In this document: positions 1-55,287 of the stretch, piece after piece
How positions within the stretch are numbered: position 1 is the first letter of the stretch
Layout of the letters: every line of letters starts with the position of its first letter
IMG/VR virus record: IMGVR_UViG_3300024999_000131
Location: 1-55,287 of that record
DNA: 55,287 nucleotides
Origin: a virus
Lineage: Duplodnaviria > Caudoviricetes
Strand: one strand, 5' to 3'
Program-made: the position numbers and the translations under genes
Notes under the pieces: model-generated
Databases searched by the model: none
What the model saw: the letters and a program-made list of their open reading frames with translations, nothing else
Told to the model about the DNA's origin: nothing

Positions 1-1
1 T

Positions 2-727
2 AAAACTCAACCTCCAAAAGCAAAAGGAATTATAGTACATCAAGGTAGTAGTTCTTATTCTGATGGATATGTAGAAAAACCAGAGATTAAGGATAATGAA
101 ACAACTGTAAAACAAGGAGAGATTATTTTAAACAATGATCAACCTGTATTTTATATTGGATTTTCAGAAGTTGAGAAATACGAATATAAACTCAATGTAG
201 TAAAACACTATAATTTAAAAATAATTATTGCAAGAAATAAAATTGAGGAAGAAATTCTTAAAAACATGAAAGATTCTGATAATGTATTACATATTTCAGA
301 ACTAATTGAAGATGTAATAGTAACTGGAATATTGTCAGATACATCATTGAATATTAGAGAACATAGAGCGTTGATGTTATTTGACATGATTAGTAGGATG
401 GTAGGACTATCTTATAATGCTTTTGTAATAGGTAATTTAGCTGTTACAAAGAATATAAAGGTAGAAAGTTTAGATATTAATACTCAAATCATTGAAGATA
501 GTATTGTAATTATTAGAGATATTGATGCAAATAAAGTTTATGTAGATAGGAAAATTATTGACCAAACTAATCTAAGGGAAGATTTAGAAGTCAATTTGGA
601 TATCAGTGATTATAAATTTATTTTGGGAAATCTTTATAATATTGTTGAAGAACTTAGACTCTTAGAGCATAAAAATAAAGATGACTATATGAATACAATA
701 TTAAGTATTTTAGGAAGTTCAATATAA
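2..727 (+). CDS. Hypothetical protein, 5'-truncated by window edge
   Basis: Frame of ORF 266..727 stays open back to position 2 (KTQPPKAKGIIVH...). Confidence 0.7.
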   Translation, partial: KTQPPKAKGIIVHQGSSSYSDGYVEKPEIKDNETTVKQGEIILNNDQPVFYIGFSEVEKYEYKLNVVKHYNLKIIIARNKIEEEILKNMKDSDNVLHISELIEDVIVTGILSDTSLNIREHRALMLFDMISRMVGLSYNAFVIGNLAVTKNIKVESLDINTQIIEDSIVIIRDIDANKVYVDRKIIDQTNLREDLEVNLDISDYKFILGNLYNIVEELRLLEHKNKDDYMNTILSILGSSI

Positions 728-764
728 ACAAATTTAGATTTTGTTGTATTAAAGGAGAAGAAAA

Positions 765-926
765 ATGAATAAGAACATATTAGCAAAAAGCATAAGTGAA
801 ATAGCAACCAATATCAACACCATTATGGAACACATTAAAGAAGGAGACAGTGCTGAAGAATTAGAACTAAAAATATTAAACGAAACGATTAAACTTTATA
901 ATATTGCAGATATGATTTCTAATTAA
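765..926 (+). CDS. Small hypothetical protein (53 aa)
   Basis: AAAGGAG RBS then MNKNILAKSISEIATN...; below the ORF-track cutoff. Confidence 0.65.
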   Translation: MNKNILAKSISEIATNINTIMEHIKEGDSAEELELKILNETIKLYNIADMISN

Positions 927-944
927 GAAAGAAGGAAAACAAAA

Positions 945-1388
945 ATGTTAATCAATCAAATTAAATCAGACTCTCTCGAAGCACGTAAGGCACGACAAAC
1001 CAACACGGCCACATTATTAACAACCCTATATTCTGAAGCATCCATGATAGGAAAGAATGCCGGAAACAGAGAATCTACTGATGTAGAAGTATTACAAGTC
1101 ATTGAGAAGTTTGTTAAGAATGCAAATGAAGTTAAGGATATTCTTTTAAAAAATAATAAAGATGTAAGTCATGTAGATAATGAGATTAAAGTTTTGAGTA
1201 AATATTTGCCTCAGAAAATGAGCTATGAAGAACTTGGTCATACAATTAGAGGAATAATTAAAGGATTGAGAAAAGATAAGTCTCCAAAATTAATGGGAGA
1301 AGTTATGGGGATGCTTAAGATATTACACGGTGGGATGTATGATGGTAAAATGGCAAGTGAAATTGTTAAGAAGGGATTGAGTAATTAA
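945..1388 (+). CDS. GatB/YqeY domain protein
   Basis: MLINQIKSDSLEARKAR...EIKVLSKYLPQKMS...MGEVMGMLK...DGKMASEIVK is the typical YqeY pattern. Confidence 0.85.
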   Translation: MLINQIKSDSLEARKARQTNTATLLTTLYSEASMIGKNAGNRESTDVEVLQVIEKFVKNANEVKDILLKNNKDVSHVDNEIKVLSKYLPQKMSYEELGHTIRGIIKGLRKDKSPKLMGEVMGMLKILHGGMYDGKMASEIVKKGLSN

Positions 1389-1390
1389 TA

Positions 1391-1624
1391 ATGAATAAAG
1401 CAGAACTTTGGGATGAATTAAAATCCTATTTGGTAAAAGCAGTTCCTCAATTATATGATATGGCGTTTAAAGCAGGATATCATATAAGCGTAGAAAGACT
1501 TACTAATAAAGCAAGAGGTATGGATTTAGCTCTAATAAAGATGAATGAACTTGAAAGAGATTTATTAGACAAACAAGAAATTTGTATTGGATGCTCAAAT
1601 TGTGATAATCATTGGTATCACTAA
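1391..1624 (+). CDS. Hypothetical protein
   Basis: ORF closely following yqeY. Confidence 0.6.
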   Translation: MNKAELWDELKSYLVKAVPQLYDMAFKAGYHISVERLTNKARGMDLALIKMNELERDLLDKQEICIGCSNCDNHWYH

Positions 1625-1795
1625 CTTAAACTTAATATATCAGATGTAGTAGACACAAATGGGAAAGTAAGAGACAGAATAACTGTTCGAGAAAAGAAAA
1701 CTTCTAAACCAAAAACATTTCCTTTTAGTGCAAAAGTAATAGAATCTTTAACAGAATATATTGCTTCTCTAGATCCATCTCAGCATTGCAATTAG
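1625..1795 (+). pseudogene. Internal fragment of a tyrosine recombinase/integrase
   Basis: Translates as LKLNISDVVDTNGKVRDRITVREKKTSKPKTFPFSAKVIESLTEYI, matching the segment right after the catalytic GLRxSD motif, including the EKKT lysine hairpin of small Firmicute integrases; no start codon or RBS. Confidence 0.7.
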
Positions 1796-1958
1796 CAAAT
1801 AAATTGTGGTCAATATGTGATATTGCTGAGAATGGAAATTGTGATTATAGAATTGAAGAAAGATATAATCACTGTATTGAATGTATAATTATGAGAGCAG
1901 GAAAAGAACTAAGTAGATAAAAATATGCTTTAAGCTAATTGAAATGGAGGTTAAATTT

Positions 1959-2195
1959 ATGATATTAGTCGGAATTGATATTGGTTTATGTATTGGTTTT
2001 GGATTCGCATTTTGGAAATTATATTCATATAGAAAGATGTTGGTCTCAAAATCTGTTAAAGGAAATAGAACATCTGAAAAAATTGGTGATGAATTTTATT
2101 ATATTGTACCTGCTGATGAATATATAGAAATGGAACAATTAGCATTGTTTAGGAAGATGGATGAATTTAAAGCAAAGGAGAGATTAAATGATTAA
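1959..2195 (+). CDS. Hypothetical membrane protein
   Basis: GGAGG RBS before ATG 1959; N-terminal hydrophobic segment. Confidence 0.65.
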   Translation: MILVGIDIGLCIGFGFAFWKLYSYRKMLVSKSVKGNRTSEKIGDEFYYIVPADEYIEMEQLALFRKMDEFKAKERLND

Positions 2196-2511
2196 CTTAT
2201 ACCTTGATGATTTACGTCCTTGCCCTGAACGCTTTATTTTGGCAAAAAATGCTCTAGAGTGTCGTTTATTGCTATTAAGTAACGATGTAAATATTCTATC
2301 ACTTGACCATGACTTAAGTGAAACTGAGACAGGTTATGACTTATGTAAATGGCTCGTTGAAGCAGGACAATATAATCCAAATATTTATCCTAAAGTAATC
2401 TATCTTCATACAGCAAATGGAGTAGGTAGAGATAATATGTTTAAACTGTTAGAGAGATATAAACCTGATTGGGTTAAGTTACATCGTGGGCCTATTCCAA
2501 ATAATGATTAA
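2188..2511 (+). CDS. Cyclic-phosphate processing receiver-like domain protein
   Basis: LYLDDLRP...LSLDHDL...TGYDLCKWL...LHTAN motif pattern. Confidence 0.75.
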   Translation: MINLYLDDLRPCPERFILAKNALECRLLLLSNDVNILSLDHDLSETETGYDLCKWLVEAGQYNPNIYPKVIYLHTANGVGRDNMFKLLERYKPDWVKLHRGPIPNND

Positions 2512-2522
2512 CAAAATTAAAA

Positions 2523-2551
2523 GGAGAAGACGTAGGGTTTCCGTCTTCTCC
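2523..2551 (+). other. GC-rich hairpin
   Basis: GGAGAAGACG-tagggtttc-CGTCTTCTCC, perfect 10-bp stem with no U-tract. Confidence 0.7.
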
Positions 2552-2667
2552 ACAAACGTGAAAACTTGTATTAAATATAGTATAACCACTGTAAACTATT
2601 TTATACATTAGAAAACTAATTTAATAATCATAGAAAACGACAATTTGAAAGGATGAGGTGAAATACA

Positions 2668-2874
2668 TTGTTTGCTATTTTAAATTGGTTTGATGATCCG
2701 AGATTAAGCGAAGTAGAAAAAGTTGAAAAAGGAGACAGGGTAAAGTCTGTTGTAAATGATTTTAATTTAACCGAAGACAAAGAATATGAAGTTATCGAAG
2801 TGAATAGCCCAACGATGATTACAATTATGAATGATGCTAATAAATTTGATATAATATACTGTAGAATATTTTAA
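2668..2874 (+). CDS. Hypothetical protein
   Basis: GAGGTG RBS, TTG start. Confidence 0.55.
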   Translation: MFAILNWFDDPRLSEVEKVEKGDRVKSVVNDFNLTEDKEYEVIEVNSPTMITIMNDANKFDIIYCRIF

Positions 2875-2924
2875 ATTATAGTTCGAAATACAGAATTTAT
2901 GTTATTAGAAAGGGATGGTAAATT

Positions 2925-3101
2925 ATGAAAATAAAATGGCAGTTATTTAAACTAAGTATACAAAGCAAGTTATTTAAATCATTATCAATACTTATTAAAC
3001 TATTTGGATGGGCTATAGTTGGATTGATATATGCGATAATTTTCGGAGGGATATTAGCCTTGTTTGCTATACCAATTGTATTGTTATTTAAATTAATTTA
3101 A
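2925..3101 (+). CDS. Small membrane protein (58 aa)
   Basis: AAAGGGATGG RBS; MKIKWQLFKL...GWAIVGLIYAIIFGGILALFAIPIVLLF. Confidence 0.6.
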   Translation: MKIKWQLFKLSIQSKLFKSLSILIKLFGWAIVGLIYAIIFGGILALFAIPIVLLFKLI

Positions 3102-3120
3102 ATTAAAGGAGAGATATTAA

Positions 3121-3315
3121 ATGAAAGAATTTAAATTAATCCAATATAAAGAATGTCCATCATGTGGATTCAATATTAAACCAGAAGTTAAACATGCATA
3201 TGATAATAATTGGTGTCCTCATTGTGGTTTTGGTTATAAAGAAACAATTCAAAGAAAAGAACCAGAATATGTTAGTAGTGGGCATGATGATGCAGTTAGA
3301 AGTGGATTATTATAA
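3121..3315 (+). CDS. Zn-ribbon small protein
   Basis: CPSCG...CPHCG; AAAGGAG RBS. Confidence 0.65.
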   Translation: MKEFKLIQYKECPSCGFNIKPEVKHAYDNNWCPHCGFGYKETIQRKEPEYVSSGHDDAVRSGLL

Positions 3316-3331
3316 TTAGGAGTGATTAATT

Positions 3332-3583
3332 ATGTGTTATGGAACTTGCAATTTTGAAGAGTATATGGGTGAATGCGGTGTCTATGGAATTAGTAATCAA
3401 ATTAAAATTGAGTTAGGCTTTACTCCTTGTTTTATTGGTGGACATGTGATCTGCAAAGAAGAAGATGAATATTATCAAGGATTATTAAAACAAGGTAAAA
3501 TTAAAGAGTTGAATGAAAAAGTATGGAATATGAGATTCCCTGTAAAGGTTTCTAGTAGGATTTATGAATATGTGAAAGTATAA
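3332..3583 (+). CDS. Hypothetical protein
   Basis: AGGAGTGA RBS. Confidence 0.6.
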   Translation: MCYGTCNFEEYMGECGVYGISNQIKIELGFTPCFIGGHVICKEEDEYYQGLLKQGKIKELNEKVWNMRFPVKVSSRIYEYVKV

Positions 3584-3590
3584 AGGAGGA

Positions 3591-3683
3591 CTATTTACTC
3601 AAGTAATAAATCAACGTGCCTATAAATGGGGTAGCAATAACAATCAGACCTAAAATTATAATCACAATTCTTTTAATATCCAT
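3591..3683 (-). CDS. 30-aa single-TM peptide on the opposite strand
   Basis: Translates as MDIKRIVIIILGLIVIATPFIGTLIYYLSK*; GAAGGGA lies upstream but at long spacing. Confidence 0.45.
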   Translation of the reverse strand: MDIKRIVIIILGLIVIATPFIGTLIYYLSK

Positions 3684-3825
3684 AATATTTCTACTCTAAT
3701 TCCCTTCTATTTATAGTTAAAAAGACCCTGCTCAAGAGCAAGGTTGGATGTAGGACGAGAATGAATTTAGTACGAGATTATCATATCCAAGTCAGGGATA
3801 ATTATACAGAAAGGAGAGAATAAAA

Positions 3826-3993
3826 ATGAATAAATTTATGTTTGTTTTTGAATTGAATTCTGAAGAACAAGATAATTTATGGATACATAGCGAATGCCCA
3901 AAATGTAAAAGCTCTATTATTGAAAAGAGTATGAATTGCGATGAAGCTTACTGGAAATGTTCGAGATGTGATATTCTCTATATAATTGAATAA
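3826..3993 (+). CDS. Zn-ribbon small protein (55 aa)
   Basis: AAAGGAG RBS; CPKC...CSRC. Confidence 0.6.
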   Translation: MNKFMFVFELNSEEQDNLWIHSECPKCKSSIIEKSMNCDEAYWKCSRCDILYIIE

Positions 3994-4035
3994 ATAAATA
4001 TAACACATAAGGAATGAAATGGAGGGGCGATTAAA

Positions 4036-4248
4036 ATGAAATGTATAAGAAATAATTGTAGAATGCCACATTTCTCAGGTGAGTGTGGATTCTGCAATGA
4101 ACTAGAAACATTTATTTTTGGTAGTGAAGCAGAATGTCCTTTACCTGATAAGATTTTGCAACTTGAGAAGCAATTGAGAGAATATAATTGCATTATGGAT
4201 AAGGTGATTGTTTATCATGCTAAGAATAATGGCGAAAAGGAAGTATAA
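4036..4248 (+). CDS. Cys-rich hypothetical protein
   Basis: GGAGG RBS. Confidence 0.6.
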   Translation: MKCIRNNCRMPHFSGECGFCNELETFIFGSEAECPLPDKILQLEKQLREYNCIMDKVIVYHAKNNGEKEV

Positions 4249-4250
4249 GT

Positions 4251-4844
4251 ATGAGCGTAGTTGTAGCAATTAAAGATGGAGATAAAATTTGGTTAGGTTG
4301 TGATAGTCAAGTTACATACGGTTATACAAAGTCTACACTTAAATCACAAAGAAAAATATGGAGAGTAGGAGATGAAGATAATTTAGTTATGGGGTTAGTA
4401 GGTGTTTGTAGAGACATGGACATATTATCTACATCAGAGGATTGGATTGAAGAATTGCCCAAATTAAAGAATGAAGTAAATTTTAAATATGTAGTTAGAA
4501 AAGTTGTTCCAAAGATTTTTAGTGAGTTAAATAAATTTGGCAGAATGGAAATAAAGAATAATCAATGGTATATAGATTCTAGTGTAACATTTGCTTATAA
4601 AGATAGTGCTTATCAAATTGGTCATAATGGAGAAGTTATGGAAATTGATGATATTTTAATTAGTGGTTCTGGGCGTAATTTGGGTATAGGAGCATGGAAT
4701 GGATTGAAAGATAATAAAGAAATGAGTATTAAGGATAAGTTAATACAAGTGGTTAGGTCTGCTTGTGAAAGTGATTTATATGTTAATTATCCAATTATTA
4801 TTATGAATACAATAGATAAAGAAGAAATTATAATTGAGAAGTAA
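4251..4844 (+). CDS. Ntn-hydrolase, proteasome beta-subunit/HslV-like protein
   Basis: N-terminal (M)SVVVAIK...LGCDSQVT, K of RKIW, and a late SGSG motif fit the proteasome-fold pattern. Confidence 0.65.
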   Translation: MSVVVAIKDGDKIWLGCDSQVTYGYTKSTLKSQRKIWRVGDEDNLVMGLVGVCRDMDILSTSEDWIEELPKLKNEVNFKYVVRKVVPKIFSELNKFGRMEIKNNQWYIDSSVTFAYKDSAYQIGHNGEVMEIDDILISGSGRNLGIGAWNGLKDNKEMSIKDKLIQVVRSACESDLYVNYPIIIMNTIDKEEIIIEK

Positions 4845-5038
4845 AGAGAATGAAAATGATAAAATTAGATTCTTATAATTGGCAAGATGCAGAGTGGTGG
4901 TATGAAGATGAACCAGAAGTATTTGAGTTTATGCGAGAAAATGAAGATATGATTATTCAATATTCTTTAGAAAATGGAATGAATATTAGGAATGGTATTG
5001 AGTATTTGTTTAAAATTAGGGACTAGGAGGGAATTAAA

Positions 5039-5374
5039 ATGGATGATGAGTTAATAGAATATTTTATTGTAAACTCTGAATTAAACATGAGTCCTGGCAA
5101 GATAACAGCACAAGTAGCTCATGTTGCTACAATTATTGCAGTAGAATTTACTGAATTTGATGATGATTTTAATGCTTGGTACACAAAAGATCAAAAGAAA
5201 ATAATATTAAGAGGCAAACAAAAAGATTTAGAAAAATTAGTAGATCAAAGATTTTATTATATTAGAGACAATGGACTAACTGAAATTCCGCAGGGAAGTC
5301 TTACAGTAGTAGGTCTTCCACCTATGTTAAAAAGTGATGCAAGAAAATATGTTAAGAGATTACAGTTACTATGA
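5039..5374 (+). CDS. Peptidyl-tRNA hydrolase, Pth2 family
   Basis: LNMSPGKITAQVAH...QKKIILR...IRDNGLTEIPQGSLTVVGLPP...VKRLQLL. Confidence 0.85.
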   Translation: MDDELIEYFIVNSELNMSPGKITAQVAHVATIIAVEFTEFDDDFNAWYTKDQKKIILRGKQKDLEKLVDQRFYYIRDNGLTEIPQGSLTVVGLPPMLKSDARKYVKRLQLL

Positions 5375-5407
5375 AAAATGTATTTGAAAGGAAGGTAGGA
5401 AATTAAT

Positions 5408-5668
5408 TTGTATATGGGAAGAAAATCAGATTATGCAATGATGATATTATATACTGTAGGTTTAGATATAAGAAGGGTATTTAAAAAGATATTTGGTTAT
5501 TGTGATTATTGTCATAAGTATTTTCTTTATCCACAAAGAAGACATATGAATACAATGTATGAAAATGAAGAATCTAATTATTGTACTTGTTGTGAAAGTT
5601 GTTTTGACCAAATAGAAGAATATTGGGCAGAACGTTGGAAGGAGTACAACGATAGTAGAGGTTGTTAG
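5408..5668 (+). CDS. Cys-rich hypothetical protein
   Basis: ORF with RBS; CDYC/CCESC. Confidence 0.6.
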   Translation: MYMGRKSDYAMMILYTVGLDIRRVFKKIFGYCDYCHKYFLYPQRRHMNTMYENEESNYCTCCESCFDQIEEYWAERWKEYNDSRGC

Positions 5669-5712
5669 GTTAATCACAGCAAATCAGAATTTTAATTGAA
5701 AGGAGGTATATT

Positions 5713-6039
5713 ATGAAATTCTCATGCCCAGTAAATTGTAAATTAGACGATTGCTCATCAAAAGAATATGGTTTAACTTGCGATACATGCTTTCATTCTT
5801 ATAAAAATAAATATAATTCACCAGATTACAATTCAATATCTTGTAAAGAGTTTGGTCAATCAGATGGAATGAATGGTTCTTGTCATTATTGTTTGAAAGA
5901 AACTCCTTACCAGTGGGAAATGTGTAGTGATGAATCTTGGAAAAAGAGTTTGATGAGAGCATCAAGTAGGATTCCTAATTGTTCGGAATGTTATGCTATT
6001 GAATTTATAAATAACTATAAGAGTAAATATTGTAAATAA
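5713..6039 (+). CDS. Cys-rich hypothetical protein
   Basis: AAAGGAGG RBS. Confidence 0.65.
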   Translation: MKFSCPVNCKLDDCSSKEYGLTCDTCFHSYKNKYNSPDYNSISCKEFGQSDGMNGSCHYCLKETPYQWEMCSDESWKKSLMRASSRIPNCSECYAIEFINNYKSKYCK

Positions 6040-6053
6040 GGGAGGAATAAGAA

Positions 6054-6251
6054 ATGAGTAAACCATTAATTGAACTTATAGTTTGTGAATCTGGGGATTG
6101 GGAAGTATTAAGAGTTAATTTTGGCGAAGATTTTAAATGCGAAGGTCACTCAATATCTAATTATGGGTGGATTGGTTTATTAGAAATATTGGGTTTTGAA
6201 GTTGAGGTTAAGGAAATATCGGATAAAGACATGGAAGATGAGAGATATTAA
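6054..6251 (+). CDS. Hypothetical protein
   Basis: GGAGG RBS; GDWEVLRVN...EGHSI resembles ORF 20090. Confidence 0.65.
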   Translation: MSKPLIELIVCESGDWEVLRVNFGEDFKCEGHSISNYGWIGLLEILGFEVEVKEISDKDMEDERY

Positions 6252-6289
6252 AGCATTTCAATGAGAAGTTTAGACGAAATTTAGAAAGG

Positions 6290-6574
6290 ATGAAAGTAAA
6301 GATGGCAAGAATTTATTATAAAAAAGATGAACTTTTAAAAGAAAGAGTTAAAGTAGAACAGGGTGATTTTGTTTATTGTAAAGCTCATGGAGGAGCTTGT
6401 AGTTTTTGGGGAATATATGGATCACAAATTGGCATTGTTAGCTTAGATGGAGGAGGTAATGGATATATTCCAGATGAGGATGGGATATATCTAGGAGAGA
6501 TTTATCATTATTGGTTAATAGATAAAATAATTCCTTGCAATAATGCACAAATAACTATTGATGAACTTGAATAA
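6290..6574 (+). CDS. Hypothetical protein
   Basis: ORF track; AAAGGA RBS. Confidence 0.6.
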   Translation: MKVKMARIYYKKDELLKERVKVEQGDFVYCKAHGGACSFWGIYGSQIGIVSLDGGGNGYIPDEDGIYLGEIYHYWLIDKIIPCNNAQITIDELE

Positions 6575-6617
6575 GTACTTGGAATTTGTGAATTCATTCT
6601 AAATGAAAGGAGAAAAT

Positions 6618-6914
6618 ATGAAAAAATTAATATGTGCAACTTTAATTACAGTATTTTTATTAACCGGATGTGGATCTTATAGAGGTGATTTAGTCGAGCA
6701 AAAGTTGGTGATGACTCAGGTTGTAAGTAAGGATAAAAGATGGGTTGGTAAATTCTATTGTTATTATGTAACTGTAAAATATGAAGCCTTAGAAGTAGAA
6801 CTAAACAGTTCGAGACTATATAACATTGTGAATCCTGAAGATAATCTGCAAATGCTGTATAGTAAATATAAAAATGATGGTGGATATTTAGTAGAATTAG
6901 AATCACCTCAATAA
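6618..6914 (+). CDS. Putative lipoprotein
   Basis: MKKLICATLITVFLLTG-C lipobox; AAAGGAG RBS before ATG 6618. Confidence 0.75.
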   Translation: MKKLICATLITVFLLTGCGSYRGDLVEQKLVMTQVVSKDKRWVGKFYCYYVTVKYEALEVELNSSRLYNIVNPEDNLQMLYSKYKNDGGYLVELESPQ

Positions 6915-6937
6915 CAATAAACTTAAATATAATTTAT

Positions 6938-6990
6938 TTGACAACGACTTCATTTGTGTGGTATCATAAGACATAGACATAAATGAAGTC
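6938..6990 (+). promoter_or_regulatory. SigA-type promoter upstream of ligA, overlapped by an inverted repeat
   Basis: TTGACA(6938)-18 nt-TATCAT(6962) with TG extension; IR GACTTCATTTGTGT / ACATAAATGAAGTC. Confidence 0.6.
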
Positions 6991-7022
6991 TAAATTTTTA
7001 ATAAGAAAGAGGAGAGATATTA

Positions 7023-8984
7023 ATGGAAAAGATTCAAAGAATACAAAAATTAGTTAAGGAACTCAATGTAGCCTGTGACGCTTATTATGTTAAAGATAAT
7101 CCAATCATGTCAGACAAACAATATGATGCCTTGTACGATGAATTAACAGCCTTACAGAACGAAACAAACTACATATTATCCTCATCACCAACACAGAAAG
7201 TTCAAGGTACGGTTATCGATTCATTAAAAAAAGTACAACATACAGAACCAATGTTATCGGCTGAAAAATCAAAAGATATTAGTGATGTGATTAAATTCAT
7301 GGGGAATCAAGACTGTGTTTTATCATGGAAACTAGACGGCCTGACGTTAGTTTTAAGATACAATGAAGGTAAGCTTCAACAAGCAATTACCAGAGGTGGA
7401 GGAGATGAAGGGGAAGACGTAACCCATACAGTAAAAACTTTTTCAAACGTTCCTCTAACAATTGACTATACTGGATATTTAGAAATTCGTGGAGAGGGAT
7501 TAGTTACTTTTAAAGACTTTGAGAGAATTAATGAAGAGTTAATAGTTAATGGGGAAGAACCTTATTCAAGTCCAAGAAACTTAGCTGCTGGATCGGTAAG
7601 ACAATTGAATGCCAACATTACTAAAAAGAGGAATCTACTTTTTATTGCTTTTGGAATTGTGAAGTGTGAAAATATTTTAGATTTTAAACATGAACAATTT
7701 GAATTTTTAGCAAAACAAGGATTTAGTATAGTGGAAGCAGTCAATATAAATAAAAAAGAAATTGAGGAATATGTAGAACTATTTAAAAGTAAACTTGAAA
7801 ACCTCCCTTATCTTACTGATGGATTAATTATTGAATTTGATGATATTATTTATGGGAAAGCACAAGGTTTTACTGGCCACCACACCAAAAACCTCTACGC
7901 CATGAAATGGAACGACGACTGTTTTGAGACAACATTTAAATTTGTTGAATTAAATACAACAAGAACTGGTATAGCATCTGTGACAGCAATATATGAAGAA
8001 GTTGATTTAGATGGAGCAATGAATACGAGAGCTAGTTTGCACAATTATGATATCTTTGAAGATTTTCAATTAGGGGTAGGAGATATTCTTACTATTTATC
8101 GTGCAAATGGAGTTATACCTCAAGTTGAAGACAATTTAACACGTTCTGGAACATACAAAATTGATATGATATGTCCATCGTGCGGAGGAGAACTTGTGAT
8201 TAGAGCACCAAAAGAAGCAAGGTTCTTATTCTGTGACAATGAAGATTGCCCTGCACAATTGGTCAATAAATTTGTTCACTATTGTTCAAAAGTCGGTATG
8301 AATGTGGATGGATTTTCTGATGCAGGAATAGAACTTTTTATTAATGAAGGATTTTTAAAAACATTTGCTGATATTTATAAACTAGAACAATATAAAAGCA
8401 AAATTGTAAAATTAGAAGGTTGGGGAGCAAAAAGCTATAATAAATTAATTCAAGCAATTGAGAAATCAAAGAGTGTTAAGATGGAAAATTTCTTATACGC
8501 TCTTGGGATTAATAATGTAGGAATTGGAGGGTCAAAAAGACTAACAGAACATTTTAGTAATGACATTAATAAATTATTTGAAGCAATTGAAAGTCATTAT
8601 AATTTTAGTCAGATTGTAGACTTTGGTGAAATTACCGCACAATCAATTCATGATTATTTTAATAAACCACAACATAATAATGTGGTTAGTGAATTAATTG
8701 ATTATGTCAAATTTATTAAAGAAGAAAAGAAGGAAGTGTTAAATGTGGATAGTTTCCTAAATGGTAAAAAATGTTATTGCACTGGCAGTTTTCAGTCGTA
8801 CAAGAAGGAAGAATTAAAAAGTATTGTCGAAGGTTTAGGTGGTATTTTTACAGGAGGATATGTAAAATCTTTGGATTACTTAGTGGTGGGAAAATTAAAA
8901 GGATCTTCAAAGGAAGCAAAAGCATTAAAAGATGGAATTAAAGTTTTACAAGAAGATGAATTTTTATCAATGATTGGAGAATAG
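7023..8984 (+). CDS. ligA: NAD-dependent DNA ligase
   Basis: KLDG adenylation motif, EIRGE, PRNLAAGSVRQL, Zn finger CPSC..C..C, HhH repeats, C-terminal BRCT. Confidence 0.97.
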   Translation: MEKIQRIQKLVKELNVACDAYYVKDNPIMSDKQYDALYDELTALQNETNYILSSSPTQKVQGTVIDSLKKVQHTEPMLSAEKSKDISDVIKFMGNQDCVLSWKLDGLTLVLRYNEGKLQQAITRGGGDEGEDVTHTVKTFSNVPLTIDYTGYLEIRGEGLVTFKDFERINEELIVNGEEPYSSPRNLAAGSVRQLNANITKKRNLLFIAFGIVKCENILDFKHEQFEFLAKQGFSIVEAVNINKKEIEEYVELFKSKLENLPYLTDGLIIEFDDIIYGKAQGFTGHHTKNLYAMKWNDDCFETTFKFVELNTTRTGIASVTAIYEEVDLDGAMNTRASLHNYDIFEDFQLGVGDILTIYRANGVIPQVEDNLTRSGTYKIDMICPSCGGELVIRAPKEARFLFCDNEDCPAQLVNKFVHYCSKVGMNVDGFSDAGIELFINEGFLKTFADIYKLEQYKSKIVKLEGWGAKSYNKLIQAIEKSKSVKMENFLYALGINNVGIGGSKRLTEHFSNDINKLFEAIESHYNFSQIVDFGEITAQSIHDYFNKPQHNNVVSELIDYVKFIKEEKKEVLNVDSFLNGKKCYCTGSFQSYKKEELKSIVEGLGGIFTGGYVKSLDYLVVGKLKGSSKEAKALKDGIKVLQEDEFLSMIGE

Positions 8985-9111
8985 AAAAATAATATGGAAG
9001 TATGAAATTACACCTTCCAAATGCTCTCTCATGCTTCCATATACTCCATATTCCTAACGCAAAATTGCCTACAATTAAAATAACTATTTCCTCGGATAAA
9101 GAAAGGATGAA

Positions 9112-9321
9112 GTGAATAAAATGAAATGCATATGTGGAAACCCCTTACAATTTTCAGACAATAGTGTTGAGACGGAAGATGGTAAATATGGAGAGATACG
9201 TCCTGTATATTATTGTGATACATGTAATGTAGTTTATGATGGTTATGAATTAGATTGTGAAGATAACTATACTATTATTTCAAACAAATATGTTAAGTGG
9301 TTTGATAAACACAATACTTAA
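9112..9321 (+). CDS. Zn-ribbon small protein
   Basis: CICG...CDTC. Confidence 0.55.
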   Translation: MNKMKCICGNPLQFSDNSVETEDGKYGEIRPVYYCDTCNVVYDGYELDCEDNYTIISNKYVKWFDKHNT

Positions 9322-9507
9322 GAAGATAACAACAACTATTTGAAAGATTTCTAAATGCATCTTTTGAACTAAAAACAGAATTAATGGAAAAGCTTTTTCA
9401 AGATAGGGAACATATTTGAGTGATAAAGAGCAAGAATTTTCAGTTGCTTTAAGTGAATGGCACAAGATTATTTAAAGAACTATTTTAAGGGAGTAGGAGG
9501 GGAGACT

Positions 9508-9678
9508 ATGGACATTAAATTAGGAAGTAACGAAATAGCTTGTATTATTGATTGGTTTAAAGTTGCTCATTCAAAAGGAAAAGCAACACATTTTGAAGAA
9601 GACTTATGCGATAAACTTGAAGACTTTAGAATGTTTTTAATTAAAAATAATTCTATGTTCATCCATATTTGGTTGTGA
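9508..9678 (+). CDS. Hypothetical protein
   Basis: AGGAGG RBS before ATG 9508 (the ORF-track start lies upstream, across a repeat site). Confidence 0.55.
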   Translation: MDIKLGSNEIACIIDWFKVAHSKGKATHFEEDLCDKLEDFRMFLIKNNSMFIHIWL

Positions 9679-9700
9679 ATTTTAAGGAGGTAAAATACTT

Positions 9701-9946
9701 ATGGAAATAAATATTAATACAAACTTTGATGAATCGGACAGGGCGTTTATGCTTACTATTGATAATACATATACACCAGTTGAAATAATTCAGATACATT
9801 CTGTTGAGCATGATGTGAATGCTTATTGTGTTAGTATTTTTAAAGTAATCTACGAAGTAAAAACTCTAAACCCGTTCAGACGATATACGGTCTATGAAGA
9901 TAAACTTTATTCACTAGAAGATATGGAAAAATTATTGTTCAATTAA
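9701..9946 (+). CDS. Hypothetical protein
   Basis: AAGGAGG RBS. Confidence 0.65.
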   Translation: MEININTNFDESDRAFMLTIDNTYTPVEIIQIHSVEHDVNAYCVSIFKVIYEVKTLNPFRRYTVYEDKLYSLEDMEKLLFN

Positions 9947-9975
9947 AATTATGGATTTATGGGGTGGGAGGTAAG

Positions 9976-10386
9976 ATGTATAAAATTGCTATAGTTGGAA
10001 TATCAAATAAACCAGATTGTAGTCCATTAGATAATAGTACAAATACTGGTAAAATAATAAATAGAATAATTGATAATTTTCCTGGAGTAGAATTTTATAA
10101 AACAAACCTTGTTAACTTTGCTCCACTAAATGAATTAGGAAAATTGCGCTATCCAACTAAACAAGAAATTGAAGATAATATGGAGTATTTATTAAACGAG
10201 ATTAGTGATTGTAATTTAGTGATTTGTTTAGGAAGCAAGGTTACAAAATATTTAACTAATAAAGCAAGTAATATAATTAGTATTAAACATCCGTCTTACA
10301 TATGGGTTTATAAACGAAAAGAATTAGATAGTTATATAGATAAGGTTGTTAATATAATCACATTATTGATACAACAAGAAACATAA
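9976..10386 (+). CDS. Uracil-DNA glycosylase superfamily-like protein
   Basis: IAIVG...TGKII...YKTNLV...RYPTKQEI...VICLG...KHPSY follows the UDG-superfamily layout. Confidence 0.6.
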   Translation: MYKIAIVGISNKPDCSPLDNSTNTGKIINRIIDNFPGVEFYKTNLVNFAPLNELGKLRYPTKQEIEDNMEYLLNEISDCNLVICLGSKVTKYLTNKASNIISIKHPSYIWVYKRKELDSYIDKVVNIITLLIQQET

Positions 10387-10389
10387 TTA

Positions 10390-10593
10390 ATGGGAGTTGA
10401 GGTTTTGAGATATTTTGCGGTCACAGATAGAGGTTATATTAAAGGTGATATTCTACAAGAAATGATAGAGTTTGTGGAGAAAGAAAATGCATGGCAATTT
10501 ACCGTTGAAGAAGTTAATGCTCGGGGTAATACTATTTGTGAAATTATATTTGATTATTATAAATGTAACAAATTTTGGTTTGAGAAAGTATAA
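10390..10593 (+). CDS. Hypothetical protein
   Basis: ORF track. Confidence 0.5.
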   Translation: MGVEVLRYFAVTDRGYIKGDILQEMIEFVEKENAWQFTVEEVNARGNTICEIIFDYYKCNKFWFEKV

Positions 10594-10646
10594 TGCTTTA
10601 AAAAGAACATTTTAACCCAAATAAAATTTAAGAAAGAGGATAAGTA

Positions 10647-11192
10647 ATGGAAAATATTTTTAGATGTTCAATTTGTAAAAAAGAATTTAGTGGTTATGAC
10701 GCTGAAAAAGACTGTTTAAACGATGAAATTGAATGTAGAAACCTAAAACCAGAATTCCATAATACTGTTCAAGAGGCAATTAATATACTCACAAAAGATT
10801 ATGGTGTTGAATTTTTAGAAGAAAAACATAATGTAATGGCTGACTCTGATAATCATGGTATGGATTACAGTACTTATATGTATTTTAATGGTGAAGCAAA
10901 ATATAAAGATAATATATTTAAGTTTTATATCAGTAATGGTCAAATGAATGAAGGTTATGCTTTAGAATCTTCTAGTGGAATAGTGAATAGTTTTGTTTAT
11001 AAATATCTAAGAGAAAAAGAAATTGAATCAAATGAGATAATTGGGATTGTAGAAAGATATGAAAGTAATAGTATAAATGAAGAGGATGGTTATCACTATT
11101 ATAGAAGTGGTCATACAGTCGGGAATCAAGATATAAACGAATTAATGTATGATTTGGAAGGTAAGAAAATAAAAATTGAAGTATTAGAATAG
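10647..11192 (+). CDS. Hypothetical protein
   Basis: AGAGGA RBS; N-terminal CxxC. Confidence 0.7.
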   Translation: MENIFRCSICKKEFSGYDAEKDCLNDEIECRNLKPEFHNTVQEAINILTKDYGVEFLEEKHNVMADSDNHGMDYSTYMYFNGEAKYKDNIFKFYISNGQMNEGYALESSSGIVNSFVYKYLREKEIESNEIIGIVERYESNSINEEDGYHYYRSGHTVGNQDINELMYDLEGKKIKIEVLE

Positions 11193-11416
11193 ATTAAAAT
11201 AAAATTGCATGTTTATGTGATTGAAAGGTGGTGAGATAAAATGAACAGAGAACTATTTTATAAATCCGAGGGAGTTAGAGATTGTGTTAAATGGCTTGAA
11301 AAGGAAATTAAAGCAGGTAAATATCTAACTTCTGTTAATATAAAGATTGGTTTGGAGAAATATATGAGAAAATTAAAACATCAAGCAGAAGAAGAATAAA
11401 GGAGGAAAATTAAAAG

Positions 11417-12478
11417 TTGAATAGTACTATATTTTTACCTAAAACAATTAAAGTAGGTTATCAAGAACGCAAAGATACATATACAGGTCAATTAGCTTAT
11501 ATTATTTATTATGACCAAAAGAATAAATTAAGAAAGGAGACCTCTTGGAATAGTTGGCGTGATGATAAAATTGAACCACAAGAGTTTTCAAATGAACCAA
11601 CTTCAGGATTTGTCTTAAATAAGAAAGTAGGTGACTATTCAAACGGATGGGATCATCGAAAATCATATTGTAGAGTATTCGACCCTCGTAATTTTGAGTT
11701 TGAAATCACCATAGAAAATCTACTTTACATACTTGAAAATGCTAACTCTATCAAAGGCAAAGGACTAGAAGGCGATTTTGTTTATGGTTGGGATGGAAAA
11801 GACCTACTCTTAATGCCAGTTGATTCTCCTGATTACATTGAACTATCCAAATTAAATGATTTGAGACATGAGAAAAAGAAATTTGATGGTAAGAATTTAA
11901 TTTTAGGTGCAACATACAAATCCAATTCTAATAATGAATTGATTTATTTAGGTAGATTTTATGAAAGCAACAACGATAGCAAAGAAACAAAAACATATTT
12001 TTTCTACAATAGAAATGTAAGTTACGGAAAGATTAAATCTATAAAATCTTTGTCAGGTAATATTATTGATATAATAGATGAGAATTGCGTTGAAGACTAT
12101 TCTAATTTGATGGATGAATTATTAAAGAGTAGTAGTTATTCTGCCAGAGAGCCTAAATATGATACATATTTAGATTATACTTTAGAAGAGTTTAAAGAAA
12201 ATTTAAAAGAATATGCTTATTGGAGACATAAATATTTTACTCAAATAAACAATAAGTATATAAAATATCAAATAGAAAGATACAGTGATTACAGTTGGCG
12301 TTATAGTTACAACAAAGAACCAAAGAATTATACTTATGACGTTTATGCTATGAGTAAAGGGCATAGAGATGAGAAGATAATGGGATCAGCTTCTCCAGAC
12401 CAAATTTTTAATAAACTAAATCCTAAATATTTGGTAACTTATAATCAAAATAAAGAAATAATTAAGGAGTGGAAATAA
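11417..12478 (+). CDS. Hypothetical phage protein (353 aa)
   Basis: Long ORF, AAAGGAGG RBS. Confidence 0.8.
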   Translation: MNSTIFLPKTIKVGYQERKDTYTGQLAYIIYYDQKNKLRKETSWNSWRDDKIEPQEFSNEPTSGFVLNKKVGDYSNGWDHRKSYCRVFDPRNFEFEITIENLLYILENANSIKGKGLEGDFVYGWDGKDLLLMPVDSPDYIELSKLNDLRHEKKKFDGKNLILGATYKSNSNNELIYLGRFYESNNDSKETKTYFFYNRNVSYGKIKSIKSLSGNIIDIIDENCVEDYSNLMDELLKSSSYSAREPKYDTYLDYTLEEFKENLKEYAYWRHKYFTQINNKYIKYQIERYSDYSWRYSYNKEPKNYTYDVYAMSKGHRDEKIMGSASPDQIFNKLNPKYLVTYNQNKEIIKEWK

Positions 12479-12480
12479 AA

Positions 12481-12885
12481 ATGGCAAATGAAACAAATGA
12501 TCAAAAGATTATGGAACTGAAGAAACAAATAGAGGATAAAAAAGCAAAACTAATTAAATCTCAGAAGTTCACACCAATCACTAACTGTTCAATTGAGGTT
12601 GATGGTATTCGTTATAATCTTCAAGTCTTAAACAAAGAGCAATTAATTACTTTATTAGTTAAACTTAATTCATATAGAATTTCTGCGAAAGATTTAGAAG
12701 TAGAATATGTTATCAGTGGATTTAATGTTGTGGAATGGATTATTGATATTAAGTCAAAACTTGATTTTGTAAGCAGGAAAGAAGAAGAAAATAAACTTAA
12801 AGTTATGGAATCTAAATTACATCAATTACTTTCCAATGAGAAAAAAGTAGAACTTGAAATTGACGAAATTATGAAATCTTTGTAA
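12481..12885 (+). CDS. Coiled-coil hypothetical protein
   Basis: AAGGAG RBS inside the upstream gene end. Confidence 0.75.
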   Translation: MANETNDQKIMELKKQIEDKKAKLIKSQKFTPITNCSIEVDGIRYNLQVLNKEQLITLLVKLNSYRISAKDLEVEYVISGFNVVEWIIDIKSKLDFVSRKEEENKLKVMESKLHQLLSNEKKVELEIDEIMKSL

Positions 12886-12902
12886 TAATGTAAATTTAGA
12901 AA

Positions 12903-12932
12903 GTGGCCTCTAGCAAGGGTTTTAGAGGCCAC
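12903..12932 (+). other. Hairpin containing the GAAAGTGGC..TAGCAA.G.TTT motif
   Basis: GTGGCCTCTA-gcaagggttt-TAGAGGCCAC. Confidence 0.7.
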
Positions 12933-12976
12933 ACAAACCGATAAAAGATACATTTGTTTGGATTAGGAGGTGAAAA

Positions 12977-13168
12977 ATGTTCGGATATGATTATAGGATT
13001 AAAAGAGATGACCAAGGCAATAAAGTTTTAGATATTTCTATAAATTTAGAATACATTTCGAAATTTGATGATATTCAAATTGATGAGTTGGAATGTATTT
13101 TGAATGATTATAATCCAGTTGGATTATTAAGAGAAATTATAAAAAGTATTCACTGCCGAGATTACTAA
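12977..13168 (+). CDS. Hypothetical protein
   Basis: AGGAGGTG RBS. Confidence 0.65.
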   Translation: MFGYDYRIKRDDQGNKVLDISINLEYISKFDDIQIDELECILNDYNPVGLLREIIKSIHCRDY

Positions 13169-13190
13169 AATATGATAAAAGGAGAATCGA

Positions 13191-13502
13191 ATGAAAGAAT
13201 TTAATGATTTCTTACTAAAGTTTAAAATTACCAACGACAAACTCAAAATGGAAATAAGTCTTAAAGATTTAGTGTGGTTGTTTCATAATAGTCCTGAAAA
13301 TATAGGTGAAGACGGTGACAGTCCATTTGCAAAAGTAAAACGTGGAAAAAGACAAGATTTCGCAGAATACTTTGTAAAGATACTTATGGAAGACGCTCCA
13401 TACGAAAGAGATTGCTTTAGATGGGGAGAGCCATTTGAAGATGTATTTAGAGAAATTACTGAGAGTGGAGTAGATTTTTGTAAATATGAGGATGAAGACT
13501 AA
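13191..13502 (+). CDS. Hypothetical protein
   Basis: AAAGGAG RBS. Confidence 0.7.
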   Translation: MKEFNDFLLKFKITNDKLKMEISLKDLVWLFHNSPENIGEDGDSPFAKVKRGKRQDFAEYFVKILMEDAPYERDCFRWGEPFEDVFREITESGVDFCKYEDED

Positions 13503-13605
13503 AATTTATCTTCCGAATGCTCACGAATGCTCTTGTTTACTACGTTTCTTAAACACAAAATCCACATAAAATGAATATTTATTGTATTTGGAAAGGAGAA
13601 TTAAT

Positions 13606-13827
13606 TTGAAAGAATTAAATGGTTTTGTTGATGTATTTCATATCTTAGGTAATCTTCAATCCACAGAATTTATTGATAATAATGGTGATATGGGAGTTAC
13701 AGATCCGACTTTAGCTAAAAGATTTGATTCATATAGAGAAGCATCAGATTATTACCAAACCAATAAAGATAATTATTATGACAATTTATATCCACAAGGA
13801 GTTAGGATTACTGTTGAACTGGTTTGA
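13606..13827 (+). CDS. Hypothetical protein, paralog of 14128..14367
   Basis: AAAGGAG RBS, TTG start; AKRFDSYREA..YY...VRITVELV. Confidence 0.65.
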   Translation: MKELNGFVDVFHILGNLQSTEFIDNNGDMGVTDPTLAKRFDSYREASDYYQTNKDNYYDNLYPQGVRITVELV

Positions 13828-14032
13828 AATCTGACTTTCAAAGAATTAAGAAAGGATAAGAAAAATGGGATTTGATTTATATTCGGCAAAAGAAATAATT
13901 ATTAAACCAAATAAAGATAATGTTACATTTAATGTGCATGTAAAATTTGATGGAGAAATAGAGTTTATTTATCCAAGAGTATATATTAATAAGTTTGATG
14001 TAGATATTCTTACTGAAAACTAAAAATATACT

Positions 14033-14061
14033 TTGACTTTAACTAAAAATAAGTGTATAAT
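14033..14061 (+). promoter_or_regulatory. SigA-type promoter
   Basis: TTGACT-17 nt-TATAAT with upstream A-tract. Confidence 0.7.
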
Positions 14062-14127
14062 ATCAATAAAACAAGAAATAATAAATCCCAACAATACATC
14101 TTAAACAATCAGAAAGGGGATTTTATT

Positions 14128-14367
14128 ATGGAAACAGTTCAAAGTATACCAAACGGTTACATCAAATACTTCTATGTTTTAGGAAGTAAAACAGGTGATG
14201 GATTTATGAATCACAACATTAAAAGCAACAAACTTGTTACAGATCTATTAAGGGCTAAGAAATTTGACACGGTTAAAGAAGCACTTGAATATTATAAAAA
14301 AGTGAAATGTAATTATCTAGAAGAATTGATTTCACATCGTGTTAGAGTTATTGTTGAGTTGATTTAA
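14128..14367 (+). CDS. Hypothetical protein, paralog of 13606..13827
   Basis: AAGGGGA RBS; AKKFDTVKEA..YY...VRVIVELI. Confidence 0.65.
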   Translation: METVQSIPNGYIKYFYVLGSKTGDGFMNHNIKSNKLVTDLLRAKKFDTVKEALEYYKKVKCNYLEELISHRVRVIVELI

Positions 14368-14376
14368 ATTTGAAGA

Positions 14377-14418
14377 TATGGTGCAATATAAGTTAGAAAT
14401 AATAAATATTGCACCATA
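14377..14418. other. Inverted repeat / hairpin
   Basis: TATGGTGCAATAT ... ATATTGCACCATA, 13-bp perfect stem. Confidence 0.65.
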
Positions 14419-14439
14419 AAATTAGAAGGGAGGAAAAGT

Positions 14440-14487
14440 ATGAGAATAATTATTGCAGGCGGAAGAGATTTTAGTGCTTGTGGTTAA
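14440..14487 (+). pseudogene. N-terminal remnant of a YspA/DUF2493 (SLOG-fold) protein
   Basis: GGGAGG RBS then MRIIIAGGRDF(SACG*), the characteristic N-terminus of this family. Confidence 0.6.
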
Positions 14488-14551
14488 TTGTTAACACATG
14501 AAAGCTAATTTTCATCGTACTAAAATAATAAATGAAAGATAGGAGGAACAT

Positions 14552-15713
14552 ATGCTAACGTCATGTAAAGAAAATCAATATCTCGTATTTTATTTTGATG
14601 ATGGGAAAAATGTAAAATATAATTTATCAACAGGAGAAACGATTGGTAAACTAGGTAAGCCTGTAAAAGATATCTGTACTCAACTTAGAGGTAATGATTT
14701 ATTGCAAGTTATAAAATCATTTCAAGACCAAAACTACAGTAATTTCTTAACCTTTTTAGACAAAAACTTTATCAATAAATCACACGCTAAAAAACGGTGG
14801 AGCAGTTATACCACTAGAGTAGATCGGATTACAAATATAGGCAGTTTTCTTTCGAAAATTGATAATTATAAATATCTTGAACAATATTTTGCATGTGGAA
14901 TTGAAAAACTTGATCCTACAATAAAATATAAAATAACTGAAATTCCAAAAAATTTAATTAAATTATGTAAAACATATAGTATTAAATTAACTAATGGTTT
15001 AATCGAATCATACAAACAAAAACCAGATTTATTTTCTAATTTATTAAATTATGAATTTACATCAATTAGTAGAAATAATATACAAGACATATTATTTCTA
15101 AATAAATATGGTAAAGACAAATTTGATCAGTTAATTAATAATTATAACTACAAACCAACATCATTATTACAATACATAGATAAATAACTTAATGACATAT
15201 GAGGCATTGGATAACTTTCATTCCGTAGTTGGTGAGTTATTAGATTATTGCAATATGATGAGTAGAATTAGTCCAAAATATGAGAAGTATCCAAAAAATT
15301 TCTTAACAACTCACAAAATTGCTACACGAAATTATAACCGTTTGAAGGAGGTATTTATAGAAGAAGACTTTAAAAAAGTTATTGATTTAAAATTAGAGCA
15401 TACATATGATGATTATAAAATTGTTTACCCTAAGACTACACAAGATATTAAAGATGAAGCTGTACAACAGAATCATTGCGTAGCAAGTTATATACAAAAT
15501 GTTATTGATGGAAAAACGCATATTTTATTCTTGAGGAATAAAGAAAATATTGAAAGGAGTTTAGTAACATTAGAAATAAGAAATTATAAAGTTGTTCAGG
15601 CTAAAGGAAAATTTAATAGAGATGTGACTAAAGAGGAACAAGTTGTAATTAATAGGTATAATGAGAGGTTAAATAAAATTTATAATAAAAGGAAAGAGGA
15701 AATAGCATGTTAA
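14552..15713 (+). pseudogene. PcfJ-like domain protein split by a frameshift
   Basis: C-half has DEAVQQNHCVASY...ILFLR...SLVTLEI...VQAKGKFNR; removing the duplicated ATAA at ~15180-15187 fuses the two ORFs (YIDNLMTYE). Confidence 0.7.
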
Positions 15714-16417
15714 ATAAAAATTATATTGGGAGTAAAGTTAAGATAATTAATTTTAATAATTGGGTAGGTAAAAAAGAATATGCATATAAGGAAAATTATA
15801 TTGGAAAAATAGGAATAATTAAATCTGATTGGGGAAGTGGCAATAGGTTTAGTCTAAAATATGATGATCTAAATCTTCAAGAAATAGATAATGAAAATGG
15901 TAATTTGCTTTTTAGGCGTGAGAATTTAGAATTCTTATCTAATGAAAAAGAAGAAATCAAAGAAGAGAAAGAAGGAAATAAAATGAGTGTAAATATTAAT
16001 AAGATTGAAGTAGGTATGAAGGTAAAACAAATTAAGGAATTGCCGGGATTTGATTATATTGGTACAGAATTTAAAGTTACAGAAATTAAAGATTCAGTTG
16101 TAATGTGTGCAAATAGAATGATGGGGCTAGGAATATCGCAAGCTGAGTTTTTTAATTATTTCGAAGTAGAAGTTGAAAAAGAAAAATTTGAGTTTATAAC
16201 TATTGAAATTAAAGATGGTATTAAGATCACTAGAAAAGGTAAATTGACGCTTGTGGAACTTCCTGATGGTTCTCGTGGAGCATCTAAGTGTTTGCCTACA
16301 GATACATATGATAGGCAAAGAGGATATGATATTGCGTTTCTAAAAGCGGATATTAGAGCAGATGAAAAAGTTATGAAATTGAAGTTGCAGAAGTTAGCGG
16401 AGTTGAGAAAATACTAG
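15707..16417 (+). CDS. Hypothetical protein (possible two-domain fusion)
   Basis: ORF overlapping the upstream stop; internal RBS+ATG at 15983. Confidence 0.7.
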   Translation: MLNKNYIGSKVKIINFNNWVGKKEYAYKENYIGKIGIIKSDWGSGNRFSLKYDDLNLQEIDNENGNLLFRRENLEFLSNEKEEIKEEKEGNKMSVNINKIEVGMKVKQIKELPGFDYIGTEFKVTEIKDSVVMCANRMMGLGISQAEFFNYFEVEVEKEKFEFITIEIKDGIKITRKGKLTLVELPDGSRGASKCLPTDTYDRQRGYDIAFLKADIRADEKVMKLKLQKLAELRKY

Positions 16418-16432
16418 GTAAAAAATAATAAA

Positions 16433-16477
16433 TGTGTTTTCTGAAAGTGGCTTGTAGCAATGCTTTCAGAAAACACA
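16433..16477. other. Long hairpin with a loop motif shared with 12900
   Basis: TGTGTTTTCTGAAAG-tggcttgtagcaatg-CTTTCAGAAAACACA. Confidence 0.7.
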
Positions 16478-16530
16478 ATATAACATCAAACGAATCGTTT
16501 ATTGGATTATAAAAGGAGTAAAATAATTAA

Positions 16531-16785
16531 ATGAAAATAGATGAAATGATTAAACTTCTTGATAAAGAAGAAAAATCTCTTCTTGAAGAAATCAGTGAAA
16601 GAGAAACAAGACTTAATGAAATTCAAATAACTAAAAGTGAATTATTAAGATTTAAACAGCAATTAAAGTTAAAATGCGACAAATGTAATGGTACTGGTAA
16701 GGTATTTAGAAGGTCTTGTGCAGAAGATGATGGAGATTATTATAATTGTGAAAAATGTAATGGAAAAGGAATATTAATACCATAA
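16531..16785 (+). CDS. Small protein with DnaJ-type CxxCxGxG Zn motifs
   Basis: CDKCNGTG...CEKCNGKG. Confidence 0.7.
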   Translation: MKIDEMIKLLDKEEKSLLEEISERETRLNEIQITKSELLRFKQQLKLKCDKCNGTGKVFRRSCAEDDGDYYNCEKCNGKGILIP

Positions 16786-16827
16786 ACTTAACCTTTCAAC
16801 CCAAATAATAATTAGGAGGATAAGATA

Positions 16828-17187
16828 ATGAAACAAAAATACACGTTAGTAAAGAGAGAACCAGTTAAGGAAAAGACTTTTAGGGTAATAATTGTAGCAG
16901 ATTCAAATGATGCTGATTATATTACAGAAGATGCAATATATACAGAACAGGAATTTAATGATTCTGTCAATATTTTAATAGACTTAATTAAAAATCATAG
17001 TGGCAGACATGAATTTGAAAATTTTCGAAATGAAACTGAAGAAGGTTATATAGAGATACCTTACTGCGAATGGGGAAGTTGCCACTCCTTAGAAAGTATT
17101 GAAATTACTTGTGAAGATGTTGACGGAATTATTTACAACGTTGAATTAATAGATGATGAAGGAAAATTGATTCCCTCGAAAAACTGA
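16828..17187 (+). CDS. Hypothetical protein
   Basis: AGGAGGA RBS. Confidence 0.7.
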   Translation: MKQKYTLVKREPVKEKTFRVIIVADSNDADYITEDAIYTEQEFNDSVNILIDLIKNHSGRHEFENFRNETEEGYIEIPYCEWGSCHSLESIEITCEDVDGIIYNVELIDDEGKLIPSKN

Positions 17188-17212
17188 ATTTAAGCTATGG
17201 AAAGGAGAAAAT

Positions 17213-17542
17213 ATGAAGATTATATTTTTCGGAAGCACAAAACAATCTGCATTTGACGAATTAGAACATCGTATCAAAACACAAATTAACAAAGGAGATA
17301 TAAAGATAATTCAAAAATCCATGTATGATTACATAGTATGTTTAAATAATGGAGATTCACTAAGAGCAATGAGAGGAACAGAAACTATTCGTGGATATAA
17401 ATGTGATAAAGCAATTGTAGACTCAAAAGTAGATGAGGATATCATTCAATATATTCGATATTCATGTTTATGTTGCTCTTCAGAGTTACCAGAAGAAGAC
17501 AGATTTATACGATATCCATTTGGGATTGGATATACCCTATAG
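17213..17542 (+). CDS. Hypothetical protein
   Basis: AAAGGAG RBS. Confidence 0.7.
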   Translation: MKIIFFGSTKQSAFDELEHRIKTQINKGDIKIIQKSMYDYIVCLNNGDSLRAMRGTETIRGYKCDKAIVDSKVDEDIIQYIRYSCLCCSSELPEEDRFIRYPFGIGYTL

Positions 17543-17587
17543 AAAAAGAATTTGATCCTATAATTTAAAGAAAGAAGGAATATAATA

Positions 17588-17887
17588 ATGCCACATTATA
17601 AAAAGAAACCAGTGATTATTGAGGCAGTTCAATGGGTGGGAGACAACGCAACAGAAATAATGTTGTTTGTTGGTAAAAAATTGAAAGTGTCTAGACCTCC
17701 TTATGGTATGGAACTAGATAAAGATATTCCAAAAGAAGCATACACGATTATTATTCCAACATTAGAAGGAGACATGAAAGCTTCTAAAGGAGATTTTATT
17801 ATCAAAGGTGTAAATGGAGAATTTTATCCTTGTAAACCTAATATTTTTGAAAAGACATATGAATTGGTTGAGAGTTATTTTAATTAG
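17588..17887 (+). CDS. Widespread phage protein (KKPVxIEA...TLEG...GDxIIxGVxGExYPCKPxIFxxTY family)
   Basis: Family motif recognised; paralog at 26398. Confidence 0.75.
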   Translation: MPHYKKKPVIIEAVQWVGDNATEIMLFVGKKLKVSRPPYGMELDKDIPKEAYTIIIPTLEGDMKASKGDFIIKGVNGEFYPCKPNIFEKTYELVESYFN

Positions 17888-18127
17888 TATAAAAATACAG
17901 TTTCAAGTGATAGAGAAAGGAAATAAATAAATGAAGTGTAATACATGTATCCATGAGTGGACATATTCTGCTGATTGGACTTCTCCTTATGGAGAATGGG
18001 CTTGTATGAAAACAGAAAATGATTTATATGGAACTAGGTCAGAAGACGTAGAAAATTGTGAACATTACATAGAAAAATAATAATCCTATAATACCACTGA
18101 TTTATTGTATTATGAAAGGAGAAAATA

Positions 18128-18319
18128 ATGTTTCCTCTTAAATTAGAAAGTGAAAGCTATTATGCTGGGATGGGAGAATATGAAACAAGAAGTGTTATAA
18201 GTTTTCAAAGTGGACAAAGAATTGCTCATGTAGATTATTTGAATTGGGAAAACATCTATAAGATTAATAATTATGTTAAGAGTTTGGAAGATGAGATATT
18301 AAGATTAAAGAACATTTAA
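18128..18319 (+). CDS. Hypothetical protein
   Basis: AAAGGAG RBS. Confidence 0.65.
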   Translation: MFPLKLESESYYAGMGEYETRSVISFQSGQRIAHVDYLNWENIYKINNYVKSLEDEILRLKNI

Positions 18320-18352
18320 AAATGCTATTTGAAAGGACGGGAGTATTATAAT

Positions 18353-18604
18353 ATGTCTTTAGATAAATATGTTTCTAAATTAAAATCTAGATTACATCCT
18401 CTACAACTAAAACGTATAGACATAGAATCATCTTACAGGGAGCAAAGAAAGAAATTGGAAACTGATTTCAAAGAACAAATACAAGCTATTCAAGATGTGT
18501 GTACACATCGTTGGGAAGATGGAAAGAGTGCTTTAGATTCCACTTCTCCACCATTCTGCGATACATATTGTCAGATATGCAATAAATTTGATTTTAGTGG
18601 TTAA
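18353..18604 (+). CDS. Hypothetical protein
   Basis: GGGAG RBS; C-terminal CxHxW..CxxC. Confidence 0.6.
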   Translation: MSLDKYVSKLKSRLHPLQLKRIDIESSYREQRKKLETDFKEQIQAIQDVCTHRWEDGKSALDSTSPPFCDTYCQICNKFDFSG

Positions 18605-18978
18605 GCACACGAAACACAATATTTAAGGGTTAGGAGGAAAATAAAATTGATTGTAAAAGCACTTATTGAAATTAACGGGGATAATTTGGAAGGAATTGAT
18701 TCAGAAGATGCTACTTATATTTTAGAAACAATTCTTCATGATGGATGTGAGGTATGTCAGTTAGACGGAAGCATTGAAGTATTAGAATTTATAAATCTAT
18801 AGATTGAATTCCAAATTTGCAAGTATTTTAGAAAGGAGATAAGTCAAATGTGTAAATATGGGACTTCTGAACATCATTGTGTTATCACAAAAGGAAAGTG
18901 TGATCAAAAGTCTGATGAAGAATGTATAGTATATATTTCTTACGAAGAAATGATTAGAGAATAGTTGGAAAATAAAGT

Positions 18979-19007
18979 TTGACTTCTTAGTATAAACATA
19001 ATATAAT
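18979..19007 (+). promoter_or_regulatory. SigA-type promoter
   Basis: TTGACT-17 nt-TATAAT, A-tract UP element. Confidence 0.7.
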
Positions 19008-19058
19008 AAATGTATACATAGGAGACATGAAAGATTTCTTTTATAGGAGGTGAGAATT

Positions 19059-19361
19059 ATGAAGAAAATAAGTTTCCTTATTGGGACATTAATTTTATCT
19101 GTAGCACTTACTGGTTGTGGGGCAGAAATTACCGAAAAACCAGTAAAATTCAAAATTATTGATGTATCTGCAAACAATTACGGAACTATTTTGATTTTGG
19201 TTGATGAAACAAATAATCGTGTTACAAAGCATACAGTTTATGATAACTACAAATTTAATACGGATTTTAAAATTAAAAGTAAAGAAGATTTGATTGGAAA
19301 ATATCTTTATAGTGATGTATATTCAAGCTTAAAACAAAATACAGTAATTAAATCAGAATAA
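19059..19361 (+). CDS. Putative lipoprotein
   Basis: MKKISFLIGTLILSVALTG-C lipobox. Confidence 0.75.
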   Translation: MKKISFLIGTLILSVALTGCGAEITEKPVKFKIIDVSANNYGTILILVDETNNRVTKHTVYDNYKFNTDFKIKSKEDLIGKYLYSDVYSSLKQNTVIKSE

Positions 19362-19406
19362 AAAGTCTAATTCGAAGGAATTTAAAATAAAAAGGAGAGA
19401 ATACAA

Positions 19407-20051
19407 ATGTTTTACGATGACGAAAGTAGAGAACCTTATTATAATCCAGAAGATTTTTTAGAGGAATACGAAGTAAACCTAAGGGAAATTATTGCCAAAG
19501 CAGTTAATGACAAGATTAAGAATACAATTGAAAAACTACAATTGACAGAAGACGAAAACAAGAGACTCAGTAAAGAAATCAGTGAATTAAAAAGAGGCAT
19601 ATTTAATACTGATAGATTACATAAGGAACAATTAGACAAAGCGTTGAAAGAAAAAGAATTAGAAATTCAGAGGAAATTAAATTGTGGTTTTGTCCCCCAT
19701 GATAAAGTTTGGTATATTGAATCAAAAGCAAAACAGACAAAATGCGAACAATGTAATGGGAATTATAATGTTGAAGTTGAAGTATTGGGTAAGAAGACAA
19801 AGGCTAGTTGTCCACATTGTTCTTATGGGAATATCACAACTTATACATATTCTGTAAAACAAGATATTGTATCTTCTATTTATTATAATTATCATAGAGA
19901 AGATAGAAATAAAAATCAGGGAATAATTCTAAATGTAGATAAAATATATTTGGATAAGTATGATGGTCAAAAAGATTTAAAGAATTTATATAAGACCCTA
20001 GAAGAGGCTCAGATAGAATGTGATATTAGGAATGCAAAGGCAATAGGATGA
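19407..20051 (+). CDS. Hypothetical protein with coiled coil and CxxCxG motifs
   Basis: AAAGGAG RBS. Confidence 0.75.
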   Translation: MFYDDESREPYYNPEDFLEEYEVNLREIIAKAVNDKIKNTIEKLQLTEDENKRLSKEISELKRGIFNTDRLHKEQLDKALKEKELEIQRKLNCGFVPHDKVWYIESKAKQTKCEQCNGNYNVEVEVLGKKTKASCPHCSYGNITTYTYSVKQDIVSSIYYNYHREDRNKNQGIILNVDKIYLDKYDGQKDLKNLYKTLEEAQIECDIRNAKAIG

Positions 20052-20089
20052 AAAATTAGATTTATCGTATTTAGAAAGGAGGAAGGTAT

Positions 20090-20329
20090 GTGTTAGAAAT
20101 AGTTAGTGTTAAATCTGATGATTGGAACGCAATTTATGTAAATGGAGAGAAGTTGGTTGAACATCACAGTATTAATTGGGAATGGTTTCTTCAAGTCTTA
20201 TCAGATAGGGGATTAATTACATATAAACTCAGAGAATATGAGCTTACTGAAAATGCTGTAGAAAAAGTTTTGAAATGTAGTTATCCTGAAAAAGTAAGTG
20301 AATTTCCTAAAAAGTTGCACATAGTATAA
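20090..20329 (+). CDS. Hypothetical protein
   Basis: AAAGGAGG RBS. Confidence 0.65.
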   Translation: MLEIVSVKSDDWNAIYVNGEKLVEHHSINWEWFLQVLSDRGLITYKLREYELTENAVEKVLKCSYPEKVSEFPKKLHIV

Positions 20330-20369
20330 AAGTTTCATTTGCTAGGATTATAAAGGAGGAAAATAAAAA

Positions 20370-20693
20370 TTGAATTGTGTAATTTGTGATAAAGAGATCA
20401 AAGAGAGTAGTTATAGTCATAAAATAATTTGTGGTGATAAATGCTTTTATATTGATTTTTGGAATGATAAGGTAAAAATTAAAGACAACAAGAACACTGT
20501 AAGAATTGATGGAAAGCACTATCATATTGGAAACGAAAATAGTAGAAGTTCGTTTAGAGGTTTTGGTGGAGATAAATGTATAATCAAATTCTTTGATGGT
20601 AGAGAAGTGGTTACTACTAACCTTTGGCATAATGGTACTATTCCAGAAAGTCATAAAGAATTACTGCCAGATAATGCAAAGTTTATTAAATAG
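20370..20693 (+). CDS. Hypothetical phage protein
   Basis: AAAGGAGG RBS; GFGG...TTNLWHNGTIP...LPDNAKF. Confidence 0.7.
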   Translation: MNCVICDKEIKESSYSHKIICGDKCFYIDFWNDKVKIKDNKNTVRIDGKHYHIGNENSRSSFRGFGGDKCIIKFFDGREVVTTNLWHNGTIPESHKELLPDNAKFIK

Positions 20694-21086
20694 TATCCAT
20701 AGCAGTATATGATTTGAATTTAAATAAGGAGTGATTTATTATGAAAAAGATTGATCTGTTTATATCATTTGGAGCAGGATTAATGACATTTGGTTCTATC
20801 TTTAATTATCTTACTTGTGATTATGCTTGGGCATTAATTCAATTTAAAATTGTATTGGGGTTTGGAGTTGTCGCGTTTCTAAGAAATAGAGCTATTAAAA
20901 CTAAATGGTGTACAAAATGAGCAAAGACGGATTAACAAATAAACATCTTCAAATTATTCGTGAAGGTATTATAATGTTAGAGTGTGATTCTTGTTCTTTA
21001 GTTAAAGAATGTCAACGAAGTGACAATACTTTTTGTAGTGATATTGGTGAGTGGTTAAAAATAAGAATGGAGGTAAATAATTAAAA

Positions 21087-21422
21087 ATGAACATTGATTT
21101 TAATATTTATAAATTAAAGAAAGATAGCAAAACATATAAACAATGGTCAACAAAAGATTACATGCAAAAAGAATTAGATTGTGACATTATCATTGTTGGA
21201 GAAGAAATGTTAGGTGATAAATTATATCTTAGAGGTCTTACTGTCGGTGAGAAAGGGTTATGTTTAATTGGTGGATTATTGTTAGATGAATCTGGATACT
21301 TAATTCCAGAAGAAGATTTAGAATACACATCTTGTTCATCAGAGTTTAACATTCATAAGAAGTATCTAAATGTGAGAATTATCGAAGATATTCAGAGAAT
21401 CAATGAGAGATTGGTTAAATAA
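21087..21422 (+). CDS. Hypothetical protein
   Basis: GGAGG RBS. Confidence 0.65.
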   Translation: MNIDFNIYKLKKDSKTYKQWSTKDYMQKELDCDIIIVGEEMLGDKLYLRGLTVGEKGLCLIGGLLLDESGYLIPEEDLEYTSCSSEFNIHKKYLNVRIIEDIQRINERLVK

Positions 21423-21446
21423 ATAAATTAGGAAGAAGGAATAAAA

Positions 21447-21890
21447 ATGAAAAGTATTTTCAAAGGCAAGAACATTCAAAAGGTATATAAGTTTGAAAAA
21501 TATTCCAGTTACCAGTATAATAAAATTCCATATATTTTAATAGTTGATGAAATTGAAAGCTTTGAAACTATTTTAGAAACAGAATTAGATAAACCACCTC
21601 TTAGTATGCATGATCAATTTTACTTGGTAAAAGAAGACAAAATTATAAATATTGAAAAAGCATTGCGTGGAACAGATAATGTAATGGTTTATTTGACTGA
21701 TGTTGTTTTAAGCACAAAAGAAGAGACAGATGAATCACTTAAAGAAGCAATCAAGAAGAGAGACAAATATTTAATTGATTTAGAAAAATATAATAAAGAT
21801 TATGCTCGAAGAGAAAAGATTGAAGATTATAGAAGAAAATATAGAGACACATTGTTTTTTGTACGATGGTTTATGAAAAAACCAGAGTAG
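21447..21890 (+). CDS. Hypothetical protein
   Basis: GAAGGA RBS. Confidence 0.7.
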   Translation: MKSIFKGKNIQKVYKFEKYSSYQYNKIPYILIVDEIESFETILETELDKPPLSMHDQFYLVKEDKIINIEKALRGTDNVMVYLTDVVLSTKEETDESLKEAIKKRDKYLIDLEKYNKDYARREKIEDYRRKYRDTLFFVRWFMKKPE

Positions 21891-21924
21891 ATTTTTCTAA
21901 TAAACGAATTATTTAAGTGAAGGA

Positions 21925-22143
21925 ATGAATAAGATGTTAGATTTTGTTGAAAACGACATACTGCTTTTTAGATTGTTAGAGGATATTGGAAATAGAATTG
22001 AAGGATATAATTATATTAAATTCAGTGAAACAGACAAATATAATACATGGAATTTAGAAAAGGATTTATTAAATCGCAAAGAAAGACTTAATAAAGACAT
22101 AAATATTTTAGTTCAACATATTCTAGAAACATATAAGTCTTAA
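21925..22143 (+). CDS. Hypothetical protein
   Basis: ORF track. Confidence 0.55.
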   Translation: MNKMLDFVENDILLFRLLEDIGNRIEGYNYIKFSETDKYNTWNLEKDLLNRKERLNKDINILVQHILETYKS

Positions 22144-22171
22144 ATAAATAAAATGAAGGAGAATTAAACGT

Positions 22172-22489
22172 ATGGAACTGCTAAATTTACATGACAAAGT
22201 TTATGACTGCTATACCAATAAAGTCAAAGGAAATAAACTACTCACATATGAAATGGTTCAGCGAAAATTAACTCGTAATTATCACTTATCCAAGAAAATA
22301 AAATTAGGTTCACAGGAATTATGTCTGTACGGGTGTTTGACATTTCTTGTGAGCGAAGGTTGTATTTTGTGGATAAAGAACTATATAGGCACTGATACCT
22401 CATGGTTTACAAAAGATATGAAGAAATACAACAAACTCAATGAGCAATTAGGAATTGATAATAATTTAAGAGAATTTAAGCTTGACTAA
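22172..22489 (+). CDS. Hypothetical protein
   Basis: AAGGAG RBS. Confidence 0.7.
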   Translation: MELLNLHDKVYDCYTNKVKGNKLLTYEMVQRKLTRNYHLSKKIKLGSQELCLYGCLTFLVSEGCILWIKNYIGTDTSWFTKDMKKYNKLNEQLGIDNNLREFKLD

Positions 22490-22510
22490 ATATAAAAATA
22501 ATTATATAAT
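22482..22510 (+). promoter_or_regulatory. SigA-type promoter
   Basis: TTGACT-17 nt-TATAAT. Confidence 0.6.
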
Positions 22511-22730
22511 GAAAGAGGAATAATGAATTGGCTGAAATGATATTAGCATATCTTAAAAAGGAAGCAGATAAAGAAGTTATAAGAAAAGCTAAAGCAAAAG
22601 AGCAAGATATAAGAGGATACATAATTGGGAGTGTTTATAAGGCACAAAAGAAGCGAAGAAAGTATATGGGGAGGTAGAAGAGAATATATGTAGAATACCA
22701 ACAAATGACTCATTTATTGGAGGTGAATTA

Positions 22731-22925
22731 ATGATTGAAGAATCAAACGTATATAAAGTATTTTATAGTTTTAAAAGAAATAATAAGTCAGAATGGGAAG
22801 ATACTTTTCAATATGTTCAGGTTAAGACAAAAGATGAAGCTATATTTTCTACTGAAAGGATGATAAGTAATCAAGGTCATCATAGCTGGTTTGTCGGAGC
22901 AGGACAATTAATCCCAAAAAATTAA
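22731..22925 (+). CDS. Hypothetical protein
   Basis: GGAGGTG RBS overlapping the repeat right arm. Confidence 0.65.
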   Translation: MIEESNVYKVFYSFKRNNKSEWEDTFQYVQVKTKDEAIFSTERMISNQGHHSWFVGAGQLIPKN

Positions 22926-22956
22926 GAATTCATTGGAAAGAGAGGAAGATATAAGA

Positions 22957-23229
22957 ATGGAAAATGTTATTGTTGGTCAATTAATTGAAGTTTCTCAGAA
23001 TAAAACATGGTGTTATGGAGTTGTTGTGGAAGTTTTTGATGATATGTACCATATTGAAAAAGAATATGGCGGTAGAGTGATGTCACACGATAGAGATAAA
23101 ATGGATCAGCAAGAAATTAATGATTCCCTAGTTTTAAATTTATATACTAGACCACTATATAAAGATGGCAAACCTGTAATGTCTAGGAAGAATTTGTTTG
23201 GTAAATATACGTTTAAACCAAAATATTAA
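22957..23229 (+). CDS. Hypothetical protein
   Basis: GAGG RBS before ATG 22957. Confidence 0.65.
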   Translation: MENVIVGQLIEVSQNKTWCYGVVVEVFDDMYHIEKEYGGRVMSHDRDKMDQQEINDSLVLNLYTRPLYKDGKPVMSRKNLFGKYTFKPKY

Positions 23230-23275
23230 CCTTGGAAATGTAGTTTTTAATGGATTGAAAGGAGGGGTGATATTT

Positions 23276-23446
23276 ATGGATACATTAATATGGATTAAAT
23301 TAATTTCATTAGTAATTGCAATTTGGTTTTCTATAGTTATTGTTGCTAAAATTATTTATAAGCAAAATGTAACGCAATTGACATTTATGATTCATGCTGT
23401 TTCTTTAGTAGCATTTTTAACAATTCAATTTAGGTTATATCAATAA
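23276..23446 (+). CDS. Small membrane protein
   Basis: AAAGGAGGGGTG RBS; two hydrophobic segments. Confidence 0.65.
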   Translation: MDTLIWIKLISLVIAIWFSIVIVAKIIYKQNVTQLTFMIHAVSLVAFLTIQFRLYQ

Positions 23447-23477
23447 TAAGTAATATTATGGAAGAAGGAATACATAA

Positions 23478-23777
23478 ATGAAAAATATTATTATCACTTT
23501 AGTATTATGTTTATCATTATTATTTGTAACAACTAGCGTAGCTTTTGCAGAAGGAGTAACAATTCAACAAGGAACACAACAAAATATTCATGTTGTTAAG
23601 AAATTACATCTTTCTACTACAGATAAATCTATTGGTGGTGTGTGCGGAGGTCTTGGAGAATATTTTGGGATTGATTCGTCATTTATTAGAATTGGCTTTG
23701 TAGTGTTTACTTTAGCAGGAGGAGCAGGAATTTTAGTTTATTTAGTTATGTGGGCAATATTACCCGAAGGAATTTAA
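23478..23777 (+). CDS. PspC domain protein with N-terminal signal peptide
   Basis: KKLHLSTTDKSIGGVCGGLGEYFGIDSSFIRIGFV...GILVYLVMWAILP. Confidence 0.85.
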   Translation: MKNIIITLVLCLSLLFVTTSVAFAEGVTIQQGTQQNIHVVKKLHLSTTDKSIGGVCGGLGEYFGIDSSFIRIGFVVFTLAGGAGILVYLVMWAILPEGI

Positions 23778-23824
23778 ATAATACGATGAAAACAAGTTTG
23801 AATGGATTGGAGGTGAAAATATAA

Positions 23825-24040
23825 ATGGAAGAAAAGATTAATCAATTACATCAATTAATAAAGGATATTTTTCCTGATGCGGTTTATGTTGAAGTTATTG
23901 TAAATAGTCAAGAGATACAGGTCAATCCTAAATTTAAAACAAACGTATCAGAATTTACGATGAAAACTATTACAGGGAAATGGGTTAAACGTAACACCTA
24001 CCATTATTATGATTGCATGGGTTATGCTTGCTTTTATTAA
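23825..24040 (+). CDS. Hypothetical protein
   Basis: GGAGGTG RBS. Confidence 0.6.
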   Translation: MEEKINQLHQLIKDIFPDAVYVEVIVNSQEIQVNPKFKTNVSEFTMKTITGKWVKRNTYHYYDCMGYACFY

Positions 24041-24215
24041 AGGTTCAGTTTTTAAGAAAATGGACTTATCAATAGAAGAAAATCGCAAAATATATTTAGC
24101 AAAAGCTTACTTATCTAAGCGAACATTGCGTGGGATTATTTTAAATTTAGCATTTCTTAGTTACTTTGGGTATATGTTTTATTTATTAGTGTTAATTTAA
24201 GGATGGTGAATAGAA

Positions 24216-24539
24216 TTGAATACAATAATTATTAATGGGACTAAGATTCAAACAAGTGGAAATAATATTTCAGTTGTAAATGGCAATGTATATGTTGATG
24301 GTAAAATCACTTTGTCTGGTCTATCAGGTGATGTAAATATTAAATTTGAAGGTGATTTAGCATCTTTAAAATGTGATGGAGGTGCTGAGATAACTGGTAA
24401 TATTAAAGGCAATGTAAATGTAGGAGGATCATTAGAATGTGGTGATATTGGCGGTTCAGTTGATGCAGGAGGTTCTGTAAGATGTGGTAAAGTATTTGGG
24501 GATATCGATGCAGGTGGAAGTGTTAAGTGTAGTAGATAA
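24216..24539 (+). CDS. Gly-rich beta-solenoid-like repeat protein
   Basis: Repeated GxVxxGGSVxCG units. Confidence 0.7.
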   Translation: MNTIIINGTKIQTSGNNISVVNGNVYVDGKITLSGLSGDVNIKFEGDLASLKCDGGAEITGNIKGNVNVGGSLECGDIGGSVDAGGSVRCGKVFGDIDAGGSVKCSR

Positions 24540-24558
24540 GAATAAAGGAAAGAATAAA

Positions 24559-24813
24559 ATGCTTAGAGATAAGATTATTTTCAGAATAGAATCTAAAAAT
24601 AAATCTCAAGTCTTCATTGAATTAAGAAGAAATGATATTTTAAATTATGATAGTATATTAGATTGGTGGCAACATAAATACACGGCAGAATGCGGAGATA
24701 TTACAATTACAGACTCTAATATGTTGTTTGCTATATGTAAATTAGCATTAAAACTTCAAGAAGATAGGGTTGGGTATTACAGAGAACTTGAAGAACGTGG
24801 ATTTAGAAAATAA
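24559..24813 (+). CDS. Hypothetical protein
   Basis: AAAGGA RBS before ATG 24559. Confidence 0.6.
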   Translation: MLRDKIIFRIESKNKSQVFIELRRNDILNYDSILDWWQHKYTAECGDITITDSNMLFAICKLALKLQEDRVGYYRELEERGFRK

Positions 24814-25015
24814 ATTCAAATAGAAAGGGATTGTATCAATGTTAATTCATTGCAGAAATTCGCTTTGTAAATATTATTGGGAAGATTCATGCACTATTAT
24901 TCTAGAGAATAAACTTGTAGCACTTGATGAGAACGGTAAATGCGAAGAGCAAAAAGAAGGCATTAGCGATTGGTATAAAGAAGGATGATTTTATTAAATA
25001 TAAAAATAAAATTGT

Positions 25016-25044
25016 TTGACATATGGTTGTGAAAATGTTATAAT
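25016..25044 (+). promoter_or_regulatory. SigA-type promoter (extended -10)
   Basis: TTGACA-17 nt-TATAAT with TG extension and A-tract. Confidence 0.8.
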
Positions 25045-25086
25045 TATTATGAGTCAAAAAATTAAAAGAAGGGAGAATTAAACTAA

Positions 25087-25308
25087 ATGAACGATCCATA
25101 TTTAAAAGTTGGTAAAATATTCTATCCTGTTCATCCGATTTATAAAACTACATATGTTACAGTAGGAAAACCACATTGTTGTCCTGTTTGTCATGGAAGT
25201 GGAATAGTAGACAAAGGATTTTTTAATAGAACAGGTGATTCTTGGGTTAATAGTGGTGGTACAGAAAAATGTAAAGCTTGTGATGGTAAAATGATTGTTT
25301 GGGGCTAA
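25087..25308 (+). CDS. Small CxxCxGxG Zn-finger protein
   Basis: CPVCHGSG...CKACDGK. Confidence 0.65.
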   Translation: MNDPYLKVGKIFYPVHPIYKTTYVTVGKPHCCPVCHGSGIVDKGFFNRTGDSWVNSGGTEKCKACDGKMIVWG

Positions 25309-25352
25309 CATATTATCAAGGTAATGCAATGTGCCGAAAAGGAGAATTAACT

Positions 25353-25745
25353 ATGAAAATATCTAATTTCACAAATATCTTTAAATTTATGCAAACTAAA
25401 TTCCCAGTGGAAGAATGCATAGAGAAAGACAAGAAAGAAGAAGCAATATATAATTCAAAGAATAAATATTTATGTTTAGTTATTGATAAAAGATTTAAAG
25501 ATAATATAGAATTAAAAATTATGACTCCTTACATATGGGTAGGAAACGAATCAAGATATTCAGGACATGAAGATTTTAAAGACTTTATTGGTTATGGATG
25601 GATTAATGAAAATGGTTATTATATTGATAATTTTGAGAATCCCATACATGTTGTTGATGATGAAATTGTAATAGGATTTGTACCATATGAAGATAAAAAT
25701 AGCGACGATTTGAAATTATGGGATATTGTAAAGGAAGAAGATTAG
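25353..25745 (+). CDS. Hypothetical protein
   Basis: AAAGGAG RBS before ATG 25353. Confidence 0.65.
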   Translation: MKISNFTNIFKFMQTKFPVEECIEKDKKEEAIYNSKNKYLCLVIDKRFKDNIELKIMTPYIWVGNESRYSGHEDFKDFIGYGWINENGYYIDNFENPIHVVDDEIVIGFVPYEDKNSDDLKLWDIVKEED

Positions 25746-25783
25746 TAAATATTTTAGATGTGAATCGAGGTGATAATAATTAA

Positions 25784-26365
25784 TTGAATTATAATAGACC
25801 TAAAAATGAGACAGAAACACATTTTCTATTAAAAGAAATATCAAAATACATATTATTCGGTTGGGGATATAATAAATTAGGCACAGAAGTAGGTTCTATG
25901 TGGGATAATGACATATCAAAATTATTTAACAAACAAGGTAAGTCACAGAAAAATATTGTGGATTGTGTTGGTTTAAAGAAGGTATCATTAGGTAGAGGTA
26001 AGTTCTATTATGACATGAAAGCAATTGAAGCAAAAGCAAGTTTAAGTGATTATAAAAATGGTTTTTGTGGAGCTTGTGCAAGGACATATATTATAAGCAC
26101 AGTAAATACCATACCAATTGAACTTTTGCCAAAACACATAGGATACATAGAAATTGATCTTGATAAATTTGAACTAAAGAAGTATTCTCAGAAGATTTCT
26201 GATATGCAAGGTGTTAACTTAGTCCGACAAGCTAAAAAGAAAATTGATTCAAGATTTAAAGATGAAGAAAAGTATAAAAAATGGTGTGCTGAAAGTTTGG
26301 AAAGAGTTGCTTATAGAAGTAGTAGCGAATTGTTGTTTTGGAGGAATTTCATAGAGTTTAGTTGA
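25784..26365 (+). CDS. PD-(D/E)xK superfamily nuclease-like protein (MmcB-like)
   Basis: TEV...VDCVG...IEAKASLSDYKNG. Confidence 0.55.
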   Translation: MNYNRPKNETETHFLLKEISKYILFGWGYNKLGTEVGSMWDNDISKLFNKQGKSQKNIVDCVGLKKVSLGRGKFYYDMKAIEAKASLSDYKNGFCGACARTYIISTVNTIPIELLPKHIGYIEIDLDKFELKKYSQKISDMQGVNLVRQAKKKIDSRFKDEEKYKKWCAESLERVAYRSSSELLFWRNFIEFS

Positions 26366-26397
26366 TAGAAAATAATAAATTTAGGAGGAAATACGCA

Positions 26398-26673
26398 ATG
26401 TCTAAATATCGTAAGAAAGCAATAATAATTGAAGCAAAAGTTTATCAAAGTGGAATGGAAGATGGGTATGCTTGTTACGCAATAGGTGGTAAATTTATAG
26501 GATACTATGATAAAAATGGAGCATTACCAAAAACAAGTAGAATTCCAGCAATTAAAACGCTTGAAGGATTTCATGAGATTGACGAAGGCGACTATATCAT
26601 TACAGGTGTAAAAGGTGAAAGATATCCTTGCAAACCTGATATTTTTGAAATGACGTATAAATTAATAGAATAG
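26398..26673 (+). CDS. Widespread phage protein, paralog of 17588
   Basis: KYRKKAIIIEA...IKTLEG...GDYIITGVKGERYPCKPDIFEMTY. Confidence 0.75.
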   Translation: MSKYRKKAIIIEAKVYQSGMEDGYACYAIGGKFIGYYDKNGALPKTSRIPAIKTLEGFHEIDEGDYIITGVKGERYPCKPDIFEMTYKLIE

Positions 26674-26721
26674 ATTAAAAGTTTAGTTTAATGGGATAAA
26701 GAATAAATTGGAGGAAAGAGT

Positions 26722-27003
26722 ATGAAATTATTAACTAGAGAAAATTTAATTAAATGTTATAAAGGGGCTAAGTCATACGAAAAGAGATATGTTGGAGTAT
26801 TAATTGAAATGACAGGTTTTGAAAAACCAGAAGTAATTATTAATCAAAGTGAAAATTTTGATAAGAAATTAGCATATTATATTGATGCTTACGATGAAAA
26901 TCTTAATCACAAACACGCTCAAGGAATTAAGATCATTGGTTTTACACACGGTAATTACTTTGACGACATCGAAGAAGACTTACTCGTTGGTTTTTATAGA
27001 TAA
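26722..27003 (+). CDS. Hypothetical phage protein
   Basis: GGAGG RBS. Confidence 0.7.
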   Translation: MKLLTRENLIKCYKGAKSYEKRYVGVLIEMTGFEKPEVIINQSENFDKKLAYYIDAYDENLNHKHAQGIKIIGFTHGNYFDDIEEDLLVGFYR

Positions 27004-27224
27004 TCCATCAAACAGTTAATTTATGGTATTTAAAGGAGGTGAAACATGAGAAAAGTAAGATTCCTTAAAGATTTTAATTCTTTTAAGAAAGACACTTATA
27101 GAGTTATCATGGAAGAAACTGCATTCCATTATCGCATTCAAGTTAATTTACATAGTGATGAGTTGTATTGGATTCATAAGGTAGATAACGGTGATATTTA
27201 TCAAGTAGTAGAGAGGAATTAGAA

Positions 27225-27914
27225 ATGAAATTAAAGCATATAAAAATTGGTCAAAAAGTAGTCCCTCATTCAAAGAGCAAAGGAAGTCATTTTAATTCAA
27301 GTTGTTGGAGAAAAGTAAAAGAAAATAAAGATCCATATTTATATGTAATAAGAATTGATGGAAATACAATTGTTTTAGATGATGAAAGAGATGCTGAACT
27401 AGGTGATTATTTCTTACCAGAAGATTTAGAACCATACATAGAAGTAATAAAGCAAAATAATAATGAAAGTAGGAATACTAAAATGAAAAAATCACAATTG
27501 AATAGTTCAATGCTTTTCAAAATGAGAGATGGAGACTTATGTGCTTTGTTAGATGATATTGAAAATGAAAAAATGTTCTGCAATAAAGAAGATATTCAAT
27601 TAGGGTATAGTGATTATGGAATATCAATTAATGATTATGATGAAGATTTATCTCCAGAGGATGAAGCCTATGACATTGTAGCAATTAAACAATTAAATAC
27701 TTGTGTGAAAGTTATTGCTGATGTTTTAGATGAGAATGAGCCAGAAGAGTGGGATTGGGTAGAGGAGGTTGAGAAAGAAGATCCAAAAGTTGAAAATGTT
27801 GCCCAAAATATTACAATTAATATTACCATTGATTCAAAATATGATATTGATAATATTATGTGTCAAATAGAAAATAGTATCAGAAATTTAAATTTTAATC
27901 GTTTTGCTATATGA
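27225..27914 (+). CDS. Hypothetical protein (possible two-domain fusion)
   Basis: GAGAGGA RBS; internal RBS+ATG at 27483. Confidence 0.7.
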   Translation: MKLKHIKIGQKVVPHSKSKGSHFNSSCWRKVKENKDPYLYVIRIDGNTIVLDDERDAELGDYFLPEDLEPYIEVIKQNNNESRNTKMKKSQLNSSMLFKMRDGDLCALLDDIENEKMFCNKEDIQLGYSDYGISINDYDEDLSPEDEAYDIVAIKQLNTCVKVIADVLDENEPEEWDWVEEVEKEDPKVENVAQNITINITIDSKYDIDNIMCQIENSIRNLNFNRFAI

Positions 27915-27992
27915 TGATTTTCAAAACATAACTTCTATTGAATGTGGAATTTTAAGTGGCTTATGTTTTGTTAGAAGTAATAAATAAAATGT

Positions 27993-28021
27993 TTGACATT
28001 GAGATTAGAAAATGTTATAAT
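27993..28021 (+). promoter_or_regulatory. SigA-type promoter (extended -10) upstream of the HD/replication genes
   Basis: TTGACA-17 nt-TATAAT with TG extension, A-tract. Confidence 0.8.
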
Positions 28022-28052
28022 TATTAAGTTGAGTTAATGAAAGGAGTAACGA

Positions 28053-28628
28053 GTGGATAGATTAAATATTTTCAAAACAGAACTCTCATACATATTAAAT
28101 CCTAAGATCAAAGAATTCACAGAAAAAGCTTTAAATAACTTACCAGAATATTTCTTCTCAATTCCTGCATCATCTTCAGGTAAATATCATCCGCAATATG
28201 CTTTGGGAGAGGGAGGTTTGGTGAAACATACCCAATCAGCAGTAAGAATTGCAATAGAAATGTTTAGATTAGATGTTTTTAAATATACCGAAGATGATAA
28301 AGACATAATTATAGCATCACTAATTTTACACGATGGATGTAAATCAGGATTAGATAATAGTTCTCATACCGTCACAGAACATCCATTAATTGTTGCAAAT
28401 ATGCTAAGAAATAATCAAGAAATAAATAGTTGTATAGACAAAGATACGTTGAATATGATTGTTGGTAATATTGAGTCGCATATGGGAAGTTGGTGTTTTG
28501 ATTATAAGACAAAGAAACAAGTGTTACCAAAACCAAAAAGTAAAATACAACACTTTGTACATTGGTGTGATTATTTGGCTAGTAGAAAATGTTTAGAATT
28601 CAATTTCGATGTTAAGGTTGTAAGATAA
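28053..28628 (+). CDS. HD-domain phosphohydrolase
   Basis: PASSSGKYHP...GGLVKHT...LILHDGCK...HMG...HWCDYLAS. Confidence 0.85.
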   Translation: MDRLNIFKTELSYILNPKIKEFTEKALNNLPEYFFSIPASSSGKYHPQYALGEGGLVKHTQSAVRIAIEMFRLDVFKYTEDDKDIIIASLILHDGCKSGLDNSSHTVTEHPLIVANMLRNNQEINSCIDKDTLNMIVGNIESHMGSWCFDYKTKKQVLPKPKSKIQHFVHWCDYLASRKCLEFNFDVKVVR

Positions 28629-28785
28629 AATAATAATAATAGGAAGGAAAGATGTTTATTAAAACAAAAGCATGGGGCCAAGTTCCTATCTGTAGAAGTA
28701 AGCCACCTCCTTCTTTCAATTATATTTTAATAAATCATGTGAATAGAATAATAAAATAAAATAATTGAAAGAAGGAATACATATA

Positions 28786-30027
28786 ATGGCAAAAAAAGAA
28801 GAGCAATTAGGTCTTAAAAAAGGGAAAGCACAATTCTTACTCATCGGAGAAGCAAAAGTTAATGACTATACTTTTACAATGGATAAAGATACTACTAAAT
28901 CAGATTGGGTTTGGAATCAAATGAATCTTGGTGTAGATTGTGGAAATGGCAATGTCATCTATTCAGATATGATGGGTGGTTACGGATCAGAAAGAGATAA
29001 TGTAGTATATGTTCATGGTATAAAAGAAGTAGATGGTAAAAAACAAGAAGACTTTGATAATAAATTCACCATTGATTGGGACGATAGATTTGACGAAACA
29101 ATTCTTGAGTCTGTAGCAGATTCTTGTTTCATTAAAGTTGGTTTAAAAAAAGATACAAAAGATAAGACATTCAAAAATAAATTTTTGTCTGCTTATGATG
29201 CAATTCAATACATACAGCAACATCTTGAAAATGGAATGGTTGTTAATGTTAAAGGGAAATTAAAATATCAAGCTTATAATGATAGTGTATCCATTAAAAA
29301 AGAAGTGTCTTCTATATTTCTATCTAAAGCTAAACCCGAAGAATATAAAGCAGTATTCACACAAACAATGCTCTGTGATGCCAGCGCAGTAGGTAAATTA
29401 GATAAAGAAAAAGCATCATTTCCAATTACAGGTTATGTAGTTGATTATGTTGGAAAATATGATGGGAAAGAAATCAAAAAAACAGTTGCGTTCACAAAGA
29501 CATTTGAATTAGAAGTTGATAAGGTAAAACCAGAAAACACAAAAAAATTCATTGCTAAGTTTTTAAATCCAGCAAAAAAAGGAACACTCGTAGAAGTCAC
29601 TGTAGAAGGAGAAATGCTTGAGGGGGCAAGTGTAGTAAGTATTACACTAGACGATCTTCCAGAAGATATTCGAGAACTTATTGAACTTAATGTTATCACA
29701 GAGGAAGAAGCTCTTAGTAAATGTGCAATTGGTGGAAATAAAGAAAAAAGAATGCTTATAAAAAGACCTTTAATTACATTTGAAGGCGAAGGAGAAACAA
29801 AAGTTCCAATTTTGGCAATCAATAAAGATAAATATAAAGAAAGTGATTTAGTTTTCCTTTCTCAATTTATTGAAGTTGAAGAAGAGAAGGAGGAAGAAAC
29901 AGAAAGCTTAGAAGAAAGTGTTACTAAATTTGAAAAAACATTAGATAAAAAAGAAGACGATGATGATACCGAAGAAGACGAAGTAGTTAATGATGATGCT
30001 GCTTGGATGAAACTGTTAGATGACTAA
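28786..30027 (+). CDS. Putative ssDNA-binding protein
   Basis: First gene of the replication cluster, OB-like beta-rich body, long acidic C-terminal tail. Confidence 0.55.
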   Translation: MAKKEEQLGLKKGKAQFLLIGEAKVNDYTFTMDKDTTKSDWVWNQMNLGVDCGNGNVIYSDMMGGYGSERDNVVYVHGIKEVDGKKQEDFDNKFTIDWDDRFDETILESVADSCFIKVGLKKDTKDKTFKNKFLSAYDAIQYIQQHLENGMVVNVKGKLKYQAYNDSVSIKKEVSSIFLSKAKPEEYKAVFTQTMLCDASAVGKLDKEKASFPITGYVVDYVGKYDGKEIKKTVAFTKTFELEVDKVKPENTKKFIAKFLNPAKKGTLVEVTVEGEMLEGASVVSITLDDLPEDIRELIELNVITEEEALSKCAIGGNKEKRMLIKRPLITFEGEGETKVPILAINKDKYKESDLVFLSQFIEVEEEKEEETESLEESVTKFEKTLDKKEDDDDTEEDEVVNDDAAWMKLLDD

Positions 30028-30042
30028 TTAATATTAAATTAA

Positions 30043-30069
30043 TATCAGGAGGTTAAATACCTCCTGATA
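30043..30069. terminator. Hairpin, possible terminator or processing site
   Basis: TATCAGGAGG-ttaaata-CCTCCTGATA. Confidence 0.5.
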
Positions 30070-30120
30070 AACAAAATAATTATAGAAATAAAATAATAAA
30101 ATATAAAGGGGATTGAATAA

Positions 30121-31122
30121 ATGGGTTTTCAGAAAAAAGAAGAGATTTTAGCATATGTTGGTGGGAAAGTATTAGCGTTTGGGGCTACGGGTTCAGGAAA
30201 ATCAACTTTTGCAGGAACATTCCCAAATATTAACTTAGTAGATAGTGAAGATGGTAATACATATTATCTTGAAAGCAATCCTAATATTCTTGGTATTATG
30301 CGTACAACATCTGCATCAGAAGTTCAAGACACATTAGATGAATTAAATGACGAAGAAGCATTGAAAGAATTTGATACTATTTCAATCGATAGTGGAACAA
30401 AATTATATGAAAATATGCAATCGGCAGCTTACGAAGTTGTAGAAAAAAGATCACGAAAACAAGTTAGAAAAGGCAAAGACATTGATTTAGAGGATTTAAA
30501 TTTGAGTCAACGTGATTGGGGCCATATCAAGAGATGGAATCAAGCATTAAAAACAGCTTACATTATGTTTTCATCACAAGGAAAATGGGTTGTTGAGGTT
30601 GCCCATCAGAAAGATGTTTTTAGAGATCCTACAGATGACGAAAAGAAAAAGGGTATCGATAGGGTTAAAATTGGGGAAGCACCAGATTTAGCTAAAAAAG
30701 CAGATTATGATTTTGATATTGTAATTCAAATGTTTACCAAAGAAGATAAAGATGGCAATGTAACTTACTTTGGAAAAATCTATAAAGATAGAACAGGAGT
30801 AACAAAAAAAGGAGAAATCATAGAAAATCCTTCTTTTGAAATTTGGAGAGCCAAATGGGAGAGTACAAAGAAATTCGGAGTGAAAAAAGCTGTAGATTTA
30901 TCAGTAGGAGTAAATAAAGACAAAGAATCCATGGAAATAGAGGATGAAAAAGCAGAAGATATTTCTAATAATATTAAATCACTTCTTAAAAATAGTTCAG
31001 AAGAGAATCAAAAAAAAATAGGCAAGAAAATGAGGGATTTAGAAATTAACATTAAAGATTTAATTAATAATGATCTTGAGAAACTTACAGAAGTTCTAGA
31101 GTTCGCCACAATGCTTAAATAA
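30121..31122 (+). CDS. AAA_24-type ATPase (Sak4-like recombination protein)
   Basis: GATGSGKST Walker A, DSEDG, IDSGT, KDRTG. Confidence 0.8.
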   Translation: MGFQKKEEILAYVGGKVLAFGATGSGKSTFAGTFPNINLVDSEDGNTYYLESNPNILGIMRTTSASEVQDTLDELNDEEALKEFDTISIDSGTKLYENMQSAAYEVVEKRSRKQVRKGKDIDLEDLNLSQRDWGHIKRWNQALKTAYIMFSSQGKWVVEVAHQKDVFRDPTDDEKKKGIDRVKIGEAPDLAKKADYDFDIVIQMFTKEDKDGNVTYFGKIYKDRTGVTKKGEIIENPSFEIWRAKWESTKKFGVKKAVDLSVGVNKDKESMEIEDEKAEDISNNIKSLLKNSSEENQKKIGKKMRDLEINIKDLINNDLEKLTEVLEFATMLK

Positions 31123-31135
31123 ATACATCTTTTTT

Positions 31136-31169
31136 AATAAGGGGTTATTGTCTTTAATAACCCCTTATT
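31136..31169. terminator. Hairpin, possible terminator
   Basis: AATAAGGGGTTATT-gtcttt-AATAACCCCTTATT. Confidence 0.55.
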
Positions 31170-31193
31170 CCTATAAACTATTGAGGTGATTTA

Positions 31194-31658
31194 ATGGAAG
31201 AAAAATTAACTAAGAAACAAGAACAGATAGACTGGTTAATATTATGTGACTACATTTTTAAAGAAATTCTACAATATGAAACAGGTTTAAAATTTCCAAA
31301 GTATTTAGCACTAAGACTTAAAGGATTACATAAAGGAACGTTTATGGCGAACAAAAAGCAAAAACCACAAGCAAGTTATGATTACAAAATAATGTTAATT
31401 ACTTGTAAATATTGTAAATATACTATTTTACAATACATAGGGCCAAATAGAGAGAAAATTAAGGATGAACGACATCTTATAAACACAATAATGCTTATTA
31501 TTGAAGGGGAAATAAACAATGTTGTATCAAGATTAAAAAATTCTAAGAAGGCAGAAGAAAAAACAGTAAATATAGAATTGGAAAATCAAATACATGAAGG
31601 AGCTGAATATAAGTCAAAAAGTAAAAATGTTAATAAAGAATTAGAGGGGTTATGGTAA
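31194..31658 (+). CDS. Hypothetical replication-cluster protein
   Basis: Abuts the helicase start; position typical of SPbeta-like phages. Confidence 0.7.
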   Translation: MEEKLTKKQEQIDWLILCDYIFKEILQYETGLKFPKYLALRLKGLHKGTFMANKKQKPQASYDYKIMLITCKYCKYTILQYIGPNREKIKDERHLINTIMLIIEGEINNVVSRLKNSKKAEEKTVNIELENQIHEGAEYKSKSKNVNKELEGLW

Positions 31659-33179
31659 ATGGTCGTAGCAAAGAAGACAAAATCAACTACAAAAAAAGAA
31701 CCAACTGCTTACGAAACAGAACTTATAAATGCTGTACAAAAAATTAAAGAATTTAAATTAAATTGTGAAGCAAATATAGTCAGTATCATGTACAAGAATC
31801 CAGAATTAATCTATACAAATGAAAAAATGAGAGTTGAAGATTTTAGTAATAATATTTGGAGAGTTTATTTCAATATAGCTTATGATATTGTAATAAAAGA
31901 AAAAAAACAATCATTAGACGAAATAACTGTTGGTTTATATCTTGAAAAACATGATAAATTAAAAGTTAAGTATGATGAATATAATGGATATGAAACGATT
32001 GAAAAAGCTAAAGAGTATGTTAAGGAAGAAAATTTAATTGGTTATATTGAAGAATTATATAAGTGGAATTCCGTATTGGGATTATTGAAGGCAAAATTTC
32101 CAGTATATGATCAACTTAGTAAGTTTGTTGATATGAACCAAGAGGAAATATATGCATATTATGAAACTCATTTGAATCATATATTTATCAATGTCGAAGG
32201 AGAAGTAAAAAGTTATAATATTGCAGATGAAATAGATGAGTTAATAGAAGAGCTAGATAAAGGATTTGCAGTTGGTTTATCTTATCATAATCTTCCGATG
32301 GTTACTAAGGAGACAGGTGGTATGTTATGTGGAAACATTACTTTAATAGGAGGGCTATCTAATGTAGGAAAATCATCTATTGCTAGAAATGCTATTATTC
32401 AAAGCATCATAGATAATAAAGAAAAAATAGTAATTATGCTTAATGAAGATGGATTAAAGAAGTGGCAGAGGGAATACATTGTATATATTTGCAATAATAT
32501 TCTTAAAGAAGATATCCAAAAATATATTGTTAGAGATGGAAAGTATAGTGAAAAATTAAAAGAAACTTTATTTAAAGCTGCTGAAATTATAAAACAACAA
32601 AAGGAAAGTAAAGCAATCACTATTATTCCATTTCAAAGATATTCAACAGCGAAGGCAATCAAAATAATTAAGAAATATTCTAGTCTTGGTGTTACCCAAT
32701 TTATGATAGACACATTTAAAAATGATGCTGGTAAAGTTTCTGATAATGCATGGTTAGAAATGATGCAAAACATGGTTGAAATATACGATGTTGTAAAACC
32801 AGAATCAAAAAACCTACATATTACAATTACATTTCAATTAGAAAAAGGTAAAACAGCAAGACAGAGATTTTATAGTCAAGATAATATTGGTATGAGTAAA
32901 AATATGATTGATCCTGCGTCAACTTGTATTATGGTAAGAAATATCTTTGAAGACGAATATCCAGGTGGTAAGAATGAGTTAAAAGTATTTAGATTAGAAG
33001 GTAAAAATGGGAAAACAAAGATTCCAGTAACATTAAGTAGAGATAAGAATTATCAAATATTATTTATAGTTAAGAACAGAGAAGGATCTGCTAATACATA
33101 TCAAATAGTCATAGAACATGATCTTTCTCGTAATTTGCTTAAAGAGGTAGGAATTACTTCTGTACCAGTAGACTTTTAG
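31659..33179 (+). CDS. DnaB-like replicative helicase
   Basis: GGLSNVGKS Walker A, FMIDT, TFQL, KNREG motifs. Confidence 0.85.
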   Translation: MVVAKKTKSTTKKEPTAYETELINAVQKIKEFKLNCEANIVSIMYKNPELIYTNEKMRVEDFSNNIWRVYFNIAYDIVIKEKKQSLDEITVGLYLEKHDKLKVKYDEYNGYETIEKAKEYVKEENLIGYIEELYKWNSVLGLLKAKFPVYDQLSKFVDMNQEEIYAYYETHLNHIFINVEGEVKSYNIADEIDELIEELDKGFAVGLSYHNLPMVTKETGGMLCGNITLIGGLSNVGKSSIARNAIIQSIIDNKEKIVIMLNEDGLKKWQREYIVYICNNILKEDIQKYIVRDGKYSEKLKETLFKAAEIIKQQKESKAITIIPFQRYSTAKAIKIIKKYSSLGVTQFMIDTFKNDAGKVSDNAWLEMMQNMVEIYDVVKPESKNLHITITFQLEKGKTARQRFYSQDNIGMSKNMIDPASTCIMVRNIFEDEYPGGKNELKVFRLEGKNGKTKIPVTLSRDKNYQILFIVKNREGSANTYQIVIEHDLSRNLLKEVGITSVPVDF

Positions 33180-33201
33180 AAAAGTAGGTGAACATACTTG
33201 A

Positions 33202-34281
33202 ATGACCTCTATTGAGCTTAAACAATACATATTAGAGAATAATAAATTACAAGAAATATTAAAATCACTAGATTGTCATGGTATTAAGGAATATACAAAA
33301 GAGTATAGATCAGGATTGCCTAATCATACATCTAATAATAATATTGCTATAAACAAAGAAACATTATCTACTAAGATATTTCAATCTGATAGTGATATTA
33401 TTAGAGGTGATATATTGACATTAGTAATGACAATTAAAAATATATCATTTCCAAAGGCAAATAAATATTTACATAAATTATTAGGGTTGGAGTACAATTT
33501 TAAAATAAAAGAAGATAAACCTGATAAAAAAGATCCATTGAACGTATTCAAAAAGGTTAAAAGGAAACGATGCGTTGTTAATCTAGATGAGCTTGAGACA
33601 TACGATGATAGTATCATTAAAGAATATACACCATTGGTTCACATCTCGTGGCTTAGAGAGGGCATTCTGCCTTTTACATGTGATGTATTTAAGATAGGAT
33701 ATAGCGCAGAAAAGAAAAGAATAGTTATACCAACAAGATATTGGTGTGGAGAAGAAAACGACTTCATAGGAATTATGGGTCGAACAACAATTAATGAATG
33801 GGAAATGTTGGATATACCAAAATATTTTCCACTCAAAAAATATTTCAAGTCGCTTAATATTTATGGACTTCAAGAAAATTATAAAACTATTCAAGAATCA
33901 GGTTTCTGTGTAGTTGCAGAATCACAAAAATCTGTTTTAAAAAGACATAGTAGAAAAGATGGTACGGTAGTAGCAATTGAAAGTCATGATATGTCTCCAG
34001 AACAAGTAATAATATTAATAGGACTAAATATTGATATAGTAATTGCAATGGACGTAGGAGTAGATTTACATCATATTAGAAGTATGTGTGAAAAATTTTA
34101 TGGTATACGAAATATTTATTACATTTATGATAAATATAATTTGTTAAAAGACAAACAAGCCCCTATGGACGCACCTAATAAAATATATGAATACTTATTT
34201 AAATACAAAATTTTGTATGATGAAATAGAACATAAAAAATATATTAAAGAGAGGGATAAAAGACTTGAGAAAACAGTTTGA
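33202..34281 (+). CDS. DNA primase (TOPRIM)
   Basis: RIVIP, GIMGRT, LYGL-like NIYGL, VAESQKSV, IAMDVG; follows the helicase. Confidence 0.8.
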   Translation: MTSIELKQYILENNKLQEILKSLDCHGIKEYTKEYRSGLPNHTSNNNIAINKETLSTKIFQSDSDIIRGDILTLVMTIKNISFPKANKYLHKLLGLEYNFKIKEDKPDKKDPLNVFKKVKRKRCVVNLDELETYDDSIIKEYTPLVHISWLREGILPFTCDVFKIGYSAEKKRIVIPTRYWCGEENDFIGIMGRTTINEWEMLDIPKYFPLKKYFKSLNIYGLQENYKTIQESGFCVVAESQKSVLKRHSRKDGTVVAIESHDMSPEQVIILIGLNIDIVIAMDVGVDLHHIRSMCEKFYGIRNIYYIYDKYNLLKDKQAPMDAPNKIYEYLFKYKILYDEIEHKKYIKERDKRLEKTV

Positions 34282-35416
34282 AGAAATTCAATTAATAGCA
34301 AATAAATTAGATTGTGACGAGATATATTCTTGGTCAAAATATAATCAATATAAAGGAGATACGTACACTTTCTTCTTACGATATATACTTAAAATACCAG
34401 AGGACAGAAAAGATTCAATATATGGAGTATTTGGCAACGCATCTCATGATATATTAGAGAAATATTATAATAAAGAAATATCATATGAAAATATGATAGA
34501 AATATTTGAAGAAAAACTATTTGAATTTACTATTGGTGGACTTAAATATAATAGAAGTGATGAAGACAAAAATAATAAAATAGGAAATAAATATGAATCA
34601 TGTATGAGACACTTCTTTAAAAATCATCAACAAATTCCATATAAATTAAAGTGTGAGGTGTTTGTTCCTATAAAAATAAATAATATATTAATTCAAGCTT
34701 ATATTGATGCTATACATATGGAAAAAAGAGATGATAAAGACATTTTCGTAATTACTGACTTTAAAACTTCAAGTATATATAAAGGTAAAAAGATTGATAA
34801 AGAAAAAGGCCAGCTCATCCTTTATTCATACGGTGTCCACAAAAAGTTAAACATACCAATGTATCAAATTGTAGCTAGATGGGCGTTCCTCAAATATGTT
34901 GAAGTGGAATGTATGCAAGCTAATGGCAAATTAAAAAATCGTATTATTGAAAGAAATGATATAGGAAATAGTTTATCTTCAAATGCTAAGATGTGGTTAA
35001 AGAAATCAGATAGTAAATTTTCAGAAGAACAAATTGATGATTATCTTAGTCAAATGATAGTTGATAATTCTATAGATTGTTTACCCGAAGATATTAAAAG
35101 TAAATTTTTAGTTAAAGATTGCTATATTGAAATATCTTTAGATGATGAATCAATTCAAGAATTACTCGATGATATTGTAAAGACAGTAAAAGAAATAAAA
35201 ATAAAACAAGAAGAGTATAAAACAACATTGGATAATAAAATATGGTGGCAAGATGTTACAGATACAGAAAGTTATTTCTTAGCGAATTTGAATGGATATT
35301 CATCAAAAATACATGCTCCATATAAGGCATATCTTGATACTTTAGACATGTTTAAAAATAAAGATAATAAGGTTGATGAAAATGATTTAACGTGGATGGA
35401 AGGACTTATGGATTAG
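34265..35416 (+). CDS. PD-(D/E)xK exonuclease (RecB/Cas4-like)
   Basis: YSWS...GNASHDILE...E...YIDAI...ITDFKTS...QLILY. Confidence 0.8.
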   Translation: MRKQFEEIQLIANKLDCDEIYSWSKYNQYKGDTYTFFLRYILKIPEDRKDSIYGVFGNASHDILEKYYNKEISYENMIEIFEEKLFEFTIGGLKYNRSDEDKNNKIGNKYESCMRHFFKNHQQIPYKLKCEVFVPIKINNILIQAYIDAIHMEKRDDKDIFVITDFKTSSIYKGKKIDKEKGQLILYSYGVHKKLNIPMYQIVARWAFLKYVEVECMQANGKLKNRIIERNDIGNSLSSNAKMWLKKSDSKFSEEQIDDYLSQMIVDNSIDCLPEDIKSKFLVKDCYIEISLDDESIQELLDDIVKTVKEIKIKQEEYKTTLDNKIWWQDVTDTESYFLANLNGYSSKIHAPYKAYLDTLDMFKNKDNKVDENDLTWMEGLMD

Positions 35417-35426
35417 GAGGAGTAAT

Positions 35427-38400
35427 ATGAATAATTATATTAGATACCATATTCATGATGATACAAGTAATTGTAATGGTTATTCTGATTCGTGTACTAG
35501 TTATAAAGAGTATATTAAACTTGCTAAAAAAGAAAAATGTAAAGCATTAGCGTTTTCTAACCATGGAGGAATGTACGATTGGATAAAAAAGAAACAGGAT
35601 TGCGATAAGGCAGGAATTAAATACATACATGGCATTGAATCATACTTATGTACTAAATTCGAAGCAGATGAAAGAGGATATCATATTGGATTATATGCCA
35701 AGAATTATGATGGAGTATTAGAATTAAACACTTTAAATTCCAAATCTACTTCCAAAGGAAAATTAGATGACAAAACAGATAGGCATATGTATTATAATCC
35801 TAGAATATCATTTGAAGAATTAATGAATACAAGTGAAAATATTATAATTACAACTGCTTGTTTAGCATCAATATTATGGAGAAAAAAAGATGACGAAGAT
35901 AGTTATGTACAAAGATTTCTAGAGTGGATGTCTAAAAATAGTCATAGATGTTTCTTAGAGATCCAGTACCACACACACGAACATCAAATAGAATACAATA
36001 AATTACTGTGGGGCTGGAGTAAACAATATAATATACCTCTAATAGCTGGTACAGATACACATTCATCTTCAAAATATAAAGCAGAGTGTAGAAAAATTCT
36101 CCAAATATCAAAAGATAGTTTCTACGGAGAAGAAGATGAATTTGACCTTACTTGGAAAAGTTTTGATGAATTGGTTGAATGTTTTAGAATTCAAAATGCG
36201 TTGCCCGAAGAGGTATGGATGGAAGCTATATCTAACACAAATAAATTTGCTGATATGGTTGAAGAATTTAAATTAGACAAATCATTTAAATATCCTAATT
36301 TATACGGAAACAACGCAGTAGATATTTGGAAAGAAACTATTTCGAAAAAGTTTAAAGCAAAAAAGGATAATAATATTCTTGATTTAACTAAATTAGATGA
36401 GTATAAGAAAAAAATAAATGAAGAATTTGAAGCAATGAAAAAACAAAATATGGAAAGCTTTATGATGTTTATGTCTGAATTAGTTGATTACTGTAATGAG
36501 AATGAAATACCATATGGGTTTTGTCGTGGTTCTGTTGGTGGTAGTGAAGTTGCTTTTATTACAGATATTACTGATGTAGATCCTATCAGATGGAATACTG
36601 TTTTTTCAAGATTTTGTAATGCTGATAGAGTTTCTCTCGCAGATATTGATATAGATTTCGCTCCAGAGGATCGTGTAAAAGTTTATGAATATATTATCAA
36701 AAGATTTACACCAGAGAAAACGGCATATATATCAGCATTTTCAACTTTAAGAGATAGAGGAACTATTGATGTATTAGCAAAAGGTTTAAAATATGAAAAT
36801 TTAGATGTGGTAATGGATATTAAAAATCAATTTGATAAACTATTTGATGAGTATTTCAAAATAATTCAAGAAGAAGTTAATCTAGAAGAATTAGATGAAC
36901 AGGATGCTAAGTCCGTAGATTTTGACTATCATGAAGTTTATTGTAATCGAATAAGAAATAATAAAGCATTGACAAGAGTTAATACTTTAAAAAAAGAATT
37001 CAAAAATTTAAAAGATAATAATAAGGATTTATTTTATTATTTTGACGGTTTGAAAGGAACTATTATAGCTAAAGGTACTCATCCAGCAGGTATTATTGGT
37101 TCTCCAATTACACTTGCAGATAATCTAGGAGTTTATTATAAAGATGGGAATGAATCTCAACCTGTATCAATATGTTCGATGAAAGCAGTAGATTCAGTAA
37201 ATTTTGTGAAATTTGATATTCTAGGATTAAAAACTGTTGGTATAATGAAAGATGTATATAAATCAATAGGTTCTCATTATCTTAAAGCTCATGAAATTGA
37301 TTGGAATGATAATAAAGTTTGGGATAATATGATTACTTCTAGTGTAGGTGTGTTTCAATTTGAAGGAGATTATGCTTTTTCGTTACTTAAAGATTTTAAA
37401 CCTAGATTTATTAATGATATGTCTTTGGTAAATGCTGCGCTACGTCCATCTGGTAAATCATATAGAGATAGATTAATTAAAAAAGAACTTAATATAAATC
37501 CTTCTGAACAATTGGATAATTTATTGAAAGATAATTATGGGTATTTAGTATATCAAGAAGATACTATTAAATTTCTAACAGATATTTGTGGATTTAGTGG
37601 ATCTTTAGCAGATACCACTAGAAGAGCAATCGGAAAAAAAGACATAGTTTTGCTCAACGAACAATTGCCAAAAATTCTTGAAGGATATTGTGATAAATCA
37701 GATAAATCAAGGGAAACAGCAGAAGAAGAGGTAAAACAATTTCTACAAATTATCGACGATTCTTCTGAATATCAATTTGGATATAATCATTCTACTGGTT
37801 ACAGTATGAATGGATATGCAGAGACTAGATTAAGAACTTATTACCCGTTAGAATTTGCTACTGCTTACTTAGATAGAGCAGAAAACAAAGAAGATACAAA
37901 TAGAGGGGTGTCATTAGCTAACCAATTAAATGCAAAAATTAATCCTATTTCATTTGGTAAATCAATCGCAAAATACACATTTGATAAAAAAGAAAATAGT
38001 ATTTATAAAGGTATTTCTTCAATTAAATTTCTTAACGAACAAGTGCCAAATGAATTATATGCTTTAGCACAACAAAAAAATTATACAGATTTTATTGAGT
38101 TATTAAGTGATATAAAAAATACATCAGTAAATTCTCGTCAACTTAAAATATTAACTGGATTAAATTTCTTTAGATGTTTCGGAAAAAATAAAAAACTTCT
38201 TCAAATTATAGAACTATATGATAAGTTTGCTTATTCCAAACAAATTAATTTTAAAGATATAGAAAAACTTAAAATTAATGAAGAAATTTTAAAAAAATAT
38301 TCACAAAAAACAACAAAAACCCTTTATAAAGAATTGAATATGATTGAATATATTAAAGAGATAATTAAAGACATTGAAGACAAACCATTATCAATTAAAG

Positions 38401-38723
38401 AACAAGTAAAATTCGAAATGGAATTCCTTGAATATACAGAATATGTCAACGAGAATGCAGGAGATAAATTTTATATAATTATTAAGTATGAAGTATATAA
38501 GGATAAAACTAAACCATATGTCACATTACGCCAAATAAATAATGGAAAAGAAATGAAAACAAAAATCAAAGATGGAAAGATATTTTCTCAAAACCCATTC
38601 AAGTTGTACGATGTCTTAAAAGTTAATGAATTTAAGACACAAAAGAAAACTAAGAACGTGGGTGGAAAGTGGATGAAATCAGACGAAGACGAAGAAATCC
38701 TTATCAATTATGATGTATATTAG
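35427..38723 (+). CDS. dnaE: DNA polymerase III alpha subunit (family C)
   Basis: PHP domain (HIH, NHG, TDTH), RGSVGGS, ADIDIDF, HPAG, VKFDILGL, YQED, FGYNHSTGY. Confidence 0.95.
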   Translation: MNNYIRYHIHDDTSNCNGYSDSCTSYKEYIKLAKKEKCKALAFSNHGGMYDWIKKKQDCDKAGIKYIHGIESYLCTKFEADERGYHIGLYAKNYDGVLELNTLNSKSTSKGKLDDKTDRHMYYNPRISFEELMNTSENIIITTACLASILWRKKDDEDSYVQRFLEWMSKNSHRCFLEIQYHTHEHQIEYNKLLWGWSKQYNIPLIAGTDTHSSSKYKAECRKILQISKDSFYGEEDEFDLTWKSFDELVECFRIQNALPEEVWMEAISNTNKFADMVEEFKLDKSFKYPNLYGNNAVDIWKETISKKFKAKKDNNILDLTKLDEYKKKINEEFEAMKKQNMESFMMFMSELVDYCNENEIPYGFCRGSVGGSEVAFITDITDVDPIRWNTVFSRFCNADRVSLADIDIDFAPEDRVKVYEYIIKRFTPEKTAYISAFSTLRDRGTIDVLAKGLKYENLDVVMDIKNQFDKLFDEYFKIIQEEVNLEELDEQDAKSVDFDYHEVYCNRIRNNKALTRVNTLKKEFKNLKDNNKDLFYYFDGLKGTIIAKGTHPAGIIGSPITLADNLGVYYKDGNESQPVSICSMKAVDSVNFVKFDILGLKTVGIMKDVYKSIGSHYLKAHEIDWNDNKVWDNMITSSVGVFQFEGDYAFSLLKDFKPRFINDMSLVNAALRPSGKSYRDRLIKKELNINPSEQLDNLLKDNYGYLVYQEDTIKFLTDICGFSGSLADTTRRAIGKKDIVLLNEQLPKILEGYCDKSDKSRETAEEEVKQFLQIIDDSSEYQFGYNHSTGYSMNGYAETRLRTYYPLEFATAYLDRAENKEDTNRGVSLANQLNAKINPISFGKSIAKYTFDKKENSIYKGISSIKFLNEQVPNELYALAQQKNYTDFIELLSDIKNTSVNSRQLKILTGLNFFRCFGKNKKLLQIIELYDKFAYSKQINFKDIEKLKINEEILKKYSQKTTKTLYKELNMIEYIKEIIKDIEDKPLSIKEQVKFEMEFLEYTEYVNENAGDKFYIIIKYEVYKDKTKPYVTLRQINNGKEMKTKIKDGKIFSQNPFKLYDVLKVNEFKTQKKTKNVGGKWMKSDEDEEILINYDVY

Positions 38724-38738
38724 AAAGCAGGTAATTAA

Positions 38739-40994
38739 TTGAAAAATAAAATAGTTTATGAATTCAAAGGAGTCGTAGTCGCAAACCCCTACAATACTGA
38801 TGATTACAAAATATATGCACTAGAAGTCGATGATACTAAATATCCGCATATAGCAAAAAATTCATATAATAATGTTAGTATTTTAGGTAATCTACCTGAT
38901 CTTGAGATTGGTATAGAATACACAGTAAAAGGCGAAGAAAAAGAAAGTAAAAATGGAATATCTTATAAAGTAATTAATATAGGAAGAGATATGCCTAAAA
39001 CAGAAACATCAACTAGATTATTTCTACAAAGTATATTAGATAGTTATAGTCAAGTTGATGAAGTAATGAGGGAATATCCAGACATTATTGATAGAGTTAT
39101 TAATAATCGTTTGGACGATATTGACTTGAAGAAACTCTATAATATTGGAGAAGTTAGATTTGAGATTATCAAAAGAAAAATCATTGAAAATTTTGTATTA
39201 GGAGAGTTAGTTACAGAATTTAAAGGATTTATTGAATTCAAAATCTTAAAAGCTTTATATGATAAATATGGTTCAGTTGATAAGATTAAAGAAAAACTAC
39301 AAGACAATCCGTATAAGTGCTTATGCGGATTGTCAAGAATAGCCTTCAAAACTGCCGATAAGATACTCCTTGAATTCAATAAAGATTGCATAGCAACAAA
39401 AGCAAGAGGAGAAAAGCCACCTATTGATTTTACTTTTGATTTACAAACTTCTAGCCAAAGACAAAAATCAGCAATTATGTTTTTATTAGAAGAAAATGAA
39501 AATGATGGAAATACTAAAATTGATGTAAAAGTCCTACGAAAACAATCTGAATCTTTAGCTAAAAAATGTATTGAACATTATGTTGATATTATCAAAAACG
39601 ATAAGGATATTCACTTTGATAAAAAAATAAATACTGTTGCTTTAGAAGAAACATATCAAACTGAATTATATATTGCTAATAGGATTTTAGAAGGTTTAAA
39701 GGTAGAAAATAAGTGGGATATAGATATTGAAAAATATAAGATAAATTCTGAAGTAACTCTCACAGATCAGCAATATAAAGTTTTACCTATGGTATGTAAT
39801 TCTAATGTATGTATATTGAATGGTTTTGGGGGTAGTGGTAAGAGCCAAACTACTAAATCTTTAATTGATATGTTAAGAGACAATAATAAATCATTTTGTT
39901 TATTTGCACCGACTGGAAGAGCAGCAAAAGTTTTAGCAGAATTTACAAAAGAAAACGCTTCCACTATTCATAGAGGATTAGCTTACATGCCACCAGAGTG
40001 GGGTTATAACGAAGAACATAAATTACCTTATTCTGTAGTGATAGTTGATGAATTTTCTATGTGTGATGTCTTTTTAATGAGACACTTATTAGAAGCAATT
40101 GATTTTTCTAAAACCAAATTATTGATGATTGGCGATTCTGCCCAAATTCCTTCCGTTGGAGCAGGAAATGTATTTTATGATTTGATTAATTCAAAACTAC
40201 TTTCTATAGTTTCTCTTACTCAAATATTTAGATATGGAGAAGGAGGGGTATTAACAGTTGCAACTAAAACTAGAAATAGCGAAAAGTTTTTAGAAGACCA
40301 CCAAAAACCACAAATATTTGGCGATGATAAAGGTTATATGTTTATATCTATGCAACAAGAAAATATAATTAAAAATGTAGTAGCTTTATATCAAAAACTA
40401 TTAACATCAGGAAATTCTATAGAAGATATTATGATTTTATCTTCATACAATATAGGTGATTATGGTACAGTAGCAATAAACAAACATCTACAACCAATTG
40501 CAAACCCAAATGTAATATTAAAAGGAATTAATATTCAAATTGGAGATACGAAGTTTTATGAGAATGATTTAGTAATCCAATCTGTTAATAATTATAAAGC
40601 GATAAGATATAAAGAAGATGGATGGATAGACGAAGATGATAAAACATTTGTTGCAAATGGAGAAATCGGTAAAATAATTAAAATTGAATATGGCAAAGTA
40701 ATTATAATGTTTGATGAATTGGTTGTTTATACCAAGAATGATTTATTAAATGTTAAACTTGCTTATAGCATCAGCATAATGAAGAGTCAAGGAGGACAGT
40801 GTAAAAGAGTTATAATGATTACTCCCAAGGCACATACGTTCATGTTGAATAGTAATCTTATCTATGTAGCACAAACTAGGGCAAAACAAAAAGTATTTCA
40901 CTTTGGAGAAAACGAAACGGTAAATAGAGCCATTAAAAAGAAAGCAGATTTCAATAGGAAGACATATCTAAAAGAATTATTGCTAAACACATAA
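38739..40994 (+). CDS. RecD2-like SF1B helicase
   Basis: NPY..AFKTADKI, GFGGSGKS, APTGRAA, STIHR, DEFSM, GDSAQIPSVGAG, NGEIG, YVAQTRAK. Confidence 0.9.
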   Translation: MKNKIVYEFKGVVVANPYNTDDYKIYALEVDDTKYPHIAKNSYNNVSILGNLPDLEIGIEYTVKGEEKESKNGISYKVINIGRDMPKTETSTRLFLQSILDSYSQVDEVMREYPDIIDRVINNRLDDIDLKKLYNIGEVRFEIIKRKIIENFVLGELVTEFKGFIEFKILKALYDKYGSVDKIKEKLQDNPYKCLCGLSRIAFKTADKILLEFNKDCIATKARGEKPPIDFTFDLQTSSQRQKSAIMFLLEENENDGNTKIDVKVLRKQSESLAKKCIEHYVDIIKNDKDIHFDKKINTVALEETYQTELYIANRILEGLKVENKWDIDIEKYKINSEVTLTDQQYKVLPMVCNSNVCILNGFGGSGKSQTTKSLIDMLRDNNKSFCLFAPTGRAAKVLAEFTKENASTIHRGLAYMPPEWGYNEEHKLPYSVVIVDEFSMCDVFLMRHLLEAIDFSKTKLLMIGDSAQIPSVGAGNVFYDLINSKLLSIVSLTQIFRYGEGGVLTVATKTRNSEKFLEDHQKPQIFGDDKGYMFISMQQENIIKNVVALYQKLLTSGNSIEDIMILSSYNIGDYGTVAINKHLQPIANPNVILKGINIQIGDTKFYENDLVIQSVNNYKAIRYKEDGWIDEDDKTFVANGEIGKIIKIEYGKVIIMFDELVVYTKNDLLNVKLAYSISIMKSQGGQCKRVIMITPKAHTFMLNSNLIYVAQTRAKQKVFHFGENETVNRAIKKKADFNRKTYLKELLLNT

Positions 40995-41012
40995 ATCAAT
41001 AAATAAAATTAT

Positions 41013-41041
41013 TTGACTTACCATTCCCATAATGTTATAAT
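41013..41041 (+). promoter_or_regulatory. SigA-type promoter (extended -10)
   Basis: TTGACT-17 nt-TATAAT with TG extension, A-tract. Confidence 0.75.
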
Positions 41042-41284
41042 ATTCACAGGAGGTAAAAACAAATAATCTCAAAACTAAAATTCAGAAATCATGTAAACAT
41101 TGAATTGTCATAAAACACCTCTCTCATACTTCGATTATCTCTGATTATCTTCAAATTATTACCTAATATGTTTTGAAATATCCTTTAAAATGTTCAACTT
41201 AAAGGATTATTAATTTAAGGAGGTGAATTAAATGCACGATTAAAATAATATAATTTACATTAACTTAAGGAGGTGATAAACAAA

Positions 41285-41431
41285 ATGAACACTCAAAAAC
41301 TTATTAATCGTATTGACGGAGTATGGACTACATGCTCTTCCCAAGAATACAATTCCCAAGATACAGCTAATTTCATGTTTAGCAAAAATCGTGAAACTAA
41401 TATTACTACATATTATAAGAAAATCGGTTAA
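41285..41431 (+). CDS. Small protein (48 aa), paralog of 41551..41757
   Basis: AAGGAGGTG RBS; DGVWTTCSSQEY...ETNITTYYKK. Confidence 0.6.
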   Translation: MNTQKLINRIDGVWTTCSSQEYNSQDTANFMFSKNRETNITTYYKKIG

Positions 41432-41550
41432 TAATTACACAATAAACAGACATAATTAATGTTCATAAAGCATAAAAATAAAATGTAGCAAGAATTTGAT
41501 CACATATCTTATAAATACCACCAATCAAATTCTTGCTATAATCAAAAGAG

Positions 41551-41757
41551 GTGATACATATTAAAATTTTACATGGCAGAGATGGCGATTGGATTCAATG
41601 TGACTTTGAAGAGTATGAGAAGAACTATACCGACAAAGTTAATTATGCATTTATTGTCGATCAGGACACCAATAAAGGTAATTATTATAAAAAGGTGAGA
41701 ATTGAAGTTTTTGATAATGAAATGTCAGAAATTAAGAATGAGAGGATGGAAGATTAG
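41551..41757 (+). CDS. Hypothetical protein
   Basis: DGDWIQCDFEEY...DTNKGNYYKK. Confidence 0.6.
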   Translation: MIHIKILHGRDGDWIQCDFEEYEKNYTDKVNYAFIVDQDTNKGNYYKKVRIEVFDNEMSEIKNERMED

Positions 41758-41759
41758 GT

Positions 41760-41957
41760 TTGGTTAGTTTTGGATTATGTTCTCATGACATTTGTGAAAA
41801 ATCTAATGAGTGCAAACGTTATTTAAATAGGGACTCGCCAAATGCAAATCCTGTTTATTTTAGATTCAAAAATATTTGTAGTGAAAGTAATGGATACCAA
41901 TGGTTAATGAAAGTAGAATCTAGTGACTTAATTCCAAAAGAAGAAGGTGATACATAA
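41760..41957 (+). CDS. Cys-rich hypothetical protein
   Basis: ORF track. Confidence 0.55.
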   Translation: MVSFGLCSHDICEKSNECKRYLNRDSPNANPVYFRFKNICSESNGYQWLMKVESSDLIPKEEGDT

Positions 41958-42259
41958 TTTATATAAATAATATTTCTTTACATGGTATTGACTTTCACAA
42001 ATATGTAGTCATAAAGCAAGATGATTTATACAAACATGCTTCAGAGCAAGATCAAATTGATTTGAGTAGGATTCTTAAAACAATTAGATTTGGCAGGAAA
42101 GAAGTTGGCAAGAAGACGGACAATAAGTATTTGGTGATTAATATTGACGAGGATTATGCTAAAGATGTTATTGAGATATTAAAGAAAAATAATCATTGGA
42201 AGTAAATACCTTAAAAGAATCTATTTATTCTATAAATATTAAAATAAAATTATTGGAGG

Positions 42260-42463
42260 ATGCATATGGTATTATATTCAAATGATTGCCCTAAATGTAA
42301 AATATTAAAACTTAAACTAGATAGTAAAAATATTCAATATGAACTGTGTTCTGATATAGATGTCATGATTTTTAAAGGATTCCAATCAATGCCAATGTTA
42401 GAAGTAGAAGAAGAAACAATGAATTTTAATGAAGCTATAAAATGGGTTTTACAAAATGAATGA
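42260..42463 (+). CDS. Glutaredoxin/NrdH-like redoxin
   Basis: LYSNDCPKC...GFQSMPMLEV; upstream of nrdG/nrdD. Confidence 0.8.
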   Translation: MHMVLYSNDCPKCKILKLKLDSKNIQYELCSDIDVMIFKGFQSMPMLEVEEETMNFNEAIKWVLQNE

Positions 42464-42974
42464 TGTTTATGTGACATTACAGAATAGCATAAATAATGAT
42501 GGGTTATGGTATCCTTCATTATCAATTTACTATAGTGGTTGTGATAATCCTAACAAATGTATAGATTGTCAAAATCCAGAATTAATTCTACAAGGGGTAG
42601 GTTATAAAACAAATAACGACAAATTAATAAAAGATATAGAAAATAAATTGGCCGAATGGTTTGATACATATAAAACAATGTCAATTTGTTATGTAGGTGG
42701 CGAGCCATTATCAGAATGGAATAGAGATTCTGTATTTAAAATATCTAGATATTTTAAAGAAAAATATGGTAATAAAATATGTAATATCATATATTCTTGG
42801 CGATATATTGAATATTTAAAAGAATTACAACAATATATTTCATATTTAGATTATGGTGTTTTAGGGAGTTTTCAGATAGAAAATGTAAATATAAATTATA
42901 TACCATCATCTACGAATCAGTATATATATGATTTTAAAAACGAAGCAATAATTGCTCCAATAAAGAAAGGTTGA
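42456..42974 (+). CDS. nrdG: Anaerobic RNR activating enzyme (radical SAM)
   Basis: SGCDNPNKCIDCQNPEL, GGEPL, SSTNQ; adjacent to nrdD. Confidence 0.85.
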   Translation: MNDVYVTLQNSINNDGLWYPSLSIYYSGCDNPNKCIDCQNPELILQGVGYKTNNDKLIKDIENKLAEWFDTYKTMSICYVGGEPLSEWNRDSVFKISRYFKEKYGNKICNIIYSWRYIEYLKELQQYISYLDYGVLGSFQIENVNINYIPSSTNQYIYDFKNEAIIAPIKKG

Positions 42975-42978
42975 TTAT

Positions 42979-44946
42979 ATGAAATTAAATGATCATAGCC
43001 AACAAGATACTACATTTAGAATCGAAATTACATTGGATGAGGATTTTAAAATTCAATTTCAAAAACTTAAAAGAAAATACGGTGAAGAAATGTTTGGAAT
43101 TGAAGGTTTAAGCAAAGAAAATCTAAACATTACTAACTTTTTTGACAAATTTATGAATAGTAATAATGTTGCCAATGCTTCAATTGACGATAATAGTAAT
43201 GTTACTGATAAAAATATTTCCATTATGCTTAGTGAAAGTAGAAAGCCATATAATAAATTGCTATCACATAATAAAATATACATAGAATTAAAAGAGAAAT
43301 TTGGCAAAGAAACTGCCGATAAATGGTTAGAATTGCAAATTAATGGTGCTCTTTATTCCCATGATTCTCATGAATCAACCTTAAAACCATATTGTTTTGC
43401 ATTTTCATTAAAACCAATTGTTGAAAAAGGATTGTATTTTATTAAAGATATGAAAGCTCAACCTGCAAAACATTTAGATACATTTAATCATCATGTTTTA
43501 GAGTTTATATCTTATGCTACCAATATGCAATCAGGGGCTGTAGGAATCCCAGACTACTTAATTTACGCTTATTATTATTGGAAAAAAGATGTGGAATTAC
43601 ATTATGTTAAGGATGCGACAATATACAAAAAACAAAAATGGCAAGAAATATTATTTAATTTGAATCAACCATATTTAAAAGGAGGAGAACAATCTGCCTA
43701 CACAAATTTCAGTATTCTTGATAGGGATCATATTATTGGATTATTGGGTGAAGAATCTTTTCCAGATGGCAGTTTGATTATTGATCATTTAGAAGATATC
43801 ATTCAATATCAAAAAGACTTCCTTGATTATGAAAGAGAATTAAGACATGAAAAATTCTTCACATTTCCAGTAATATCTGCAAGTTTATTATTTAAAGATG
43901 GTAAATATGTAGATGAAGATGTCGCTAGATTTGTAAGCAAACATAATATGGAATGGCAAGATGTTAATGTTTATAATGCAAAGGAAATAGATGGAATGTC
44001 TAGTTGTTGTAGACTTACCTCTTCTTTAAAAGATATTCAAGAAGACGAAGCAGAAGAGTTACAAGGACATTTTAACTCAATTGGTGGATCTTCGATTTCT
44101 ATAGGTAGTGCAAAAGTTAATACATTAAATCTAGTTAGAATTGCATTAGAATCAAAAGGAAACTTTAATGAGTATAAAAAGATATTAAAAGATAGGGTAG
44201 ATTTATCACATAAATATCTATATGTACAAAGAGAAGTATTAAAGAAAAATATCATAAAAGGATTGTTACCGCTATATTCTTATGAATTACTAGACATGAA
44301 AAGACAATTTAGCACAATTGGTATTACTGGAGTATTTGAGGCAATTAAAATACTAAAAGGCGTTAGTGAAAATTCAACTGGTGTTTATTATAATGAAGAT
44401 GGAATAAGAATGGCAGGAGAAATACTAGATATTATTCAAGAAATGAATAAAACAACTACAAAACTGTATGGTTATAATGCTAATACAGAACAAATTCCTT
44501 CTGAATCATGTTCAATAAAGATTTGTAAAAAAGATAAATTAATGTTTGGACAGGATTGTGTAGATACATATATTTACGGAAATCAATGGATACCACTCAA
44601 TCAACATTGTGATGTAATGGAAAGAGTTAGAGCATCCTCTATCTTAGATGATAAATGTGGTGGTGGGGTAATGCTCCATATTAATCTGGCTGAAAATTTC
44701 AAAGATGAAGAGCAAGCATGGCAATTAATGAATAAACTTGCCAGAGAAGGTGTAGTTTATTTTAGTTTTATCCAAAAGATTAATGTATGCAAAAATGATC
44801 ATTCGTTTCATGATAAAAAATGTCCAATTTGTAATGGTGATGTAGTGGATTCATATATTAAAATTGTAGGATATTTAGTAAAAGCATCTTCATATAAAAA
44901 GGAAAGAGCAACTGAGATGAAAGAAAGAGTTTTTTACAATGTTTAA
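42979..44946 (+). CDS. nrdD: Anaerobic (class III) ribonucleoside-triphosphate reductase
   Basis: PYCF, QSGAVG, FTFPV, SSCCRL, EQIPSES, C-terminal Zn motif and KIVGYL glycyl-radical loop. Confidence 0.92.
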   Translation: MKLNDHSQQDTTFRIEITLDEDFKIQFQKLKRKYGEEMFGIEGLSKENLNITNFFDKFMNSNNVANASIDDNSNVTDKNISIMLSESRKPYNKLLSHNKIYIELKEKFGKETADKWLELQINGALYSHDSHESTLKPYCFAFSLKPIVEKGLYFIKDMKAQPAKHLDTFNHHVLEFISYATNMQSGAVGIPDYLIYAYYYWKKDVELHYVKDATIYKKQKWQEILFNLNQPYLKGGEQSAYTNFSILDRDHIIGLLGEESFPDGSLIIDHLEDIIQYQKDFLDYERELRHEKFFTFPVISASLLFKDGKYVDEDVARFVSKHNMEWQDVNVYNAKEIDGMSSCCRLTSSLKDIQEDEAEELQGHFNSIGGSSISIGSAKVNTLNLVRIALESKGNFNEYKKILKDRVDLSHKYLYVQREVLKKNIIKGLLPLYSYELLDMKRQFSTIGITGVFEAIKILKGVSENSTGVYYNEDGIRMAGEILDIIQEMNKTTTKLYGYNANTEQIPSESCSIKICKKDKLMFGQDCVDTYIYGNQWIPLNQHCDVMERVRASSILDDKCGGGVMLHINLAENFKDEEQAWQLMNKLAREGVVYFSFIQKINVCKNDHSFHDKKCPICNGDVVDSYIKIVGYLVKASSYKKERATEMKERVFYNV

Positions 44947-44968
44947 ATAAAAAGAAGAGAGGTAATTA

Positions 44969-45682
44969 ATGAATTGTATAATATGCAATAAAGATTTGTC
45001 TAATGGAAGGATTAGAAAATGCAAAGAAGAATTTTATTGTGATAGACATTATAGGCAAATGTTAAAACATGGTCACATAATTAAAACTAGATGTGACCCA
45101 AATGAAATAGTATTAATTGGTAAATATGCAGAAATAATTTTAAATGATATAAATAATAAGGAAATCGAAAAAGCAAAAATCGACCTAGAAGATATTGAAA
45201 AAATTAAAAATTTTAAATGGTTTTATGATAAAAAATCAGGTTATGTTTGTACTCATTATGTAAATAATGTATACCATTTACATCAAATAATACTTGGAGA
45301 TAATTATGATCATATTGATAGAAATAAGTTAAATAATTTAAAAGAAAATTTAAGACCAATTACCAAAAGTAGAAATATGATGAACTCTAACATCTCTACT
45401 AGAAATAAAACAGGGGTTAAAGGAGTTTCTTGGGACAAAAGTAGAAATAAATGGACTTCACATATTAGAAAAGATAATAAAACAATAAATATTGGAAGAT
45501 TTTCTTCTTTTGATGAGGCAGTAAAACAAAGAATGATTATAGAAGCAAAATTATTTAATATTTATTCAGCATACCACAATAAAACGACAAACTTGATTGA
45601 ATTAACTTTTAAATCTATAGATACAAATACTTATAAAATGATAAAAATAAATATGAACGGAGAAGTGATATATTTTGAGTAA
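44969..45682 (+). CDS. HNH endonuclease with AP2 domain (free-standing homing endonuclease)
   Basis: LHQII...DHIDRNKLNNLKENLR; NKTGVKGVSWDKSRNKW...IGRF...EAV. Confidence 0.88.
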   Translation: MNCIICNKDLSNGRIRKCKEEFYCDRHYRQMLKHGHIIKTRCDPNEIVLIGKYAEIILNDINNKEIEKAKIDLEDIEKIKNFKWFYDKKSGYVCTHYVNNVYHLHQIILGDNYDHIDRNKLNNLKENLRPITKSRNMMNSNISTRNKTGVKGVSWDKSRNKWTSHIRKDNKTINIGRFSSFDEAVKQRMIIEAKLFNIYSAYHNKTTNLIELTFKSIDTNTYKMIKINMNGEVIYFE

Positions 45683-46130
45683 AATTAGAGGTTTTGAATC
45701 AGTATCAGAATTATTCAAAAAACAAAATGTCCCTACTATCCTCCCACAAAGAGGTACAAAAACATCGGCAGGATACGATTTTTCTACTCCTATTCAAGTA
45801 GCAATACTTCCTCATAAACAATATCTTATTTGGACAGACGTAAAAGCATATATGCAAGAAGGAGAAGTTTTAATTCTTGATGTACGAAGTTCAATCGGAA
45901 TTAATAAAAGTTTAGAATTAGCAAACACAATTGGGATTGTGGATCAGGATTATTTTTCAAATCCTAAAAATGATGGTAATATTGGAATCTGTTTATATAA
46001 TAAATCAGATGAAATAGTTGCTCTAGACGTAGGGGAGCGTATTGCTCAAGGGATATTTATTCCATTTCTTGAGGCAGATAATGGAAATACAGAAAAAGAA
46101 CGTATAGGTGGAATTGGTTCTACAAACTAA
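45675..46130 (+). CDS. dut: Trimeric dUTPase
   Basis: SAGYDF, RSSIG, GIVDQDY, GERIAQG, RIGGIGST. Confidence 0.93.
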   Translation: MSKIRGFESVSELFKKQNVPTILPQRGTKTSAGYDFSTPIQVAILPHKQYLIWTDVKAYMQEGEVLILDVRSSIGINKSLELANTIGIVDQDYFSNPKNDGNIGICLYNKSDEIVALDVGERIAQGIFIPFLEADNGNTEKERIGGIGSTN

Positions 46131-46189
46131 TAAATATGGAGAGGTTGAAATACATCTCTCCTACCTTCCTAGAAAGGACTACAAACAAA

Positions 46190-46660
46190 ATGCAAATAAT
46201 AAATTGGGATGATTATTTCATGAGCGTTGCATACATATCATCATTGCGTAGCAAAGATCCAAGAACACAAGTAGGTGCATGTATAGTGGACGCTAATCAT
46301 CGAATCATATCAACTGGTTATAATGGAATGCCTAATAGATGTAATGATTCTGAAATGCCTTGGGAATCGAAAGAAGGATTAGAAAGTAAATATCTATATG
46401 TAGTACATAGTGAACTTAATGCCATTCTCCATGCAAAAGTTAATTTACATGATTGTATTCTTTATTCGACACTATTCCCTTGCAATGAATGTTCTAAAAC
46501 AATTGTTCAATCTGGTATATCTGAAGTTGTATATCTAAGTGATAAATATAAAAACATGGAACAAACTATTGCTTCTAGATTTATTCTAAATATGGCAGGA
46601 GTAAAATATAGGCAATTAATTAGTGATACCAATATACAAATAAAATTAAATAAGGAGTGA
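46190..46660 (+). CDS. dCMP deaminase
   Basis: WDDYFM, RSKDPRTQVGA, TGYNG, HSELNA, PCNEC; AAAGGA RBS before ATG 46190. Confidence 0.92.
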   Translation: MQIINWDDYFMSVAYISSLRSKDPRTQVGACIVDANHRIISTGYNGMPNRCNDSEMPWESKEGLESKYLYVVHSELNAILHAKVNLHDCILYSTLFPCNECSKTIVQSGISEVVYLSDKYKNMEQTIASRFILNMAGVKYRQLISDTNIQIKLNKE

Positions 46661-46665
46661 TATAA

Positions 46666-46848
46666 ATGAATAAATATTTTAATTTTACTAGTTCAATTAT
46701 ATGGTTTACGATGCTTGGAATGTTTTTATATAATCCACATCAATACACAATAACTTCTACTGGTATTATGCTTGGTTTGTTAGGAGTACAATTTGGTTAT
46801 CATTGTGCAAGAGATATTAAAGATGAAAAAATAGAACACTCGAAATAA
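46666..46848 (+). CDS. Small membrane protein
   Basis: AAGGAG RBS; two hydrophobic segments. Confidence 0.6.
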   Translation: MNKYFNFTSSIIWFTMLGMFLYNPHQYTITSTGIMLGLLGVQFGYHCARDIKDEKIEHSK

Positions 46849-47530
46849 ACAATTTCTTGGATTTGAAAGGAGATAATAAATATATGCAATTTGTACTAGA
46901 AGTATATATAGAAGCAGATTCTTTAGAAACTGCTAAAGATATAGCACATGATATTCATGAGATATTGGGTAATAATGGTATTAACAATAGTATTAATGTT
47001 ATAAATGATACTAATGATGAAAAAGATTTCTAATATCAAGATTAAATAACATTTAAATTAATTTTAGAAAGAAGGTTTATATAAAATTATGTTGAAAAAT
47101 AAATATTCTCTCAACAATATTTCCATTGAATCAAATTATAAAGACAAATTATTATCTCTAAAAGAGCAGTTCTGTAATTATTATTGTCCTAACAAAGCAG
47201 AAATTGAAGATTGGGAGAATATCTTTTAGATAGACAATTCGTTTGCCATCTTTGTCAGATAAATGATTACATAACTTTCATCAGAGATGAACTATAATAC
47301 TCACCATTTTAATTAAATAAACATAAAGCAAAAAGACAGAAAGGAGGTGATGAAAAGAAAGGAGGATCAATCTATAAATGGAAGAACTGAAAAAATGGTT
47401 GATTAATGAAATAAATTCTATCAATAAAGATTCACACAATGAAAGTACCTATGCGTGGAGTAAGGGATTTAAAAAAGCTTTATTAGAAGTTTTAGATAAA
47501 ATAAATAAGATTGAAAAGGAGAGAAAATAA

Positions 47531-48763
47531 ATGGCAATAAGAACTGAACAAATTGATGTATCATTCAACCTAAAACTTCAAAAAGACCTCCAAGAACATG
47601 AAATTATTTGCTCTTACTGTGAAAATAATATGATAAAGTCTTTTAAAGTTAGACTTGAACCTAATAATAAACAAAATTCTTTACTCTTTGGTTGTGCTGG
47701 AACTGGTAGATGGGCTTATAACTTTGCTTTAGCTAAAATTCAGGAACATTATAAAGAAACTGGTAAATTCTTAAAAGATGGAGAGATTAGAAAACAGATT
47801 ACTCAATTAAAGAAAACTGATGAATTTAAATGGTTAAATAAATATAGTGCATCTACCATATCTCAGCATGTAAAAGATGCCGATAATGCTTATAAGAAAT
47901 TCTTTAAAGGATTAAGTAATTTTCCTAAATTCAAAAGTAAGAAAAAAAGTAAACCTAGTTTTTATAGTAGATACGATAGAATATCTTTTACATTAACACA
48001 TGTGCAATTAGAAAAAATAGGTAAAATAAAATTATCTGAATACAATAGAATACCAATAGGTAAAACTATTAAATATATGAATCCAAGAGTCACGTTTGAT
48101 GGATTAAATTGGTATTTATCTATTGCTGTTGAATTAGAAAATAATATTAATCCTATTTTAATCAATGAAAAATTAGGTATAGATGTGGGTGTAAAAGATT
48201 TGGCAATTGTTAGCAATGGCAATGTGTATAAAAACATTAATAAATCCAAAACTATCAAAAAATTAGAGAAGAAATTAAAAAGATTACAACGAAAAGTTTC
48301 TAAGAAGTATCTGATGAATAAACAAGATAAAAAATTCATTAAGACAAATAATATCAAGAAACTTGAATTTGAAATCCAAAAGGTTTATAAAAGACTTAGT
48401 AACATTCGTACCGATTACATTCAAAAAGTTTCCACAGAGATTGTGAAATTCAAACCATCTCGTATAGTAATGGAAACATTGAATATAAAAGATATGATGA
48501 AAAATAGACATTTATCAAAAGCGATACAACAGCAAAAATTATATGAGTTCAAAATATTATTAAAATATAAAAGTATAAGAGATGGTATTGAATTTATAGA
48601 AGCCGATAGATGGTATCCTTCTTCTAAAACTTGTTCAGAATGCGGATATAAAAAATTAAAATTGAGTTTAGGAGAAAGAGAATTTATTTGTGAAAGTTGT
48701 GGTTGTATTATAGACAGAGACTTAAATGCTGCGGTAAATTTATCACAATATGAAATAGCATAG
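47531..48763 (+). CDS. tnpB: TnpB RNA-guided nuclease, fused in frame to the first ~31 aa of the interrupted phage gene
   Basis: From M34 (47630): HTH MIKSFKVRLEPN...FGCAG..RWAYN; RuvC GIDVGVKDLA, IVMETL, Zn finger CSEC/CESC, DRDLNAAVNL. Confidence 0.93.
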   Translation: MAIRTEQIDVSFNLKLQKDLQEHEIICSYCENNMIKSFKVRLEPNNKQNSLLFGCAGTGRWAYNFALAKIQEHYKETGKFLKDGEIRKQITQLKKTDEFKWLNKYSASTISQHVKDADNAYKKFFKGLSNFPKFKSKKKSKPSFYSRYDRISFTLTHVQLEKIGKIKLSEYNRIPIGKTIKYMNPRVTFDGLNWYLSIAVELENNINPILINEKLGIDVGVKDLAIVSNGNVYKNINKSKTIKKLEKKLKRLQRKVSKKYLMNKQDKKFIKTNNIKKLEFEIQKVYKRLSNIRTDYIQKVSTEIVKFKPSRIVMETLNIKDMMKNRHLSKAIQQQKLYEFKILLKYKSIRDGIEFIEADRWYPSSKTCSECGYKKLKLSLGEREFICESCGCIIDRDLNAAVNLSQYEIA

Positions 48764-48938
48764 ATTTTGCTTATATAAGTTATACCATATGTACCGTAAG
48801 TTATACGGGAATTTACGCCTTTAGACTATTAACAAACATGAGTAGTAGAAATACGAAAGTGAGTAGGATGAATAAGGAAATAAACATGGAAGTTATACTT
48901 TTTATAAAGCTATACTTTTTATAAGTTTTATGTAACGG
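47624..48938 (+). mobile_element. tnpA-less IS607-like element (left end apparently deleted)
   Basis: tnpB plus a 3' noncoding end terminating ...TGTAACGG; subterminal direct repeats TATACTTTTTATAA at 48894 and 48911; host reading frame CSYC(E)|GTGLQ resumes right after. Confidence 0.7.
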
Positions 48939-48958
48939 CACAGGACTTCAAGTAGATA
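48786..48958 (+). ncRNA. Putative omega-RNA (TnpB scaffold plus flank-derived guide)
   Basis: Lies between the tnpB stop and the element right end; GTACCG...CGGGAATTTACGCCT...GAGTAG...GAAAG...GATGAATAAGGAA pattern; guide would start at ~48939. Confidence 0.6.
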
Positions 48959-49082
48959 ATAATAAGCAAGCATCAAATAATTACTTAAAGAACTTCAGGA
49001 ATTTCTAAATAAATGGTGTGAAGAGAACAAACGAGGGACTACGACTTATTATGCTGATTGTAGTGTTGGAATTTTATTATAA
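48937..49082 (+). pseudogene. 3' remnants of the interrupted phage gene
   Basis: GTGLQVDNN continues the CxxCxGxG motif; another frame carries LKELQEFLNKWCEENKRGTTTYYADCSVGILL*. Confidence 0.5.
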
Positions 49083-49099
49083 GACAGAGGTGATTGTAA

Positions 49100-49303
49100 A
49101 TGAAATCTTGGGAACATTTTGCTAAGACTTGGTACAACATTGATATTTCATTAGCAATAAAGAATATAAAATCTGGCTCAATTGTAAAGTGTAAAGTAAA
49201 TGATGAAGGATATTTGTTTAATATTCCTAATAAAATTAATCAAAATATAAATTCTGAAATGATTAATAATGGAAAATGGTATGTTTATACTTGGTCTGAT
49301 TAG
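49100..49303 (+). CDS. Hypothetical protein
   Basis: GAGGTG RBS. Confidence 0.6.
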   Translation: MKSWEHFAKTWYNIDISLAIKNIKSGSIVKCKVNDEGYLFNIPNKINQNINSEMINNGKWYVYTWSD

Positions 49304-49344
49304 GTCAATAAAAATAAAATCAATAGTAGAAAGAAGGAAAATAA

Positions 49345-49665
49345 ATGAGTTTATCAATACAAGAAGATACCAATAATATTCTAGGTAGAAAATATAATGT
49401 TGAATATAAAGTAAATAATGATTCAATACATACATTTTCTAATGTCTTAACTAATGTAGATGGTAATTATTTTTGGTTTAGTAGTTTAGAAGATGGATTA
49501 GATATTGTTCGCCAAGATAAAATTGTGACAATGATCTGTTTAGAAAGAAATAAACCATCAACTAAATGCGTAAGTAACAATATAGATTCTTTTGATGTTG
49601 CTGTATATTGTTTTACAGGAGATGATGGAATATTTGTTTGCGACAATTGCGTTGATCCTGATTAA
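49345..49665 (+). CDS. Hypothetical protein
   Basis: GAAGGA RBS. Confidence 0.65.
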   Translation: MSLSIQEDTNNILGRKYNVEYKVNNDSIHTFSNVLTNVDGNYFWFSSLEDGLDIVRQDKIVTMICLERNKPSTKCVSNNIDSFDVAVYCFTGDDGIFVCDNCVDPD

Positions 49666-49696
49666 ATAAAATAATGATTTTATTCCATGAAAGAAG

Positions 49697-50095
49697 TTGA
49701 TTATAATGTTTAATCCCTTCGCTAAACAATATAATAAAGGTTTGCAAGATGGTTATACAAAAGGCTATGAAGAAGGTCAAACTGAAGCCTATAATATTGG
49801 CTTTGATAAAGGAGAAAATCATGGTTATCAGAAAGCATATAGTGAAGTGACAGAATACATAAATAAAACTAAACAAGAAAATCCAAACAGAATAGAAACA
49901 AATGAAGAATTGACAGATTCGATAATGTTATTTCTTAAATCCATAGCAGAAATAGTAAATACAAAATTCTTCATACACACATGTTTTGAAACCTCTGATT
50001 CTAAATTTATTAAAAAATATTTAGATTTTATTGATTATGCAGAAAGCAGTTTTGAGTTGAAAGTAAAAATATATTTGATTTGGAAAGGAGAATAA
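49697..50095 (+). CDS. Hypothetical protein with GxxxG (Yae1/FliH-like) repeats
   Basis: KGLQDGYTKGYEEG...GFDKGENHG. Confidence 0.6.
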   Translation: MIIMFNPFAKQYNKGLQDGYTKGYEEGQTEAYNIGFDKGENHGYQKAYSEVTEYINKTKQENPNRIETNEELTDSIMLFLKSIAEIVNTKFFIHTCFETSDSKFIKKYLDFIDYAESSFELKVKIYLIWKGE

Positions 50096-50257
50096 ACAAT
50101 GGGAACAGAATGTGAATTTTGTTATTACAACTCATTTGGCGAATGCACTAGAGAAAATAATGAAGGTAAAATTGGCGTTTGTTGGATGGAATCGTCTGGG
50201 GAGAATACTAACCACTCGAAAGATAAATTTAATTGATTTAAGAAAGAAGGAAATAAA

Positions 50258-50470
50258 ATGAAAACATTTATATTTGTATTAAAAGATTATAACAATCTAT
50301 ATGATGATGTTTGTATTAAAGTTTTAGCAGAGGATATTCAATCAGCATTAAATAAATTTAAAGATATTGACCTTGATGAATTATTAAAATGGTTTAATTT
50401 TGTAGATGACAATCATAATTTCGACTTTAGATCATTATATGATTTAGATTTGATGTGTGCTATACAATAG
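50258..50470 (+). CDS. Hypothetical protein
   Basis: GAAGGA RBS. Confidence 0.6.
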   Translation: MKTFIFVLKDYNNLYDDVCIKVLAEDIQSALNKFKDIDLDELLKWFNFVDDNHNFDFRSLYDLDLMCAIQ

Positions 50471-50512
50471 GTTGAAACAACTGTTCCAAAGGCAAGAAAG
50501 GAGGATAATTAA

Positions 50513-50704
50513 GTGGACATCTTACTCTACAACTCAAAAGATGAAGTAGTAACCGCATACACATCAAACATTCCCAACTATAAAAATGGTGAAGAAATGA
50601 CCATCAAAGGTAGCAATAAATCCTACAAAGTTGTTGATATCAATAAATATCGTATTATGGGTTATGATGAACATGTTGCTTTAGAATTAAAAGTTATTAA
50701 GTAA
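50513..50704 (+). CDS. Hypothetical protein
   Basis: AAAGGAGG RBS. Confidence 0.65.
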   Translation: MDILLYNSKDEVVTAYTSNIPNYKNGEEMTIKGSNKSYKVVDINKYRIMGYDEHVALELKVIK

Positions 50705-50747
50705 TTACATACTAAAAATAAATAATTATCAAAAGGAGTGAAAAACA

Positions 50748-50939
50748 ATGGATAAAAACACTCTCGTCTCATGCACAGATTGTATCAATTGGAATAATTT
50801 AAAAGAAAAGCTAGAAGCATATTTTGGATGTAATACTGCATTATGTAATAAATGCAAATGTAACAATTGTGACTGTAGTTATCCAGAGATAAGTAAGGCG
50901 TTAAACTATAGACAAAAATTTGTACTAAGAAAGAATTGA
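50748..50939 (+). CDS. Cys-rich hypothetical protein
   Basis: AAAGGAG RBS. Confidence 0.6.
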   Translation: MDKNTLVSCTDCINWNNLKEKLEAYFGCNTALCNKCKCNNCDCSYPEISKALNYRQKFVLRKN

Positions 50940-50943
50940 TATT

Positions 50944-51126
50944 ATGAATCAAAACTGCAATCTCATAAAATGTATTCACAACATGACAAATTCTATTGCT
51001 TTATGTTTAGGTGTTTCTAAGTTAGAATATAATGATTCTAATATTTGTTGGTTGGATATGAAAGTAAAACCTAATAGTTTAAAATGCCCTAAATATAAGT
51101 ACATAGAATCTGCTGATAATCAATAA
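50944..51126 (+). CDS. Cys-rich hypothetical protein
   Basis: ORF track. Confidence 0.5.
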   Translation: MNQNCNLIKCIHNMTNSIALCLGVSKLEYNDSNICWLDMKVKPNSLKCPKYKYIESADNQ

Positions 51127-51424
51127 ATTGAATTAAAAGGAGAATGATTTAATATGACTGAAAATACAAAACTTACAAACAAGGAACTAGAAACAAAACA
51201 CTACAATCGCATGATGGAATTTTTAATCACAGATTTTGAGGGCAGAGATTTTGAAGAATGTGATATTATTTTAAGACAAATTATTAAAGTCGCATATGAG
51301 CTATTAAATGAGCCTGACTTATTGAAATAGAAATGCTTATGTGAGCGATAGAATGGCATGTAGAATGGTTTAGAACTTGATTGTGGTACAAAACCACAAG
51401 GCAAAATTAAAGGAGGAATACATA

Positions 51425-51751
51425 ATGAAAGATTTTGATTTGCAATTCTTTATGGATAAAGTAAACGAAAAACCGATTCAAATTGAATTTATGAATACAG
51501 ATGAAGATTTGGTTGCATTAATTAATTTAGTTATAACTAATGCAGAAATCAAAGAAGAAAGTTATTGGAATATACTTACGATCAATGATGATATAATGAT
51601 TTATTTCGATGACTTTGAAGTTGGTGAATTAGAAACTACTAAAAATGCTTTATGTTTATATAAAGGAGGAGAAGTTTTGATCAATATTTATTTGCCAGAA
51701 GGAGACGATTGGGAAAGTAATACTGGAGTTATTGGATTTGCACGATATTAA
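51425..51751 (+). CDS. Acidic hypothetical protein
   Basis: AAAGGAGG RBS before ATG 51425. Confidence 0.65.
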   Translation: MKDFDLQFFMDKVNEKPIQIEFMNTDEDLVALINLVITNAEIKEESYWNILTINDDIMIYFDDFEVGELETTKNALCLYKGGEVLINIYLPEGDDWESNTGVIGFARY

Positions 51752-51797
51752 GTGTGGAATGTATTGGATATATGAAATGTATAAATAATTATTTATG

Positions 51798-51826
51798 TTG
51801 ATCTTGTTAATGAATTAATATATAAT
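51798..51826 (+). promoter_or_regulatory. Possible SigA-type promoter
   Basis: TTGATC-17 nt-TATAAT. Confidence 0.45.
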
Positions 51827-51866
51827 TGGTTTTAGGATTACATATAAAAAATAAATTGAAAAGGAT

Positions 51867-52364
51867 GTGAATAAGATAGCAAAAGGCAAAGGAATTAATC
51901 TTACTCCTAGAGAACCAAAAAAGGAAGACAAATATAAGGAAACTAGTGATATTAAGCAAGAATATAAATTTTCTATTGAAAGCAAAGGAATTTACATTGG
52001 ATTTAATGAAGAACACAGAGGACAAGAATGTACTGTTATAAAGAGAAGTGCAAGAAAAAATACTCATTATTATATGATAAAATTTGATGATAATGAAGAA
52101 TTAAAAGATATTACTAATGTATTTTTGAAAACTTTTGAAGAATATGAACAATGGTTGTTAGATCATGATAATGAAAACGAAAATGATACTGAGGATATTT
52201 CTGATATTGAGAGAAAGATTATTGAGGCAGGTCTTATTCCTTATCTAAATTCTAAATCATGTCTATCACCTATTGTTTATACGGAAATGAGGTGCAATGA
52301 ATGCAATTATGAATCTAGATGTATTTATCATTCAAAACATAACTACAAGAAGGCTAAATTTTAA
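51867..52364 (+). CDS. Hypothetical protein
   Basis: ORF track; C-terminal CxxC..C motif. Confidence 0.65.
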   Translation: MNKIAKGKGINLTPREPKKEDKYKETSDIKQEYKFSIESKGIYIGFNEEHRGQECTVIKRSARKNTHYYMIKFDDNEELKDITNVFLKTFEEYEQWLLDHDNENENDTEDISDIERKIIEAGLIPYLNSKSCLSPIVYTEMRCNECNYESRCIYHSKHNYKKAKF

Positions 52365-52396
52365 ATAATTTTTTGAGTTAAGAGAGGAAGATTTCG

Positions 52397-53002
52397 TTGA
52401 AAACACAAATAAATAAATATGAAAATGATTGGATAGATGCAAAAAATAAATGTCGCACAACCGTAAATAAAGATTCAACAGAAAATGAACCCAATAGTGA
52501 ATTCAAAACACAACTGCTCATATCCGAACATTCACCATGCAGATTAATTAAAGTAAATTGGATATGGAAGAATATCAAATCATGGGTATCTGTTCATTGG
52601 TCAAGGCATAAATGGGAATGCTTTATAAGTACACAGAGAAGCGATAGAACAGGTATAGACAGAGATAAAGAACCCCAAGGGACATTAGTTACCTTCGAAG
52701 GTGAAGCAAACGCTCAGAATCTAATTGACACAATGAGAAAGAGATTATGCTTTCAGGCTAGTAAAGAAACTAGAGAATTGGCTGAAGATTTAAAGGTTGC
52801 AATTAGTAAAACTGAAGTTGAATTATCAGATGTATTGGTTCCTAATTGTATATATCGGGCAAGCTGTCCTGAATTTGAGAATTGTGGATTTTGGAACAAA
52901 TTTATTGGTAAATATCATGTTGTAGATATGTTAGATATTAAATCAAGATATAAATTATATAATGGAGATTTTTACACTAGAAAAAGAAAGGAGATTGAAT
53001 AA
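52397..53002 (+). CDS. thyX: Flavin-dependent thymidylate synthase (ThyX-like)
   Basis: SEHSP, HWSRH...STQR, RKRLCFQAS.ETRELA, PNCIYRASCPE. Confidence 0.75.
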   Translation: MKTQINKYENDWIDAKNKCRTTVNKDSTENEPNSEFKTQLLISEHSPCRLIKVNWIWKNIKSWVSVHWSRHKWECFISTQRSDRTGIDRDKEPQGTLVTFEGEANAQNLIDTMRKRLCFQASKETRELAEDLKVAISKTEVELSDVLVPNCIYRASCPEFENCGFWNKFIGKYHVVDMLDIKSRYKLYNGDFYTRKRKEIE

Positions 53003-53541
53003 TGCCAATCATAATTCCAATTTCAGGGAAGGCAGAATCAGGCAAGGATTTGACTGCCACACTACTTAAAATAGAATTACAAAAACAAGGTAAAAGAATA
53101 TTAATTATAAATTATGGCGATCAACTTAAATTTCTTTGTCAAAAATATTTTGGCTGGAATGGCGAAAAAGATATTAAAGGTAGAGAATTATTACAGAAAA
53201 TAGGGACAGAAAAGGTAAGAGCAAAAAATAATAATTATTGGGTAGATAATGTAATTGAATTAGTTAAAGTTTTTGAAGATGATTATGACTATGTTCTCAT
53301 ACCGGATACAAGATTCGCTAATGAAATTGAGAGATGGGATAATTATTATGAATTTATATCATTGCGTATTGAAAGATTAAATCATGAAAACAAACTTACA
53401 CCAGAACAAAGATTACATTCTTCTGAAACAGCATTAGATAATTATGATTTTGATTATTACATAAAATGTGAGACTAAAGAAGAAAAAGAACAAGAAGTAA
53501 TTAAGTTTATAGAATATTTGAATGAAAGAGTTGGTGATTAA
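53002..53541 (+). CDS. Deoxynucleoside monophosphate kinase-like P-loop protein
   Basis: ISGKAESGKD, RELLQKIGT, IPDTRFANE, HSSETALD. Confidence 0.8.
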   Translation: MPIIIPISGKAESGKDLTATLLKIELQKQGKRILIINYGDQLKFLCQKYFGWNGEKDIKGRELLQKIGTEKVRAKNNNYWVDNVIELVKVFEDDYDYVLIPDTRFANEIERWDNYYEFISLRIERLNHENKLTPEQRLHSSETALDNYDFDYYIKCETKEEKEQEVIKFIEYLNERVGD

Positions 53542-54115
53542 TATAAAACCTCGACTATTTTGTGACATAGATAATCCCATAACCTCTTCTACCGAAGCTT
53601 TCTGTTCAGTTTACTCACAAATTTATAAAGATCATCCTGATTATATTCATCCTATATGGCAGAACGTAAATAAATGGGATTTTGCAGATGAATTACCTTT
53701 GCTCAAAGGAGTTAAAGAAGTAGAAGAGATATTCGGTAAAAGAGATTTCTTTAATAATCTTAAATTTATTAATCACAATACATATGAAGTATTAAAACAA
53801 TTAAATAAAAAATATGAAATTATTCTAGTGTCGATAGGGAGTTTTAATAATATATCATACAAGTCTCAATGGGTTAAAAATAATTTACCATTTATCACTG
53901 AATCTATATTTTTAGTTAATCATGGAAGCAAAATGACAAAATCATTAGTCAATATGTCAGGTAAGGGTAACGTCTTTTTGGAAGATGTAGAAAGTAACTT
54001 AAATAGCGTCATAGTAGAACGACCCATATGCTTTGGAAGTATTAAGTCTTGGAATGAAAATTGGCAAAGTGAGAAAGCTTTTAATTGGACTGATGTTGCA
54101 AATAAATTACTATAG
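53522..54115 (+). CDS. HAD-family 5'(3')-deoxyribonucleotidase-like protein
   Basis: LFCDIDNPI, K..WVKNNLPF, FLEDVESNL, WNE. Confidence 0.75.
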   Translation: MKELVINIKPRLFCDIDNPITSSTEAFCSVYSQIYKDHPDYIHPIWQNVNKWDFADELPLLKGVKEVEEIFGKRDFFNNLKFINHNTYEVLKQLNKKYEIILVSIGSFNNISYKSQWVKNNLPFITESIFLVNHGSKMTKSLVNMSGKGNVFLEDVESNLNSVIVERPICFGSIKSWNENWQSEKAFNWTDVANKLL

Positions 54116-54157
54116 TATAAGTTTAAAATAAAATATAAAAAGAAGGGATCAAAACAT

Positions 54158-54637
54158 ATGAGAAATAGAAAATTATACATCCCAGATTCGTGCCGGAAGT
54201 GTGATAGGGAAAGTTCATGTACGTACCCCTGTGAGGACGCTTATAATGAGTTTAAAATGCAAAATCCTCAAAATCAAGAAAATTTACTTTGTAACGAAAC
54301 GTACAATCAGCCTGTAGCAAGGGTTTCAGAGGATGATACATACGATAGGACAACACTTTCGTTGGGTTGTGAAGACATAAATTCTATTTTGGAATATGAT
54401 GTCTCAGATCCAGAATACTTACAAATAGTAAATGGCCTTCGAACTCCAAGCGATGCTATAAACTTCAAACTATTACTTGAATATATGAGTGAAGAAAATA
54501 GAGAATATGCAAAAGAAAACAGCTTGTGTGAAATTTGTCATAATGAATTAAAACTTGTTCAAGACAGAGGAGAAGTGTGGGGAGCTAAAAATGTAGTTAT
54601 TGGAGAATATTCTAGTTGCCCAAATGGATGCAATTAA
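54158..54637 (+). CDS. Cys-containing hypothetical protein
   Basis: ORF track; AAGGGA RBS. Confidence 0.6.
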   Translation: MRNRKLYIPDSCRKCDRESSCTYPCEDAYNEFKMQNPQNQENLLCNETYNQPVARVSEDDTYDRTTLSLGCEDINSILEYDVSDPEYLQIVNGLRTPSDAINFKLLLEYMSEENREYAKENSLCEICHNELKLVQDRGEVWGAKNVVIGEYSSCPNGCN

Positions 54638-54661
54638 TTTATGTGTAAGAGAGCATAAACA

Positions 54662-54937
54662 ATGATTATTGATCCAGGACGAAGTGGATGTACAATATGG
54701 TTTTTAAACAAAAGCAAAATGCAAGTCATAAATGGAACACCTGAAGAATGTGTTAATAGGATTGGAAAATATGCAATTAAATATATTTTAAATGAAGAAA
54801 CAAAAATAGAAGAAAAAGTTCAGTGGTGTAAAATTAGATTGGATACCTCTGGTGGCATAGGGAAGTTATATGCTGATTTGTTTAGAGATAAAGGAATTGA
54901 ATTTGATGCTGTGAAAATTGTTATGGATATATTATAG
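54662..54937 (+). CDS. Hypothetical protein
   Basis: ORF track. Confidence 0.5.
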   Translation: MIIDPGRSGCTIWFLNKSKMQVINGTPEECVNRIGKYAIKYILNEETKIEEKVQWCKIRLDTSGGIGKLYADLFRDKGIEFDAVKIVMDIL

Positions 54938-55105
54938 AAATAAATAAAATTAATGAAATAAAACAATGAAAGAAGGAATTATTAAAATGGCAAAGATTAA
55001 ACAAATTGGTGGCAATCCCAAAGAGATATCTCATGATGCAAAAGATGTATTAATATTGGTTTGAGGGAGGAGAAGAATATATTGAGATTATTAAGGGCTG
55101 ATTGA

Positions 55106-55285
55106 TTACTTTTTACTCTCAACTTCAGTAACTTTAATTTCAACTAAAAATTCTTGATCGTCCTCAGATAAAAATAGAGTTAACCTTTCCAAAAAAGAGG
55201 CCAAGTTCTTAGTATTAAATTTTCTTTTAACATTAATTAAATAATTGTTATCAATAATAATTTCTTTTTGTTGAGTTTGTTGAAT
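55106..55285 (-). CDS. 3' end of a convergent minus-strand gene (partial)
   Basis: Open frame IQQTQQKEIIIDNNYLINVKRKFNTKNLASFLERLTLFLSEDDQEFLVEIKVTEVESKK* running in from the window edge. Confidence 0.6.
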   Translation of the reverse strand: MQQTQQKEIIIDNNYLINVKRKFNTKNLASFLERLTLFLSEDDQEFLVEIKVTEVESKK

Positions 55286-55287
55286 AT

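What the first reader, a model, noticed from the sequence alone, without database searches (positions are those of the whole stretch)
723..27959. Integron-like gene-cassette array: ~40 tyrosine-recombinase-like 10-6-10 palindromes delimiting small phage genes
SEEN: most junctions between the short accessory ORFs carry a degenerate 26-bp dyad, consensus TMSNWYRAAA-N6-WTTNAWNSKA. Examples: TACTATGAAA-AATGTA-TTTGAAAGGA (5367), TCCACATAAA-ATGAAT-ATTTATTGTA (13561), ACACATGAAA-GCTAAT-TTTCATCGTA (14494), TAACATCAAA-CGAATC-GTTTATTGGA (16481), TAGTATAAAA-ATACAG-TTTCAAGTGA (17885), TAGTATAAAA-GTTTCA-TTTGCTAGGA (20322), TACCAACAAA-TGACTC-ATTTATTGGA (22696), TAGATTAAAA-GTTTAG-TTTAATGGGA (26671). The upstream stop codon often lies inside the left arm, and the next RBS usually follows within ~0-25 nt. 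From 16.5 to 20.3 kb almost every gene is bracketed by two sites. The 6-bp spacer differs in the copies I read. I saw no copy in the replication core (28.8-41 kb) or inside long conserved genes. KNOWN: inverted arms around a 6-bp overlap is the architecture of tyrosine-recombinase core sites (dif/pdif, loxP-type), and integron and pdif arrays are made of promoterless site-bounded cassettes. INFERENCE: this is a phage system that captures, shuffles or excises one-gene cassettes (possibly anti-defence or host-takeover genes), read from a few interspersed SigA promoters. Non-matching spacers would imply non-canonical chemistry. Alternatives are a repressor/NAP operator array or an mRNA processing/translation signal.
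Basis: partly seen in the sequence, partly recalled or inferred. Interest (0 to 1): 0.93.

Follow-up and report, generated by a model that had tools for sequence, protein, structure and literature searches.

The report
Addressed junction boxes between phage genes
A real 26-base two-armed DNA motif sits at about four in ten gene junctions of this phage's accessory region, and related phages swap unrelated genes at these motifs while keeping each motif's six-base centre and the order of the centres, so it looks like a set of fixed exchange points and not an integron.

Summary
The motif is real. An unbiased EM on 71 intergenic regions recovers the same bipartite 26-bp element (log-likelihood 178.8 against 82.6 +/- 4.1 in 25 shuffles). 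A matrix trained on the window is enriched in independent related contigs. It is a palindromic consensus, not a hairpin: 214 distinct sites show no arm covariation.

The main new result is comparative. The 6-bp centres differ inside a genome, but between related phages they are identical and colinear; the arms are not. Of 548 centre-identical site pairs, 331 have unrelated flanks on both sides. Where one flank is near-identical, the adjacent arm goes with it (9.0-9.2 of 10) and the far arm does not (6.8-7.1). Crossovers map inside the box.

Nothing else fits an integron. There is no adjacent integrase, no attC-like folding and no shuffled order. Other breakpoints lie at Shine-Dalgarno sequences.

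Best reading: protein-bound junction boxes that act as in-register linkers for cassette replacement between co-infecting relatives. The nearest knowns are T4 PeSLs and the 26-bp operator boxes of SPbeta-family integrase-fold repressors. The binding protein and the enzymology are not established.

The parts
   Evidence: matrix score 8.6; centre shared with 1 relative; a 94%-identity block with G008 ends at 729
2628..2653 (.). junction box
   Evidence: score 16.8, 14 nt before the start codon
2879..2904 (.). junction box
   Evidence: score 14.9
5367..5392 (.). junction box; stop codon at box positions 6-8
5674..5699 (.). junction box, centre TCAGAA
   Evidence: score 12.3; same centre in G001 and G008; the upstream gene is shared, and an extra gene follows in the window
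6576..6601 (.). junction box, centre TTGTGA
   Evidence: score 11.5; centre shared with 8 relatives
9071..9096 (.). junction box
   Evidence: score 17.7
9939..9964 (.). junction box, centre TTATGG
   Evidence: score 16.2; centre shared with 7 relatives, flanking genes unrelated
10594..10619 (.). junction box, centre AGAACA
   Evidence: score 13.1; centre shared with 11 relatives, flanking genes unrelated
11195..11220 (.). junction box
   Evidence: score 12.4; centre shared with 9 relatives
12937..12962 (.). junction box, behind a G+C-rich hairpin
   Evidence: score 16.3; centre shared with 5 relatives
13561..13586 (.). junction box
   Evidence: score 12.2
13820..13845 (.). junction box
   Evidence: score 13.9; centre shared with 3 relatives
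14494..14519 (.). junction box
   Evidence: score 19.0
16481..16506 (.). junction box, centre CGAATC, behind a 45-nt inverted repeat
   Evidence: score 18.2; centre shared with 5 relatives
16778..16803 (.). junction box
   Evidence: score 13.7; centre shared with 4 relatives
17172..17197 (.). junction box, centre AACTGA
   Evidence: exact pattern match; score 20.8; centre shared with 6 relatives
17535..17560 (.). junction box
   Evidence: score 14.9; centre shared with 6 relatives
17885..17910 (.). junction box
   Evidence: score 15.7
18084..18109 (.). junction box
   Evidence: score 17.1; centre shared with 3 relatives
18312..18337 (.). junction box
   Evidence: score 14.8; centre shared with 3 relatives
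18605..18630 (.). junction box
   Evidence: score 12.9; centre shared with 2 relatives; the left arm differs although the upstream gene is shared with G006
18800..18825 (.). junction box
   Evidence: score 12.8; centre shared with 2 relatives
19023..19048 (.). junction box 16 nt behind a strong sigma-A-like promoter (18979-19007)
   Evidence: score 13.1; promoter 11 of 12
19354..19379 (.). junction box
   Evidence: score 11.6; the orthologous box in G004 differs by 1 base in the centre
20044..20069 (.). junction box
   Evidence: exact pattern match; score 18.7; blastn block with L015 ends at 20057
20322..20347 (.). junction box
   Evidence: score 18.7
22696..22721 (.). junction box
   Evidence: score 15.8
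22912..22937 (.). junction box
   Evidence: score 19.1; centre shared with 2 relatives
23229..23254 (.). junction box at the end of ORF 22957-23229
   Evidence: score 19.9; centre shared with 2 relatives
26671..26696 (.). junction box, centre GTTTAG
   Evidence: exact pattern match; score 14.9; centre shared with 3 relatives; crossovers mapped at this slot in relatives
27003..27028 (.). junction box
   Evidence: score 15.9
   Evidence: score 18.4; same box in G002 with only the downstream flank shared
   Evidence: exact pattern match; score 18.3
   Evidence: score 19.1

Best explanation
The 26-bp elements are junction boxes. Each has two generic, mutually inverted 10-bp arms (roughly T-M-C-n-W-T-R-A-A-A and its complement) around a 6-bp centre, and sits a few bases upstream of the ribosome-binding site of a small accessory gene.

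SHOWN. The motif is real and conserved in a clade of uncultivated groundwater phages related to Clostridium phage c-st and Bacillus phage SPbeta. It is a palindromic consensus without arm covariation, which is the signature of a double-stranded site read by a two-fold symmetric protein assembly, not of an RNA or DNA hairpin. The centre is specific to each slot. It is identical and colinear between genomes, whereas the genes and arms on either side are replaced. Each arm is inherited with its neighbouring cassette, so the crossover lies in or next to the centre.

INFERRED. The boxes work as linkers. In co-infection, recombination between the same box of two relatives swaps cassettes in register, using the 10-16 identical bases formed by the centre and the invariant AAA and TTT. 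This most likely happens by short-homology recombination, because similar breakpoints occur at Shine-Dalgarno sequences and because out-of-register events break in the left arm.

Also inferred: the arms are kept because a protein binds them. The leading candidate by analogy is the integrase-fold repressor of the SPbeta family (MrpR/YopR/SroF). It is encoded just upstream of the array in all three near-complete relatives examined (CheckV 92-100%), and in phi3T it binds a 26-bp box. Under that reading the boxes would silence or block read-through into the accessory genes, as stoperators do.
For: Reality of the motif. Independent enrichment of a window-trained matrix at score >=11, + strand hits against shuffles: L006 14 vs 1.1, L007 9 vs 1.3, L012 7 vs 1.0, L013 7 vs 1.2, L015 8 vs 0.8.

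DNA-level palindrome: left and right column frequencies mirror each other. There is no covariation in 34 or in 214 sites.

Slot-specific centres: 20 of 30 window junction boxes (score >=11, below 28 kb) have an identical centre in at least 1 of 31 other sequences. Centres shared per genome pair number 6-15, with a longest common subsequence equal or nearly equal to that count and above all 200 permutations, for all 10 pairs among W, G1, G2, G6 and G8. The five pairs with G4 share only 2 centres at the score >=9 cut-off and are not above the permutations. Arm hexamers never exceed the permutations.

Replacement of flanks: blastp of the flanking genes at shared centres mostly finds nothing even at E<10. 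Of 548 centre-identical pairs, 331 (298 distinct) have both 70-nt flanks unrelated, and their arm identity is 5.6 and 6.0 of 10. Meanwhile a core protein is 93-96% identical in 8 relatives.

Arms go with flanks: in 10 distinct up-only pairs the left arm is 9.0 and the right 6.8 of 10; in 10 distinct down-only pairs the right is 9.2 and the left 7.1.

Nucleotide-level recombinant: L073 equals L063 on the left and G002 on the right, at 100% identity over the 24 nt displayed on each side. The switch is confined to about 10 bases that include the centre.

Block ends: 14 of 53 distinct ends of >=93%-identity blocks lie within -8..34 of a box, against 2.5% of the sequence.

Candidate binder: MrpR/YopR homologues lie upstream of the array, on the same strand, in G004, G006 and G008. 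MrpR binds the SPBRE at 10 peaks (PMC10516654, passages and section 29 read). phi3T SroF binds a 26-bp box (bioRxiv 10.1101/2025.11.27.690993, abstract and section 5 read).
Against: No binding protein is shown.

The integrase-fold homologues of G006 and G008/G004 are only 27-29% identical although the box motif is the same. G011 has a 34% homologue but shows no motif in the 22 kb examined. c-st has a YopR homologue but only 1 hit of score >=11 in 50 kb. The phi3T box scores -20 on the matrix. SroF and MrpR are reported as monomers on an asymmetric site, whereas this consensus is two-fold symmetric.

Only 1 of the 5 strong sigma-A-like promoters in 9-28 kb has a box right behind it, unlike the SPBRE, which lies in promoter regions.

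The short-homology reading rests on about 10 Shine-Dalgarno-adjacent breakpoints that I classed by eye and on two out-of-register cases. An identical stretch of 10-16 bp is short for known general recombination. A 6-bp identical overlap between symmetric arms is exactly what a tyrosine recombinase needs.

In some pairs the arm next to a shared gene is dissimilar, which neither simple model predicts.

Orthologous junctions chosen without reference to the centre have identical centres in only 16 of 35 pairs. The centres therefore drift, and their conservation may be passive.
Confidence: 0.5

Rival explanations
1. Dedicated site-specific recombination. A tyrosine-recombinase-type enzyme, from the phage or the host (Xer-like), binds the two arms and exchanges strands across the 6-bp centre. 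Because the overlap must match, only the same slot of two genomes recombines, giving programmed in-register cassette exchange.
For: The 10-6-10 symmetric layout. Centres are unique within a genome (35 of 35) and identical and colinear between genomes. Arms segregate with their flanks, and every one of the 20 one-sided pairs is compatible with a switch inside positions 11-16. The best-resolved recombinant confines the crossover to about 10 bases. G006 and G008 encode a 66%-identical small recombinase with the Arg, His-x-x-Arg and Tyr motifs present.
Against: That small recombinase is absent from G004, which is 92% complete and carries the motif. No PF00589 protein lies in the window or next to any array. 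The integrase-fold proteins beside the array have no conserved tyrosine at the aligned MrpR Y304 region. Selecting pairs by identical centre makes 'switch inside the centre' partly circular. Breakpoints also lie at Shine-Dalgarno sequences, inside the left arm at out-of-register joints, and at a ribosome-binding site on one side of an inserted gene that has a box on the other side only.
Confidence: 0.2
2. Pure operator array. The boxes are only binding sites of a repressor or nucleoid-type protein that blocks transcription through the accessory genes in the lysogen. The breakpoints at boxes are what selection leaves after random illegitimate recombination.
For: A palindromic consensus without covariation. 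A fixed place just upstream of the ribosome-binding site. An integrase-fold repressor family with 26-bp boxes in this phage lineage. Stoperators in mycobacteriophages as a precedent for many repressor sites spread over a genome (PMC9283540, abstract in the search listing).
Against: Random breakage plus selection predicts breakpoints anywhere in the 25-130-nt gaps. It does not predict 298 distinct pairs in which only the 6-bp centre and the invariant AAA and TTT survive between two unrelated cassettes, nor arms that switch partner exactly at the centre.
Confidence: 0.15
3. RNA-level signal: an mRNA processing site, a translational operator or a small hairpin between cistrons.
For: All boxes lie on the transcribed strand between a stop codon and a ribosome-binding site, at a regular distance.
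Against: No arm covariation in 214 sites, with or without G-U pairs. The consensus is reverse-complement symmetric column by column, which a single-stranded recognition site has no reason to be. Generic inverted repeats are not enriched. No Rfam family covers a box.
Confidence: 0.05
4. Artefact of metagenome assembly: chimeric contigs joined at short shared sequences would mimic recombinants.
For: Many relatives come from a few related samples. Logan contigs of the source study are fragmented across the array and show alternative joints.
Against: The identical stretch at the mapped crossover is about 10 bases. That is shorter than the word length usual in de Bruijn assemblers (my own knowledge, not tested here). 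The motif itself, its colinear centres and the 298 both-flanks-unrelated pairs do not depend on any single join.
Confidence: 0.05

Closest known systems
PeSLs (promoter-early stem-loops) of T4-type phages (Arbiol et al. 2010, PMC2839356; Comeau et al. 2014, PMC4122927; abstracts read)
   Same: Short conserved intergenic elements lie between small non-essential genes of hyperplastic regions. They serve as points of exchange between otherwise unrelated sequences, so that indels and replacements between relatives end in them.
   Different: PeSLs are composite sigma-70 promoters plus terminator stem-loops. These boxes are neither: there is no promoter excess and no pairing signal. PeSL exchange is described between nearby PeSLs within a genome and yields mini-circles. 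Here each box has its own 6-bp centre, the order of centres is conserved, and the exchange seen is between genomes, in register.
SPBRE and SroF boxes of SPbeta-family phages with the integrase-fold repressor MrpR/YopR/SroF (PMC10516654; bioRxiv 10.1101/2025.11.27.690993)
   Same: The same broad phage lineage: c-st carries YopQ, YopR, YorF, YorI and YorJ homologues. A tyrosine-recombinase-fold DNA binder is encoded beside the early region. The element is repeated in intergenic DNA. The phi3T box is 26 bp long.
   Different: The SPBRE is a 15-bp motif at 10 promoter-region peaks. Here there are 30-45 boxes per array, mostly not at promoters. The phi3T box is asymmetric, is read by a monomer over 24 of 26 bp including its centre, and does not fit this matrix (score -20). 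Here the consensus is two-fold symmetric and the centre is free. Binding is untested. I did not see the SPBRE logo: figures are not held and supplements are closed.
Xer/dif and pdif modules, loxP-type tyrosine recombinase core sites (recalled, no paper read)
   Same: Inverted arms around a 6-bp overlap. Discrete gene modules bounded by such sites. The need for overlap identity would explain slot specificity.
   Different: No recombinase is linked to the boxes. The arms are far more degenerate. No alternation of XerC-type and XerD-type arms can be told. The breakpoints are not uniform.
Integron attC arrays
   Same: Rows of mostly promoterless one-gene cassettes in one orientation, bounded by repeated imperfectly symmetric sites.
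   Different: No intI, attI or Pc. The sites are 26 bp and not structured. The cassette order is fixed, not shuffled.
Stoperators of cluster A mycobacteriophages (PMC9283540, abstract in the search listing)
   Same: Numerous repressor-type sites distributed over the genome in short intergenic spaces.
   Different: Stoperators are asymmetric and read by a monomer. No role as exchange points, and no site-specific centres, is known to me.

Membership tests
Integron (attC cassette array) | Integron integrase with attI and Pc adjacent to the array | tested here: not met
   No PF00589 match over the cut-off in the window. In near-complete relatives the recombinases lie tens of kb from the array.
Integron (attC cassette array) | attC sites recognised as folded single strands, with paired R''/L'' and L'/R' boxes | tested here: not met
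   The sites are 26 bp. Own-arm pairing equals cross-site pairing in 214 sites (5.76 vs 5.75 +/- 0.08).
Integron (attC cassette array) | Cassettes found in variable order and position | tested here: not met
   Box centres are colinear in all 10 genome pairs among W, G1, G2, G6 and G8; the longest common subsequence is about the number shared. The five pairs with G4 share only 2 centres.
Tyrosine-recombinase core site (dif, pdif, lox type) | Two inverted binding arms around a 6-8 bp overlap | tested here: met
   The arms co-occur at a spacer of exactly 6. The columns mirror each other.
Tyrosine-recombinase core site (dif, pdif, lox type) | A cognate active recombinase, and exchange within the overlap | tested here: inconclusive
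   Crossovers are compatible with the centre in 20 of 20 one-sided pairs, but those pairs were chosen by identical centre. No recombinase is common to all motif-bearing genomes. A host enzyme could not be tested, because the host is unknown (one search found no genome relative).
SPBRE / SroF operator boxes of SPbeta-like phages | Phage encodes an MrpR/YopR/SroF-family integrase-fold repressor | tested here: met
   Homologues in G004, G006 and G008 next to the array match PDB 8A0A at E 1e-7, 4e-11 and 1.4e-5. The window itself ends about 6.4 kb short of where G008 has the gene.
SPBRE / SroF operator boxes of SPbeta-like phages | Box sequence related to the known boxes | tested here: not met
   The phi3T 26-bp box scores -20 and -21 on the matrix. 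The SPBRE sequence was not visible to me.
SPBRE / SroF operator boxes of SPbeta-like phages | Boxes lie in promoter regions and are bound by the repressor | not testable with these tools
   Only 1 of 5 strong promoter-like sites has a box behind it. Binding needs experiments.
PeSL | Composite early promoter plus terminator stem-loop | tested here: not met
   Promoter-like sites 130 vs 128 expected; terminator-like 1 vs 3.3. No hairpin signal.
PeSL | Exchange point between otherwise unrelated sequences in hyperplastic regions | tested here: met
Stoperator array | Many repressor sites in short intergenic regions, asymmetric and in one orientation | tested here: inconclusive
   Many intergenic sites: yes. 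Asymmetry: no. Binding and transcription block are untested.

The most novel reading that the evidence does not exclude
The boxes are an addressed crossover system. A tyrosine-recombinase-type protein (host Xer-like, a phage recombinase, or an integrase-fold protein with residual activity) pairs the same slot of two co-infecting genomes. It exchanges strands across the 6-bp centre, which acts as a slot address. About 30-45 accessory-gene cassettes can then be reassorted independently while gene order is kept. That would be an enzymatic form of the linker sequences postulated in the modular theory of phage evolution.
Probability: 0.2. Interest if true: 0.92.

Novelty: new variant of a known kind. 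Interest (0 to 1): 0.74.

Why it matters
Phage genomes are mosaics. It is still debated whether the module boundaries come from special linker sequences or from random breakage followed by selection. Here, in a clade of large uncultivated phages, one can read directly from sequence that dozens of unrelated accessory genes occupy fixed slots. The slots are separated by a protein-site-like box whose 6-bp centre is the only thing kept, and crossovers map into that box. This makes the linker idea testable with a defined 26-bp substrate. It points to a possible link between integrase-fold repressors and genome plasticity. It also gives a practical rule for finding cassette boundaries, and so candidate anti-defence or host-takeover genes, in this lineage.

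Tried and rejected
Hairpin or RNA structure: rejected.

Sigma-A promoter or intrinsic terminator: rejected as a general reading.

Artefact of stop codon plus ribosome-binding site: rejected. The de novo motif has its strongest columns at the AAA and TTT next to an uninformative centre, the spacing is fixed at 6, and the matrix works in other genomes.

Same motif in c-st or in the phi3T SroF box: not found.

Megablast of 5 kb of the window against the phage collection: no match. Only protein-level relatives were found, c-st at 53%.

Genome collection: no relative of the conserved protein, so the host is not identified.

Candidate binders inside the window: Pfam and PHROGs on 42 distinct ORFs gave no DNA-binding family or recombinase. 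They gave NAD ligase, YqeY, a proteasome-like protein, PTH2, a UDG-like protein, PcfJ, cREC_REC and an HD-like protein.

Co-occurrence of the motif with one phage recombinase or one repressor allele: not found.

RNA evidence: no RNA holder listed.

Laying Logan contigs of 4 DNA runs of one groundwater study: many short contigs and joints with sides of only 21-39 letters. Some coincide with cassette limits (for example 25076 to 25352 in all four runs; 26379 to 26678 in X1 and X4), but they are too short-sided to count as evidence.

First breakpoint survey at >=90% identity: most block ends were not near boxes. The refined survey gave 14 of 53 near boxes.

Rows dropped: 116 of the 548 pairs had intermediate flank scores and were left out of the four classes. 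Near-duplicate genomes G007, G009 and L040 were removed. In one search some 'orthologous' pairs are paralogues (37-47% identity), and one site (G002 13015) is probably the start of a gene.

Supplements were not requested. The SPBRE logo and Table 3 of PMC10516654 were not seen and may bear on the comparison.

Full report
WHAT THE WINDOW IS. The window is a whole IMG/VR virus record of 55,287 bp, estimated 32% complete. It has 26-31% G+C and nearly all its genes are on the + strand. The right half carries replication genes: a DnaE-type polymerase, a RecD-like helicase, a PD-(D/E)XK nuclease, an AAA_24 protein and NrdD. The left 28 kb is a row of about 75 mostly small genes, among them an NAD-dependent ligase, YqeY, a proteasome-like protein, PTH2, a UDG-like protein, PcfJ and cREC_REC. 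The nearest named phage, by protein only, is Clostridium phage c-st (53% identity), whose record lists homologues of SPbeta genes. DNA runs that hold the window are groundwater metagenomes of one study.

IS THE MOTIF REAL? Yes.
- That consensus was fitted by eye, so I tested it in ways that do not depend on it. When the two arms are scanned separately at every spacing from 0 to 20, only spacing 6 stands out: 30 + strand hits against 7-19 at the others.
- A ZOOPS EM of my own on 71 intergenic regions, with an intergenic background, returns the same bipartite motif with an information-free middle. Its log-likelihood is 178.8, against 82.6 +/- 4.1 (maximum 95) in 25 dinucleotide shuffles.
- A matrix built from 34 window sites is enriched in related contigs that played no part in building it: 14, 9, 7, 7 and 8 hits against about 1 expected. 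It is not enriched in three more distant ones.

In the window I count 35 sites of score >=11. Of these, 30 lie at junctions below 28 kb by my gene model. The box at 23229 is also at a junction but was scored as coding.

WHAT KIND OF ELEMENT? The arms of one site are no more complementary to each other than to the arms of other sites. This holds with 34 window sites (5.56 vs 5.51 of 10, p=0.43) and with 214 distinct sites from all genomes (5.76 vs 5.75 +/- 0.08). Exact short inverted repeats are not enriched in the gaps. Yet the column frequencies of the left arm mirror those of the right arm, mixed positions included. So the symmetry is in the consensus, not in each copy. That is what a double-stranded site for a two-fold symmetric protein assembly looks like, and not what a hairpin looks like.

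The box sits at the 5' end of the downstream gene. An AGGAGG-like sequence starts 5-8 nt behind it in 43 of the 89 sites where one was found. The upstream stop codon often uses box positions 6-8 (26 of 145) or 1-3 (9 of 145). The boxes are not sigma-A promoters or terminators: promoter-like sites number 130 against 128 expected, there are five strong + strand promoters in 19 kb, and there is one terminator-like site.

THE COMPARATIVE RESULT. I fetched arrays from related IMG/VR contigs. They include three with CheckV completeness of 92-100%: G004 at 154 kb, G006 at 227 kb and G008 at 178 kb.
- The 6-bp centres are all different within the window (35 of 35). They recur in relatives in the same order: 20 of 30 window junction boxes have an identical centre in at least one of 31 other sequences.
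- For all 10 genome pairs among W, G1, G2, G6 and G8, 6-15 centres are shared. The longest common subsequence equals or nearly equals that number and exceeds all 200 permutations. The five pairs with G4 share only 2 centres at the score >=9 cut-off and are not above the permutations. The variable hexamers of the arms show no such colinearity.
- The genes on both sides of a shared centre are usually unrelated. blastp finds nothing even at E<10 in most comparisons. Of 548 centre-identical site pairs in 32 sequences, 331 (298 distinct) have both 70-nt flanks at background similarity, with arm identity at baseline (5.6 and 6.0 of 10). Another 116 pairs with intermediate flanks were set aside. A core protein is 93-96% identical among 8 of these phages, so the cassettes and arms have been replaced, not worn away.
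- Where one flank is near-identical and the other unrelated, the adjacent arm goes with the flank: 9.0 vs 6.8 of 10 in 10 distinct up-only pairs, and 9.2 vs 7.1 in 10 distinct down-only pairs.
- Printed base by base, the switch is sharp. One contig (L073) is 100% identical to L063 over the 24 nt shown to the left plus the left arm and centre. It is 100% identical to G002 over the centre, the right arm and the 24 nt shown to the right. The parents share only about 10 bases there.
- Ends of >=93%-identity blocks fall within -8..34 of a box in 14 of 53 cases, against 2.5% of the sequence.

WHAT SPEAKS AGAINST A CLEAN SITE-SPECIFIC SYSTEM.
- Choosing pairs by identical centre makes 'the switch includes the centre' partly circular. 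Orthologous junctions picked through a shared flanking gene have identical centres in 16 of 35 pairs, several others differing by one base.
- About ten other block ends abut Shine-Dalgarno sequences. I classed these by eye.
- One extra gene in the window has a box on its left, but only a ribosome-binding site at its right breakpoint.
- Where the same upstream gene is joined to a different slot, the switch lies in or at the edge of the left arm.
- In a few pairs the arm next to a shared gene is dissimilar.
- No tyrosine recombinase is in the window or beside any array. The small, motif-complete recombinase shared by G006 and G008 (66% identical) is missing from G004.

THE LINEAGE CLUE. c-st CST030 is a homologue of SPbeta YopR/MrpR (PDB 8A0A, E 6.6e-11). 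Homologues of 336-348 residues lie just upstream of the array, on the same strand and behind a gene of about 460 residues, in G004, G006 and G008. The window would reach that gene about 6.4 kb beyond its left end.

MrpR has the fold of a tyrosine recombinase but only three of the seven catalytic residues. It binds the SPbeta repeated element at ten peaks (PMC10516654; passages and section 29 read). The phi3T orthologue SroF binds a 26-bp box as a monomer (bioRxiv 10.1101/2025.11.27.690993; abstract and section 5 read). This gives a natural reason why a repeated phage site should look like a recombinase core site without being one.

The link is only an analogy here, for these reasons:
- The homologues of G006 and G008 are 27-29% identical although their boxes are alike.
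- G011 has a 34% homologue without the motif in the region held.
- c-st lacks the motif, and the phi3T box does not fit the matrix.
- The four homologues share no tyrosine in the aligned MrpR Y304 region. This argues against catalysis by them.

VERDICT. The integron reading is not supported.

I commit to junction boxes that are protein-bound linkers, used mainly by short-homology recombination (confidence 0.5). A dedicated centre-matching recombination system is the main rival (0.2). It is the most novel reading that the evidence does not exclude.

The closest known things are T4 PeSLs (abstracts read) and SPbeta-family repressor boxes. I know of no description of slot-specific centres kept colinear across mosaic relatives. 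My searches for one were limited.

Noticed in passing
window 48818-48879 (+): Match to Rfam RAGATH-18 RNA (49.4 bits, gathering score 44.9), in the gap behind the 410-residue ORF 47531-48763.
   Followed up: no
window 12901-12932, 16433-16477, 54309-54334; also G002 near 11190: G+C-rich stem-loops with a similar loop. The 12-base loop word is exact at 12911 and 54315. They stand just upstream of boxes in the larger gaps and have no T-run behind them on the + strand. The 12901 hairpin is a 31-nt insertion relative to G006. Possibly a second repeated intergenic element.
   Followed up: partly
window 17788-17866 and 26585-26663: An 80%-identical stretch at the 3' ends of two small genes (ORFs 17588-17887 and 26398-26673), which are paralogues inside the array.
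   Followed up: no
window 25076-25352: Contigs of all four DNA runs join 25076 to 25352 with 5 other letters between. This is a population variant that lacks the 73-residue gene 25087-25308. There is no box at either end.
   Followed up: no
L025 1396-2490 (G004:114786-115880, - strand); similar ORFs in G005 and G010: A 364-residue Xer-like protein, below the Pfam cut-off (24.1 bits). It has Lys in place of the second catalytic Arg (H-L-F-K), and a tyrosine lies in the C-terminal segment aligned to the XerC-like chain. It may be another degenerate recombinase-fold protein in this clade.
   Followed up: partly
window 41480-41540: A long inverted repeat (two copies of a 12-base word on opposite strands, at 41486 and 41527) in the 119-nt gap before ORF 41551.
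   Followed up: no
window 2188-2511 and 4251-4844: Accessory genes with a cyclic-phosphate-processing receiver domain (cREC_REC, E 1.8e-27) and a proteasome-subunit-like fold (E 1e-6). These are candidate counter-defence or host-takeover cargo of the slots.
   Followed up: no
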